Source of the DNA: Blepharisma stoltei ATCC 30299
Taxonomy: Eukaryota > Protista > Ciliophora
NCBI GenBank assembly: GCA_965603825.1
Contig: CBFDEM010000008.1
Coordinates: 186,001 to 250,000 of the forward strand
DNA: 64,000 bases
Direction of reading: 5' to 3'
The translations under genes and the position numbers were made by a program. How positions within the stretch are numbered: position 1 is the stretch's first letter; each line of letters begins with the position of its first letter. The notes beneath the pieces are model-generated. The model did not search any database. It worked only from the letters and a program-made list of their open reading frames with translations, and was not told the origin of the DNA. Below are positions 1 through 64,000 of the stretch, piece after piece.

Positions 1-1211
1 TCTGCTTGCTTAGGCTCACCTAATAAAACCCATATCTCTTATACAGGAGAATGCAGCAAAGGTTATAAGGGTAATAAGTGCCAATCATGCAAAAAGGGAT
101 ACACTCACACATTTATAATAAGTGTAAAAAGTGTCCAAGCTCAGCAATCAATATACTGATATTAGGACTAATTGGAGCAGGGCTTTTATTTCTTCTATTT
201 ATTATTGTAAAAGAAACAAGAAAATCTGCTTTTAAGCCTAAATCACATATGTCAATCTATATGAAAATCTTATTAAATTATTTGCAATTGATCACTCCAA
301 TATCTGCTTTTAAGCTAAATTGGTCATCAGAAGTTTTGGCCCTTTTTGAATTCCAAAGCAACACAGATTATATACAGCCCCAAATTTACTCAGTTCAATG
401 CCTTTTGCAAAAATATAGCTCCCAACAATCCACTTATTTTGAGACTCTTTTTATAACTGCTCTAATCCCATTTGTACTGATTATTTTATTGATAATATTT
501 TGAATGATTTTGAAGCTGGTGAAATCTTCATTTCCAACGTTTTGAGATGATTTTATATCGACGTGCATTATTTTATTATTTTTACTACACTCAAGTATTG
601 TTAAAAAAATGTTTGCGTCGATGAATTGCACTGAGATTAATAATGGGGAATATTGACTTGAAGAAGACCTTGATATAAAATGCTGAAATTATGAGCATTA
701 TTTTTACGTAATGACTATATCTTTGCCAACTATCATTATATGAGGAATTATTTTACCTACAGTTTGTTTAATAGCTCTCATTAGAGACAAAGAGAATCTT
801 AAATCAATAAATATTCGTGTGAGATATGGGTTTATTTTTAATGGTTACAAGGAAAGTAAATTCTATTGGGAATTTATCATTTTATATAGCAAAATCGTCT
901 TAATATGCTGCTCAATATTTTATCAAAGAATTTCCTTAAAACTCCAAGCCGTTTCTGCTACAATTTTATATACAATTTATTTTCGCCTGCAATACTCAAA
1001 TAATCCTTATAGTGAAAATGATTTAAATCGGACTGAATTGCGCTCTAAATTCGCCTGTTTATTTACTATTTACTGCGGACTTTTTTATTTGATGGGATCA
1101 TTAAATGAAGGAGTCAGCTATTTTTTATTTAGTCTCATTGCTTTGATAAATCTCTATTTTTTATGTTTTATGTGTTTTTGCATTGCAAAGACAATTTTTA
1201 ACAAAAAATAA
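1..1211 (+). CDS. 3' part of a Cys-rich ectodomain + multipass membrane protein (5' end outside window; apparent 1-nt frameshift near 110-118)
   Basis: ORFs 78-503 and 819-1211 join in one frame when TGA=Trp (GEY[W]LEEDLDIKC[W]; YGFIFNGYKESKFYWE). Frame 1 gives the upstream GECSKGYKGNKCQSCKKGY. Several hydrophobic TM segments; ends TAA 1209-1211. Confidence 0.75.
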
Positions 1212-1439
1212 ACATTTTTTAAAGATTAAATGGCGAATTATTTATAGATTTCCAGTAAATATTTCTTTTAATGGAATTCATGCCTGATTGGTTCTTTTAG
1301 TGTATGATAGAGCAGCTCAATTGAGAAGATATGTAGATGTGAATTATATTATAATGGCTATTTTCCGATGATGGCGATCTATGAGCTATAGCTATAAGTA
1401 GAGATTTAAATGAACTTTTAGCCCAGAGCGGCCTTACTT

Positions 1440-1780
1440 GCCACAGAATTTTTGCCATAAGAAATAGTTTTTATGCTAAAAGGAGATATAATAAAGCATT
1501 AAAACATTAATATGATGAGCCAAGTACAAATAAATATTATATTGCAGTAGTTAATGCCCTTTATAAGCAAGAAAAATGAAAGCAATCGCTTTGGCGCTAT
1601 AGTGAGACTATTAGAACAAAGTTGCTTTATGATACATATTATTGGTATAAAGGAAACGCTCTCAGTGAATTAGGTAAAAGAGAAATAGTTATTGAGTGTT
1701 TTCATGAAGCCTGCAGAATAAATTGCAGAGATGCTCAATATCTTAGCACCCGCCTCCCTAGAATAGAATAAGCTACTACT
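1440..1780 (+). pseudogene. Decayed TPR gene fragment
   Basis: Translates in pieces to NALYKQEK..YSETIR and YWYKGNALSELGKREIVIECFHEACRIN, resembling the TPR units at 17.3-18.8 kb; broken by stops and frameshifts. Confidence 0.6.
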
Positions 1781-2260
1781 TATTGAAATCAATATTTAAT
1801 TAAAATAAATCATTATAATAACTTAATTATTATTTCTTCCTGCTCAAAAAAAATGATTTTCTTTTATTTTCAAGCCAATAGCATGCAACTTGATTTTTTT
1901 AAAAATTATTTCTCCTGGATAATGTAATTCTGGTGCTAGCTATAGAAAGGTTGCAATAGTTGAATTTTTTTCCTGATTCGCTTTATGTTTCAAAATCCTT
2001 TAGCAATTGTTAGATCTTTTATTTTAAGTTTATTAAGCCTAATTTATCTAAAGAACATCAGCATTAATTTTCTGTGCTTCTAAAATTGCTTATTAAATCC
2101 AAAGCAATCCTTTGATTCTATAGTTAAAATATAAAAATATCTATCCTTAATAAATTTCATAAAAGAATTTATTCTAGCCTATCTAGGTTTTGCTTTATTT
2201 CTATTCCATATTTTAATTTTACACACATTTATGAGAAACTATTTAAGTTTAAGGCTTTCC

Positions 2261-5200
2261 TTACCTCGAAGAAAATTGGACAGTGAAGTATCTTCCAATC
2301 ATATAAAGTGTCTCCACCACAAACACCTGCACCAAAATTCCATAAAGGAAAGAAATAGCCCAATATCCGCTCCATTCGAAGCAGAAATCAATATTTAGCA
2401 GCACAATCCCAATAATTGATCCAATAAGCACCGAAATCCCTACAATAACTGCTGCAATTGACCACATAGGCGCTTTGCTTCTATCAATAGCGAATGCTGA
2501 AATCATGAAAAGTTCTATTGGGGTCGCTATAAGTAGAGCTAAAATTGTGTAGCCAAAGTACACTGCTTCATAGTCATTAAACAAGGTCTCAGTTGACGCT
2601 GATTTGCCTTTGCTGATATTTTCGAATCCATATATAAGTAGCCCTTCTAGCAATAATTCGAAAACAATGACTGTAATCAATATAAACAGCCTAATAGCCC
2701 TTGGGAAGTGATTTCTGAAATAAATGAGCCCAAATAGTAAATGGCCTTCTAATAATGATTGCAACTCAGTTTCTGCAAACTCCTCTTTATTTACCTCTTC
2801 TTCATCAGGCTGAGCTTTACTCAAAACAGGGTCTGATGACTGGAATTCTGTGAAAACTCCTCCTTTAGTCGGTACTCCTTTTACGTCATTAGGAGTCTTC
2901 GGGGTTGACGGGCCATCCTCTTTTTCTACCAGAACACTCACATTTGGAGGATTAGGTATTGGCTCAATAATCTGCTCATCTTGAATGCTCTCTAATGCCA
3001 AACTTCCTGCAGGATTATTTGGAGCCTTTACATTTTCTTCATTTTTATTTTCAGTATCCACATATTCTTGCTTCTTTAAGAAATGTGCAGGAGATTCTGG
3101 ATGGAATGAGATATCGTGTAGGACAGGTTTGACCTTCTTAGCTTGATGTTTGCTATCAATAAAGCTCAGAATAGGGGCAAAAATTATAGAAACAAACAGA
3201 GTGACTACCAATATATAAATTGGAGCATAATTATCATCACATGAGCTACTTGAAGGCTTGTTAGGAATGACAACTTCAGTTTGGGTCAGCTTAAACATAG
3301 AGAAATGATAAACCTCAAATACAATGCTATTGTTTTTAATCTCAGAGATCTCACATCCGTCTTCTACCCAAGTTTTACTAGTCTCATTATAAAACAAGCA
3401 GCCCCAGGCGTAGTGTCTGCCGAGGTCTTTATTGATAGGCAGCTCCAACACAAATGGGTAGTCACTTGTAGAGAATGGCACATAAGTCTCAGTTGACGTC
3501 TGGAGCTCATAATTGACATAACTGCCTGAATTAGCAAAACTCATCATAACGATATCGCTGCTCTCGTCTGATAAGTTATAATAATGCAGCTTGATGTTCA
3601 TAACGTCAGTATCTGCATAGCTGAGGTTTGTTGGAATCGAAAAGGTTTGATTTGTCCCTATCCTTGCTGTATGGTTTACCATTGAGCTCGGGAAATCTCT
3701 ATATTTGAAGACTTTGGTCATGTCTGTATTTTGAGACCCGTCCATTGCAGATTGTGTTACTAAATCGTCAAGAGTCGCAGCTATTTCCCATTCAGTCAAA
3801 AACTTGTCTGCATTTATAATATAGTCTTCTAAGGACATGCCTACATAGTTGGTATTGTAGCCATATGACAAATAATTATTGACTAATGCGACAACTGTCA
3901 CCATGTTTTCTTGACTTGGGACTAATGATGGATTATTTACAATAACCCCTGCAAGCCAAGTTGCCATTGTTGTAAACATTTCAGCACTCATCTGCTCAGT
4001 TTGGGTCGTCATAGAGTATGCAGCTCCTAGTGCATTTTGCAGTCTATCGTTGTCAACCGTGGTACTTGCAACATAGCTTTGTAAGTCGCTCCACATTTTA
4101 GCAAAGAGCTCACTGTCAATAGTTGCAGAGCCGCAGAATAAACTGATACTTGCTGGGACATTATCAGAGTCTATAGTGCTTTCTAAATAAGCTTCCATAA
4201 GTGAAGAAGATTCTAGTCTTCTGCTGCTGGCTGCACTAATAGTAAGGGTAATTGAATAATCAGAGCAGGTTACTAAGCTATCACAGACACGAATGGTGAC
4301 TGCATTTTCATTAGGGAACAAATAGGTCGATAAGTAATTAACCTCAGTCGTGTAACCTAAAGTATAAGTTTTGCCACCAGTGACATCAAGGTAACGGTAG
4401 GTTAATGGATAATCTTCTTCATCTTTATCATAGCAGCCATCTACGCTCAGCTTAAAAGAGGTTGTTAATGCATTGCCAGTGGTCGGGTCAGATGCAGCTG
4501 TTCCTGTACAAGTCGCTCCTAGGTTAGCGTTAATTGGTAAATGAACTGTAAAGGACTTGCCTTGAGCTGATATAGATAAAGTAAATGTATAGGAGTTCCC
4601 TTCAGTCAATGTCCCAGAAGGCAAAGAAACAGTCGACAAATAATTAGGAGAAATTGCTATATCTTGTCCTGAGGTGACTGACCATTGTAAAGTAGGGGAA
4701 TAGCTCGATGTAACTGAGGCTGAAAACTTGTTAGTCCCTTGTGGGTTGAATTTTTCTGAGCTTAGCACAATTTCTGCTTTGGCTGTTGCAGTGGTGCTGA
4801 GAACGGTTAAGGTTACAGTTGCGCTGGCAGTCCTGGTATCTTTAGAAATTGTACATTTGATATCCCATTGGGCGCCTTTTACTAGTCTTGTTGCCGGTAT
4901 CTTCAAATTTACACTGGCTTCGCTGTCTAAAAGGGTCTTTCCGTCACCTCCTACACATGTGCTAGCGTCAGCTGTATTTGTGCAAGTCCATAAGTAAGTT
5001 AAACTTACAGTCGAATCATCAGGATCTTTGCTGCCGCTTGCATCTATCGTATAATCAGAGTCAGGGGATACGTCTCCGCTTGTCTTAGATAACTGTATTG
5101 ATAAAGGTGAAGAAGTGACTGTAATTGATATAGTAGAATTTCCAGAAATAGAGGCACCGTTATAGGTTTGGGAAGCAATAGCCATAAAGACATATGGGGT

Positions 5201-8200
5201 ATCAGTTTTAGCTGCTAAAGCATTTTTCTTGATTGTCAGTTTGTCGTTGTTAGCGTTTTGGAGGATGGAGGTAGAGTCAATGGTAGGGCCAGAATAGTAT
5301 TTCCAGGTCCATGAGAAGCTACTGCTGGCAGAATTAGAACAGAGAGTACTGAGTTTTGCCTTTATAGTAGAAGAAGAGCTAGCCTTCATAGAAATACTGT
5401 TCCCTTGGTCAAATATGACTGATAGACTGCTTTCTCCAGTCACTGTAGTGACAAGCCAAGCTGAGCTTTTTAGCCCAAAATAGTTAGTTACCTGGAGCGT
5501 AAGATTTAGGGTCGTGGTGGTTGAGATATCGAAATAAGACTTAGCGATACTGATAGAAGATGTTTTTTGGGACTTTATGTAGTCGCTTAGCTTGCTGTTT
5601 GTAGGAGAAATTGTAGAGGACCAAGCATAGGACATAGAGCCTATTGACATCGTTGATTTTTCACCTGAGTATTTCAATGGTTCTGAAGAAGACCCACAAG
5701 ATAAAGAAGCACTTGAAGGACCAGTCAAAGCAGCAGTTGGAGAAGGACTTACAGAGGTGGTAGGGACCACAGAAAGTGGCTGATAAGTCAATGAGCAAGA
5801 ATCGCTTGAGTCTTTTACTAAATATGTCCCATCCAAATACATAGTCTGGCCTCTAAGTGTAAATAAGCTCCCAAGAGCCACTTTAAGCGTCTTTTGGTCA
5901 AGCCAGCTACAAACAGGCCCAGTTCCCAGTAGTCCTAGTGTCGTCGAATTAAACACCTTAGAGCAGGTTGGATCTAGCTTGGTATCAACTTTTGCATTGA
6001 AATATATATTTATTGAAGTCCACGTCGTGCTGAAACTTGCTGATTTTACATCAGTCGATGCCAAGTATTTCTTACACCCTATGCATTTGTTAAACATCAA
6101 GGTATAGCCACTATTACAGACACAAGTCTTAGAATTGGAATCAAATGAAGAATTGGCAGTACAAGCACATTTTGACCCTGTTAGTTCTGCATTAGTGACA
6201 CATTTAGTGCATTTATTTCCATCGTCAGTATTGCATTCAGTGCAAAGAGAGTTGCAGTTAGCGGCACAATAGCCGGTGATGGAGCTGCTAGTTAGAGTAT
6301 ATCCTGAATCGCAGCTGCAGAGCTTGGTGGAAGCATCAAGGGTGGCATGGGCTCGACAAGAGGAACAGACGGATTCGCTTGAACAAACTTTGCATGGAGC
6401 TTTGCAGAGCTCACAGTCGGTAGAGGATTTGTAATAGCCAGATTTGCAGGTGCAAGTAAAGGCTGTTTTATCATAAGTCGCGAGTTCAGTACATGAAGTA
6501 CATTTTGTTGCTGTGGTACAAGTTGCACAAGGCTTGGTACAAGCATGACAACTACCTCCTTGATAATAAAATCCATCAGGACAGCAGCTTCCAGTTGGGT
6601 TAAACACTGTAGTCTTCACAGAAAACTGTTCATCACATTTCATACAATCCCCTGTCCCATCAACACACTCAAAGCAATAACTTTGACATGCCTTGCAAGT
6701 AGTATCCCAATATTTCCCTGAAGCACAACAAGAAGTCGGCTTAATTCCTGCTTTTGCTCTAAATGAGAATTTTTTGCTGCAAATGCACAGTCCAGTCACA
6801 TCTTCACAGCTTGTACAAGATGCTGCGCAGGATTCGCACTTTTTGGTTGTATCATTCCAGAATTTTCCAGCCGCACAACAACTGGTCTTTTTGGCTGAAG
6901 CTTTAGCACTAAATTTAAATTTATTTGAGCATTGTAAACAGTCAGCTGAGACGTCCTCACATATATCACAGTTAGTAGCACAGTTGAGGCATTTTTTCTG
7001 GGAATTGTTGTAGTATTGGTTGGTGGCTGAACAACAGCTGGGAACTTTTTTAACCCCTGCTACGGCGTGTATTTTAACCTTTTTGGAGCATGCAAAGCAG
7101 TTTCCAGTGATATTTTCGCAGGTGTCACAATTTTGGTCAGGGCAAGGCTGGCACTGTAATGCTTGGCTCTTATAGTATTTGCCTGCAGCACAGCAAGTAC
7201 CGACATTGACTCTTAAGGAGTGTCCTTTGAAGTATTTTTCACAGTTAATACAGTCTCCTGAGACATCTTGACACATAAGACAGTGGGTTCCTGGACAGAC
7301 ATCGCATTGATTATTACTGGTCCAATATTTATTATCGTCTGCGCAGCATGATGTCTTTTTAAGCTTGGCCTTTACGCCTCTTATTTTCATCAAATTAGAG
7401 CATTGTATGCAGGAGCCATCACCATCGTTACAATAGTCGCAGTTTGTTGGGCAATTAATGCAGGAGGACCCAGAAGTGGGCCAATATTTCCCATCTATAC
7501 AACAGCTTGGCTGCTTTTTCACTTTAGCAACGACTCTTGGGAATTTAACTTTTGTGGAGCATGCTAAACAGTTTCCTGTAATATTTTCGCAGAAATCACA
7601 ATTTGTGTCAGGGCATGCCGAACAGCCAACGCTCGCCTTGTAGTAATTGCCTGGATCACAACAAGTACCCACATTGACTTTTAATGAGCTTCCTTTGAAG
7701 TATTTTTCACAATTAATACAGTCTCCTGAGACATCTTGGCACATAAGACAATGACTGCTGCAAGTGTCGCATTGATTATTACTGGTCCAATATTTATTAT
7801 CGTCTGCGCAACATGATGTCTTTTTCACCTTGACTTTTATGTTTCTGAATTTCATTAAATCAGAGCATTGTATGCAGGAGCCATCTCCATCATTACAATA
7901 ATCGCAATTTGTTGGGCAAGAAGTGCAGGAACTTCCACCAGTTGGCCAATATTTCCCATCTATACAACAGCTTGGCTGCTTTTTCACTTTAGCAACAACT
8001 TGAGGGAATTTAACTTTTTTGGAGCATTCTATGCATTTTCCTGTAATATTTTCGCATAAATCACAATTATTGACAGGACATGTCTGGCAACCAGCACCAC
8101 TGCTCTGGTAGTATTTGCCTGGATCACAGCAAGTACCCACATTGACTTTTAATGAGCTTCCTTTGAAGTATTTTTCACAATTAATACAGTCTCCTGAGAC

Positions 8201-11200
8201 ATCTTGGCACATAAGACAATGGCTGCTGCAAGTGTCGCATTGATTATTACTGGTCCAATATTTATTATCGTCTGCGCAACATGATGTCTTTTTCACCTTG
8301 ACTTTTATGTTTCTGAATTTCATTAAATCAGAGCATTGTATGCAGGAGCCACCACCATCATTACAATAATCGCAATTTGTTGGGCAAGAAGTGCAGGAAC
8401 TTCCACCAGTGGGCCAATATTTCCCATCTATACAACAGCTTGGCTGCTTTTTCACTTTAGCAACAACTTGAGGGAATTTAACTTTTTTGGAGCATTCTAT
8501 GCATTTTCCTGTAATATTTTCGCATAAATCACAATTATTGACAGGACATGTCTGGCAACCAGCACCACTGCTCTGGTAGTATTTGCCTGGATCACAACAA
8601 GTACCCACATTGACTTTTAATGAGCTTCCTTTGAAGTATTTTTCACAATTAATACAGTCTCCTGAGACATCTTGGCACATAAGACAATGGCTGCTGCAAG
8701 TGTCGCATTGATTATTACTGGTCCAATATTTATTATCGTCTGCGCAACATGATGTCTTTTTCACCTTGACTTTTATGTTTCTGAATTTCATTAAATCAGA
8801 GCATTGTATGCAGGAGCCACCACCATCATTACAATAATCGCAATTTGTTGGGCAAGAAGTGCAGGAACTTCCACCAGTGGGCCAATATTTCCCATCTATA
8901 CAACAGCTTGGCTGCTTTTTCACTTTAGCAACAACTTGAGGGAATTTAACTTTTTTGGAGCATTCTATGCATTTCCCTGTAATATTTTCGCATAAATCAC
9001 AATTATTGACAGGACATGTCTTGCAACCATCAGCGCCGCTCTTGTAGTATTCGCCTGGATCACAACAAGTACCCACATTGACTTTTAATGAGCTTCCTTT
9101 GAAGTATTTTTCACATTTCATACAGTCTCCTGAGACATCTTGGCACATAAGACAATGACTGCTGCAAGTGTCGCATTGATTATTACTGGCCCAATATTTA
9201 TTATCGTCTGCGCAACATGATGTCTTTTTCACCTTGACTTTTATATTTCTGAATTTCATTAAACCAGAGCATTGTATGCAGGAGCCACCACCATCATTAC
9301 AATAATCGCAATTTGTTGGGCAAGAAGTGCAGGAACTTCCACCAGTGGGCCAATATTCCGCATCATTGATACAGCAGCTTGGCTGCGTTTTTATTTTAGC
9401 AACAACTTGTGGTAATTTTACTTTTTTGGAACATTCTATGCATTTCCCTGTAATATTTTCGCATAAATCACAATTATTGACAGGACATGTCTTGCAACCA
9501 TCAGCGCCGCTCTTGTAGTATTCGCCTGGATCACAACAAGTACCGATATTAACTTTTGGGGCGATTCCTTTGAATGTTTTTTCACATTTCATACAGTCTC
9601 CTGAGACATCTTGGCACATAAGACAATGGCTGTTGCAAGAATCGCATTGATTATTACTGGTCCAATATTTATTATCGTCTGAACAACATGATGTCTTTTT
9701 CACCTTGACTTTTATGTTTCTGAATTTCATTAAACCAGAGCATTGTATGCAGGAGCCATCTCCATCATTACAATAATCGCAGTTTGTTGGGCAAGAAATG
9801 CAGGAACTTCCACCAGTGGGCCTATATTCCGCATCATTGATACAACAACTTGGCTGCGTTTTCACTTTAGCAACAACTTGTGGCAATTTTACTTTTTTGG
9901 AACATTCTATGCATAGTCCTGTAATATTTTCGCATAAATCACAATTATTGACAGGACATGCCTGGCAGCTGCCGCTCTTGTAGTATTTGCCTGGATCACA
10001 ACAAGTACCGATATTAATTCTTGGGGCACTTCCTTTGAAGTCTTTTTCACATTTTATACAGTCTCCTGAGACATCTTGGCACATAAGACAATGGCTGTTG
10101 CAAGGATTGCATTGGCCTGCGTTCCAATATTTATTATCGTCTGCACAGCATGATGTCTTTTTTAGCTTGACTTTTGCGCCTCTGAATTTCACAAGATTAG
10201 AGCATTTTATGCAAGACCCATCGCCATCTGCACAATCATTGCAATTATCTGCGCAGGTAGTACAAGCACCTGATCCGCTTGGTTTATATTTGTTATCAAG
10301 ACAACAACTTGGCATTTTTTTATGGCCAACAGTGATTGCTGGGAATTTTACTTTTTTGCTGCAAGTAAGACAGTTTCCAGTCACATTTTGACAGTCATCA
10401 CAGTTTGTATCAGGACATGTGACACAGGCGGGTGGAACAGCAGTTAAACTATAATAGGTATTTCCAGAACAGCATGTGCTTACGTCCACTATTGTAGCAC
10501 CCTTGACTTTCTTTGAGCAAGAAATACAATCCCCTGTCACATCTTTGCACTCCAAACAATTATCAGAACAGTTCACACAAGAACTGCCAGTTCTGTGTTT
10601 TCCTGAGTCACAACAGCTGGTTTTCTTAAGTTTTACCTTCACACCTGCCATTTTGACTGTATTTTTGCATTGGATACAGGCAGTTCCATCTCCTCCGTCT
10701 TGGCAGCTTGCACAATTAGTATCAGGACATGGCTTGCATTGGTTGTCTGGCGTTTTCCAAAATTCATTAGAATTTGAGCAACAACTGGTTTTTTTGACGT
10801 GTACAACTAAATTTGAAGGCAGTTTTAACTTTTTCTTGCATTCAAGACAAGTGGCACCATTGGTGGCGCCGTCACTGCAGATATTACAATTGGTATCTTG
10901 GCAATTCATGCAAGTGTTTCCAGCAGTTCCTCCGTTAAATTGTCCATCAAGGCAACATGAAGTCTTTTTGATCTTAATAATGGCTCGACCTTTTAACTTT
11001 TGTGAGCATTTAATACAGTTACCAGTAGTATCAGCACAGGAATCACAATTGGCACCACAGTCTTGACACAATTGATTTGAATTGTAGTATTTTTTGTCTG
11101 CACAACAAGATGGGGACTCCTTGGCCTTGATTTTGGTCTTCATTTTCATTTTTTGAGTAGTGGCACAGGAAGTGCATAAAGATTGGGTTGCATCATAAAA

Positions 11201-11662
11201 TTCGCCTTGGTTAGGACAGTTTTGGCAAGTACTTCCATCGAACCAATCTGCATCAGTGGCACACTGGCAAGTAGTTCCGCTTAAAGTTTGAGAGCCTTTG
11301 CATTTGCATTTGTTCATGTCTGCGCCTGTGCCGATTTCCATTCTATTTGGGTCCATACACTGTAAGCATGCCTGGGTAAAGTCGGCACAATAAGCACATA
11401 AGTCACCACAAGTGACACAAGTACTTCCATCAGCATTACTAGACTTACCTGGAGGGCAAGAAGCTGGTGTGGTAAGGGCTCTCCAATGAGGGTTTTCAGA
11501 AGTAAAAGGAGAAGACTCTGTGGGCTCTTTATATAATCCTTCAGATTTTGGAAGTTGTCAAGGGACTTTACCTTTGTCATTAGAAGGCAGTGAGTCGTGA
11601 ACTTCCGAAGCTTGAAGCAGCACAACTGATAAAAGACAGCAGAAAAGAAGCTGACTTCGCAT
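2261..11662 (-). CDS. 3133-aa surface protein: signal peptide, Cys-rich repeats, REJ-like Ser/Thr-rich region, GPS motif, multiple TM helices (polycystin-1/REJ-like architecture)
   Basis: The 3031-aa ORF extends in frame through one TGA(Trp) to ATG 11662 (MRSQLLFCCLLSVVLLQASE, signal-like). Many CxxC repeats; DASGSKDPD and DYPLTYRY REJ-like motifs; GPS-like WGCLFYNETSKTWVEDGC..VYHFSMF just before TM1; more TMs near the C-terminus. Confidence 0.85.
7260..10240 (-). repeat. Intragenic tandem repeat, about 468-bp (156-aa) period, about 6 units, central ones nearly identical
   Basis: Near-identical shadow ORFs at 7868, 8336 and 8804 (468-bp spacing); repeated peptide CCADDNKYWTSNNQCDTCSSHCLMCQDVSGDC. 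Confidence 0.92.
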
Positions 11663-13476
11663 ATTTATAAACCTTAATTTTTAGTCATGAATTTCTGGAT
11701 AATAAAAATATGGGATAACATTTTTTTCAGAGGCTTGGAATTAGGAAGACTTAATAGGCAAGCCAAATAAATTTTAAAACTTTTGTATATACAAGGACTA
11801 AATAAAAAAAATTATAAGGGACGTTTTGATGTTTAGGAAGTTTTCGGCTGTAGAAATCCAGCAGGTGGCTTGGGAATGCTAGATTTTAGTTTTAGGACAA
11901 GTTGGTGGGAAAAGGGAGGTCTTGGGTTGCTTTTGAAATTTTTTCACCTTTGAGAACTTTTTAAAATATTGCATATTGAGCAATTGTCTGGGGTGTCTGG
12001 CGAGTAGACCCAACCTCAAGCAAGCAGATTCCATAATTTAAGAAAGTCAGGGTGGGTTTTTGCCAGGTCAGATCTTAGCAGGGGTATTTTTTCTTTGTCC
12101 CATGAATGATAAAGAGAAGATGTAAAGTCAGACATACTTCAGGCAAACAATTTTATACCTATTAAGGCAGTAATAAAGAAGGAAGCAGTAGGTGTCCTGA
12201 GCACTACAAAGACTAATAGATCCTCTGTCATAGAGCATGGTCAAGCTTAGCCAGGAGATGTTAGGCTTTGCCTTATAAAATTAAAAATCTAATTGTTTAT
12301 GGAAAGAAGAAGGATAGGTCTTATATTTACCTGGCTTTAAAGAAGTAATAATAAATTGCATAGAATTTAATAAATCTAATCATAATTGTATCGAGTTTAA
12401 TCGAATTCTACTCATAGGCTTAGTTTTGAATATCAGAGAGCTGGTGAATTTTAGGCAAAACCCTTATGTGTTGACCTTTTAAGTTAAGCAAAGGATAAAG
12501 GATAAAGAATTAAAATTAAAATATATTTTTACTCTGAAGAAAAGCTGTCGATATAGATTAAATAATTATTAGAAATTGATTGCATTTTTAGATTGAATCA
12601 GTTACGCTTCTAAAAAAAAATTGAAAAATTTTTAGGCTATGTGATTGATTTTGATTCCAAAATCATAAAATTTATATTATCTAATTCAATAAATGCTTTT
12701 TTGTTTGCCATCTAAGTTTTATATGCATGATTTACTTTATATTAGAAATTGTTAAAAATAGTATTTTACGCCGAAAAATTGTTAACAGTTTTCATATTTG
12801 CTTAAAGCCGAACTTCCGATATTGAGGGAAATATTTTCTATAGCTTATATAGTGGAAGTTCTAGTTAATTGAATAAAAAAAAACAAACAATAAGCCTCAT
12901 AACCTTATTTAATTCTTTTAAAGCTTACTAAGAAAGCTTTTTTATCATTTCTTGACAAGAAAAATTCATTGAAAAATTAGTGAATTCCTTTAACCAAAAT
13001 TATTTCAATCTTAGACAAAATTCACAACTTCAGCGAGAATTTTTCAATCAGAAAAGATGACAGACGACCACCTTAAACAGCCTTAAAGCAGCTGAAAATG
13101 CCAGAAAATTGTTCTGAATAAAATTACTTCAGTAGATTTTAGAATCATAAGTTGAAAGAAAATTGGCGAAACTCTAGACTGCCTGAATAAAAATTTTCTG
13201 TTTTATTCCAAATTTGCCTTGAAGAAAATAATAAAAATATAAATAGAGCATGATCTGGTTGTTTAAAAATAAAAAATCAGCAAAGAAATAGATAAAACTA
13301 ATAAAAAATAATCGATAGCAACTAAAATTTAGTGAATATAAAGAATTACTCGAAGAAATTCAATTAAGAAATATCAATAAAATAGGAAATATTTTATAAC
13401 TAGCAAGAAATAATAAAATTTCATTTTAAGAAACCTTATTAGGCCAGTTGATCTTACTATTTACCACCAATTACTC

Positions 13477-15708
13477 CTATTCACTACTAATTTCATAAGT
13501 ATAACTCTCTTCAAAATTATTTTCCGGAGTCTTGAAATCAAAAAACCCTTTAACACGGCCTAAAATTTCACTTATCCCATTTACACTTTCATTAATACAA
13601 TTCATTCTCATCCATACAGGGCGCTTATAAAATGTATGCCTTTCGTCCACCAATAAAATTACAGCATAATCATTTGCATGCCTAATTGCTCTTCCTATTG
13701 ACTGATTTATAGTTTTATGACAATTCGTCTCATAGAAAACTCTTCCATTAAATCCAGTATTTTTTGAGTCTAAAAAATTAATTCTTTCTTTAACTTCTAT
13801 ATCAAAACAATTTAAATAAGGTAACCCAACCATTATAATGCACCTGCCCAGCTCATCACTAAAGTTAATTCCTTCACTTAATTTACCTCTCGCGACTGCA
13901 AAAAGTATGGCACCTTCTCCTTGGGCGCAGCTTGAATACTGGTCTAAAATATTCTCATTTCTCTTATCGTAAAATATTTTTTTATATTTTTGGATTTTTT
14001 TAGCACAATCACTATTTATATAGTTCTGCAATTTTCCTAAAAAACTGAAAGAGGGCAGGAAAACAACGATTCCATTAGGAACCACCTGACTTACGTCAGT
14101 TATCAGCTCACAAAGGTCAGTCATCATTATAAGATCGTCTCGTTTCTCAAATACAAATTTAAAAGGTCTGCCACTTTTCCCTTTAGGCACTATAGAAACT
14201 AATAAATTTTCTGGAGGAATCACATGGCCGCATGAAAAAAAAGCCATTTCTGAGCGAGGGATGTCTTCAAAAAGATCTATAAATTCTTCTTGAGGCTCAA
14301 TTGTGCCTCCGATTAGGATAATGCATCGTACTGCTTTTAAAATAGATCTGAAGGGAATTATTGGATTTAGCAGCAAATATTTTATTTTAGGATCAGCTCC
14401 TTCACACCTATCATAAATTATGCAGGAATCTGTAGGGTCGTTTATAAAGCACTCTAAAAACTCAATAAAATAGTAAAAATACGTCTTATCGTGTGAAGAA
14501 AGATTACCAAATCCCATAACTTTTCTAGCTAAATCGTCTTTTTCTATAAATTTAAGAATTTCATCATATCTGCCTCTCCCAAAGCTATATTTCTTAATAA
14601 AATCGTTTACTGGGATCGAAAGGCCTTTTTTTGTAGGGTCCTTCATGGCTCAACTAATAAATCCATCTAATTTTCTTATAAACTGTAAAATATAGTTAAC
14701 ACGGCTTGCTTTTTCAGAACTCCAGCCACTTCAGTAATGATAATAATATTCGCTTAAAGTCTTTTTGCATTGCTTTATTTGGCTATTTGTCAAAGAAGCT
14801 GAGTATGCGTCGATTGTTGATTCTATCAAATTATGAGCTTCGTCTATGATAAGAATAGAGTTTTGTAAATTTATTTTGGAGCGATTACGTATTCTTTTGT
14901 TAAGAATTGATAAATAGGGGGCTATAATAACTTCTGCTTCTTCAATAGCAAGCCTTGAGCCATAATATGGGCAGCCATGCTCTCTTCTGCCAGCTATTAA
15001 TAGATCTTCAATATCACGTATTTCATTGATTATGTGCTCACATATGCGTTTGGCTCCGCTAAAATATGAACAATGAATTTCTCTTTGTTTTGGCTTTTTA
15101 TTTTTTATATTTTTATTCTCTAATTCTTCATTTTCTTCTTCCTTATATTCAATTTCGGCTTCTACCATCATTTTTTCTTCTTCCGGGTCTTTTTTAGCTT
15201 CTTCTAATTGCATTTTCTCATTTAATTCGCCTTCTTCTTTATCTGTGTCTTCATCTGTGTCGTCATAATACGCTTCTCCTATCATTTCTTTGCATTTATG
15301 ATCAATTTCATATGAATTTTTGAATTCTTCAAGCTCTGGGTTGATACAAAATTGCTTTCTTGATCCGACTCTGACAGCCCGAATTTTGTCTTCTCCTTGA
15401 CCTCAAATTGTTTTTTTAATTTCAGAAATAAATTGGTCTAACTGTAAATGAGTTCTACTTGTGTATACAATTTTTGGAAAATATTGACTTATTGCGTGCT
15501 TTTTTTTGCGATAATTCTTGCTAGGCCGAGGATAGTTCTGATCACGAAGCCACTTGAAGGATGAGCTAATTATGCTTAGCGATTTTCCTGTTCCTGTTGG
15601 GCTTTCAAAAATTCCAACCTTTTTAGTGTCAAGGGTTCTATAAAGCTCATTCATGAGATCAAGCTGAACATCGTAAGGCTTATAAGGAAAATTAAAAGTT
15701 TGCTCCAT
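13477..15708 (-). CDS. DDX11: DDX11/Chl1-like Fe-S DNA helicase (XPD/FANCJ family), 743 aa
   Basis: Three ORFs fuse in frame via TGA=Trp. [87 protein letters not shown]. Confidence 0.9.
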
Positions 15709-16032
15709 TTAAATATAAGAAAAATCAATGAAGTGCTTCAGTCAAGTCGCTTATGAAGTTCAATAATAAACAGTTATATTTACTTGTACGGGAAATCAAA
15801 ATAAATAATCAGGTTTTTCCCAAAAAACAATATAAAGGAGTGAAATCATTAAATGGGTGGATGCTATAAATACTATTTTGCAGCTGTAACTCTGCATTAC
15901 AATAGAATATAATCATTTGGTTGATAAGTTTCTTTCAATCCCAAAATAAATAGCTTCATTGATTCGTTATTTTCGTATCATCTAGATTTTTTAAGTTAAA
16001 TGAGTAATCGAAAAATAATAAATAGTAGAAAT

Positions 16033-18834
16033 ATGGATAAAAAACGATGCTTTGGACCATGCTGTAGACTCAATGTCGAATATGCATGCAAATGTACTTC
16101 TCCTGAAACTTATTTATGCGAGGAGCACTTAACAGAGCATTGCAAGAAAACTCAAGTAACTCATCCCTTTTATCATTTATCTGTAAACACTTTTGAAGGA
16201 ACTATAAAAGCAATTCTTGACTTTTTTGAGGGGGAGTTGGCTGAAAAAACCAAAATTAAAAGCAAGTTAATAGTTTGCCTTGGTCAAACCATTTCTGGCT
16301 TGGAAAATACCCTCAAAATGCTTTTAAAAGAGATTGACTCTGATTTCGACAAATTAAACATGTATATTGAAAATCCTTCTAATTTTCATCACTTTTCTTA
16401 TAATGGCCTAGAAACAGTTGAGAAAGTTCGAGAATGATGTGCGAGCATCTTAACCCCTACCGAGGTTTTTCATTCATATGGCGAAATGGCAAAGAAAATT
16501 GATAAGATGATAAGAAACTTAAATAAAACAATAGTTGATTGTATTCAAAATAGAGGAACTTCAAAATCAAAGAAAATTGAACAAAATGATGAAATTAGTG
16601 CTGAGGCAGAACCTGGTTTAATTCAAATAGAACAAATTGAAGAAAATGATAAAAATAATAGAAATTTACATGATGAGGTGGTCCCATATAGCCAAAACAG
16701 AGAAGCGGCTCAGGTTAATTCAAATGAAGATGTCTCATACAATGAAATAGGAAATATTTTATATAATGAATATGCATATGAGGACGCAATAAAAAGCTAT
16801 AATGAGGCAATTAAAATTGATCAAAACAATTCAGTTTATTATATAAACAAAGCGAAGGCTCTAAATAAGCTAGGCAAAAAAGAAGAAGCCTTAGGGTCTT
16901 TTAGTCAAGCTGCTAAAATTGATCCAGATAACGAGGAGCTCATAAAGCCTTATAATAAAGCTACCCTAGTTGAACAAATTAATGATTTGGAATGCATAGA
17001 TATCGGAAATACTTTCTATGGCAGAAAAAAATATGAAGAAGCTTTAAAATATTATAACATTGCCATAAAAATTAACCCAAATAATGGCAATCTTTATAAA
17101 TACAAAGGAGATGCTTTAAAGGGTTTAAATAGAAACAAAGAAGCTATAAACTACTATAATCAAGCTATTTGAATCAATCCAAAAGATCATAATGCTTATA
17201 ATGGGATCGGAATTATTTACTCTGCTGAAAAGAAATATCAAGAGGCCATAAAATACTATAGCGATGCCATTAGGATAAACCAAAATAACGAAGTCTATTA
17301 TTTCAATAAAGGAGATGCTCTAATGGAGTTAGGAAGAAACCAAGAAGCCAAGGAATTCCTCAACAAAGCTATTAGCATTTGTCCAAGATATGATAAAGCA
17401 TATAATAGCTTGGCAAATATCTTTAAAAGAGAAAAGCAATATCCAGAAGCTATAGGATATTATAATAAAGCAATTGAAATTAACCCGAATTGTGCAGCCT
17501 ATTTTTTAAATAAAGGAATAGCTCTTAGTGAAATTAAAAGAAACGAGGAAGCTATTGAGTGCCTAAAGCAAGCTCTTAGACTCTATCCAAATTATAAAGA
17601 AGCATATAATAACTTAGGAAATATATTTTATCAAGAAAAAAAATATCAAGAAGCTGTAGTAAACTACAGTGAAGCAATTAGAATAGAGCCAAATATTTCA
17701 ATTTATCACTTGAATAAAGGAAATGCTCTAATTAAGCTATCGAGAAGCAAAGAGGCAGCAAAATGCTTTAATGAAGCTATCAGAATTGACCCAAATGATG
17801 CTGAAATATGCAATATAATAGGAAACAATTTCTATGATGAAAAAAAATATGAAGAAGCATTAGATTTTTATTCCAGAGCTATCGGAATAAATCCTAGCAA
17901 TGCAAAATATCATAAAAATAAAGGAGATGCGTTCGAAAAATTAGAAAGGAATGACGAAGCTATAGATAGCTATCATCAGGCTATTAAATGTGACTCAAAC
18001 TATGCTATGGCATATAATCTTATTGGAAATCTGCTTTATTATAACTACCAATATGAAGAGGCAATAGCATACTACAATAATGCTATTAGAATCAGCCCCG
18101 AGTATTCAATTTACTATCGTAATAAAGGGGATACTTTACGTGCATTAGGCCGAAATAGAGATGCTATAGATTTATATAATCAAGCTCTTCTAATTGATCC
18201 TAATAGCAGCATGGCATATCTTGGCCTTGGAAATGTCTTTTGTAACGCAAAAAGGCATAAAGAAGCACTGAGCTATTTTAATGAAGCGATCCGTATCGAT
18301 CCTAACAATCCTGCTTTCTATACACACAAAGGAACAGCCCTTAGCGAACTAGGTAGAAAAGATGAAGCTATGGAGTGCTTTAACGAAGCAATTAGAATTA
18401 ATCCGAATTATGCTAAAGCATATAGTAGCATCGGATTAATGTATCATAACGATAAGAGGTATAAAGAAGCTATAATACAATTTAATAATGCAATTAGAGC
18501 CAATAAAAAAGATCCGCAGCTCTATTTAGAAAAAGGAAACACTCTAAAGGAGCTAGGACAAAAAGATGAAATGATGGGTTGCTATTATGAAGCTATTAGA
18601 ATTAACCCAAATTTTGATACAGCATACAATAACATAGGATATATATTTGGTGAGGAAGGAAATTATGAAGAAGCAATAAAATATTACGATCAAGCTATTA
18701 GACTTAACCAAAGAGTGGCAGCTTATTATAGAAATAAAGGAATTGCTTTAAGAAAGCTCAATAGAGCGGAAGAAGCAATTGAGTGTGATAATGCAGCTAA
18801 TAGTATAGAAAGTGAGTCCAGAATAACTATCTAA
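16033..18834 (+). CDS. N-terminal Cys/His Zn-binding motif + coiled region + about 19 TPR repeats
   Basis: ORFs 16000-16437, 16486-17172 and 17323-18834 are one frame joined by TGA=Trp; 34-aa TPR periodicity. ATG 16033 chosen by alignment to paralogs (16000 also possible). Confidence 0.88.
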
Positions 18835-19773
18835 ATAATAAGCAGAGATAAAAAAGCATTTGTTAAATCTTGCTCTATGGCAAAAATTAGAGATAATTAA
18901 AACTTTTTATATTCTAAAATGGCAATACCTAAAAGCTACATATTTATCGGCCAGAATCCTCACTTTCAATTTTGGCTATAAGGATTGGTTTTGCATTGGA
19001 GTTCTATCATACTGAGGCTTGTAAGCAATTTTATTGGAAGGGCCTTACCTTGAACAGTCTTTAAAAAAGTAAAATAATTAATTTTTTCACCTAGCTGCAT
19101 CATCAGAACTTTAGTGATCAAGAAACTGGAATAAGTCAGTTGTGAATTTTCGAAGATTACAATATTATTCTAGAGCATACGCTGGTGAAGCAAGGAGACT
19201 ATGCCTGAGCTTTGTGGGCGCCGGGCGCAGAAGAATGACTAGGAATTCTAAGATAGCCTGCGAGGGACATAAAGCGAATAATTTAAGTTAGAAGTCAAAA
19301 ATATAAATTAATTAGAATGCTTCAGATGATTTATGAGGATTAATTGTAATAGTTTTTTTACTTTTCCATAAATAAAATATTTTTAGTAGAGGTAATAGGT
19401 AGCTTCATTCGATTACAAATAACTCAATCTTATTTATCAGAAATATAATTTTTATAAATTCCCCAAGTTGAATTTTGCATATTTAACAGTAATTATTTAA
19501 TCTTTATATAATGTTGACCCTTGCTAATCACCAGTATATGATCTAAAAAATTATTAAATGCATTTAAAATCGATAGTTTAATAGAAAATACTCTTATCAC
19601 AAAGCAAATATATTACAAATCATCCAAACAATGCCATTATTCAAAGCATAAAATTCATTAAAATACACCTGTTTATTGAGTTCGTGATCTATTGAAGTGC
19701 CTAAAACTAATGATGCTAACTACATTTAGCATTAATATTGTATAATTTTAGAAAATTCGTAGAATAATAGAAA

Positions 19774-22071
19774 ATGAGCACCATGAAATGCTTTAAGCCA
19801 GAATGCAAGCAAGAAGTAGAATATGTATGCAGATGCACTTCTCCTGAGATATACTCCTGCAAAAAACACTTAGCAGAGCATTGCAAATCGACAAACAAAA
19901 TTCACTTTTCTGACGCTATCGTTTTGACGCTTGTTGAAGGATCGAAAAAAGCAGTTCTTGAGCTTCTTGAACAAGAAAAGGTTATAATAGGTGCCACAAA
20001 AACCCAATTAATAGCTACCGTTGGCGAAACTTTATCAAATATAGGAAATCGCTTTAAAGAGCTTCTTAAAGAGCTGGACTCTGGCTTATCAAAAGTAGAG
20101 GATTTCTACGAAAATATAATTTCAGCAAAAAGAATAACGAAAGTGGACCCAGTTTTAAGCTTGCTAGCTTTAGATCCTGGTTCTGCTATTGAAAAAATTA
20201 AAGAAATGATACCAGAGAGATCAAGTTCCATCGATTGTGCTAGAGATTTTTGTGCCGTGAGTAACGAAATTGATAAGATGCTACAAAATTTCAAAAAGAA
20301 AGTACCTAATGTTTCTCAAGAACCCAAAAAATTCAAAAAAATTCAAAATACTCCACTCTCCATAGAACCAAATAGCAAGTCTCTATATCCTTGTGAAAAT
20401 CATGCAATTCCAGATGACCCAAATGAAGATGCAACCCAAAATGCAATAGGAATTACTTTATGTGAGGATAAAAGGTATACTGAGGCAATTCCAGCTTTCG
20501 ATAAGGCAATAAAAATTAACCCAAATTGCGCAGTTTATTACATTAACAAAGGAGATGCCCTATTGGAACTAAAGAAACTAGGAGAAGCTAAAACCTGCTA
20601 TGATTTAGCTACTAGGCTTAATCAAGACCAATACAAGGATAAATTATACAATGGCATAGGAACTATCTGCTATAAAGAAAAGAAATATGAAGAAGCTCTA
20701 AATCACTTTAACAATGCAATAACAATAAATCCGCACTGCTCACTTTATTATAGAAATTTAGCAAACTCTCTAAAAGAGTTAAATAGAACAGATGAAGCGA
20801 AAGGCTGGTACCATGAAGCCATTATTACTAATCAAAACGATGACGAAGCATACTATGAATTAGGAAATATTTTATATTTAGAAAAGAAATATGAAGAAGC
20901 TCTTTCTAATTATACCAATGCTATTAGGATCAACAAAAATAATGCTAACTATTATAAACAAAAAGGACACGTCCTGAAAGAGCTAAATAGAGCAGCTGAA
21001 GCAAAGGACTGCTATAATAATGCAATAAGAATAAACTCAAATGATGATGAAGTATATAATCGCCTAGGAATTATTTTGAAAGATGAAAAAAAGCTTGATG
21101 AAGCATTAAAAACTTACGACAATGCTATTAGAATTAATCCAAAATGAGAGTATTATAGAAACAAAGGAAATGTTTATGAAGAATTGGGCAAGTTAGAAGA
21201 TGCTAAAGGATGTTATAATACAGCTCTTGAAAAAAATCAATATGACGATTTTTCATATAATGCTATTGGAAATATCTTAAAAAGCTCTGGTCAATATGAT
21301 CAAGCAATACTTTGATATGATAGTGCTATCACGTGTGACCCAACTTGCACTTTATATTATAGAAATAAAGGGAATCTCCTAGCTTTATTAAGAAGAAAAG
21401 ATGAGGCTTTTGAATGTTTATACAAAGCACTAGAAATTGATCCGCGTGCAGATGCAGTGTGCAACGACATAGGGAATATTTATTATAATGACAAAAAATA
21501 TAGAGAAGCTTTAGAATATTATGAATACTCTATAAATCTCAACCCAGAAAATGCAGCTTATTATAGAAATAAAGGAAAAGCTCTTGTTGAGTTAAAAAAT
21601 AGAGCAAATGCTATTGAATGTTTTAACAGTGCCATTGAAATTAACCCAAATTTTGATACAGTTTACGATGAATTAGGGTTGATTCATAAAGATAATGAGA
21701 ATTATCTAGAAGCTTTGAGATGTTTTAGCAAAGCAATTGAAATAAATCCCAGGTGTGCACTTTATTACAGAGATAAAGGATATACTATGAAATGTTTGGG
21801 GAAAATAGATGATGCTAAAGCGTGCTTTAGAAAAGTTATTGAAATTGATTCAAACGGTGATGCAGCATATAATGAAATGGGAAATATATTTTGAAATGAA
21901 AAAAATTTTAACGAGGCATATAAATATTACAGTTGAGCTGTAAAGATAAATCCAAATTCTGCGCTTTATTGAAGAAATGCAGGAGATACTTTAAATAAGC
22001 TAAATAGATACAATGAATCAAAGGAGTGCATAAAAAGAGCTAAAGCATTGGAAAAAAGTTCTAAGACTTAG
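19774..22071 (+). CDS. Zn-motif + TPR repeat protein (paralog of 16033)
   Basis: Continuous frame through TGA codons (21145, 21313, 21892 and later) to TAG 22069-22071; same N-terminal CxxxxC motif. Confidence 0.88.
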
Positions 22072-22412
22072 TTGGTTTGATGGCTATTTGAAAATTAAAT
22101 AAATTACCCTTTTTACTTATAAAACTTTAAAATATGTAGTTTAGGAAAATATTAATTTTTAAAAAATGCTAAAAAGTCGACAAAAAGACCGATAAATATT
22201 GAATTGCATGATGAATTTGACATAATAGTTAATTATTTTTGCTGTTGATAGCTGATGGGAAAAAATATCATCTTGCTGCAGTTGAATAGCAAAGAAAAAT
22301 TAGAATTATTGATAATATACGCACTATATTAGCTCTAAATCAGAGATAACTTATAAATTATAATATTATCATAAAGCAGTTTCTTTATAAATTAAATAGC
22401 GATTATAGAGAT

Positions 22413-23045
22413 ATGGATATCAAAAAATGCTTTGAGCCTGCATGCCAGCAAGAAACAGAATACTTATGCAGATGCACTTCTCATGAGACATACTGATGCC
22501 AAATACACTTAGAAAAGCATTGTAAAATGACCAACATAATTCATCCTTTCGACACTATCGCTTTAGAGCTCGTTGACAGATCGAAAACAGCCGTTCTTGA
22601 GCTCCTTGAACAAGAAAAATCTGTAAGAGGCGAAACGAGAAATAAATTAATCGTTGCCTATAACCATGATAAGAGGCTTCAAGAATCGTTAAATTATTTT
22701 AACAAAGCAATTGAAATAAATCCAAACTGTGCACTTTATTATAAAAATATGGGATTTGCTATGAAAGAATTAGGTAGGCTTGAAGATGCTAAAAGGTGTT
22801 TTGCGAATGCTATTAAAGCTGGCTCAAGGTATGATTCAGCATATAATGGAATGGGGGATATCCTGTGAAATGAAAAAAGATACGAAGAGGCTTATAATTA
22901 TTATAACTGGGCAGCAAGCATAAATCCAAATTCCTCACTTTATTGAAGAAACGCTGGGGATGCTTTAAAACAGTTAAACAGGAAACAAGAGTCTAAGCAA
23001 TACATAAATCGAGCTATAAGCATAGAAAAAGCTAGGAAAAAATAA
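22413..23045 (+). CDS. Short Zn-motif + TPR paralog (210 aa), internally deleted relative to 19774
   Basis: MDIKKCFEPACQQETEYLCRCTS..; open with TGA=Trp to TAA 23043-23045. N-terminus and last TPRs match the 19774 gene; the middle is absent. Confidence 0.75.
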
Positions 23046-24413
23046 TTATTTGAAATTATTAAATAATATTCTTTATGTAAAATATGAAGAAAAAAAGACA
23101 TACTATTGGCCTGATGATAAAATTAGTGATAAATAGCTAAAATTTCACTTTTTATAATCAGAGGAAACTAGACTTTAGAAAAGATTAAAGATGCATACTT
23201 CATTATTTAATGCAATGTCTATGTTGAATTATGAGACTCTTTCAACTGTAGGCGAATTAATAGGTGATCCACCTTATAGATAGCTATCCTTTGCCTCTGT
23301 TACTTGTACTGCCCTGAAACTTTTCTTATATATAAGGGGCTGATGCTGGGAAAAGGATTTTCTAAAAGCTTTCAAAAGATGAGCTCTTAATTTGTGAATC
23401 ATGGAGAAAACGCTAATTCGATTGCCTAGCTCCGTTTTGTCGTTCATCTGCTTATACTGCAGTAAATATTCTTAAATTTCGAGGATCCTATGGTATAGGC
23501 ATTTACTTGCATTTCTGAATTTTAGAGAAAATTATAATCCAAACAGCACTTTCCTAAATATTAACAAGCTTATGCAAGTTATTTATTAAATTAAAGATTT
23601 AAATATCACAAAAAATTAATTTACGTTAAAATGATTTATAGGCTCTTAAAATCTTTAATTTATTGATTATGAATCAAGTTTTTGATTAAAGCTGCAAAAG
23701 TGAGGCTATTATTTTGCTATAATCTCTCTAAATTCTTTGAGTATTTAAGGAAATATAAATATTGGCATGAAGTGCTGCTTTGAGCTATTCCGCCAACAAG
23801 AAATATATTATGGATGTAAATTTTATCCCCTGAGACATAATCATGCAGTAATCACTATCCTCGAGTAAAAATTACTTTGCTGATTGAGTTTTTAAGAAAA
23901 AAAATTTTGTTTTCAATATGAAATTTAACTTAAATTTTTTTCTTTAATGGCAAGCCTCTCTAAATTAATAGGTGAGGCTGAAGGATTTGTATAAAAAAGT
24001 TAATTAAAAGTTTTAACACAATTGGTGCAAATTAAGTAACAAAATTGATCCTTTTGACACCATTTCTTTAAGGCTTGTTGAAGGATCAAGCAATTGCATA
24101 GATTGAATATTTCTTAGTATTAGACCATGGTCACTGCGCCAAGAGAGGTAGTTTAAACTAATGGCATTGCTGAGCTCCCCAGGAAGGGAATTTACAATTG
24201 CATAGATTGAAGTATTTTAAATGCTGTTGAATTTAATTTTGCAAATAGTCCTTTAAGTTATATTATAAGTTTGCATGTCGGGACAACCCTCCAAAAATAA
24301 TGTAACCGCTTTAAAGCATTTATTTATACCTGATTTAATTATAAAATATAAAATTTAATTAAATTCAGCTTCCTGGAGCTAGGGAAATAATACTGGCTAT
24401 ATTTGTAGGAGGA

Positions 24414-25861
24414 TTATTTTCTAGCCATTAATTTGTTTTCTAAGTTAAACTTGTAGTAGCTTCTATGAATTCCAGTGCATCCAATATAGATTTCTCCTTT
24501 ATTATATGAGTAATATGCTTGAGCTGCGCTATAATTGATTACCGAGCTTGCTATTCGTTTCCATTTATATTCATCTCCAATATCACTTTCAAAAATCCTC
24601 CCATAACACTCAATCAAGTACAATTTCTCTAAATTTACAAATATTTTTCTGGTGTTCTCTTCAAAATTGTAAGGAATTGTTGAAAAAGAGTCAATATCAG
24701 GAGAATAAATAAAAATATTCTTACTTTCATGCCCAGAAACCAAAATATTACCATTAAATATTGTGCTATTACATAAATAATCTGGATTCGGCATTGGCAT
24801 TAGCTTTATTCAACGATTTCTTTCTAAATCAAATTAGCTGATAAGGGTAAATTTCCATTATAATTTGTTCCTCCAAAGCAATAAACGCCTTTATTAAAAT
24901 AAATAGCTGATGATCCATAACAATAGGCTCCAAATGGCAGATTCCGAATTTTACAATTTTTACTAACTATTAATGCAAGTCCAGAAGTCGGTTCACGTTT
25001 CCCAAAGCAGAATAATTCGCCATTTGGAAGCTGAGCTATGCATGTCCCACTGTTTAACGACTGAGGAGTCTCCAAAATTTTTACGTTTTCTCTTTCATTT
25101 TCAGTGTCATAAACAGTCAAATAAGTATTTTTTTCGTTGCATTGGCTAGTAAGATAAAGCGAAGTGATTTGGCTATAAGAGTCTTTATATTCTTGGTATG
25201 CTTGGCTTATTGATTGATGCAATGACAAATTTTCATACAATGAGCAAGTTTTCCTAAACTCTAGCTCTATTTCTGGGCTATTATTTAGTCTATTGAGAAT
25301 TTCGGAGCTTTTAGCTACTAGCTCTTGATTAATTCGTGATAGGTCAGGCAGATTTTGCTCCTGAAAGCTTTGGCTTATAGCGATATCATCTATTTTTTTG
25401 TTGAGATCTTTTAAAGTTGAATTAATTTGCGAACTAAATGAATTTATTTGACTTTCAAATTTAAGCTCTACTTCTTCCCTCCCCCTCCAGTCTTTAAACT
25501 TTATCTTAAGGTTTTTGATTTCATTTTCTAGCTTTGAAATAGAAAAATTCACTTCTGCAAATTTTTCATTAATTGCTTTATCATTTTCTTCTAATCTTTT
25601 TTCTATGTTTAAGAGTCTTTTGCCCAGAAAAGTTTCCAATTTTTCTTCAATAGAGTATTCAATCTTCCTTTGCATTTCTTCGATTGATTCGAGCATTGTT
25701 AAATATGGGTATTTACTAGATGGCTGACTAAAAGTAAACATATGGTAAAATATGATTTTATGCATAATTTTAAAAGATCTTCTCAATAGATTTATTTCAG
25801 ACTGACTATTATGCTGATTAATGCTTTGATATGGCTGACTAATGCTTTGATATAAAGGCAT
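24414..25861 (-). pseudogene. Coiled-coil + kelch-like beta-propeller gene, frameshifted near 24835, 5' end uncertain
   Basis: QLPNGELFCFG, VYCFGG and FNGNILVSG match the paralog at 30.2-30.9 kb. One missing base breaks (K)FDLERNR[W]IKLMPMP. Confidence 0.65.
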
Positions 25862-26275
25862 TTCCTCAGGATATTTGGTTGGAAATATTTTATTATGAGA
25901 TCTTTGCTCTGAAAAGTGTAAATAAATTGTCTTAAGAGGAAAAGCGTCTCAATCAAAAAAATGCATCGAATATTATTATTATGCAAAGCAGTAAGGATTT
26001 AATACATTTAATAGCACAATAGAGCGATATCATTATGAAAATATCATCTTGAGTGCCTTAGAAAAGCGTCAATAACTTTAAAACTGGATCTTCTTTTGCT
26101 TATTGAGAAATCTTTTAAGATCATTTACTTATTTATCTGATTTTTATATAGCAAAATTAAATTTACAAATTCTTTAATTATTCATTAAAACTTGCTAGTA
26201 AATTATATTAAAATCAAATTGCGCACATATTAATTGATTAATTAAGTGTTTTAAACTATTTAAACCAACGTAAAA

Positions 26276-26700
26276 CTCGCTCACAGAGATTTTAAACTAG
26301 AAAACATTTTTCTGATATCGAGAAATAATGAGCTAGACTTCAAATTAATTGACTTTGGACTTTCTCGAGAAGTAAAAAAAGTGCTTATATAAAGATGTGG
26401 GTGCTGTTGTGCCAGAAAAATTAAAAGGATTTATTCAGCATAGGGTGTGTTATATATATTTAGCTTTTCGGAAAATGCCATTTTTTGGGAGTAAACTAAA
26501 AGAAATATTTCTTAATAATAAAATGGAATCATCTATTTGCAAGGAAAAGTGTAGAATAATATATCAAGGAATGCACTAAATTTTATTGTTATGCTAATAA
26601 ATCCAAGCCCAGCAGAAAGAATTAGTACAAATGATGCTTTGAAGCATTTTTGATTTAAAAATGCAAGGAGAGCTTCAAATGATAGCTCGCTTTGCTATAA
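26276..26700 (+). pseudogene. Ser/Thr protein kinase (CAMK/CDPK-like) relic
   Basis: LAHRDFKLENIFL...FKLIDFGLSR then a stop; downstream pieces KMPFFG and PAERISTNDALKHF[W]F. N-lobe and activation segment are missing. Confidence 0.75.
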
Positions 26701-26920
26701 TAGAAATAAATAAATAATTTTATTTCATTATGGATAAGTTGTAAGTCTATTTAAGATTATTAAATATAAAATACCAGAATTCGAAAAAGTTTTTATCATT
26801 ACTTTGCAAAGAAATGCAAAAATTGTTTAATTATGATAAATTTTGATAAAAATTGTATTTTTCTTATGATGTCATCATAGCTTCCATTACGCAGAAAAAT
26901 TGGTGAAAATATAATTCAAA

Positions 26921-27988
26921 ATGGACAATCTATTAAGTTCACCAAAGACTAAAGAGAGCTCCAACACTCTAAAGCTAGCCATTTTCGGATCATTAATTGG
27001 CTTAGTTTACATTGCTGGGGTATTCATGGTGTTCTCCGGCCCAAAAGTTTCAAGCTCTGCCATGTCTCAGTTTGAAGTCGAGGAGCAAGAGTTCAAGAAC
27101 TACATCAATAGATATAGCAAATCTTACAATCTTGACCAATACCTTGAGAGATTCAGAGTTTTCAGAGACAACCTTGGATTCATTAGATCTCAAAACTCCT
27201 TAGGAAACACCTGGGTTCTTGGAGTTAACCAATTCACTGATTTAACACCTCAAGAATTCAAGGCCAAATACCTTCAACCCAAAATCCAAGTCCCAGCTGC
27301 CAACTTACAAGCAGCAGAAATTCCTTTTGTTGGTACAGTTCCAGCCGCTATTGATTGGAGAGCTCAAGGAGCAGTCACCCCAGTTGGTACCGAAGGAAAC
27401 TGCTCTTGTGACTACGCCTTCGCTGCTGTGGGAGCTGTTGAAGGAATTTGGAAAATTTCTGGAAATACCTTGACTGTCCTTTCAGTGCAAGAAATCATAG
27501 ACTGCTCCACTGGCTTTTATAGCAATATAGGCTGTAGTGGAGGATATGTTGACTACGTCTATCAATTTATTCAAATGAAAGGAATCACCTCAGCCTAGAT
27601 CTACCCATATATCGAAAATGAAGGAAATTGCAATGAGGATGCTGCAGGAAGAGAAATTCTTACAATCAGTGGATTCAACCTAGTAGCATCAAGTAATCCA
27701 ACAAATCTCCTATTTCAAGTCGCAACTCAGCCTGTTTCAGTCTATGTAGAGGCAAATAATTATGTCTGGCAATATTACAAAGGAGGAGTCATCACTAAGA
27801 ACTGCGGAAGTGAACTTAATCACGCGGTTTTAATTGTAGGCTACAACAATACTGCGTCGCCAAGCTACTGGATTGTCAAAAATTCTTGGGGGCCGGCCTG
27901 GGGAGAAAACGGATACGTAAGAATTGCAAATAAGGATGGATCAGGAGTCTGCGGAATTAACATGGCCCCATCATACCCTACCCTTTAA
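26921..27988 (+). CDS. Papain-family (cathepsin L-like, C1A) protein with substituted catalytic Cys and one in-frame TAG (27596-27598); pseudoenzyme or pseudogene
   Basis: N-terminal hydrophobic anchor, ERFNIN-like propeptide, [21 protein letters not shown]. The frame continues past the TAG: [46 protein letters not shown], ending TAA 27986-27988. Confidence 0.85.
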
Positions 27989-28635
27989 GATTAATTTCTT
28001 TAAGAAAATCTAAATTATTGGTTTCTATTTATTTAATGATATTTTTCGTTGTAAAATAATATGTTTAGATCACCTTGCTATCTAATTTTAATCACAGCCG
28101 ATTTCTCCATAGGATGATTCTGATTCCTAAAGCAAGATTCTTCAACATATAACTCAATAAAAAGCAAAATCGCCAAGAAAGAGATGAAACCTTAGATGAA
28201 ATTAAAATAAAAATAAATATAATACAGGATAATTTTATGCAGCGCTGGGTTTTAGTATTTGCTATTTTATACTATTTTAAGCATTTTTTGATTTTTTTAG
28301 CAAATTATAGGCAAATGGTATCAAAAATAATCAAATTATGCTAAAAATAAAATATAAACCACAGCCACTATTTACAATTCATGTTGAAAGCTCCTCCTAA
28401 AGAAGCTCCTGAACATACTATAAAAATAATAGAAGAAGTCAACATTGATGGATCAAGGGAAATGTTTAACTCCAAAAATGAAATGCTACTGACTCCAACT
28501 TAAGAGGAAAATATATAGTCAAATATCTCGGCTTTATCAGAAGCCCTAACATTTGTCCAATTTCTTTACAAAAATCGTTACCTGCTATTTATCTAATTAT
28601 TATAATGATAATCTACTATAACTAATTTTTTATTC

Positions 28636-30963
28636 TTATTTCTGCATTTTTTGGAGTAGTTCAATACGGTCTCGACCTAATACATCATTAATAAAATTGA
28701 TATCTTTTTCAGAAAGTTTTCATTCATTCCCAGTGAAAGCGCAACCTTCTTGATTTTCTTGCATCAAATTATAAGCCCTATTAAAGTCCTGCAAAGCTGC
28801 TGCTTCTTGTCTGAGTTTAATAAATACTCTAGCTCGGTTGCATAAATGCAAAGGATTATTGGATTCAAGCTTTATTGCCTCATCATAGCATTGCATTGCT
28901 TCTTGATATCTCTCTAAAACATAAAGAGTATTGCTTTTATCATTATAATACTTGGCATTATTTGGATTGATTTTGATTGCTTTGTCATAGCTTTCTAATG
29001 CATCTGGATATCTTCCTAATTCATTTAAAGCACATCCTTTATTATGGTAGAAACGTTCATCGTTTGAAAAAAGTTTAATTGATTCATCATAGCATTCTAC
29101 TGCTTCGGAATCTCTTCCTAATTTTTGAAGAGAAATTCCTTTATAATAGTAAAAATCAGCATTGCTTGGATTGAGCTTGATTGCTTCGTCATAACATTCG
29201 ATTACATCTAGATATTTTTTTAATTCGTAAAAAGCATTGCCTTTTTTACTGTAAAAATCAACATTGTTTGGACTGAGTTTGATTGCTTCATCATAGCATT
29301 CGATTGAATCTAAATATCTTTTTAATTCGTAAAAAGCATTGCCTTTTTTATTGTAAAACAAAGCATTATTTGGGATGAGCTTGATTGCTTTGTCATAGCA
29401 TTCGATTGCATCTAGATATCTTCCTAAATAATAAAAAGCGTTGCCTTTTTTATTGTAAAAAAAGACATTTTTTGGGTTGAGTTTGATTGCTTGGTCATAG
29501 CATTCGATTGCATCTAGATATCTTTCTAAATCATAAAAAGAGTTGCCTTTTTTATTGTAAAACAATGCGTTATTTGGATTGATTTTGATTGCTTCGTCAT
29601 AGCATTGGATTGCTTCTAGATATCTTCCTAAATAATAAAAAGCGTTGCCTTTTTTATTGTAAAAAAAGACATTTTTTGGGTTGAGTTTGATTGCTTGGTC
29701 ATAGCATTCGATTGCATCTAGATATCTTTCTAAATCATAAAAAGAGTTGCCTTTTTTATTGTAAAACAATGCGTTATTTGGATTGATTTTGATTGCTTCG
29801 TCATAGCATTGGATTGCTTCTAGATATCTTCCTAAATGATAAAAAGCATCGCCTTTGTTTTCATAAAAACCAGCATTCTTTGGATTGATTTTGATTGATT
29901 CGTTACAGCATTCGATTGCTTCTAGATTTTCTCCTAAAGCCTTTAGAGTATTGCCTGTTAGACTTCATTCATCTAAATAATAAGGTTCGAGCTTAAAACT
30001 CTGGTTATTGCATTTTCTTGCTTCAATTGTTTTACCTGCTCTTCTAAGTCAGACATGCTTATTACAGTAAGTAACATCAATAATGACTTTTTGATCTAAA
30101 TTAAAAAAATAATATTCTCTGCTCGATTTAGAAACAGTTGAGATGTATATTCCTCCTTTATTATATGAACAATAAACTTGAAGAGGATTGCAATTAATTG
30201 TTGATTTTCCTACTCGTCACCAATTCATGCAACTTCCAATATCGCTTTCATAGATTGATCCATAAGGACATTCAATCAAATATAATCTATCTGCATTTAT
30301 CAGGATCTTTCTTTTACCATATACAAATTCATAAGGAATCGTCGAGAAAGAGTCAATATCAATTGAGTATAACCAAAGATTTCTATTTTTAATTCCAGAA
30401 ATCAAAATGTTTCCATTAAATACTATAGTATGGCATTCAGAGTCAGCTTGCGGCATCGGAGTTAATTGAATTCATCGATTTCGATCCAAATCAAATCTAC
30501 TAGATAGAGTTAAATAACCTTGATTATATCCTCCAAAGCAATAGATGCTGCTGTTGGAATAAATACATGATGAGTATAAGCAAGGAGTTCCAGATGGTAG
30601 CCAATCGATTCCACCATCCGAATCAATCAGCACTGTAATTCCAGAAGGTGGAAAATAATCACTTCCGCCAAAACAGAATAGCTTGCCATTTGGAAGTTGA
30701 GTTATGCAAGTGCTCGAGTCTAGTGGTCTCACAGTCTCCAAGTTTTTGACTTCTTCTTGGGTTTCAGTGTTATAAATAATTAAATTAATTTTGTTGTATT
30801 TATCTTTTGTAATCGCATAAAGAGATGCTTTTTGTTGATAAGCTTTAAGATAGTCTTGGTAAGCTTGCATTAGTGGTGAATCATAAAGACTAGAATTGAT
30901 CTGATATGCTAAACAATGAGTTACCAGGAAGACTGTCCATATCATACTGCATCTTGCTCTCAT
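28636..30963 (-). CDS. Kelch-like propeller fused to about 11 TPR repeats (5' end uncertain)
   Basis: ORFs 30472-30963, 30217-30456 and 28720-29769 form one frame with TGA=Trp (linker checked codon by codon), ending TAA at 28636-28638. Confidence 0.8.
29400..29835 (-). repeat. Recent 204-bp (two-TPR) tandem duplication
   Basis: FYNKKGNSFYDLERYLDAIECYDQAIKLNPKNVFFYNKKGNAFYYLGRYL occurs twice with essentially identical DNA. Confidence 0.85.
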
Positions 30964-31167
30964 GCATTATTCAGCTTGCGTGTGATATGTCTAAAAGTCA
31001 GCCTCCTCGGATGGATTGAGCAAATAAACCCTAAGCCTTCAAAATGCCTTGGATCAGGTTAGGAGGCTATTCACTCCTTCTCATTGCATGTCTGATGTTC
31101 CTGGATAAAGATTTTCTAGGAAACTGAACCTTAGGGGAGGAAATATTGCTCTCTAAATTTAATATGC

Positions 31168-33637
31168 GTGCCGCTTTACTATTTTCAAATTTTTGATGGG
31201 ACTCTTTTACGATTCTACACCTTATTGAATAGGAGTCTATCAGATACATTTGAAGCATTTTTTAAAAGAAATCCAATTTGCTATAATTTTATTCAGACAA
31301 TAGAAAGAAGATTACCCGAAGTATCAACTGATCTTAAAAATATTCTTTTTGTTAAAAAAAAGAGTCTAAAATAAAAGAATCTATTTGTAAAGGCGAATAT
31401 AAATTAATTTCCAGCTTTAATGATAAGCAAGTCTTATGCTTATTTGATGAACAGTGGTATGATTGCAACAGCAAAGAAGCAAAACAACTACTAAAAGGAC
31501 AGTTGAATTTCGTTTGCCCAACAACTTTGGTTTATTTGAGACTGAAAAAATCTTTGATGGATCACGATATTAAAATAACATCTGAGAAAAGCCAAAGAGT
31601 ACAAAAATTGCTATCTGATAATAGAGTAAAAGAACTTTACAGCAGAAACGCTTCAGCAGAGCGTACAGCTCCCTCTTCTAAAAATTGGTTTAAATCTCCT
31701 GATCCATTTCCAAGTGCGTTCAATCATAAAGCGTCTGGTACAGAATCAAAAATATTAGAAAGTGATGAATATAATAGCGAAAATCACAAAGAAATAAAAG
31801 GAGAGATTAAGTCGATAGGAAATCAGTTTGACAAAAATACTGGATGTGACACTGAAAAAGACGATTTGAAGATAAAAATATTAATTGAAAAGTCCTTAGC
31901 TGACGTAGAGGCAAGATTAAGAAAAGAATTTGAAAGGAAACTCCAGAAAAATTTAGAAATATATAGCCATGAAGAGTCTTTAAGATATCAGCAAGCCAAT
32001 AAAGCCAAAGAAGATTTATTAAACTTTATAGATCCCGAGGCAATTATTGAGAAAGCAAGAAAAAGAGCATATGGCGATCTAGTATCAATTAATAATCAAA
32101 GCTATGAACAGTTTTATAATGTGTATATAAAACCATTGGATGAAAAATTCAAAAATTTTGATTCTAAATTAAAACAATTTGATATCACAAAGAATAATAT
32201 AGATCCAGAGGCAATTATCGAGGAAGCAAGAAAAAGAGCACATGACGACCTAGTATCAACTATTGATCAAAATTATAAACAATTATATAATTTGTATCAA
32301 GAAATAAAATCAAGTTCTGCAATTGATTTAAAAATACTGCAAGAGTCTAACCAAAATACTGAATGCAAGCTTGCTGAATTGGAAAATTATTTGAAACCTA
32401 AAATTGGTATGCTTAATCTTAAATATGACAATTTGGATTCTTCTTTCACAAGCAAACTGGAACAAATTAACCAGAAATTTATAAATATTCCAAGTAAGCA
32501 ACAAATCGATGAGACTTTAGCGGGTCTCCAAACTAAAATTGAGAGCTGAAATAAAGAAACAGAAAAAAAACTAAAGGATTGGGAAGCCTTATCATCAGCT
32601 GACAAAAAATTCAATAAAGAGAAAATTGATAGCTTTGAAAATAAGATACAGCAATTAGAACATAAAAAAAATGCCAAAATTACAGTCGAATTCGACTATT
32701 CTCAAATTGTGCCTAGTAACCAACCTATAATATCTCCTCAGCCAAAGATCCTTCCTCTAAATTTGGTTAAAGATCTCTTAAATGATCCAGAAATTCAAGC
32801 CGAAGCCCCATGTATTAGTAGCCAACAAGAAGCTCCAAGGTTAAAAGCGGATCACAGCAAAGCTTTCAGCAAATCTGGGTTGCCTAATATGTGAAATACT
32901 AGCTATATGAATTCTCTTATTCAAATCTTAGCAAGCGCTACTGAATTTGCGGAGTTTATAAAGAATTGCTCCTCTGATAAATTACTGAGAAGTTTGACAC
33001 AAGTTATACAATTAATACAATCTAATTCTCCAGAGCATCAAATAAGACCCCATATAAAAGAAATCAAAGATATCATCCCAGAAGAATACTCGATAGTAAA
33101 TTTTAACGGGTTTTATAAAAACGATCCTAAAGATTTATTTATAATTATTTCAGGTAAAGTTGGGAACCCTGAGCTCTTTTCTATCATCAAAAAACAATCA
33201 TTTACTTGCCAATTTAACCATAAAGAAGAAAAAGAAGACAATCAAAATTTTATAAATATTCCAGAAAATCAGCAAAATGACATAGAAAGCTTCTTAAATT
33301 GGCTAAAAGATTGGAAAAAATTTTCAGGGCAAAATCAATTACATTGTGCAAATTGTGGAGGAATGAGAGATATTGTAATGAAAACTGAAAGCATTCAATG
33401 GCCACGCATTTTAGCAATTTATATGCCTAGTCAGTTATCACAAGAAATCCCAAGTTCTTTGCAGGTTGAAAATAATTTTTACAATCTTTTCGGAGTCATA
33501 TGCTGATATGAGAAAAATTTTATTGCATTTACGAAAAATGATGAAAATGAATGGGAGAAGTATAATGATTCTGATGTGAGCAAAGCAGATCCTGATTGGA
33601 ATAGGCTTTACCTGCATTTTATAAGAAAAATAATTAA
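31168..33637 (+). pseudogene. USP-A: catalytically dead USP-like paralog, 5' truncated, frameshifts near 31355 and 33612
   Basis: Cys box reads GLPNM[W]NTSYMNS (C>S); His box reads GVIC[W]YEKNFIAF (H>N). The C-terminal 1 kb is highly similar to USP-B. Confidence 0.75.
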
Positions 33638-34223
33638 TTCTATTCTCTTTCGTTTGAACATGATTAAGCTTATTGACTTAAAAGACTAATAAAAGATTAA
33701 AAAGAATCATATACTATGGTTTAAAATAATGTTATGACTATATATTTAATGCTTTAAATTTTCCTTTATCTTTTTTAAGATTCCATCAATTCTTTCACAT
33801 AAAGCAAAGCTATTAAATAGAGAAACTTATAATAATAATAATAATAATAATTAATAATTAATTCGATATAACCTGTGGAATAATGTGTCAACTTTTTCTT
33901 TTCACAATTTATTCTTCTTGCCAAATAATTCAATAATTCAACGAACAAAATTTTAATATTTCAGCTGTCTTGTTTCAATCTTAACAAAGCAGATAACTTA
34001 TACTAAGTTATTTAATTTCTTATTTAATATCAGCTCTTAATTTATGCTATTTTTGATTTATTGTTTAAAATGATAATCTCAGCCTTAGCCTGATTTAATA
34101 AGCTATGCCCTATCTATTCAACAGAATTTTATAATAGTTAATTATCAATATTTTATAGCCTGAGATAAAGTTAGTTTAGGCGAAATCCATATTTTCATAT
34201 TAGATTTGTAGAATTCAATAAAT

Positions 34224-36604
34224 ATGAGCACTTCTAATTTAAGAACTGTGTGCTACGTAATAGCTGCAATCAACAATAGCAGTACTCTCAATAATCTCAA
34301 CTTCCAAATTTATGAAAAAGAAATGAGTGAAACTATAGCTAAAGCTTTCAGAATCCAAATTCGAGAGAGCAATCTTAAAAGGTTCTACAACTTATTAGGC
34401 AAAAGCCTTTCAGATACATTTGAAGCAATTTTTCAAAGAAACCCAACTTGAAGCAGATATATAACTCTGAAAATAGAAGTTCAAGCTTACCAGAAGTATC
34501 AACTAATCTAAAAGATGTTCTTTTTGTTTATAAATGAACGTCTAAAATAAATGCATATATTTACGAAGGCGAATATAAGCTAATTTCCAGTTTTAATGAA
34601 AGGCAAGCCTTTTGCTTATATAATGAGCAGTGGTATGATTGCAACAATAATAGAGAATTATTAATAAAAGGATCACCTGATTTCACTTTTCCAACAACTT
34701 TGGTTTATATAAGAGTTAAAAAACCTTTGATAGTAAACAACGTTGAAATAGCATCTGAGCAAAACCGAAGAGCACAACAATTAGCATTTGAGATTAAATC
34801 AAATGGAATTGCTAAAAGAAATACTTTAGCAGAGTCTGCTTCTGTTTCCAGAAATCTTTCCAGCTCTCCTAAATCATTATCTCAAGAAAAAGACTATCAA
34901 AAGCCTATTTTTATATCAGAACCTCCAGAAAAAGCAAGATATAATAAAGAAGAGTCAAAAGAAATAGCAGAAGACAATAAGTCTAAAGAGAAAGAATGTT
35001 GCAAAATTGTTGGTTCTGAAGACAAAGCAATTGATAAGAATATAGAAATATTAAATCAAAGATGCTTAGCTGACCTTGAGGAAAGATTAACAAAAAATTT
35101 TGAAGTAAAGCTCAAGAAAAGTTTAAAAGAATACAAAAATGAAGAATCTCAGCAATTCAATAAAGCCACAAAAGATCTACTTATCTCTATTGTTAATTAT
35201 GATAAAATGAATGAGGAAAAAATAATGAAAATGAAAAATGAGCTAATAAATTTAGAAAAAAAATGCTTTGGTTTATTACAAAATTTGCCGCAGGGATTAA
35301 AATCTTTAGATGCCAAATTCAAAGAGCTTGATCTTAAAAAAAATATTGAAATGCTCAATCTTAAATATGATACTTTATCAAAAGACTTGGAAACTTCTAT
35401 CATAAGCAAACTGAAACAAATTGACAAGAAATTTATAAATATTCCAAGCAAGCAACAAATCGATGAGACTTTAGCAAGTCTTCAAATTAAAATTGAGAGC
35501 TGAAATAAAGAAACAGAAAAAAAACTAAAGGATTTGGAAGCCTTATTATCAGCTGACACAAAATTCAATAAAGAGAAAAATGATAAGCTCGGGAATGGCT
35601 TTGAAAATAAGATACAGCAATTAGAACACAAAAAAAATGCCAAAAGTCAAATCGAATTCAGTTATTCTCAAATTGTGCCTAGTAGCCAATTTGTAATATC
35701 TCCTCAGCCAAAGATCCTTCCTCTAAATTTAGTTAAAGATCCCTTAAATAATCCGCAAATTCAAGCCGAAGTTCCATGCATAAGTAGCCAGCAAGATCTT
35801 CCAAGGCTAAAAACGGATCAAAGCAAAGCTTTCAGCAAATCTGGATTACCTAATATGTGAAATACTAACTATATGAATTCTCTTATTCAAATTTTAGCAA
35901 GTGCAACTGAATTTGTGGAGTTTATAAAGAATTGCTCTTCTGATAAATTACTGAGAAGTTTGAGCCAAGTTATTCAATTAATACAATCTAATTCTCCAGA
36001 TCATCAAATAAGACCCCATATAAAAGAAATTAGAGATATCATCCCAGAAGAATACTCGATGGTAAATTTTAACGGGTTTTATAAAAACGATCCTAAAGAT
36101 CTATTTAGAATTATTTCAAGTAAAGCTGAGAATCCTGAGCTCTTTTCTATCATCAAAAAACAATCTTTTACTTGCCAATTTGACCATAAAGAAGAAAATG
36201 AAGACAGTCAAAATTTTATAAATATTCCAGAAAATCAGCAAAATGACATAGAAAGCTTCTTAAATGGGTTAAAAGAGTGGAAATTTTTTTCAGGGCAAAA
36301 TCAATTGCATTGTGCAAATTGTGGAGGATTGAGAGATATTGTAATGAAAACTGAAAGCATTCAATGGCCACGCGTTTTAGCAATTTATATGCCTAGTCAG
36401 TTATCACAAGAAATCCCAAGCTCTTTGCAGGTTGAAAATAATTTTTACAATCTTTTCGGAGTCATATGCTGATATGAGACAAATTTTATAGCATTTACGA
36501 AAAATGATGAAAATGAATGGGAGAAGTATAATGATTTTGATGTGAGCAAAGCAGATCCTGATTTGAATAGACTTTATCTTGCATTTTATAAGAAAAATAA
36601 TTAA
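34224..36604 (+). CDS. USP-B: catalytically dead USP-like protein (N-domain, coiled coil, USP domain); one frameshift near 34480
   Basis: GLPNM[W]NTNYMNS (C>N), YETNFIAF (H>N), WEKYND, LYLAFYKKNN-TAA 36602-36604. Confidence 0.7.
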
Positions 36605-36667
36605 TTCTAATTAGCATATAAAATGGCTTAATCACTCTTATAGCTGAAATTTAATAGAAGTAAAATT

Positions 36668-36680
36668 TATAGAATCCAAA
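36668..36680 (+). promoter_or_regulatory. Candidate start-proximal motif T(A/G)TAGAAT (representative instance)
   Basis: Similar words occur within about 45 nt upstream of ATGs at 19774, 34224, 36681, 51633 and 53754, and inverted (ATTCTA) before 45431, 46397, 49310, 57852 and 58332. Confidence 0.35.
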
Positions 36681-39110
36681 ATGGAGTCTTCAGTCATCTC
36701 TTTCTGTCAGAACTGGTCAATAGTTTCAGCAATTTATATTTTTCAAGCAATTAATATAAATCAGCGTCTCAATCCAGATACAACTACAGGATATAACTTA
36801 AAGCAATGACTTGAAGAAGCAGCTCAGTGCCGCCTACCCTCAATTGATTTAAGCAAGTTTAATAGCCCAGTTTCCCAAAGCAGTTTACAAGACAGACTAG
36901 ATGAGCTTTATTCCCTACTTAAAAATAATGATATCCCCAATCAAAAGCGATCGATAAAATATTTATCAATTTCAAATAAAAAACTCATGGACGATAATCA
37001 AATAAATAAAAATACTATTGCTTTTTTCGCAAGGCTTGAAGGATCAGGAAATATTCAAACAAATCTTATGATAAAAAACGTCAATTGAAGGCTTGCTGCA
37101 GTCTTTTCAGGGAATCCAAAGATTTGCTTTTGCTATATTGATAATCAATGGAAGAATTTAAGCTGCAAATGTATGAACAATAATTGAAATGGATCTGACA
37201 CTATTCTTTGCTATACCAAAGACAAAAAACTAGAACCGATAAGTATAAATATCTCGAATCTGCAGAACACAGACTGTTTATTCTGCATGGGAAATAAAAA
37301 TGCAGTAAAGAATGAAAAGAAAAATGCAGGAAAAGCGATAAATAAAGGCAACTTAACTGCTAATAAAAACAGCCTTAAAGAAGAGAGCAAAATTGAGACT
37401 CCTCAAAAGAAGAAGAAAAATAATAATAATTGTATAGAGGGGCAAAAAAAAAAAGGCAGCTCCGGTAACTGTCGTATTTCGATAATAAATAACTCAACAA
37501 AACTAAGTGTTTTTACTAAGCCTATTACTTGCGTCGATTTTTTATCTAAAACTAGTGAATCAAATACAAGAGAGTCTGATATATCAGTCCCACAAGATCC
37601 TGCATTTCATGACTTCTCATGCCAATATTCACAAGGAGATCTATTCCCTAGCCAAGGTCCTATTTTTCAAGACTTCTCATGTCAATATTCCGAAGAAAAT
37701 TTGTGCCAGAATCAAAAACAAAGTAATTTCGACAAATGTTTTGACCATCAAAAACAAATTGACAGCTTGAAAAGCAAAATAAAACAGCAAGAAAAAAAAA
37801 TCGAGGATCTAGAGTTAACTTCTAAAAATGAAGCAAGAAAAGGGGAAAAAAAAGAAATTTTGCTTAATTTAGAGAATAGCAAAAGAGAAATTAATGATTT
37901 AAAAGAGACTATTGATGATAAAGAAAGAAAAATTAAAAAATTAGAACAAGAATTAGAATGTGAAAAAAGTAAAAACAAAGATTTTAGCATAAAGGAGATT
38001 GACAGTTTAAAAAAACTAAACGAGGAAATGAATAAATCAGATGAGAAAAGCAATAATCCTCCACAAAGTACTCTATGATGCTTTAAAGAATTAAGAAGAA
38101 ATTTTTTAATAATTGAAAATTCAAAGGAGAGTATCATGATAGCTTCAACTATGAAAAACCCTATTAAAATGACTGAAAGTTGTAAAGAAATCAATAATTA
38201 TGACCAAATTAAAAATAAAAATGCAATTTTTGAAGAAGAGAAGGCAGTTAAAGAAAACTTAAATATATATTCAGTGCCAATTTTTCAATATAGAAAATGG
38301 GGACTGCCTAATATAGGAAACAGCTGCTATATGAATTCTTTATTACAAATTTTAGCTAGTACTAACTGCTTTGTAAAAGCAGTTCAAAATATTTCGAATT
38401 GTCCTATGCTTGAAAAAATCTCGATATTAGCAGAACAAATTAGAAACAAGTCAACTAAAATGCAAGCTTTAATATCATCTCTAGAAAACTTTAGATTAGA
38501 AATAGGCAAACAATTTCCACACGTAAGTTCTACTTAGATAAGCTCATTTGCACAGCAAGATTGCAAAGAAATTTTTCAAATAATTGCAGCTTCCCTAGAC
38601 GAAATTATTCCAAATAATAATATTTTTTCTATTTTTGTCAAGCAAAATCAATATTGCTACTCCTGCAAGCGAGAGACTCATTTGCTTGACGAATACCAGA
38701 GCTTTTTAATAATCCCAACAACTAGTCAAGGAGATTTGAAAACTGTAGTAAAAGAAAGGGTTACAATGGAAAAAGTTTATGCTAAGAAAAATCAATTATT
38801 TTGTGAAAATTGTAAAGGAAAAAGAAAAATTAAGATCAAAATGGTAGAACATAAATGGCCTGAAGTCCTTGTTTTGTATTTTCCTGAAGAAAGCAGGCAG
38901 GTTAAACTAGATGAAAACTTAGATGTTGGAGAATGTAAATTTTTATTGTATGGAGTAATCAAATATATTGGCTCTGGCATGTTTGGGCACTATACTGCTA
39001 TGACCAAAGATGGAAAGATTTGGAATATCTACAATGACGATAAGGTTTATAAGACCCAATTTGAAGAAGAGGATAAATATTTAGCATTTTATAAGAGAAT
39101 AAACAATTAA
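36681..39110 (+). CDS. USP-C: compact ubiquitin-specific protease (C19), intact triad; intron 38523-38537
   Basis: Open from ATG 36681 with TGA=Trp. GLPNIGNSCYMNS; after splicing FAQQDCKEIF; FGHYTA; WNIYNDD; YLAFYKR. Confidence 0.85.
38523..38537 (+). other. 15-nt spliceosomal intron (representative of nine at the homologous USP position)
   Basis: GTAAGTTCTACTTAG. Equivalents at 40880-94(-), 45009-23(-), 47870-84, 50746-60, 53008-22, 55145-59, 56305-19(-) and 60398-412(-). All are GTAA...TAG with TA at positions 9-10, and removal deletes an in-frame TAG in front of the QQD box. Confidence 0.9.
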
Positions 39111-39499
39111 TTTCTTTTATTAATATTTATACCAATTTGAGATTTTTTATTATTTTAATAAATTGATCAATGAAGTAAATGAATTTATAAGTGATTGTCA
39201 TAATTAGGAAAGTATTTGAGCGTTTTTATATTTTTATTTTTAATAATCATCTACCTTCTAAGTGATATTATGCAGTATATTGCTCACTTCCTTATATTAT
39301 CTTAGTTTTACAGTTTATATATGTAATATAAAATGCCAAAGTTCATTAATTTATTTATTTAAATATTGTTTAAATATTAAATTTATATATCTAACGCTAA
39401 ATAAATATTACCTATTCATAAAATTAGGACTTTTTATTTTTCAAAATACGATACTATATTAATTTCCGAGCTCAAAATGACCTGCAAGCTTTCCTTTCT

Positions 39500-39980
39500 T
39501 ATGATGCTTGATTGTTTTCCACATCTAAAAGGGAATATCTATTAAAGCTAAAAGAAAATAATGGCTCTATGTCTTTATACAGGATAAATTCTAATAAAGT
39601 CACTAATAGTTCTTGGGCATCTTGCTGGCCCCCATGTATAAATACAGGAAATGCTGCATCAATTTCATATTTTTAACAATCTTACTTACGCATTTTGAGA
39701 CGTTTAAATAGCAGATGTTTCTAATAAAAGTTCTACTGAGGCTTCATAAATTTATCTTGCATAAGCCATGCAAAGATTTGCCTGGTCTTCATTGTGGACT
39801 TCAGGAAGAATACGTGAATTTCTTGGAATTTTCTGACAGCAAGCACGGATAAATGCAAATTGGCAGGGCTGTTTTCTTTTAAATAATCAGTATGCATAAA
39901 AGGCTTTAATCCTTAATAGAAATCTCATATGGTCGAAAATCATAATTGAAAAGTTTTCTTCCTTTTTCAACTGTCCCATG
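39500..39980 (-). pseudogene. USP relic (Cys box and QQD box fragments)
   Basis: Minus strand gives RNICYLN and YEIDAAFPVFIHGGQQDAQELLVTLLEFI in different frames with stops. Confidence 0.65.
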
Positions 39981-40336
39981 TTTTAAATAATAAGGATAAT
40001 CATCATGCAAAGAGAATCATAATTAATTATTTATTTTTAAGAATTAATTATTATTTGCATAGATATATTAATTTATTTTTATATCTTTCTTTATTAGCTC
40101 TTCTTCCTGAAAAGCCTAAAACATTATTTAAAAAATGGCATAAAAGAAAGCAAATTAACTCATATTTATTTCATATTACAGATAGAGAAAATCATAATAA
40201 AATATATAAATTGCTGACTAAAAGCTATTTCAAATATAACTAAATTGCATTATTATCCTAGATATTATAAATAATCTGTAAGAGCTCGCTATTTTTAATT
40301 TTAATAATATTTATAAAATAGCTATAGGATTTATGA

Positions 40337-42787
40337 TTAGTTTTTCTTATAAAATGCAAGGAAAAGTCTACCCCAATCAGGATCCTTTTTACTTACTTCA
40401 GAGTCATCATACTTCTCCCATTCATTTTCATCATTCTTAGTAAATGCTATGAAATGGTATCCATAATAACATATTACTCCAAAAATTTGGTAACTATTAT
40501 TTTCAAGATTCAGCATTTCTGGGATTTCTCCTAAAATCTGCCGATCAGATATATAAATTGTTAAAATTCTCGGCCATTCAATCCTTTCAGTTTTCATTAC
40601 TATATCCTTCAATTTTCCACATTCCTCACAGCTTAATTGATTTTTCCCTGAAAAACTCTTCTGCTCTTTAATATCATTTAAGAAAGCCTCTATATTATTT
40701 TGCCTATTTTTTGGTATTGCTATAAAATTTGTGCTGTCCTCACTTCATGATTTATGCTTAAAGCGAGAATTACAAGTGAATGATTGATTTTTTACAATAG
40801 TGAAAAGACTTTTATTCTCAACCTTATTTGAAATAATAATAAATAATTCCTTTGCATCATTTGCAGATCTTCCGCTGTACTAAATAAAATTTACCATTGA
40901 GTATTCTCTTGAAATTAATTGCTTAAAGTTTTCGATAAGTGGGATTGTTTTATTTTTTCCATAGTTAGCATTTATTGATAATATAACGGAATTTAAGCTC
41001 TGCAGTAAGTCATCGCCAGGAATGCTGTATAAATATTCAGCAAAATCAGCTGAGCTTGCTAATATTTGTATAACTGAATTCATATAACAAGTATTTCCTA
41101 TGTTTGGTAGGCCAGATTTGCTAAAACGCTGAGGTCTTAAGCTTTGAGTCTGTATGTGGGCGTTTAATAGTTGAGCTTCCCTTTCAGATCTCTCATTCTG
41201 AGCGTTTATATGATGGTTTTGTGGGAGTGTCCTTGTTTGGCTATAAAAATCTGGGTTGGATGTGATTTGAGGTTGATTTGATATAGCAAGAGTCTGACTG
41301 GGAATTCCAGATTTATATTTTTCTATTTCACTTTTAATACTTTTGATGTCTTCATTAACATAAAATTGCCAATTCTGTATATCCTTATTATAATTCTTTG
41401 ATTTCTCAATTTCACCAAAAAGACTATCTAGCTTTTCATCAGATTTATTTTTTATTTTCTCAATATCTTTTAATTCTGATTTTATTTTTTCAATAGAAAT
41501 TTGGTTTTCATTTTCAATACTTTTAATTTTTCTATTTAAATCCTCAAAAAATGAAGAATTTTCGGATAGACCTTCGCTATTGGCTTTGCAGTTTTTTTGC
41601 AACTCATTTAATTCAGCTTTAATACCCTGAAGTTGCATATCGGTATATTCTTTGCAGGTATCAATAACAGAATTAGCTTTAGCCGATTAGATTTCCAATT
41701 CATCTAATTTGGAAATTATTTCACTATTATTTGCATTTACCGCTGATTTCATATAGTCCAATATCCTATCACCTTTAAGTAATTCTTCTGTGCTGAGACT
41801 ATTATTTTGTTTTTCTTCATTATCCTTGAAGCATTTTTCCAATTCTTTCACTTTATTTAAAAGCATTTCTTCTCAGTAATTAAAATTGTTTTCTAGCTTG
41901 TTCTGCATATCTATAATTTCTCCCTCACTTTTTGCTTCTATATTATTGGCTATTGAACCTATTTTCTCTTGGAATTGCACCAATAATTTCTCTATTATTT
42001 CTTTGGATTTAGATTCCAAATCCTTTTCTATTTTTTTAGCTAGTTTTTCTTCTAAATAAGTGAAATAATTTTCAATAGTGGTTGAATTTGATATTATTTG
42101 ATTATAATTCTGTTTATTTTCTAATATTTTGGGATTAGTGTCAAGAATTTCATATTGATTACTGTAGTCGAAGTTTGACAAATTGCCTCCAAGAGAGTTG
42201 AGAGAAGGAGATAGTTCTCTTCCATAATCAGGGCTGTGCTCATAGCTAGGGTTTTGAACAGAAATTTGATCGTTAACCAGAGGGTTTAAGTCCTTTCTTA
42301 AATAAACTAAAATTGCTGGGAAAGATGCATTTGAATATTTTGATACTCTAGGCTTATTTCCAGTACAATCATACCAATCCTCGTTAACCTTGCACTTGAC
42401 TTGAGATATATCGATGTGCAAAATTAGCGAGTATTGACTAATTAAATCTGAATTTTTAATTTCAGCTTTTGTAAAAACAACCAGAACTTCTTTCGGTGGT
42501 TTTTTTAAGTAGTATTTTAAATCATTACTTTCTATTGTATTACTAATAAAATTCATACAATTTTTGTTTCTCAAACAAATTTTTTTAAATATTTCTAGAG
42601 TATTTTTACATTCCTGGCAACTTGTATTATCCAATTGATTATCATAAATCCCATTTTTAAATGCATTTGCTATAATTTCATGCAACTCTCTGTCCATTAA
42701 TAGGTCTTCTTGACCCAGATAAGCATGCATGTTGGCGTTAATGGTCGCTATCATCCAGCAGGCCTTCTTCAAATAAGAATTTCTCAT
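40337..42787 (-). CDS. USP-D: compact USP, intact triad; intron 40880-40894; active relative of USP-A/B
   Basis: Three ORFs join via TGA=Trp and a 15-nt intron. GLPNIGNTCYMNS, YYGYHFIAF, WEKYDD, LFLAFYKKN. Confidence 0.85.
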
Positions 42788-43486
42788 ATTTTTATTGCTT
42801 TCTACAAATTCAAGAAAGCCATGTTTATTTAAATCACTAAAAGCAGTTGCTAATGGTATTTAAGAGCAATAAAACAGAAATTGGGCTATCAGGAGATGGC
42901 ATAAAGTACTCAAAAGAAAATACAATAAATAAAAATAAATTTTGTTTAATAAGAGTCATGCTTTATCATCTTAAATTTTATAGATTAGTTAGCACAAATC
43001 TAGTAGATTTTTAGAATTATTCACAGAAAAAGTAGGTGAAAAATGCTTTTAATTCAAAAATAAGATTATTAAAAGAACTGAATAAAATATATTCTCCCCA
43101 TGTATTTTACCCAAAAAAAGTTTTACTCAAATATACGCATAATTATCAAAGAGTTAAATACATAAAATAGGATTAACCTAGTTGAAAAAGTGCATCAATA
43201 AATAATTTTCTATTAATTAATAGCTTAATTTATTTAAAAAGCAGATCATACAAATAATTAAAATATAAAGAGAATAGAATAGGAAGAATTTAAAAACTGA
43301 GTAATCAAACTTTATCTGTCCTAATTTATATCAAATTTATTAAAGCTCTAATTCTCTAGTTTAATATTCAGCTTTTAAAACCCCTGATTTCATTTATTTA
43401 TTATCCATTTTTAAACTATCAACAGCTCAATTCTACAATTTTGAACAGAAATTTTAGTATTTAATAATTATTAAATACCTACCTGG

Positions 43487-43730
43487 ACGATAATAATAGA
43501 AGATAAGGAAGGAAATGGACGCTTAGGTAAGTAGATAGCTTGTGAACTTATGATCGACTTCATGGAGAGCTTTTACAAATGTTTGAACGTCCAAATTCAA
43601 CACCGACTGTAATTTTTAATAATAAGTATTTAAATTTAGATCAGGTGGACATAGTTTGCAAGAGCTGGTCTTTGGAAAAAAACCTTACAATTAAATTTCT
43701 TGAGAAGATGAAAGGATTAAAATTAAGCTA
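43487..43730 (+). pseudogene. Decayed copy of the ubiquitin-like gene at 57604-57852
   Basis: Frameshifted pieces TIIIEDKEGNGR / VDSL[W]TYDRLHGELLQMF / VIFNNKYL / SLQELVF / TIKFLEKMKG align to TIRVEDMNGQQR / VNSSWTYAQLHNQFAQMF / VIFGNKYL / TLEQLRF / VIRVLQQMKGG. Confidence 0.75.
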
Positions 43731-44441
43731 ATTTGTTTTAAAATTATGAGTTTTAATATAAAATTAAAGCATTTCGAAAATATGGCCTATCATTGAATTT
43801 TCATTAAATATTGGGGTTTGAAAGCAAATAAGAAAGTTAATATGCGTTCTCAAGTCGATTAACAGAATAATTAATTATTTAAAAATGAATAGATTCACCA
43901 CTTCAATTATTGGCAAAAATGCCGAAATTTAATCTCTCTAGATTTTTATAATATCCTAGATTCGAATTTGCTATGTAGACTTTCCTTGATCTAGCATATG
44001 ACTAATAAAATCATATGGGAGTAATTTTCAATTAGTCTGAAGAAAAACTCTATCTCTTGAAGTTTCTTGCCACTGGGCTTTGTGCATATATTTTCTCCTA
44101 ATTAATTATATTAAAAGCATCAAGCCCAGCTTCTGAAAATTGAATCCGCAGGAGTGCAGGGAATATAAGTAAAGCTGCTATAAGATCATATTAATATATG
44201 GATAATTAGATTTTTTGCATATAAATTTCAGCAAAATTAAACTTTCTCAAATATATATCTTGCATAAATCAACCTTTAGTTCGCGAAATCAAACTTTATA
44301 CCTAATTTTACAACTGAAAAGTCCGTAATTTGCTCACCAACATTTGTAGGCACAGCAGAGAAATGGCTTTAAACAAACCTTTAGTATTTATAGATTAAAT
44401 AAAGCACAATTAAGTGAAAAATGTATGCAACTGAAAGATAA

Positions 44442-45431
44442 TTATATAGAATTACCTAATTTTGAATAAAAAAGCATATAAGCATGATCATAGTCAGGAA
44501 GATCTTCTGTCACAAAAGCGTCGTTAAACTGATACCATTTTTCATCCTCACAAGTATAAGCAATATAGTGGCTGCATTGCTCAGCTTTATAATAGCATAT
44601 TACAGCATATAATTTATAGTCACTTTCCTGGAAATTTATTTCTGTCTCAGGCTTTCTATTCTTACTCGATGTATCAGTTACATAAAATACCAAAATTTTT
44701 GGCATTTCGAAAGAATCTACCTTGACTGTAAAGCTGTTTATTTCCTGGCAAACTTCACATTGTAAATTTAATTGATCTTCCTTGCTTTTTATGTTTTCTA
44801 AACATCTTTTTGCATTTAATTTATTGTTTGGAGGCATAATAAAAAATAATGATTTATCTGGTATTATATTTTTATGGCCTTTCTGGCATGTAAAAGTTTG
44901 GTTTTTTGTGATCTGGAATCTTTTTTCCTCATGACTGAATTCTTGTATATATTTATCTATTAAAATATTATAAAGCTCTTTACAGTCATTCTGTGCATAA
45001 AGTTCATACTAAATATTGTTTACCATAGGAAATTCTTTATTAAATGTATTTAAAAATTGTATAATTCTTGGTTTAAAACTGCTTGATGAGGTACGGGTAA
45101 ACATAAGATCAAAAATTTTTGATAAATTTATGAATAAAATGGCTTTAGATTTTGATATGAAATCTACAAAACTTGGAGTGCTCGAAAGAACTTGGATCAC
45201 AGAATTTAAATAGCAGGTATTTCCATAGTTAGGAATTCCGCTCTTCCTAGAGGATTGATTTACAAAAGCCCATTTTTCTAGTTCTTGATAATCTCTAGAG
45301 CCCATTAGCTTTTTGTTTTGCTTATTTTTACGCTTTTCCCATCATGCTGCTAGTTTTGGTCTCAAAATAAAAGCGCATATTCCAACTATAGTAGAGCCTA
45401 TAGCAAAATACTTAAAATAACTATAGCTCAT
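44442..45431 (-). CDS. USP-E: minimal USP with N-terminal membrane anchor, intact triad; intron 45009-45023
   Basis: MSYSYFKYFAIGSTIVGICAFILRPKLAA[W]WEKRKNK; GIPNYGNTCYLNS; YAQNDCKELY; SHYIAY; WYQFND. Confidence 0.85.
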
Positions 45432-46396
45432 TTATTTTTTATAGAATTTTAGCTCAAATTAAATATTAAATATAAACTCAAGAAGCAGACATATTTTCGC
45501 TTTAGGATTTTTAGAGTCCAAATTTAATAAATTAACTCAGATTTTTTATATTATATTATAATATTCAACATATTAATATATAAAAGAAATTATTAATTCA
45601 AATTATGAGAAATTAGATTTACTTGATGAGATAAATGATTATGACATCAGAAATTCCAGCACTAAGAGAAGCTGCAGTAGCAAGCAACTCAATATTATAT
45701 TTTAATTGCATGTGCATTTATATAATAAAAAAACTTTAAGATGAGACTTGTTTCGGAAGCCTCTAAAGAGCTATTTATTATCGCCATAAATTTATTTATG
45801 GAAAATTACCAAAATGATATGTTTATAATAAGCAAAAAGCAAGCAAAAAGCAAGCAATAATTTGTGAAAATGGAAACAGGGTATAATTATCTGAATCTAT
45901 CTTATTTTTAACTATTCAAGATAATAAAATATATAGAATGGCTAAATCAGCGTGTGGAAATAATAATTGCATTGGGAAAATGGGACATTATCAGATTCAA
46001 AGATAGAGTATCTTGCGTGTTTTTTCCTCTATATACTTCAAGGTAAATTTTGCCTAAAAGGTGATAAAACCAGCTAATGATTGATAATTCTGTAAATATT
46101 GTCATAATTAGTCCATTACTTAAATCTATTTTTATTATGATATAGATATAATCGAAATATAGACATTCAAATAATAAATATTTGTTAAAGATTCGCTTTA
46201 ATGCATATGTGGAATATTTTTTTATTATTTTGATATTTAATCTAAGTTCTATATTCTTTATTATAGATATTAAACCTTAAATGCAAGAAGCTAATTTTAT
46301 TCACAATCTGATAAGCTATGATTAGATAAAATCTTATGCTTTCAGATCCCAGGCATTGAATAATTAAAATGTCTAATATAATTCTATAAATTTATT

Positions 46397-48442
46397 ATGT
46401 CAGAAGATCTTAAAAAAGCAGCTTATATTCTTGCAACACTTAGTCAACATATAGAATTTCCTTTCAAAAATCAATGATTAAGCAAAATTTTTCAAAATGC
46501 ATTTACCTCAGGCATTGATGATGAAAGCCTTAGAGTACTTAAAACATGAATAAAATCAAAATGAAGTGGCACATTCCCTTATGTAAAAGAAATTATTAAG
46601 TACCAGGAATGAGAAGATATTTTTGCTTGGCCGAACGAATTGCTGCAACCATTTCAAGTAGCTGACATACCTAAAAAAATTGAAAAAGTTGGATTTTTTT
46701 TGTGCTGCACTAATAATAATTACATAGAGGAAATAGAAGGCTATATTTTAGTTGTAAAACTTTTTCTACCTGAAGGGATTTTAAAATGTAAATACGGAGA
46801 AGAATGAAAGGATTGCTCATCTCAGGAAACTGGCATAAACGATAAGCCTAAAATTTCTAATGCAATTTTTGGCTTTGTCAAAAACTGAGAAGAGCCTCCC
46901 AAAAATGAAATAGAAAAGGCTGAAGATCAAGGAACAAGAACAGAAAAAATTAAAGATAACCCTCAATACGTTATAGAAAACGATACTAAAAATATAAATG
47001 CTGACCAAATAAATGAAAAATTCAAACAAATAGAAGAAGAATTATCTAAATGCAAACAAATCAATGAATGTCTTAAAGCTGAGCTAACAGACGTAAAAAT
47101 AGAAAATAAAAAAGCATCCAATGATATAAGTGAAGTAAAAGCAATGATAGAGAACATGAGAAGTTCTTTAAATGAAAAAATAGATGAGACTAGCATAGAT
47201 ATAAAAAAAAGTTTAAATTATTTAAAAGAAGGACTAGATAAAGGTCAATTATTTATGGAAAATGTCCTTGAAAATTGCCAAAGTAATTTAAATCAACTTA
47301 AGTCTTACAAAAACCTCTCCACTAGCTCAAAAAGTGTACCATTAAAGAAAAATCAGGATTTTTCTTTTCCTTTTAATGCTGTTTCTGATTATTTTCAATG
47401 CATCAATAAAACTGCTCAAGATTGCATTCAAAAATACAATGAACTGGAAATTAAATACAATTCATTAATAGATATAAGCAATAATATGATGATTGAGACT
47501 AATAAGATGCACTCAGCATTAGAGGCGAAAATTAATGAAATTGAAGAAAAGACCCAAAAAATTTCAATACCAAATGGAAATGAATTAATTTCAAGCACGA
47601 AAAATGCTCTTGACTCAAAAACTATAAATAAAGACAATCCAAAGAGGAAAAAAAGGGGGCTAGCCAACATAGGAAACAGTTGCTATATGAATTCAGTTTT
47701 ACAGATCTTTGCAAGTATTCCAAGTTTCATCGAAAATATAAAAAACATTGAAAATGACTTATTTTATTGTTTAGGTGGCATAATATCGTCGATAACAGAT
47801 CCCTATTCTATAAAAACAGACGAAAAATTAAGAAAACTAAGAAACTTGCTGGCTAAAAAATATCCTATGGTAATTTATATTTAGTTTGGTGGAAATACAG
47901 AAAATGATAGCAAAGAATTATATGTTATCATAATAAATTTATTTATGGAACTTTGCCAAAGTGAAATGTTTTTAATTAACAAAAACCAAGCGATAATTTT
48001 TGAAAGTAACCACAGGTTAAAATTGCCTGAACATCAGCTATTTTTAACTATACCTGATAATGAATTGTCAATTGAAGAATGGCTTAATCAGCTTAAAAAT
48101 GAAAATAAATTATTTAGTGGAGATAATAATCTATTCTGTGAAACTTGTGGGCAGAGATCTGATTCAGAGATGGTGACAGAAAGCATTGAGCCTCATGAAA
48201 TTTTAGCATTTTATAATGCTAAAAGTAAAAACCCGATTGAAAATATTCCTGATGTTGTATCCTTAGGGAAAAATCATTATGAAATATTTGGAATAATTTG
48301 GTACAATAGAAGCCACTACATAGCTTATACAAGAGAAGAGGGAATTTGAAATGAGTATAATGATAACTATGTCACAACAGATAAGCATCCAAATCCAAAA
48401 AATATCTATATGCTTTTTTATAAAAAAGTTATAATTAATTAG
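46397..48442 (+). CDS. USP-F: compact USP, intact triad; intron 47870-47884
   Basis: Open from ATG 46397 with TGA=Trp. GLANIGNSCYMNS, SHYIAY, [W]NEYND, YMLFYKK. Confidence 0.82.
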
Positions 48443-49309
48443 TTTTTATCAAATTTTGAGTTTAGTTGTTTAATTTTAAATTTAATTTGCTTCCTTGCAT
48501 GTGTAGACAGCTGAAGTAATTACAGCTAACTCTTTCTGCTTCCGAACACTTTTATAGCGTACCCATCTAATCCAGTTGCTATGTTCTTTAACAGACTGAC
48601 TCTTTAGTCTCTAGAATTTCAATTTTGGCCGAAATATATTTTTAGCAGAAACAATAAAAGGAGCAGGGATTTCTTCTTATTGTCAAAGCTCTGTATTTAA
48701 GTCAAATCAAGCTTAGCCTTTCATTTCCTAGCTATAAAGTAATTTTATTATAATTAAATACAATTCCAACTTTATCTTGTAAATTTTTATCGATATCTAT
48801 ATAAAATATTTATTTTGATAAATATTGAACTTTTAAATAATATAAATCGAAACGATGTTATTTAAAATACAAGAGAGAATGCTTATTGAGATTTTAATAA
48901 ATAAATCTCGTTTGCTCATCTATAATTTCTAGTTATAACTGTGAAGCAAGCTTAAAAGTTGATTTTATTTCTATAATTAAAATAAAAAATCATAAAAAGC
49001 TATTTTTGGAATAATCTTTTTAACTCATTGTTAAGATCTTTCTTAAACAAAATCTATACCCCAAAATCAAAAATTGCCATAATTGCACCAACTTACAATT
49101 ATTATGTAAACTAATTTGATATAAAAGCAATCCTATGCCAAAATTTTTAAATAAATTTTATCATCTGAGATGAATTATGCATAGCATTGCTCTAGAAGTT
49201 GAAAATCAGCATTCTGATAATTTTTTCTAATGATTTAATATTAAAGCTAAATTCTTTATTCTTTGATATAGATATTATAAAATGTCTAATATAATTCTAT
49301 AAATTTATT

Positions 49310-51315
49310 ATGTCAGAAGAGCTTATAAATACAGTTTATATTCTTGCAACAATCAGTCAGCATATAGAATTTCCTTTCCGAAATTCATGATTAAGCAAAA
49401 TTTTTCAAAATGCTTTTACCTCAGGCATTGATAAAGAAAGCCTTAGAGAACTTGGATATTTAACAGGAAGAAGCTTAAGCGGCACCTTCCATTATGTAAG
49501 AGAAATTATTAGATTTCAGAAATGTGAAGATATTTTTGCTTGGCCAAACAAATTGTTGCATCCATTTCAAGTGTCTGACATACCTAAAAATATTGAAAAA
49601 GCTGCATTTTTTATTACTTGCACTAATAAGGATTATATAGAGGAAATAGAAGGCTACATTTTAGTTGTAAAACTTTTTCAACCTGAAGGAATTTTAGAAT
49701 GTAAACACGGAGAAGAATGGAAGAGTTGCTCATCCCAGAAAATGGGTAATTATAAGCCTAAAAACTTTTCTGTGATTTTGGGCTTTGTAAAAAATTGAGA
49801 AGATATCAAAATTGAAGAAAAGACAGTAGAAGAAAATAAAGATAATGAGGCAAAAACAAAAAATGTTGAAAAAAGCCCACAAGATTTTGAAGAAAATACT
49901 ACTAAAAATATAAATGCGGACCAAATAAATGAAAAACTCAGACAAATGGAAGAAGAATTATCTAAATCTAAACTAAGCAATGAATGTCTCCAAGCCGAGC
50001 TAATGAGAGAAAAATTAAAAAATAAAAATACAAGCAGCAACATGCATCGGGTAAAAGTAATGATTGAAAATATGAGCAAAAAAATTTATAATACTAGGAT
50101 AGATTTAGAAAAAAAATTAATATATTTAAAAGAAAGAGCAGAAGAAAGCCAATTATGTATCAAAAATATCCTAGATAATTGCCAAAGTAAATTTAATCAG
50201 CTTCAATCTTTCGTAGATGACTCCGCTGGCTCAAAAAATGAGCTAGACAATAAAAAACCCGATTTTTCTATAGCTTTTAATGCTATTTCTGATTATTTTC
50301 AATGCAGCAATAAAACTGCTCAAGATTGTCTTCAAAAATTTAAAGAGTTGGGAAATGAATGCTATTCATTAAAAGAGAAGTGCAATGAGATAATAAATGA
50401 GATTGATAGCAAACCCTCATCATTAATAGCAAAAAATAATGAAAGAGAAGAAAAAACCAAAAAAATATTCAGAAGTGAGAATTCTTCTGTATCAAGATTT
50501 TCACATTTCCCGGCTCTCAAAAGGAAAAAATATGGATTGGTCAATATAGGAAATAGTTGCCATCTGAATTCAGTTTTGCAGATTTTTGCAAGTATTCCAA
50601 ATTTTATAGAAAAAATAAGAAACATTGAGAATAACTTATTTTATTCCTTAGGTGAAGTACTATCGTCGATAACAGATCCCTATCCTTTTTTAAATCTGGA
50701 AAATTAAGAAAACTAAGAGACTTGCTTGCTAGAGAAGATCCTATGGTAAATTATATTTAGTTTGGCGGAAGCACTTATAATGACTGCAAAAAATTATATG
50801 TTATTATCGTAAATTTATTTATGGAACTTACCAAAAATAGCATGTTTTTAATAAACAAAAATGAAGCTGTAGTTTGTGAAAATAACCACAGGAAAGAATT
50901 ATCTGAGCCTCAAGTGTTTTTAACTATACCTGATAATGAATTAGGCATCAAAGATTGATTAAATCAGCTCGAAAATGACCAAAAATTATATAAAGGAGAT
51001 GATAATTTATTTTGTGAAGATTGTGGGCATAGATCTGATTCAGATATCGTGACAAAAAGCATTAAAGCTCACGAAATTTTAGCTTTATGTAATGCCAAAA
51101 GTAAAAACTCGATTGGAAATATTCCTAATCGTGTTTCCTTAGGCCAAAGTCAGTATGAAATATTTGGAATAATTTCATACAGCGAAAAACACTACATAGC
51201 TTATACAAGAGAAGAGGGAATTTGAAATGAGTATAATGATCAGGAAGTCAGAGAAAACAAGTCTCCAAACCCCAAAACTAGCTATATGCTGTTTTATAGA
51301 AAAACTTACCATTAA
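49310..51315 (+). CDS. USP-G: tandem paralog of USP-F; frameshift near 50695; intron 50746-50760
   Basis: MSEELINTVYIL vs MSEDLKKAAYIL; GLVNIGNSCHLNS, KHYIAY, [W]NEYND; TAA 51313-51315. Confidence 0.7.
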
Positions 51316-51632
51316 TTAGCTTTTTATTTATCAATTTTTTGGAATAAATTATCATTATTTAATTTAAATTATTATTTAGTGTAAGCAAAATTGATAGTAA
51401 ATAATTTTTTATCGTCAAAATCAATAATTATTATGATTTACAATTCACTGTAAAAAGTCATTTTTGAAGAATCCTAACAGCTAAACTTTTTAATTTTGGC
51501 TACTTGCAGAAATTGTGTATCCTCACAGGTCTTCCTGGCCTGGCTCATTAAAGATTCATTAGAATCTTATAGCTAAAATAGTCTAAAAATGTTTTTACAT
51601 GCATTTTTTATAGAATCAAAAATATAAATAAA

Positions 51633-53631
51633 ATGTCAGACGCTGCCTTATGAAATTTAAAAGCTACTCTATTAATAGTGAGCTCTTTGACAAGATATGT
51701 AGACCTTAGGTTTCCTTATTTATTATGGCCATTTGTAGATCAAGTCTTAAATAATTTAGAGGAAGGTCTTGAACAATATAAAAATTTCTTAAATCCTTTA
51801 TCCAGGAATCTTGAAGAAATTTTAGCTTGAAACAGATGAGCCATCTCTTGCAAAAATATAGATTTATTAAATTTAAAGATACAAGAGAGACTTCCTTGTG
51901 GAGAGATATTAATAATAAAAAGTTATTCTCAAAATGTTTCAGCTGTAGTCAAAGAAGCTCAATATACGTATTTTCTTGTATCTGCTCTTTCATGCAATGG
52001 CAACATTGTATATATTTGAAAAGATGGAGCTTGGAAACGAGAAAGCTCTGACTCTTCTTATTCTAATAGTTTTTATGAGCTTTACTATTTTTACTATTGC
52101 AAAATTACTCCAAAATCTATTTCTAAATTATTGCGATTGGACGATGTTTGCAATACAAATGATAACTTATTTCAAGTAATGATAAAAATATGAAATTTTA
52201 CTAAAGAAAGCAAAAATATATTTGATTTTGATGAAGAAATAGAGGCTAGAATGAAATATAGCGGAATAATCGAAAAAATTAATAAAGAAAAAGAGGATGC
52301 TCAAGCAGAAATAGCAAGATTAGAATCAAATAACAAAAATTTAGAATCAGATATTAAAAAATATAAAGAATATATAGAGGAATATATAGAGGAATATCAA
52401 AGAAATGAAAACAATTTAAAAAATTTGAATTACTCTTGGGAAGAAAAGTGCAAATCGCTTGATAATGAGCATCAAAAGCTCACGAAAATGACTAAAGAAA
52501 AAGAAGAGAGCAGCAATGAAGCTATCAAGCTACTTAATCAAAAAATTATTGATTTGCAAAATGAAAAAAATATTTTAGAAGCTGAAAATTTTTATCTTAA
52601 AAATTCTCTTTCAGAAAAAGAAAATCTCCTACAAAAAGCATCAGATGAGCACCACAAAATCTCTGAAAAATATAATATTTTGCAAGAAAAATGCAAAAAT
52701 CTTAAAGAAAAACTAAATAAAGCCAATTATTCACAAATACTCTACAACCCAGAAAATGAAATTGTTCAATTACCTCCAAACACAAAGCACGGGCTGCCTA
52801 ACCTTGGAAATACCTGCTATTTAAATTCTCTTCTGCAGATTTTTGCAAGTACTCCTCTTTTTGTAAGTAAAATTGCCTCTATTGATTCTCCTTTTTGTAA
52901 TTCTTTGTCATCTCTTTTATCTAATATGCATATTGAAAACAGCTCTAAGACAATCAGCAATTTAACTAGAAATTTCTCAAAAACATCTAATGGAGGCTTA
53001 TTCAAATGTAAAAATTATTTAGATTAAGGAGTACACTCAGCAAGATGTGAAAGAAGTGTTTAACATGATTTTAAGCAAAATTGAAGAGGAAGGGGGAAGC
53101 TTTAATATTTTTTCAATTGTTTTTCATCAGGTTTTCAGCTGCTTGAATCTGCATAAGTCAACTTATGATGATACCCAAACGTTTTTGATCATTCCTCCTC
53201 AGCATAAAAATGCACAAGACAATTATCTTAGAAATCAAAGCTACTATTATAGATCAACACAGTCATTATTTTGTAATGACTGCAATAGAAAAATTGATAT
53301 GAGCATAGAGCTGAAAGGTGTCGATTGGCCAGAATATCTGGTGCTTTATTTCCCAACACCTCCAAATAATATTGTAGAATCCCTCTGAATTAATAATGAG
53401 AATAGCTATGAAATTTATGGAGTTATTTGTTATTATCAAAATGAAGGAAGTTTTCATTATACAGCGTTTACAAAAGACGGAAATATATGGAATGAGTATA
53501 ATGATAAATATGTTGGGACAAAAGCAATAGACCCTCATTTTGTAAATTTGGCATTTTATTCCAAAAAAGTAGTGCTGAGCCAAAATATGATAGCTGAAAA
53601 GCCCTATCAGTCGCATTTTTATAATTCTTAA
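51633..53631 (+). CDS. USP-H: compact USP; frameshift near 52978; intron 53008-53022
   Basis: Open from ATG 51633 with TGA=Trp. GLPNLGNTCYLNS, YTQQDVKEVF, SFHYTAF, WNEYND. Confidence 0.72.
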
Positions 53632-53753
53632 AATAAATATTCGCTATAAGGATTATTATAATTTATTCAATCTAAACTTCAATATTTTAATTAATGCTAA
53701 AACACTTTTAATTTATTAAATTGTTATTTGTAGAATCCTAATAATATACCAAA

Positions 53754-55741
53754 ATGCAAGATGATATACAATGAAATCTTAGACACTGCATGAGCTCTTA
53801 CTAGCTCTCTTTGACAATTTATCGATTTTCCTCCCAGCACTGAGTCTCAGGACATTAATTATAAGCTTAGAGATAAATATTTTATAACAACTAATTACTA
53901 TTATAAGACAAGAACTTTTTATGAAACTTTGCAAAGTATTAGAAGAAAGTAATTGAATAATTTCTTGTGTTGATGAAAAACTAATAAGTATGAGAGTTCA
54001 AGATAAACTTCTTTGTGCTGGAGATGAAATATTAATAATAAAAGGCTCTTCAGAAATAAATATATCAGCAATAGCAAAAGAAGGACTTAATAGCTATTTT
54101 CTTGTAGCAGCGCTCTCATGTGATGGAAGGAGCCTTATCTATTGAAAAGATGGAATATGGAACAACGACTTCGAGAGGCACTTACATGAGAAGAAATGAG
54201 CTCTATTATTTTTATTATTGCAAGGCGAATCAAGCAAGAATACATGAATATCTAAGAATTAAGTATTATCCGGCTAATATTCCGGACATTACCATGTATT
54301 GGAAAATATATGAAAATATAATAGAAGCTGCGAAAGTACATCTGACTACTTCTGCAATAATGGATTGCCAAATAGAGATACCATTAATGAAGAAAATAAA
54401 AATACTTTTGCTGTCGAAAGTAATGAGAAATTGAGGGAAGAAAATGAGAAAAATAAGTTCACCATTGCAAGTTTGGAAGCAAAAATAACAGAATTAGAAG
54501 GAAAATTAAAAAGCTATCAAAAGCTGCCAAGATCAAATAAACGAATTAGAAAAATCTATAGGGTCTTTAAAATATGATAATGATCTGCTTAAAAATGAAA
54601 ATCAAGAGCTTAAACTGAAAGCCAATTTACAATGAAAAAGAAAAAAATGAATATAAACAAATACATAAGACGAACATTGAAGCTATTGACCAATTAAAAC
54701 GAAACCTTAGCGATAAAGAAGATCAAAACAATAAGCTAGAAAAAGACATTAGCATTTCAAATGAAACTCTTACTAATAAAAATATCGAACTTCTATGAAG
54801 CCATGGAAACAAACAAACTATTACAGGAAAAGCTCAAAGACCTTGAAGAAAAAAATAAAATCAGTAACTCACAAGCACTCTACGACCCAGAAAATGAAAT
54901 AATTAAATTGCTTCCAAACAGAAAGCATGGCTTGCCTAACTTTGGAAACACCTGCTATTTAAATTCTCTTTTGCAGATCTTTGCAAGCACTCCTCTTTTA
55001 GCAAGAAAAGTTGAATCTATAAATTCTCCTTTTTGCAATTCTTTGTATCTGCTTTTAGACAGCATGTTTAAAGATAACAGCTTAAAAACAATCAGAAATT
55101 TAACGCAAGATTTCCGTCAAAATTTAATGGCTACCTATTCAAATGTAAAAAATATTTAGATTGAGGCTTATAATCAGCAAGATGCTAAAGAAGTATTTAA
55201 CATGATTTTAAGCAAAATTGAAGAAGATGGGGGGAACCTTGACTTATTCTCTATCGGATTTCATCAGGAATTTATTTGCAAGACCATGCTTAAGCATCGA
55301 TCTGAGTATCATGATATCCAAATATTTCTAATAATTCCTCCCTGCCATAAGGATTCGGTTGAAAATTATCTTTATTACTTAGGCACTTATTATAATTCAA
55401 CGCAAAAGTTAATTTGTAGCGAATGCAAAAGAGAAGTTAATACAAGCATTCAACTGAAAAAGGTTGATTGGCCAGACTATCTGATACTTTATTTTCCCAC
55501 TCCTCCTGATAGAATCACAGATAGTATTAGAATTAATTATGAAATTATATATGAAATGTATGGAGCTATTTGTTATTATCAAGATGAAGGCTCTTTTCAT
55601 TATACAGCATTTACAAGAGATGAAAATGAATGGAATGAATACAATGATGAGCATGTTGAAACAAAAAAAATAGATCCTCACGTTATAAACTTGGCATTTT
55701 ACTGCAGAAAAACATATTCACGACCAATTTATAGTCGTTAA
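53754..55741 (+). pseudogene. USP-I: paralog of USP-H with multiply frameshifted 5' half and intact USP domain; intron 55145-55159
   Basis: GLPNFGNTCYLNS, YNQQDAKEVF, SFHYTAF, WNEYND; 53754-54760 matches USP-H only in broken frames. Confidence 0.72.
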
Positions 55742-56014
55742 AATAATCTTAATTCTGAATAAAAATTATTTTAATTCATATCTGGATGCAAATTCGTAAT
55801 TGAGAATTTCCGTTTATAAATTGGTTAAAGTGGTAATTTTATATATAATTCAGAAATTTATTAAATATATAGGTAAAGGCTTAGTTAAAACCTATAAATA
55901 GCAATCTTAGCTAGAGTTAATATAAAAAAGTGCAAAAATTTTCAAAAATAAATCCTTTTATTTTATTTTCTCACGCCAAATTCTTATTATGTAAATAATA
56001 TAATATACAAAAAA

Positions 56015-57480
56015 TGATCAGTTCATTTTTATTTTGCATTTTTCACAATATAATTGATTATCGCCAAAAAATCCTATGGCTTTTTTAATTCTGCTAAAAA
56101 TTCTTGTATAGAGTAGAATTTTTTACTGGGAATTGTAATAAAAAGGTTTGCTTCAGGTACTTTTGCAATGTGATTACAAACATGACAATTCAAAGTTTGC
56201 TGATATAAGGTTGTAAATAAAGGATCTACATAAGTTAAATCTGATAATTTTCCTATGAGGATGACCATTAATTCTTTAGAGTCCTGCTGAGTAAAATTTC
56301 CAAGCTATATAAAGATTACCCAAGGGAATTCTGCATCAAGTTGATATTTAAAAGAACTTACAAGCTTTTGAGTATCATTAGACCTAGGATTTCTAATACT
56401 CAATAATAGAGACGATAAAGTAGAAAATAATCCATATTCCAAAGTCTGGATTTTTTCATAAAATTCATTATTGCTTGCAAGTACTTGGAGGAGGGAATTA
56501 AGATAGCATGTATTTCCTATATTAGGATCTGATTTTTTCTTGTCAAAAATTAATGGATAGTTTATAACTGGGGGTGGTCTTATTGGTTCAATTTTTTCTA
56601 TTATAAATTTGATCTGAGATTGAAGATTTTGGTTATCTTGCATTAAGATTTGGATTTCTTGCTTTAGATTTTGAATTTTAGTCTTGTGCTTTTTAGATTT
56701 TGCCTGTAGAATTGCATTATCTGCCTGTATAGTTGCATTATATGCTTCTGAAGATTGATATTTATCTATTATCTTATATTCGTTTAATAATTTATCTTTT
56801 TCTTCTGCTTTTATAGATACAGATAGAGGCACTGAAATTGGCTTTAATCACTTTTTTGTACCTATTATTGCTTTAAAAGAAAACTTTTCGTTATCATCCT
56901 TTTCATTATCAAGGTCATTGATTTTTGTATAAACATAAATCGTTACTTCGCTGGGAATTAGTTTTTTTTTACCGTTTGGGTTTTCACTGAGATTTTTTCA
57001 TTTATCTTCAAATTTGCAATACAACTTTCTCTGTCCATTGTAGGTTAAAACTGCTGTTAATAAATAAACGATTCTATTGCCTTCAAAATAAGGAAATGGT
57101 TTTTCCTTGCTTAATCTTTTGAATGTTTTTTCTTCAGAATTATTTGTTCAAAAAATGATTTTTCTTCGTCTTTTTGAGGAAGATACTTTATGCTGAGAGA
57201 TCTATATTGGTCTCTTTCGAAGTATTCTAGAATATATTGGTTAGAAATATCCTCAAAAATTTTTGTCATTAAAAATTCATTGGTAAATGACAAAAAATCT
57301 TGATTTGATTCATAATTTCTTAAGAAAGTGCCTATTTCTGAATGTGGATCTATGCCTTGACAAGCCTTATTGCACAAAAGGATATTGATAATTGCCTTCT
57401 CAGCTAATGAAAGGGGATTTCCTTCCTTAATCGTAGATTTATTATAAATTTGGGCTATTTTTAGATTCCATAAATTATAA
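56015..57480 (-). pseudogene. USP-J: frameshifted USP lacking the His box; intron 56305-56319
   Basis: PNIGNTCYLNS; FPW|LGNFTQQDSKEL after splicing; homology ends after GDNQLYCEKC near 56030. Confidence 0.7.
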
Positions 57481-57603
57481 AGGTATAGAAATATGAAATT
57501 TATATTTCTAAGGCAACTTATCAATTGTTCAGACTTATTACAATGATGAGTTCAAAAATTTATTCACAAATTCCATTATTTTAATTTTAAACATAAATTT
57601 ATC

Positions 57604-57852
57604 TTAAAACCCTCCCTTCATCTGCTGTAGCACACGAATAACGCAGTTATTAGTAAATCTTAATTGTTCCAAAGTAGCAGTTCCTTGAGTGACTACACTC
57701 AAATACTTATTCCCAAAAATCACACTTAATTCACCACCTCCAAACATTTGCGCAAATTGGTTGTGAAGCTGAGCATAAGTCCACGAGCTGTTTACTTGTA
57801 TTGTGCGCTGCTGGCCGTTCATATCTTCTACTCTTATTGTCAAGTTCGACAT
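57604..57852 (-). CDS. Divergent ubiquitin-like protein, 82 aa, C-terminus LQQMKGG-F
   Basis: Ubiquitin-like size and pattern: LTIRVEDMNGQQRTIQV (cf. MQIFVKTLTGKTITLEV), LSVIFGNKYL (cf. QRLIFAGKQL), TLEQL, VIRVL..GG. Clean ORF, more GC-rich than its flanks. Confidence 0.8.
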   Translation of the reverse strand: MSNLTIRVEDMNGQQRTIQVNSSWTYAQLHNQFAQMFGGGELSVIFGNKYLSVVTQGTATLEQLRFTNNCVIRVLQQMKGGF

Positions 57853-57994
57853 TTTATAATTATAAGAAACTGAGATTTGTGAAAATAATTGTAGAATCTT
57901 AATGAAATAAGTACTTTTATAAAGTAAATAAGGAAAAGATAATTATTAAAATGAGAAAACTGCAAATAAGGGCAGCAGTAGAATTATTAAAGAA

Positions 57995-58160
57995 TTAGAA
58001 CTATATGGATTAATATCTAGTATGCAAATTCGTGATGGGCATTATTTGGAATAAGCACGGAATACTAAAAATTGGACTGAGTATAGTCATAAAGGTGTAG
58101 TAAATCTAGTGGCGGCAGAATTGATATAGCAAATGGATATTTTGCCTTTTATATAAGAGC
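57995..58160 (+). pseudogene. USP C-terminal (His box) relic
   Basis: ELYGLISSMQIRDGHYL*..NWTEYS..GYFAFYIR in broken frames. Confidence 0.6.
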
Positions 58161-58331
58161 AGGGGATCGCAATAAGGATAATGATTATTAAAGAAAAACA
58201 ATTTCACAAATATTAATTTTATCTAAGGAGTTATAAATTGAAAAGTAATCCAGAAGATATGCAGAGATAAATTTTATAAATTAATCTAGCTATATCATTT
58301 ATTTTATTTAGGATTCTATAATAATATTAAT

Positions 58332-59795
58332 ATGGTTTTTGGACTCTTAAGAGTTGTAAGCGGTAGGCTCTTGAAAGGTCCAGCTGATAACATCTTGAAA
58401 CTTGCATACTTCTCTTTGTGATTCTCGCTCACTATAGCCTTAATTGTTTATAAAAAAGCATTTCCAAATTCTAAAAATATAAAACAAAGACAGCAGGACA
58501 AAGAAAAATCAATAACATCCAGAATTGTTGATGTATCAAAAAACAATAAATTCTTTGAGGTCTTCAATTTATATCAGATAACCACGTGCGCAAAAATCGC
58601 TGAAAATCTTAAAAACGAATCAATAAACAGATTTGAAATCACTTCTTTTTCCCCCATTCTACTGGGAAAGCCTGGAACTAATGCCATAGTAAGGGCAGAA
58701 AATAGAAATTGATATGATAAAATAAAAAATGATAAAATTCCAGTCTTTATTGGATGGGAAGTTGAAAAGGAAGCATTAGATTGTTTTAAAACTCAAATTT
58801 TATTACGAAATAAGCCAGGAATAATTATTCTATTTTATAAAAACAATGAAGCTGCCATTAAAGAAGAACAAAATTTACTATGGATTACGTCAAATTTAGA
58901 TTCTGAGTGCAATGATATTGAAATCGAATTCAATAAAATTATTGAAATAGCAATTAATTGGGCAGAAAGTAGGAATTACCAATTGGAGCAAAAATTACTC
59001 CAAGGATTGCCTAATATTGGAAATACTTGCTATATGAATTCGTTAATCCAAGTATTCTCAATTATGCCTGAACTTTATGAAATCATTAGCTCCATAAATT
59101 TGCCTCTATTTCAGCCTCTCAAAAATATACTCTTAGCATTGAAAATGAGAAATGATAATTTTAATTACAGATATTACCTGGAAAAATTTCAAACCCAAAT
59201 TATCGAAAACTTTCATATGGTAGGTATCATTTATTTAGTTTACAGCCCATAGTCAGCATGATACTAAAGAGCTATTTAATGTTTTTATAGATTATATAAT
59301 ATCAAAATTTAGAGAGCACCAAGATAAATTTACAATTTTTATCACTAAAAAATTTTATTGTAAAGAAGGCCATCATCATCTTGCAGAGAAAAAGGAAAGT
59401 CAGCTGTTTTTAATCATCCCTAAAAATTATCTTGCAGATATTGATAGTTATGTAAAAAGGAATCATTATTTTAATAATGAAAATCAAATTTGGTGCGAAA
59501 TTTGTGGGAAATGAGAGATATGCAATTAAAAGTTGAAAATGTGGACTATCCTTTGAATCTGACTATTTATGTTCCTGGAAATGGATCGATTGGGAAGCTG
59601 GATCATCAAATTAAACTGAATATTGACAATTATAGATTATATGCAATTATTTGTCACGCAGGAAGTAATTTATTTGGTCACTATTGGGCATATTTACTTA
59701 TAGATGGCAAATGAATTGAATGTAATGACAGCATTGTACGTGAAAGCCCACCCAATTTATCAAACTGCTATATGCTCTTTTATTCTAAGAATTAA
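58332..59795 (+). CDS. USP-K: USP with N-terminal hydrophobic segment; aberrant intron 59220-59238; frameshift near 59510
   Basis: LAYFSL[W]FSLTIALIVYKK; GLPNIGNTCYMNS; SQHDTKELF; FGHYWAY; K[W]IECND; YMLFYSKN-TAA. Confidence 0.7.
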
Positions 59796-59854
59796 TTAAG
59801 CCTCACAATTAGCTTTTATTTAAAATTTAAAGTTTTATTAATATATCTTATGAC

Positions 59855-61451
59855 CTATGAGCTTATAAAAAACGCAAGATAGCACGAACTGAAATCTGGC
59901 TGCCAAATCTTCGAGTTATTATCTAAATATTCTCTCCATGCACATCCATCTTTTGTATATGCGACATATTTCTTCACGTTTTCTATCTGATAAAGACATT
60001 TGATTGCTCCATATATTTCATATTTTGATTCCATATAATTAAATTCTTCAGGAAGAATATATTGATTTTCCATTGGCAATTTTAATATTAAAAATGATCC
60101 CGCTTCAATGTGTTCTACTGTTCTGCTCACCAATTTAGTTTGATTGCAAATACTGCAAAATTCTTCACATCAAATAGTTGTTTTTATATTTTGATCAATT
60201 TCTTCGTGAATTGGTTTATTTGTAAAATTCATAAACTCAATTACATTTATATAGTCATTTTTTATATTTTCATGCCCAACTCCACAATTAACTCTTGTCG
60301 TTAATATAGTTGAAAATAATTTTTGATTTGGACAATATTCATGCAGCTTATTTATAAGTCAGTTGATCACATTTTTAGGGTCTTTTTCAAAATTAGCCTA
60401 TATAAAATTTACATAATAAGAGTTCTGTGCTAAAGTTATGCTAAAATCCGATAGTAAATTATCAACGAAGTTTTGGAAATTTGACCTTTTCATAGCATTA
60501 AATAAAATATTTAAGCTCAGTAGCGTTGGGTCCATTGGACTTTTTGATAATTCAACAAATAAAGATGAGCTAGCAAGAATCTGCAATGCTGAGGTGAGGT
60601 AGGAATTATCATTTATATCAGAAAATCCATGTTTTTGGCCAGGGAGAAGAAAAATCATTGAGGTAAATAAATCACCATTTCCTACTGTTCGGTAAGCTTG
60701 GCTTGAGCTGAGATGCTGATTTTCAGCTTGAAAGGTATGATAATTCCCTGGCTCATAATAAGCACTTCTTGATAAATTTAAATTACTTAGAACAGGCTCC
60801 TTATCTATGCTTACTTGGCTTGAATTTTCAATAAGTTGACTGAGTCTTTTTACTTCATTTTTCAAATCAGCCACGTCTATTTCTAAGCTTTTTATTTTCG
60901 CTGCAGTATTTTCTCTATTAATTTCTATTGTCCTCTCATTTCCTGGATTTTGCCCGCCCAGCACACAGCTATTGGCAATATCCCCATAATTAATAAACTC
61001 ACTTATAAAACTTTCTAGCTGTGATTGGACGTCATTAGGATCATTAAGCAGTAGGATTTTTAGCAATGGGTCTTCCTCATTTGTCCTTATTTCTTTCGTT
61101 GTCAAAATTTTTCTTATATATTTGTCAATTATTCTGATTCCTAATTCTAGCGAATTTAACCCATTTTTATTGATTTCTTCAAGGTTTTTCATATTTGTAG
61201 AAACATATGAGATAAGTTGTGATTTAATATTGTTTATTTTTGATTTTTCTTCTTGAAAAGATCGCAAAATGCTTATCTGGGCTGGGCTTGACAGGCTCAC
61301 GATATAGGTATTCAAACCTGTGAGTTAAAGGGCTAGAATTGGAATGGGATTTTTTATGTCGTTTGCAAAAAACTAACTTTTCAGCCTGGCAGTCGCAAAT
61401 GTATTTAGGCTTTTCGTGGCATGATGGGATGCTACAAATATTGTAGTTCAT
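59855..61451 (-). CDS. USP-L: Zn-motif + coiled coil + dead USP domain; frameshift near 61285; intron 60398-60412
   Basis: CSIPSCHEKPKYICDCQAEKLVFCKRHKKSH; Cys box GFSDINDNSYLTSALQIL (C>S); His box VKKYVAYT (H>K); CYLAFF. Confidence 0.7.
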
Positions 61452-61686
61452 AATTAAAGTTTATTAAGAAATTTTAGTTTTTACCTTAAGCTCTGCTATA
61501 AAAAGGGAAAGCGAATATTGTTGACATTTATGATGGCAGTAACATTAGACCTCACCAGTTTAACTTGAAATAAAAATCATTAACTGCACACTCTTATTTA
61601 GTGGCTTAATGGATATCATTTAATGCTCTTGTGTATTAACTATATAGCAGATTTTGAATAAAATTTAGCTAGCATTATAATAATTA

Positions 61687-61920
61687 ATGGAGCTTATGCA
61701 ATGTTTTGAGCGTGGGTGCAAGAACGAGGTTGTATACTTGTGCCCATGCACCTCTCCTGAAACTCTATCCTGCGTACAGCATATTGGGGAGCATGTGATT
61801 CTTCCTAATATAGCTCATGTTCCCAACTTGATTTTTGTAGAGCCATGCAAAGTGACAAAAGAAGAAATTCTTAAGTTTCTTAAAAGAAAAAACTCAAAAA
61901 ATAGCAAGCTGAAGGTGTAG
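61687..61920 (+). CDS. 5' end of another Zn-motif family gene, cut by telomere addition
   Basis: MELMQCFERGCKNEVVYLCPCTSPETLSCVQHIGEH matches the starts of the 16033, 19774 and 22413 genes; the frame runs into telomere sequence. Confidence 0.8.
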   Translation: MELMQCFERGCKNEVVYLCPCTSPETLSCVQHIGEHVILPNIAHVPNLIFVEPCKVTKEEILKFLKRKNSKNSKLKV

Positions 61921-64000
61921 GGTGTTAGGGTGTTAGGGTGTTAGGGGTGTTAGGGTGTTAGGGTGTTAGGGTGTTAGGGTGTTAGGGTGTTAGGGTGTTA
62001 GGGTGTTAGGGTGTTAGGGTGTTAGGGTGTTAGGGTGTTAGGGTGTTAGGGTGTTAGGGTGTTAGGGTGTTAGGGTGTTAGGGTGTGTTAGGGTGTTAGG
62101 GTGTTAGGGTGTTAGGGGTGTTAGGGTGTTAGGGTGTTAGGGTGTTAGGGTGTTAGGGTGTTAGGGTGTTAGGGTGTTAGGGTGTTAGGGTGTTAGGGTG
62201 TTAGGGTGTTAGGGTGTTAGGGTGTTAGGGGGTGTTAGGGTGTTAGGGTGTTAGGGTGTTAGGGTGTTAGGGTGTTAGGGTGTTAGGGTGTTAGGGTGTT
62301 AGGGTGTTAGGGGTGTTAGGGTGTTAGGGTGTTAGGGTGTTAGGGTGTTAGGGTGTTAGGGTGTTAGGGTGTTAGGGTGTTAGGGTGTTAGGGTGTTAGG
62401 GTGTTAGGGTGTTAGGGTGTTAGGGTGTTAGGGTGTTAGGGTGTTAGGGTGTTAGGGTGTTAGGGTGTTAGGGTGTTAGGGTGTTAGGGTGTTAGGGTGT
62501 TAGGGTGTTAGGGTGTTAGGGTGTTAGGGTGTTAGGGTGTTAGGGTGTTAGGGTGTTAGGGTGTTAGGGTGTTAGGGTGTTAGGGTGTTAGGGTGTTAGG
62601 GTGTTAGGGTGTTAGGGTGTTAGGGTGTTAGGGTGTTAGGGTGTTAGGGTGTTAGGGTGTTAGGGTGTTAGGGTGTTAGGGTGTTAGGGTGTTAGGGTGT
62701 TAGGGTGTTAGGGTGTTAGGGTGTTAGGGTGTTAGGGTGTTAGGGTGTTAGGGTGTTAGGGTGTTAGGGTGTTAGGGTGTTAGGGTGTTAGGGTGTTAGG
62801 GTGTTAGGGTGTTAGGGTGTTAGGGTGTTAGGGTGTTAGGGTGTTAGGGTGTTAGGGTGTTAGGGTGTTAGGGTGTTAGGGTGTTAGGGTGTTAGGGTGT
62901 TAGGGTGTTAGGGTGTTAGGGTGTTAGGGTGTTAGGGTGTTAGGGTGTTAGGGTGTTAGGGTGTTAGGGTGTTAGGGTGTTAGGGTTAGGGTGTTAGGGT
63001 TAGGGTGTTAGGGTGTTAGGGTGTTAGGGTGTTAGGGTGTTAGGGTGTTAGGGTGTTAGGGTGTTAGGGTGTTAGGGTGTTAGGGTGTTAGGGTGTTAGG
63101 GTGTTAGGGTGTTAGGGTGTTAGGGTGTTAGGGTGTTAGGGTGTTAGGGTGTTAGGGTGTTAGGGTGTTAGGGTGTTAGGGTGTTAGGGTGTTAGGGTGT
63201 TAGGGTGTTAGGGTGTTAGGGTGTTAGGGTGTTAGGGTGTTAGGGTGTTAGGGTGTTAGGGTGTTAGGGTGTTAGGGTGTTAGGGTGTTAGGGTGTTAGG
63301 GTGTTAGGGTGTTAGGGTGTTAGGGTGTTAGGGTGTTAGGGTGTTAGGGTGTTAGGGTGTTAGGGTGTTAGGGTGTTAGGGTGTTAGGGTGTTAGGGTGT
63401 TAGGGTGTTAGGGTGTTAGGGTGTTAGGGTGTTAGGGTGTTAGGGTGTTAGGGTGTTAGGGTGTTAGGGTGTTAGGGTGTTAGGGTGTTAGGGTGTTAGG
63501 GTGTTAGGGTGTTAGGGTGTTAGGGTGTTAGGGTGTTAGGGTGTTAGGGTGTTAGGGTGTTAGGGTGTTAGGGTGTTAGGGTGTTAGGGTGTTAGGGTGT
63601 TAGGGTGTTAGGGTGTTAGGGTGTTAGGGTGTTAGGGTGTTAGGGTGTTAGGGTGTTAGGGTGTTAGGGTGTTAGGGTGTTAGGGTGTTAGGGTGTTAGG
63701 GTGTTAGGGTGTTAGGGTGTTAGGGTGTTAGGGTGTTAGGGTGTTAGGGTGTTAGGGTGTTAGGGTGTTAGGGTGTTAGGGTGTTAGGGTGTTAGGGTGT
63801 TAGGGTGTTAGGGTGTTAGGGTGTTAGGGTGTTAGGGTGTTAGGGTGTTAGGGTGTTAGGGTGTTAGGGTGTTAGGGTGTTAGGGTGTTAGGGTGTTAGG
63901 GTGTTAGGGTGTTAGGGTGTTAGGGTGTTAGGGTGTTAGGGTGTTAGGGTGTTAGGGTGTTAGGGTGTTAGGGTGTTAGGGTGTTAGGGTGTTAGGGTGT
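61914..64000 (+). repeat. Telomeric array (TGTTAGGG)n = (CCCTAACA)n, at least 2.08 kb
   Basis: Direct reading. G-rich strand runs 5'-3' toward the end; this 8-mer is the repeat known from heterotrich ciliates (Stentor, Blepharisma). Confidence 0.98.

What the first reader, a model, noticed from the sequence alone, without database searches (positions are those of the whole stretch)
31168..61451. Subtelomeric array of about 14 compact USP proteases physically linked to a novel ubiquitin-like modifier: candidate dedicated UBL/protease system
Seen: 30 kb contain almost nothing but USP-fold loci (12 long loci and 2 relics) plus one intact UBL gene (57604) and a decayed copy of it (43487), each sitting between USP genes. 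The catalytic domains are only about 255-270 aa (GLPN.GN.CY to FY.K). Known: USPs (peptidase C19) cleave after a C-terminal diglycine, and canonical cores are usually about 350 aa or more. Inference: the UBL was duplicated inside this array and may be the cognate substrate. That would be a lineage-specific conjugation/deconjugation module evolving by birth-and-death, as defence gene clusters do.
Basis: partly seen in the sequence, partly recalled or inferred. Interest (0 to 1): 0.9.

Follow-up and report, generated by a model that had tools for sequence, protein, structure and literature searches.

The report
Clustered private ubiquitin-like pathway in ciliates
The ciliate Blepharisma keeps gene clusters that appear to encode a protein-tagging pathway of its own (a ubiquitin-like tag, the enzymes that activate and attach it, and the proteases that remove it), and rumen ciliates seem to have evolved the same kind of cluster independently.

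Summary
Confirmed and larger than reported. It is a partly decayed sister of about seven clusters holding nearly all members of this UBL family and USP clade. The best-preserved ones also carry a UBA1-paralog E1 (47-48% to canonical UBA1) and UBE2D-like E2s; no E3 was found in them. All parts show purifying selection; UBL and USP genes appear in RNA contigs. Specificity surfaces are remodelled: E1 crossover loop changed in 8/8 cluster E1s, kept in 117/117 others; UBL residue 72 is Gln; E2s lack the loop-1 Phe; USPs lack KRF. Rumen-ciliate nanochromosomes carry E2-UBL-E1-USP-USP cassettes whose E1 arose separately (AU p=4e-5). Best reading: a dedicated, cluster-encoded UBL conjugation/deconjugation pathway (0.8); a defence role is plausible but untested. 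Earlier scan notes flagged UBL/USP/E2 linkage, not the E1 or the second lineage. No paper describing this was found.

The parts
31168..33641 (+). USP-1: catalytically dead USP (Cys to Ser, no His), intron retained in frame, interrupted at both ends in the assembly; 96% nt copy of the C12 telomeric gene
34224..36604 (+). USP-2: catalytically dead USP (Cys to Asn, no His), N-terminal frame interrupted; dN/dS 0.29 against USP-1
36681..39110 (+). USP-3: intact, 803 aa, Cys/His/Asp present, 15-nt intron 38523-38537, N-terminal USP-like domain and coiled coil
39544..39672 (-). USP relic
   Evidence: tblastn E 9e-10
39685..40016 (-). Decayed fragment of a cluster-type E1 (UBA1 paralog) gene, 82% nt to the C11 cluster E1
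40337..42787 (-). USP-4: triad intact, one in-frame TAA in the linker (about 41687), intron 40880-40894
43475..43731 (+). Decayed UBL of the C11 type: start lost, frameshifted, no diglycine
44442..45431 (-). USP-5: intact, 323 aa, hydrophobic N-terminal segment (possible membrane anchor, inferred), intron 45009-45023
45762..45950 (+). USP relic
46397..48442 (+). USP-6: intact, 675 aa, triad present, intron 47870-47884
49310..51315 (+). USP-7: triad present, frameshift near 50690 in the assembly
51633..53631 (+). USP-8: triad present, frameshift near 52990 in the assembly
53760..55741 (+). USP-9: catalytic domain intact, N-terminal part frameshifted (annotated as a 321-aa product, P0275)
56074..57575 (-). 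USP-10: truncated, His box missing, several frameshifts
57604..57852 (-). Intact 82-aa ubiquitin-like protein ending KGG-F (precursor form); beta-grasp fold; about 22% identical to ubiquitin; dN/dS 0.16 against the C15 paralog
57959..58167 (+). USP relic (C-terminal part)
58332..59795 (+). USP-11: triad present; 19-nt intron 59220-59238 spliced in an RNA contig; the frameshift at 59505 is absent from contigs of four runs, so the gene is probably intact
59855..61451 (-). USP-12: catalytically dead USP (Ser for Cys, no His) with an N-terminal Cys/His motif; conserved in the C15 and C18 clusters (dN/dS 0.31-0.48); frameshift at 61282 absent from contigs of three runs
61914..64000 (+). Macronuclear telomere repeat

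Best explanation
The window is one partly decayed copy of a family of B. stoltei gene clusters that encode a private ubiquitin-like modification pathway. Shown: the genes, their linkage, folds, intact catalytic residues in the best-preserved cluster (C15), selection and transcription. Inferred: cluster USPs trim the short tail after GG to mature the UBL; the cluster E1 (a fast-evolved UBA1 duplicate) adenylates it and holds it as a thioester; cluster UBE2D-like E2s take it over and attach it to targets either directly or through an unlinked E3; cluster USPs remove it; dead USPs and the fingerless N-terminal USP-like domains act as binders or regulators. The window's UBL would rely in trans on the E1 and E2s of the C15/C11/C18/C9 clusters, since its own E1 has decayed. 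The most likely purpose is cell-autonomous defence against viruses or endobionts (about 0.5 given the pathway), by analogy with ISG15 and bacterial Bil and from the rapid turnover of copies.
For: Linkage: 24 of 27 UBL-family genes, 5 of 7 UBA1-type E1 loci or relics and 21 of about 110 E2 hits lie within 10 kb of a clade USP, a zone that is 0.9% of the genome. C15 holds E1, 7 E2 loci, 4-5 UBLs and about 13 USPs in 37 kb with almost nothing else. Cluster E1 is 47-48% identical to B. stoltei UBA1, keeps the ATP motifs and the catalytic Cys (C15, C11a), and sits on a long branch within heterotrich UBA1. The crossover-loop D-S/T-x-D-P motif is kept in 117/117 non-cluster E1s and lost in 8/8 cluster E1s; this loop reads ubiquitin Arg72 (PMC12355090), and the window UBL has Gln there. 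All 14 cluster E2s examined lack the loop-1 Phe and keep HPN and Cys. No cluster USP has the KRF motif. dN/dS 0.15-0.55 across UBL, E1, E2 and USP pairs. An 89%-identical UBL with the same GG-F end is in an MMETSP transcriptome. Independent parallel: rumen-ciliate nanochromosomes with E2, GG-UBL, E1 paralog and 2-4 USPs; canonical UBA1 genes have no such neighbours.
Against: No biochemistry: neither charging nor cleavage nor conjugates were observed. No E3 found in the clusters (RING motif scan, HECT; C9 not read). The linkage counts are not independent events because the clusters derive from each other by segmental duplication, and C35 is an identical copy of C15. UBL tails vary widely (residue 72 is Q, K, R, Y, C or F; two end in GC), so one E1 may not serve all. 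One C11 E1 lacks the catalytic Cys and the other is frameshifted. A polyubiquitin gene lies next to the C18 cluster. No sign of positive selection in pairwise dN/dS, which weakens the defence reading.
Confidence: 0.8

Rival explanations
1. The clusters are an auxiliary ubiquitin pathway: the E1 paralog, E2s and USPs still handle ordinary ubiquitin (alone or with the UBLs, as UBA6 does), and the UBLs are secondary substrates or competitors.
For: All enzymes derive from ubiquitin enzymes (UBA1, UBE2D, USP); the Gln608-equivalent of E1 is kept; polyubiquitin gene beside the C18 cluster.
Against: Ser621/Asp623-equivalent positions are changed in every cluster E1 and in no other; KRF lost in all cluster USPs; UBL diglycine conserved under purifying selection.
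Confidence: 0.12
2. The UBLs are not conjugated to proteins; the UBL-E1-E2 chain ends at the E2 or modifies a non-protein target (lipid, nucleic acid, small molecule), with the USPs only maturing the UBL.
For: No E3 in the clusters and E3-binding loop changed in all E2s; some UBLs end in GC or lack GG between repeats.
Against: E2s keep the HPN motif used for isopeptide formation; many USP paralogs suggest many substrates to deconjugate; E3-free protein conjugation is known from bacterial Bil (10.1101/2023.09.04.556158).
Confidence: 0.05
3. A duplication-prone region that gathered ubiquitin-system genes by chance, with no functional coupling.
For: Many pseudogenes and mosaic segmental copies; a non-LTR element beside C15.
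Against: The content is almost only E1, E2, UBL and USP; purifying selection on all; the same four gene types recur on single rumen-ciliate nanochromosomes with a separately derived E1.
Confidence: 0.02
4. The cluster is of viral or other foreign origin (giant viruses carry compact USPs).
For: The nearest non-Blepharisma hits of the compact USP are 270-aa giant-virus USPs at 26-32%.
Against: Those keep KRF and probably score because they also lack insertions; cluster USPs share a host-type 15-nt intron; the E1 nests in heterotrich UBA1.
Confidence: 0.01

Closest known systems
Vertebrate ISG15 system (ISG15, UBA7, UBE2L6, HERC5, USP18)
   Same: UBA1 duplicate as dedicated E1 (UBA7 arose so, PMC11354881); a USP-family protease; precursor with a tail after GG; one- to three-domain UBLs here resemble the two-domain ISG15/FAT10 layout.
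   Different: No sequence kinship beyond the fold; ISG15 keeps LRLRGG while these tails are changed; ISG15 genes are scattered and single (own knowledge), these are clustered and multicopy; no linked E3.
Bacterial Bil (BilABCD) anti-phage operon
   Same: UBL, E1, E2 and deconjugase encoded together, no E3.
   Different: Bil uses a bacterial E1 and a JAMM protease; here a full UBA1-type E1, UBE2D-like E2s and C19 USPs derived from the eukaryote's own ubiquitin genes.
Caldiarchaeum/Asgard ubiquitin gene cluster
   Same: Operon-like cluster of UBL, E1, E2 and deubiquitinase (PMC3082918, PMC11354881).
   Different: Archaeal, ancestral, includes a RING E3 and JAMM; the ciliate clusters are derived and recent.
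UBA6-FAT10
   Same: Paralogous monomeric E1 serving a multi-domain UBL with a non-ubiquitin tail.
   Different: The cluster E1 is closer to UBA1 and nests in ciliate UBA1; FAT10 needs no processing.
Lineage-specific E1/UBL pairs reported for moulds and bivalves (recalled from memory, not found in the library, unverified)
   Same: Repeated birth of private UBL systems by E1 duplication.
   Different: As recalled these derive from UBA6; I could not check whether clustering or ciliates were described.

Membership tests
USP / peptidase C19 | UCH domain with Cys box and His box | tested here: met
   Pfam UCH 71.6 and 90.6 bits over cut-off 23.9; PDB USP hits
USP / peptidase C19 | Cys-His-Asp/Asn triad | tested here: met
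   Present in 8 of 12 window loci, absent in USP-1, -2, -12, His box deleted in USP-10
USP / peptidase C19 | Box-4 K/M/R-R-F motif typical of ubiquitin-cleaving USPs | tested here: not met
   0 cluster USPs have it; six giant-virus compact USPs have it or KRY
USP / peptidase C19 | Cleavage after diglycine | not testable with these tools
   needs assay
Type I (conjugatable) ubiquitin-like modifier | Beta-grasp fold | tested here: met
   AlphaFold2 pLDDT 88; Foldseek TM about 0.8 to SUMO, ubiquitin, ISG15
Type I (conjugatable) ubiquitin-like modifier | C-terminal diglycine, exposed or followed by a short tail | tested here: met
   GG-F in the window; GG plus 0-14 residues in most paralogs
Type I (conjugatable) ubiquitin-like modifier | Activation by E1 and covalent conjugation | not testable with these tools
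   inferred from linked E1 and E2
Ubiquitin, NEDD8, SUMO, ISG15, FAT10, UFM1, URM1, ATG8/12 orthologs | Sequence orthology | tested here: not met
   Pfam ubiquitin 17 bits, below cut-off; no PDB sequence hit; 17 identities to ubiquitin; no close kin outside Blepharisma
UBA1-type monomeric E1 | IAD-FCCH-4HB-AAD-SCCH-UFD architecture with catalytic Cys | tested here: met
   Pfam domains; Cys aligned to human Cys632 in the C15 gene
UBA1-type monomeric E1 | Crossover-loop pocket for ubiquitin Arg72 | tested here: not met
   Ser621/Asp623 equivalents are Ile/Gln, Ile/Trp, Thr/Gln
UBE2D/Ubc4-5 E2 | UBC fold, HPN and catalytic Cys | tested here: met
   best PDB hits UBE2D, E 3e-34
UBE2D/Ubc4-5 E2 | Loop-1 Phe62 used for E3 binding | tested here: not met
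   absent in 10/10 Blepharisma and 4/4 rumen cluster E2s; role of Phe62 from own knowledge
Bil / ISG15-like defence systems | Conjugation to pathogen proteins and protection on infection | not testable with these tools
   no infection data
Bil / ISG15-like defence systems | Homology of components to BilA-D or ISG15/UBA7/USP18 orthology | tested here: not met
   E1 nests within ciliate UBA1; protease is USP, not JAMM

The most novel reading that the evidence does not exclude
Ciliates have repeatedly (at least twice) built operon-like clusters encoding complete private UBL pathways from duplicated ubiquitin machinery, working without a linked E3 as an innate immune system that converges on ISG15 and bacterial Bil; Blepharisma runs several UBL types and tandem pseudo-USP/USP proteases within it.
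Probability: 0.4. Interest if true: 0.96.

Novelty: new variant of a known kind. Interest (0 to 1): 0.9.

Why it matters
Eukaryotes are thought to use a short fixed list of UBL pathways with eight E1s, and gene clusters encoding a whole pathway are known from bacteria and archaea. These clusters name all partners of a new pathway at once, so it can be reconstituted from four proteins. Two independent origins give a natural experiment on how E1, E2 and USP switch specificity away from ubiquitin, offer orthogonal tagging tools, and give a direct handle on the open question of how ciliates defend themselves against viruses and endobionts. They also suggest a simple screen (E1 with altered crossover loop next to a GG-ending ORF) for hidden UBL systems across eukaryotes.

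Tried and rejected
Standard code and TAR=Gln code: rejected, TGA=Trp with 15-nt introns gives clean models. Known UBL family membership: Pfam and PDB sequence searches below cut-off. Profile search of 1.8 billion representatives returned only B. stoltei members plus polyubiquitins and unrelated multi-UBL proteins at 33 bits or less per domain. ESM Atlas gave unnamed clusters only. E3 in clusters: none by RING pattern or HECT profile; RBR and U-box profiles not run. Viral origin of the USPs: rejected as above. Shared ancestry of Blepharisma and rumen cluster E1s: rejected by AU test. Spliced gene models were built only in local scripts; remote searches used single exons by reference or database proteins. 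Ten literature searches found no description of such clusters; the library lacks most subscription papers. Stentor: only canonical UBA1s appeared among the top 120 E1 hits, but more divergent E1s fall below that list, so absence is not shown.
Full report
Source and code. The window ends in (CCCTAACA)n telomere repeats from 61914. It is G000:C8:186001-250000 of a 41.46-Mb, 64-contig assembly, and homologs are named Blepharisma stoltei. TGA=Trp and 15-nt GT..AG introns give clean gene models.

What is in the window. Twelve long USP loci lie between 31.2 and 61.5 kb, with cores of about 251-263 aa and one shared intron about 210-220 nt after the Cys box. USP-3, -5, -6 and probably -11 are whole with Cys/His/Asp. 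USP-1, -2 and -12 lack Cys and His. USP-4, -7, -8, -9 keep the triad but carry a stop or frameshift in the assembly, and USP-10 is truncated. RNA-type contigs of four runs from one study cover 55.8-61.5 kb over genes and not over the 57.9-58.3 kb spacer, show the 19-nt intron at 59220-59238 removed, and lack the frameshifts at 59505 (four runs) and 61282 (three runs), so these two are likely assembly errors (contigs cannot rank expression, and paralogs contribute). The UBL at 57604-57852(-) is 82 aa, ends KGG-F, has 17 identities to ubiquitin, misses the Pfam cut-off and folds as a beta-grasp (pLDDT 88, TM about 0.8 to SUMO, ubiquitin and ISG15). The decayed UBL near 43475 is a C11-type paralog. 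The array is a mosaic of segmental copies of other clusters: 31-36.6 kb matches C12 (up to 96% over 3 kb), 42-51 kb C11 (81% over 4.6 kb), 56-61.5 kb C18 (93% over 3.9 kb). It includes a decayed E1 fragment at 39685-40016.

Genome-wide linkage. The UBL profile has 37 hits; all but those on C1, C41 and C24 lie at C8, C9, C11, C12, C15, C18, C35 or C55, the places where the compact-USP profile scores high. ThiF and E1 searches put full-length UBA1-type genes in the C15/C35 and C11 clusters, and UQ_con puts 21 E2 hits in them against about 1 expected. The C15 cluster (654-691 kb) reads almost purely as UBLs (one-, two- and three-domain, GG plus short tail), about 13 USP loci, 7 E2 loci and one E1. 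The nominal p-values overstate the case, because the clusters are copies of each other and C35 duplicates C15 exactly. C8, C11, C12, C15 and C35 abut telomeres; C18 is internal. C9 and the small sites on C38, C37 and C28 are known from coordinates only.

Signs of a private specificity. The cluster E1 is 47-48% identical to B. stoltei UBA1 while heterotrich UBA1s are 61-83% identical to it, and it forms a long branch among them. The C15 gene keeps the ATP-binding motifs and the Cys that aligns with human Cys632, but the positions of Ser621 and Asp623 are Ile and Gln. This crossover loop forms the acidic pocket for ubiquitin Arg72, a main specificity filter (PMC12355090); the window UBL has Gln at 72. 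The motif is kept in 117 of 117 other E1s in my set and lost in all 8 cluster E1s. Cluster E2s are UBE2D-like with HPN and Cys but all lack the loop-1 Phe, which by established knowledge is central to RING/HECT binding. No cluster USP has the KRF motif. The 170-aa N-terminal domain of the long USPs folds as a USP core without fingers: the top 35 structural matches are all USP-family, best Z 7.6, which is a modest score; it has no His, so these look like pseudo-USP/USP tandems. Pairwise dN/dS is 0.16 for the window UBL against C15, 0.18-0.28 for E1, 0.15-0.30 for E2, 0.29-0.55 for USP cores and about 0.3 even for dead USPs; the C18 triple UBL (0.82) looks relaxed. An MMETSP transcript encodes an 89%-identical UBL with the same end.

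A second lineage. A metagenome scan with the cluster E1 returned seven loci. Four carry E2, a short GG or GG-plus-tail UBL, a UBA1-type E1 and two to four USPs within 8-10 kb, and a fifth has E1 next to a USP end. They have (CCCCAAT)n telomeres, the rumen-ciliate repeat (bioRxiv 10.1101/2022.01.05.474053); L048 is a complete 7.9-kb nanochromosome holding only these five genes. Their E1 crossover loops, E2 loop 1 and USP box 4 are altered in the same places. In trees these E1s group with a separate UBA1 clade, presumably their hosts' own, and Blepharisma's with heterotrich UBA1; a single clade is rejected (p-AU 3.7e-5; quick tree, compositional bias noted). Three canonical UBA1 genes checked as controls have unrelated neighbours.

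Mechanism. Shown: linkage, folds, catalytic residues, selection, transcripts. Inferred: USP trimming of the pro-UBL, activation by the cluster E1, transfer to cluster E2s, attachment without a linked E3 (none found), removal by cluster USPs, with dead USPs as binders. The window's UBL would use E1 and E2 from sister clusters. Confidence 0.8 for a dedicated pathway. Purpose: defence is the leading guess (about 0.5) from the analogy with ISG15 and Bil and the birth-and-death pattern; development or stress roles are not excluded and no positive selection was seen.

Novelty. UBL conjugation is a known kind of system and clustered versions are known in prokaryotes (PMC3082918, PMC11354881, 10.1101/2023.09.04.556158). 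I found no paper on eukaryotic clusters of this sort or on these ciliate genes; a half-remembered report of UBA6-derived private systems in moulds and bivalves could not be verified. Earlier scan notes on this genome mention UBL/USP and UBL/E2 linkage but no E1. Verdict: new variant of a known kind, interest 0.9.

Noticed in passing
L048, L050/L055, L051/L058, L052, L049 (rumen metagenome contigs): Rumen-ciliate nanochromosomes carrying E2 + GG-UBL + divergent UBA1-type E1 + 2-4 USPs; a system worth study in its own right.
   Followed up: yes
G000:C55:255878-258742 (-): A second divergent UBA1/UBA6-type E1 (45% to the cluster E1 over 743 aa), not linked to the USP clusters; sequence not read.
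   Followed up: no
G000:C27:183-205 kb, C35:594-596 kb, C2:119-122 kb, C12:46-49 kb: Arrays of short two-domain ubiquitin-family ORFs that are not members of this UBL family; possible further modifier set.
   Followed up: no
G000:C18:551640-552344 and C55:12046-12249: A triple head-to-tail UBL without GG between repeats, and a second UBL, both ending LKGC instead of GG.
   Followed up: partly
G000:C18:546031-546957: Polyubiquitin gene with three canonical units and a diverged fourth, directly beside the C18 cluster.
   Followed up: no
G000:C15:649-653.7 kb: Non-LTR retroelement-like ORFs (endonuclease and long RT-like frame) flanking the C15 cluster.
   Followed up: no
G000:C50:333-453 kb: Array of about seven divergent HECT domains; candidate unlinked E3s, untested.
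   Followed up: no
window 59220-59238: A 19-nt intron, longer than the usual 15-16 nt, spliced in an RNA contig.
   Followed up: yes
window 57519-57900: Contig depth over the UBL is 30-80 in three runs and 2-3 in the fourth; may mean regulation, but contig depth is a poor measure and paralogs add to it.
   Followed up: no
window 28636-30966 (-), 26915-27988 (+), 7073-10246: Kelch-like plus TPR gene, a papain-family protease with a 15-nt intron, and a 468-bp tandem repeat in a Cys-rich coding region.
   Followed up: no
window 61684-61920 (+): ORF with a Cys-rich N-terminal motif cut by telomere addition.
   Followed up: no
P0188, P0218, P0224, P0254, P0264 (L042): Metagenomic 3-5-domain UBL proteins, several ending in GA; contig too short for context.
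   Followed up: partly
L043-L047: Giant-virus-like contigs with stand-alone 270-aa USPs next to ribonucleotide reductase small subunit; shows compact USP cores are not unique to this clade.
   Followed up: partly

Follow-up and report, generated by a model that had tools for sequence, protein, structure and literature searches.

P0001, an 82-aa ubiquitin-like protein (UBL) encoded in a 64,000-nt stretch of Blepharisma stoltei DNA (the window), together with its relatives and the E1, E2 and USP genes clustered with them, probably forms a dedicated Blepharisma UBL pathway. As predicted from sequence, a USP would trim Phe82, the E1 would activate the modifier, the E2s would join it to its targets, with ordinary E3s probably not involved, and the USPs would take it off again. 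The fold, the terminal GG, selection, gene linkage, catalytic residues and interface substitutions are established.

The gene for P0001 is a single exon at 57604..57852 (minus strand). Its ORF runs from ATG to TAA and the product ends in VLQQMKGG-F. The Gly80-Gly81 codons are at 57610..57615 (minus strand) and are followed by Phe82 as a one-residue extension. The protein contains two Lys (K49 and K79). Because UGA codes for Trp in B. stoltei, TAA is the true stop; introns in this organism are 15-16 nt long (bioRxiv 10.1101/2021.12.14.471607). Contigs from four probable RNA runs (an automated guess as to their RNA nature; contig depth is unusable for ranking genes) span 57579-57883 without gaps, crossing both the start and the stop, and none of them lies on the spacer upstream of P0001. 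The MAC+IES record is colinear with the ORF and shows no IES inside the gene. An altered C-terminus generated by read-through or splicing was considered and ruled out by the gapless probable-RNA contigs, the genetic code and the colinear MAC+IES record. The initial annotation of an 82-aa ORF ending in KGG-F, with two Lys and one residue past the diglycine, was thus borne out on re-reading, and the ORF is confirmed as a real gene. P0001 is under purifying selection (dN/dS about 0.15), the values against two paralogs being 0.15 and 0.17. An ortholog in an MMETSP transcriptome (P0003), probably from B. japonicum, is 90% identical and has the same KGG-F end.

The AF2 model of P0001 is a five-strand, one-helix beta-grasp (pLDDT 88.9), and Foldseek matched SUMO1 and ubiquitin equally well (TM about 0.8, E about 2e-6, 14-22% identity), in agreement with the fold proposed earlier. 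P0001 therefore has two features of a type I (conjugatable) UBL, the beta-grasp fold and a C-terminal diglycine, here with a short tail behind it. Sequence searches assigned it to no known UBL: the score against Pfam ubiquitin (PF00240) is 17.1 bits, under the cut-off of 25.4, P0001 falls below all Pfam cut-offs, and there is no Rad60-SLD match. The identity to the ubiquitin of B. stoltei itself is 23%, and ordinary polyubiquitin is encoded separately in the genome. Shared with ubiquitin, NEDD8 and SUMO are the fold (TM about 0.8), the GG end and the equivalents of Ile44 and Lys48 (I45 and K49), but P0001 is only 14-23% identical to them, has two Lys, and has Arg42 and Arg72 replaced (S43 and Q77). 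Ubiquitin and NEDD8 are marked by high conservation and an LRLRGG/LALRGG tail, neither of which is found in P0001 (tail LQQMKGG). The marks of SUMO are likewise absent, as there is no QxGG tail and no N-terminal arm and the identity in structural alignments is 14-19%. The earlier view that no UBL family can be assigned is upheld by these results.

In the B. stoltei genome (41.5 Mb, 64 contigs) P0001 belongs to a family of at least 15 proteins that have one, two or three UBL domains and are 14-91% identical. The closest copies are 91% identical and the distant mono-, di- and tri-domain relatives 14-51%. GG closes 13 of 15 terminal UBL domains and none of nine internal ones (Fisher p 4e-5), while two members end in GC instead. 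Tails past the GG range from 0 to 14 residues (one member stops at the GG itself) and the residues preceding it differ widely across the family. Modifiers that are trimmed would be expected to show just this, a GG confined to terminal domains despite such variable flanks. The position-72 equivalent is Q, K, R, H, F, C or Y, and a match between a UBL Gln and an E1 Gln is thus not a family rule. The initial annotation had named a non-beta-grasp structure, a non-conserved GG and orthology to a known UBL as outcomes that would speak against it; none of the three occurred. The UBL tree was unresolved and did not recover monophyly of all cluster UBLs.

Some family members have unusual forms. A three-domain P0001 fusion (G000:C18:551640-552344, minus strand) is built of 231-nt units with junctions lacking GG and ends in KGC; its 231-nt repeat joint is present in an RNA contig, and the fusion is a possible decoy. 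Two di-domain UBLs (G000:C9:501460-502053 and 506323-506898) start with MGGSSS and MGGKSS, respectively, and carry a Pro-rich linker. These starts could be a myristoylation signal, which would make the two proteins membrane-anchored modifiers. A single-sequence fold of one C9 di-UBL was uninformative (pLDDT 34). One solitary UBL copy (C1:219960) has no USP cluster. Other tandem ubiquitin-domain gene groups, many of them two-domain, are found at C27:183-206 kb, C35:594-597 kb, C2:119-122 kb, C60:5 kb and C22:9-14 kb and are possibly further UBL families. Outside Blepharisma, no P0001 relatives were detected in 5.8 billion proteins or in metagenome or viral contigs, searches that are weak for short divergent proteins. 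Two non-ciliate matches among 50% representatives were rejected as repeat proteins with chance similarity. The ESM Atlas returned unnamed clusters at 0.93-0.94 for the UBL query.

A compact divergent USP subfamily gave 57 matches, nearly all within about eight regions of the genome. Within 10 kb of these USPs, an area that makes up 0.9% of the genome, are 18 of 19 UBL loci, five of seven two-ThiF E1 loci and 21 of 93 E2 loci. The extra E1 and E2 paralogs that the initial annotation had proposed to search for are therefore present and clustered with the UBL family. In the C11 and C15/C35 clusters UBL, E1, E2 and USP genes stand side by side. In the stretches of cluster core that were read, nearly every long ORF is a USP, E2, E1 or UBL, and B-box-like Kelch/TPR genes border the cores. 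No HECT genes were found in the clusters and no RING pattern in the loci examined. The clusters are segmental duplicates of one another (C15/C35 99.9%, window/C18 84-93%), so that the loci are not independent and binomial linkage p-values are inflated. The linkage may have arisen once; what counts is that four unrelated gene families were brought together at all. C15:668-685 kb and C35:754-770 kb are 99.87% identical across 15.6 kb, so that either the duplication is very recent or the assembly has doubled the region. Although most of the clusters are found at the ends of contigs, the label "subtelomeric" is uncertain because contig ends carry little meaning in the B. stoltei assembly (bioRxiv 10.1101/2021.12.14.471607). 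Among the neighboring sequences, a polyubiquitin gene with a divergent fourth unit adjoins the C18 cluster (C18:546031-546957), with ubiquitin relics on the other flank of the cluster at about 569300-569700, and an RVT_1 reverse-transcriptase element adjoins the C15 UBL copy (C15:649-653 kb). Seven divergent HECT genes, candidate lineage-specific E3s, are grouped on one contig (C50:333-453 kb).

The cluster in the window lacks an E2; besides P0001 and about 12 copies of USP genes it contains a second UBL, which is broken, and the relic of an E1. The second UBL (43487..43730, plus strand) carries stops and frameshifts and ends in KMKGL. The relic (39716..40016, minus strand) is a frameshifted fragment with 63-81% identity to the cluster E1s. 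The earlier claim that proteases of the right class flank the UBL was correct in that the USP genes are real, but the three nearest are damaged in the assembly. The copy directly downstream of P0001 is broken (55950..57475, minus strand). The USP divergent from P0001 (58290..59815, plus strand) has Cys and His boxes, and its reading frame is interrupted near 59505, a site at which one RNA contig has an extra base. The third, a B-box-like/coiled-coil/USP copy (59858..61460, minus strand), lacks the catalytic Cys and His. Further to the left, several copies still have their catalytic residues. On the plus strand, compact USPs are located at 36615..39107 (Cys box at 38301, a 15-nt intron, and the His box in the second exon), 46382..48439 (Cys box at 47657, His box again in the second exon), 49295..51312 (both boxes present, reading frame interrupted in a T run near 50690) and 51582..53628 (Cys box at 52791 and His box at 53416, with a 15-nt intron immediately ahead of 53023). 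A compact USP catalytic domain at 54740..55741, also on the plus strand, has its Cys box at 54929, its His box at 55559 and an intron at 55145-55159; where its 5' end lies is uncertain. On the minus strand they are located at 40340..42859 (Cys box 41113, His box 40483) and 44445..45431 (Cys box 45239, His box 44609). Two more compact-USP copies on the plus strand (31356..33686 and 34379..36601) lack the catalytic Cys and His. The cluster extends to the contig end, where a telomere repeat, (TGTTAGGG)n, runs from about 61923 (61923..64000). A family whose members begin with a B-box-like Cys/His motif and a coiled coil and continue with TPR, Kelch or, at 59858-61460, a dead USP domain is present at 16000-31000 and 61684-61917 of the window, and a 3139-codon ORF at 2264-11680 (minus strand) has no Pfam match.

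Pairwise identity among the three cluster E1 proteins is 75-87%, and their identity to B. stoltei UBA1 is 45-48%; UBA1 of B. stoltei and of Stentor share 69% identity. In a quick tree (UBA7 not included) they form one clade beside heterotrich UBA1 (SH-aLRT 100, stem 1.09), a placement that is unsure because of the long branch. None of 117 other E1 best hits falls between 45% and 75% identity to them. Against PDB entries the cluster E1 scores 515 bits to UBA1 and 376 bits to UBA7, and UBA1 also outscores UBA6. It was concluded that the cluster E1 is a diverged, long-branch UBA1 duplicate. P0011 (contigs C15/C35) is intact, with the ATP motifs and catalytic Cys kept, an open frame in the MAC and the UBA1 architecture IAD-FCCH-4HB-AAD-SCCH-UFD. 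P0010 lacks the catalytic Cys and P0012 is frameshifted ahead of the UFD; with the relic in the window, damage affects three of the five E1 loci in the clusters. The dN/dS values of all cluster E1 pairs are 0.14-0.25. A further two-ThiF E1, 41% identical to the cluster E1, lies off-cluster at C55:255878-258736.

HPN and the catalytic Cys are kept in all 11 cluster E2s, which have a median identity of 41% among themselves; the one searched is closest to UBE2D. Two cluster-type E2s with 44-45% identity are located outside the USP clusters (C2:464666 and C17:158871). Many compact USPs keep Cys, His and Asn/Asp and others are dead or broken, as judged exon by exon on unjoined exons. The Q-box Glu, which in USPs contacts ubiquitin Arg72, is retained in the compact USPs, and these enzymes may therefore also cleave ubiquitin. 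The candidate E1, E2 and protease are linked to the UBL family and have co-diverged with it.

Yeast Uba1 contacts ubiquitin Arg72 through Asn574, Gln576, Tyr586 and Asp591, and UBA1 selects for Arg72 (PMC3731359). P0011 keeps the equivalents of the first three and has Gln in place of the Asp, and the UBL residue facing this pocket is Gln77 in P0001. The Asp is present in 115 of the 117 other E1s, and the three cluster E1s have Gln, Gln and Trp. A Leu constant in all 117 is Glu or Lys in the cluster E1s. The loss of the near-invariant Asp, and the restriction of GG to terminal UBL domains, argue against the best-surviving alternative, in which the UBLs are trimmed but unconjugated and serve the USP array as free adaptors, as decoys or as competitive inhibitors, the clustered E1s and E2s acting on ubiquitin. 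This alternative draws on the retained Ile44 and Lys48 equivalents, on the two GC-ending members (the tri-domain one found in an RNA contig) and on the true polyubiquitin gene next to the C18 cluster, and we consider it improbable. Slightly less probable again is conjugation of the UBL by way of ordinary UBA1, or of the second E1 on C55, together with ordinary E2s and E3s, which would make the clustered E1 incidental: an E1 relic alone and no E2 in the window cluster, and the damaged E1 loci, would be consistent with it, but P0001 lacks the Arg42 and Arg72 equivalents and the intact cluster E1 shows purifying selection. A third alternative, in which the clusters are segmental copies of ubiquitin-system genes that now have no function and are decaying, is very unlikely and largely contradicted already by the selection signal (UBL and E1 dN/dS well below 1), as well as by the P0003 ortholog, the RNA-type contigs and the preserved catalytic residues of most E2s and many USPs, despite numerous pseudogenes, recent duplicates and most clusters lying at contig ends.

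In the preferred reading, P0001 is made as a precursor and gives rise to a conjugatable modifier, whose pathway is specific to Blepharisma and insulated from ubiquitin. A clustered compact USP would cut off Phe82 and expose Gly81. The cluster E1 P0011 would then adenylate the UBL and form a thioester, with a specificity suggested by the pocket Asp-to-Gln change facing Gln77. In UBA1 the acidic UFD residues Glu1037/Asp1047 dock E2 helix A (PMC4223017, PMC12355090), which carries the basic motif (K/R)RxxK/R (PMC12355090). The cluster E1 has Ile/Gln at the two UFD positions and lacks both the Arg72-pocket Asp and the acidic UFD patch of UBA1. The helix-A motif is found in none of the 11 cluster E2s (a count of cluster E2s alone). 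Since acidic E1 and basic E2 docking residues were lost in parallel, the UBL is predicted to pass from the cluster E1 to the clustered UBE2D-like E2s, which would join it to target lysines. The Phe62 equivalent and SPA, which are E3 contacts in E2s (PMC9954413), are likewise absent from all 11 (again cluster E2s alone), and the clusters have no E3; for these reasons attachment probably proceeds without the usual RING/HECT E3s. With only two Lys in P0001, the tag is probably mostly single. The USP array would finally take the UBL off its targets.

The ISG15 system (ISG15, UBA7, UBE2L6, USP18) shares with this predicted pathway a lineage-restricted UBL, an E1 from UBA1 duplication (for UBA7, PMC11354881), its own E2 and a USP-type deconjugase. 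A precursor tail past the GG is also shared, and tandem-domain UBLs with GG on the last domain occur in the Blepharisma family. Unlike the ISG15 system, the Blepharisma E1 is independently derived from ciliate UBA1 and, judged by PDB score and by its place beside heterotrich UBA1 in a tree without UBA7, is not a UBA7 ortholog, P0001 has one domain and not two, and LRLRGG is found neither in P0001 nor in its multi-domain relatives. Blepharisma has about 15 modifiers, at least 11 E2s and about 50 USP copies, compared with one each for ISG15, and its genes are physically clustered with no E3 seen in the clusters. The bacterial Bil/Bub operons similarly place UBL, E1, E2 and DUB next to each other without an E3, as in the Blepharisma C11 and C15/C35 clusters, and Bil tags phage proteins (bioRxiv 10.1101/2023.09.04.556158). 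The Blepharisma parts, however, are all eukaryotic (UBA1-architecture E1, UBE2D-like E2, USP rather than JAB, spliceosomal introns), and searches of databases, metagenomes and viral contigs gave no hint of a bacterial or viral source. FAT10/UBA6/USE1 has in common a UBA1-architecture E1 for a non-ubiquitin UBL and tandem domains, but the cluster E1s stand nearer to ciliate UBA1, at 45-48% identity, and their PDB scores for UBA1 exceed those for UBA6 and UBA7. FAT10 is made without a precursor tail. In the best reading, the Blepharisma pathway is analogous to ISG15 and Bil and a member of neither.

No published description of a Blepharisma UBL pathway was found in the literature. To our knowledge, few UBL pathways have their own UBA1-type E1 (ubiquitin, FAT10 and ISG15), and we know of clustering of all four gene classes in prokaryotic operons and in no eukaryotic UBL system. 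If the proposal is right, this would be a further UBL pathway with its own UBA1-type E1, one that arose separately in a single-celled eukaryote, and it would show insulation from ubiquitin by matched changes at the UBL-E1, E1-E2 and E2-E3 interfaces. Birth-and-death evolution in every component suggests a role in defence or conflict, an assignment by analogy that we make tentatively and rate at somewhat below even. With similar reserve, the E3-free, operon-like UBL arsenal may serve cell-autonomous immunity, with diversified modifiers (some apparently myristoylated) and E2s tagging viral, ingested or endosymbiont proteins, as a ciliate counterpart of ISG15 and Bil. The Blepharisma components provide a handle on the question of UBL-based immunity in ciliates.
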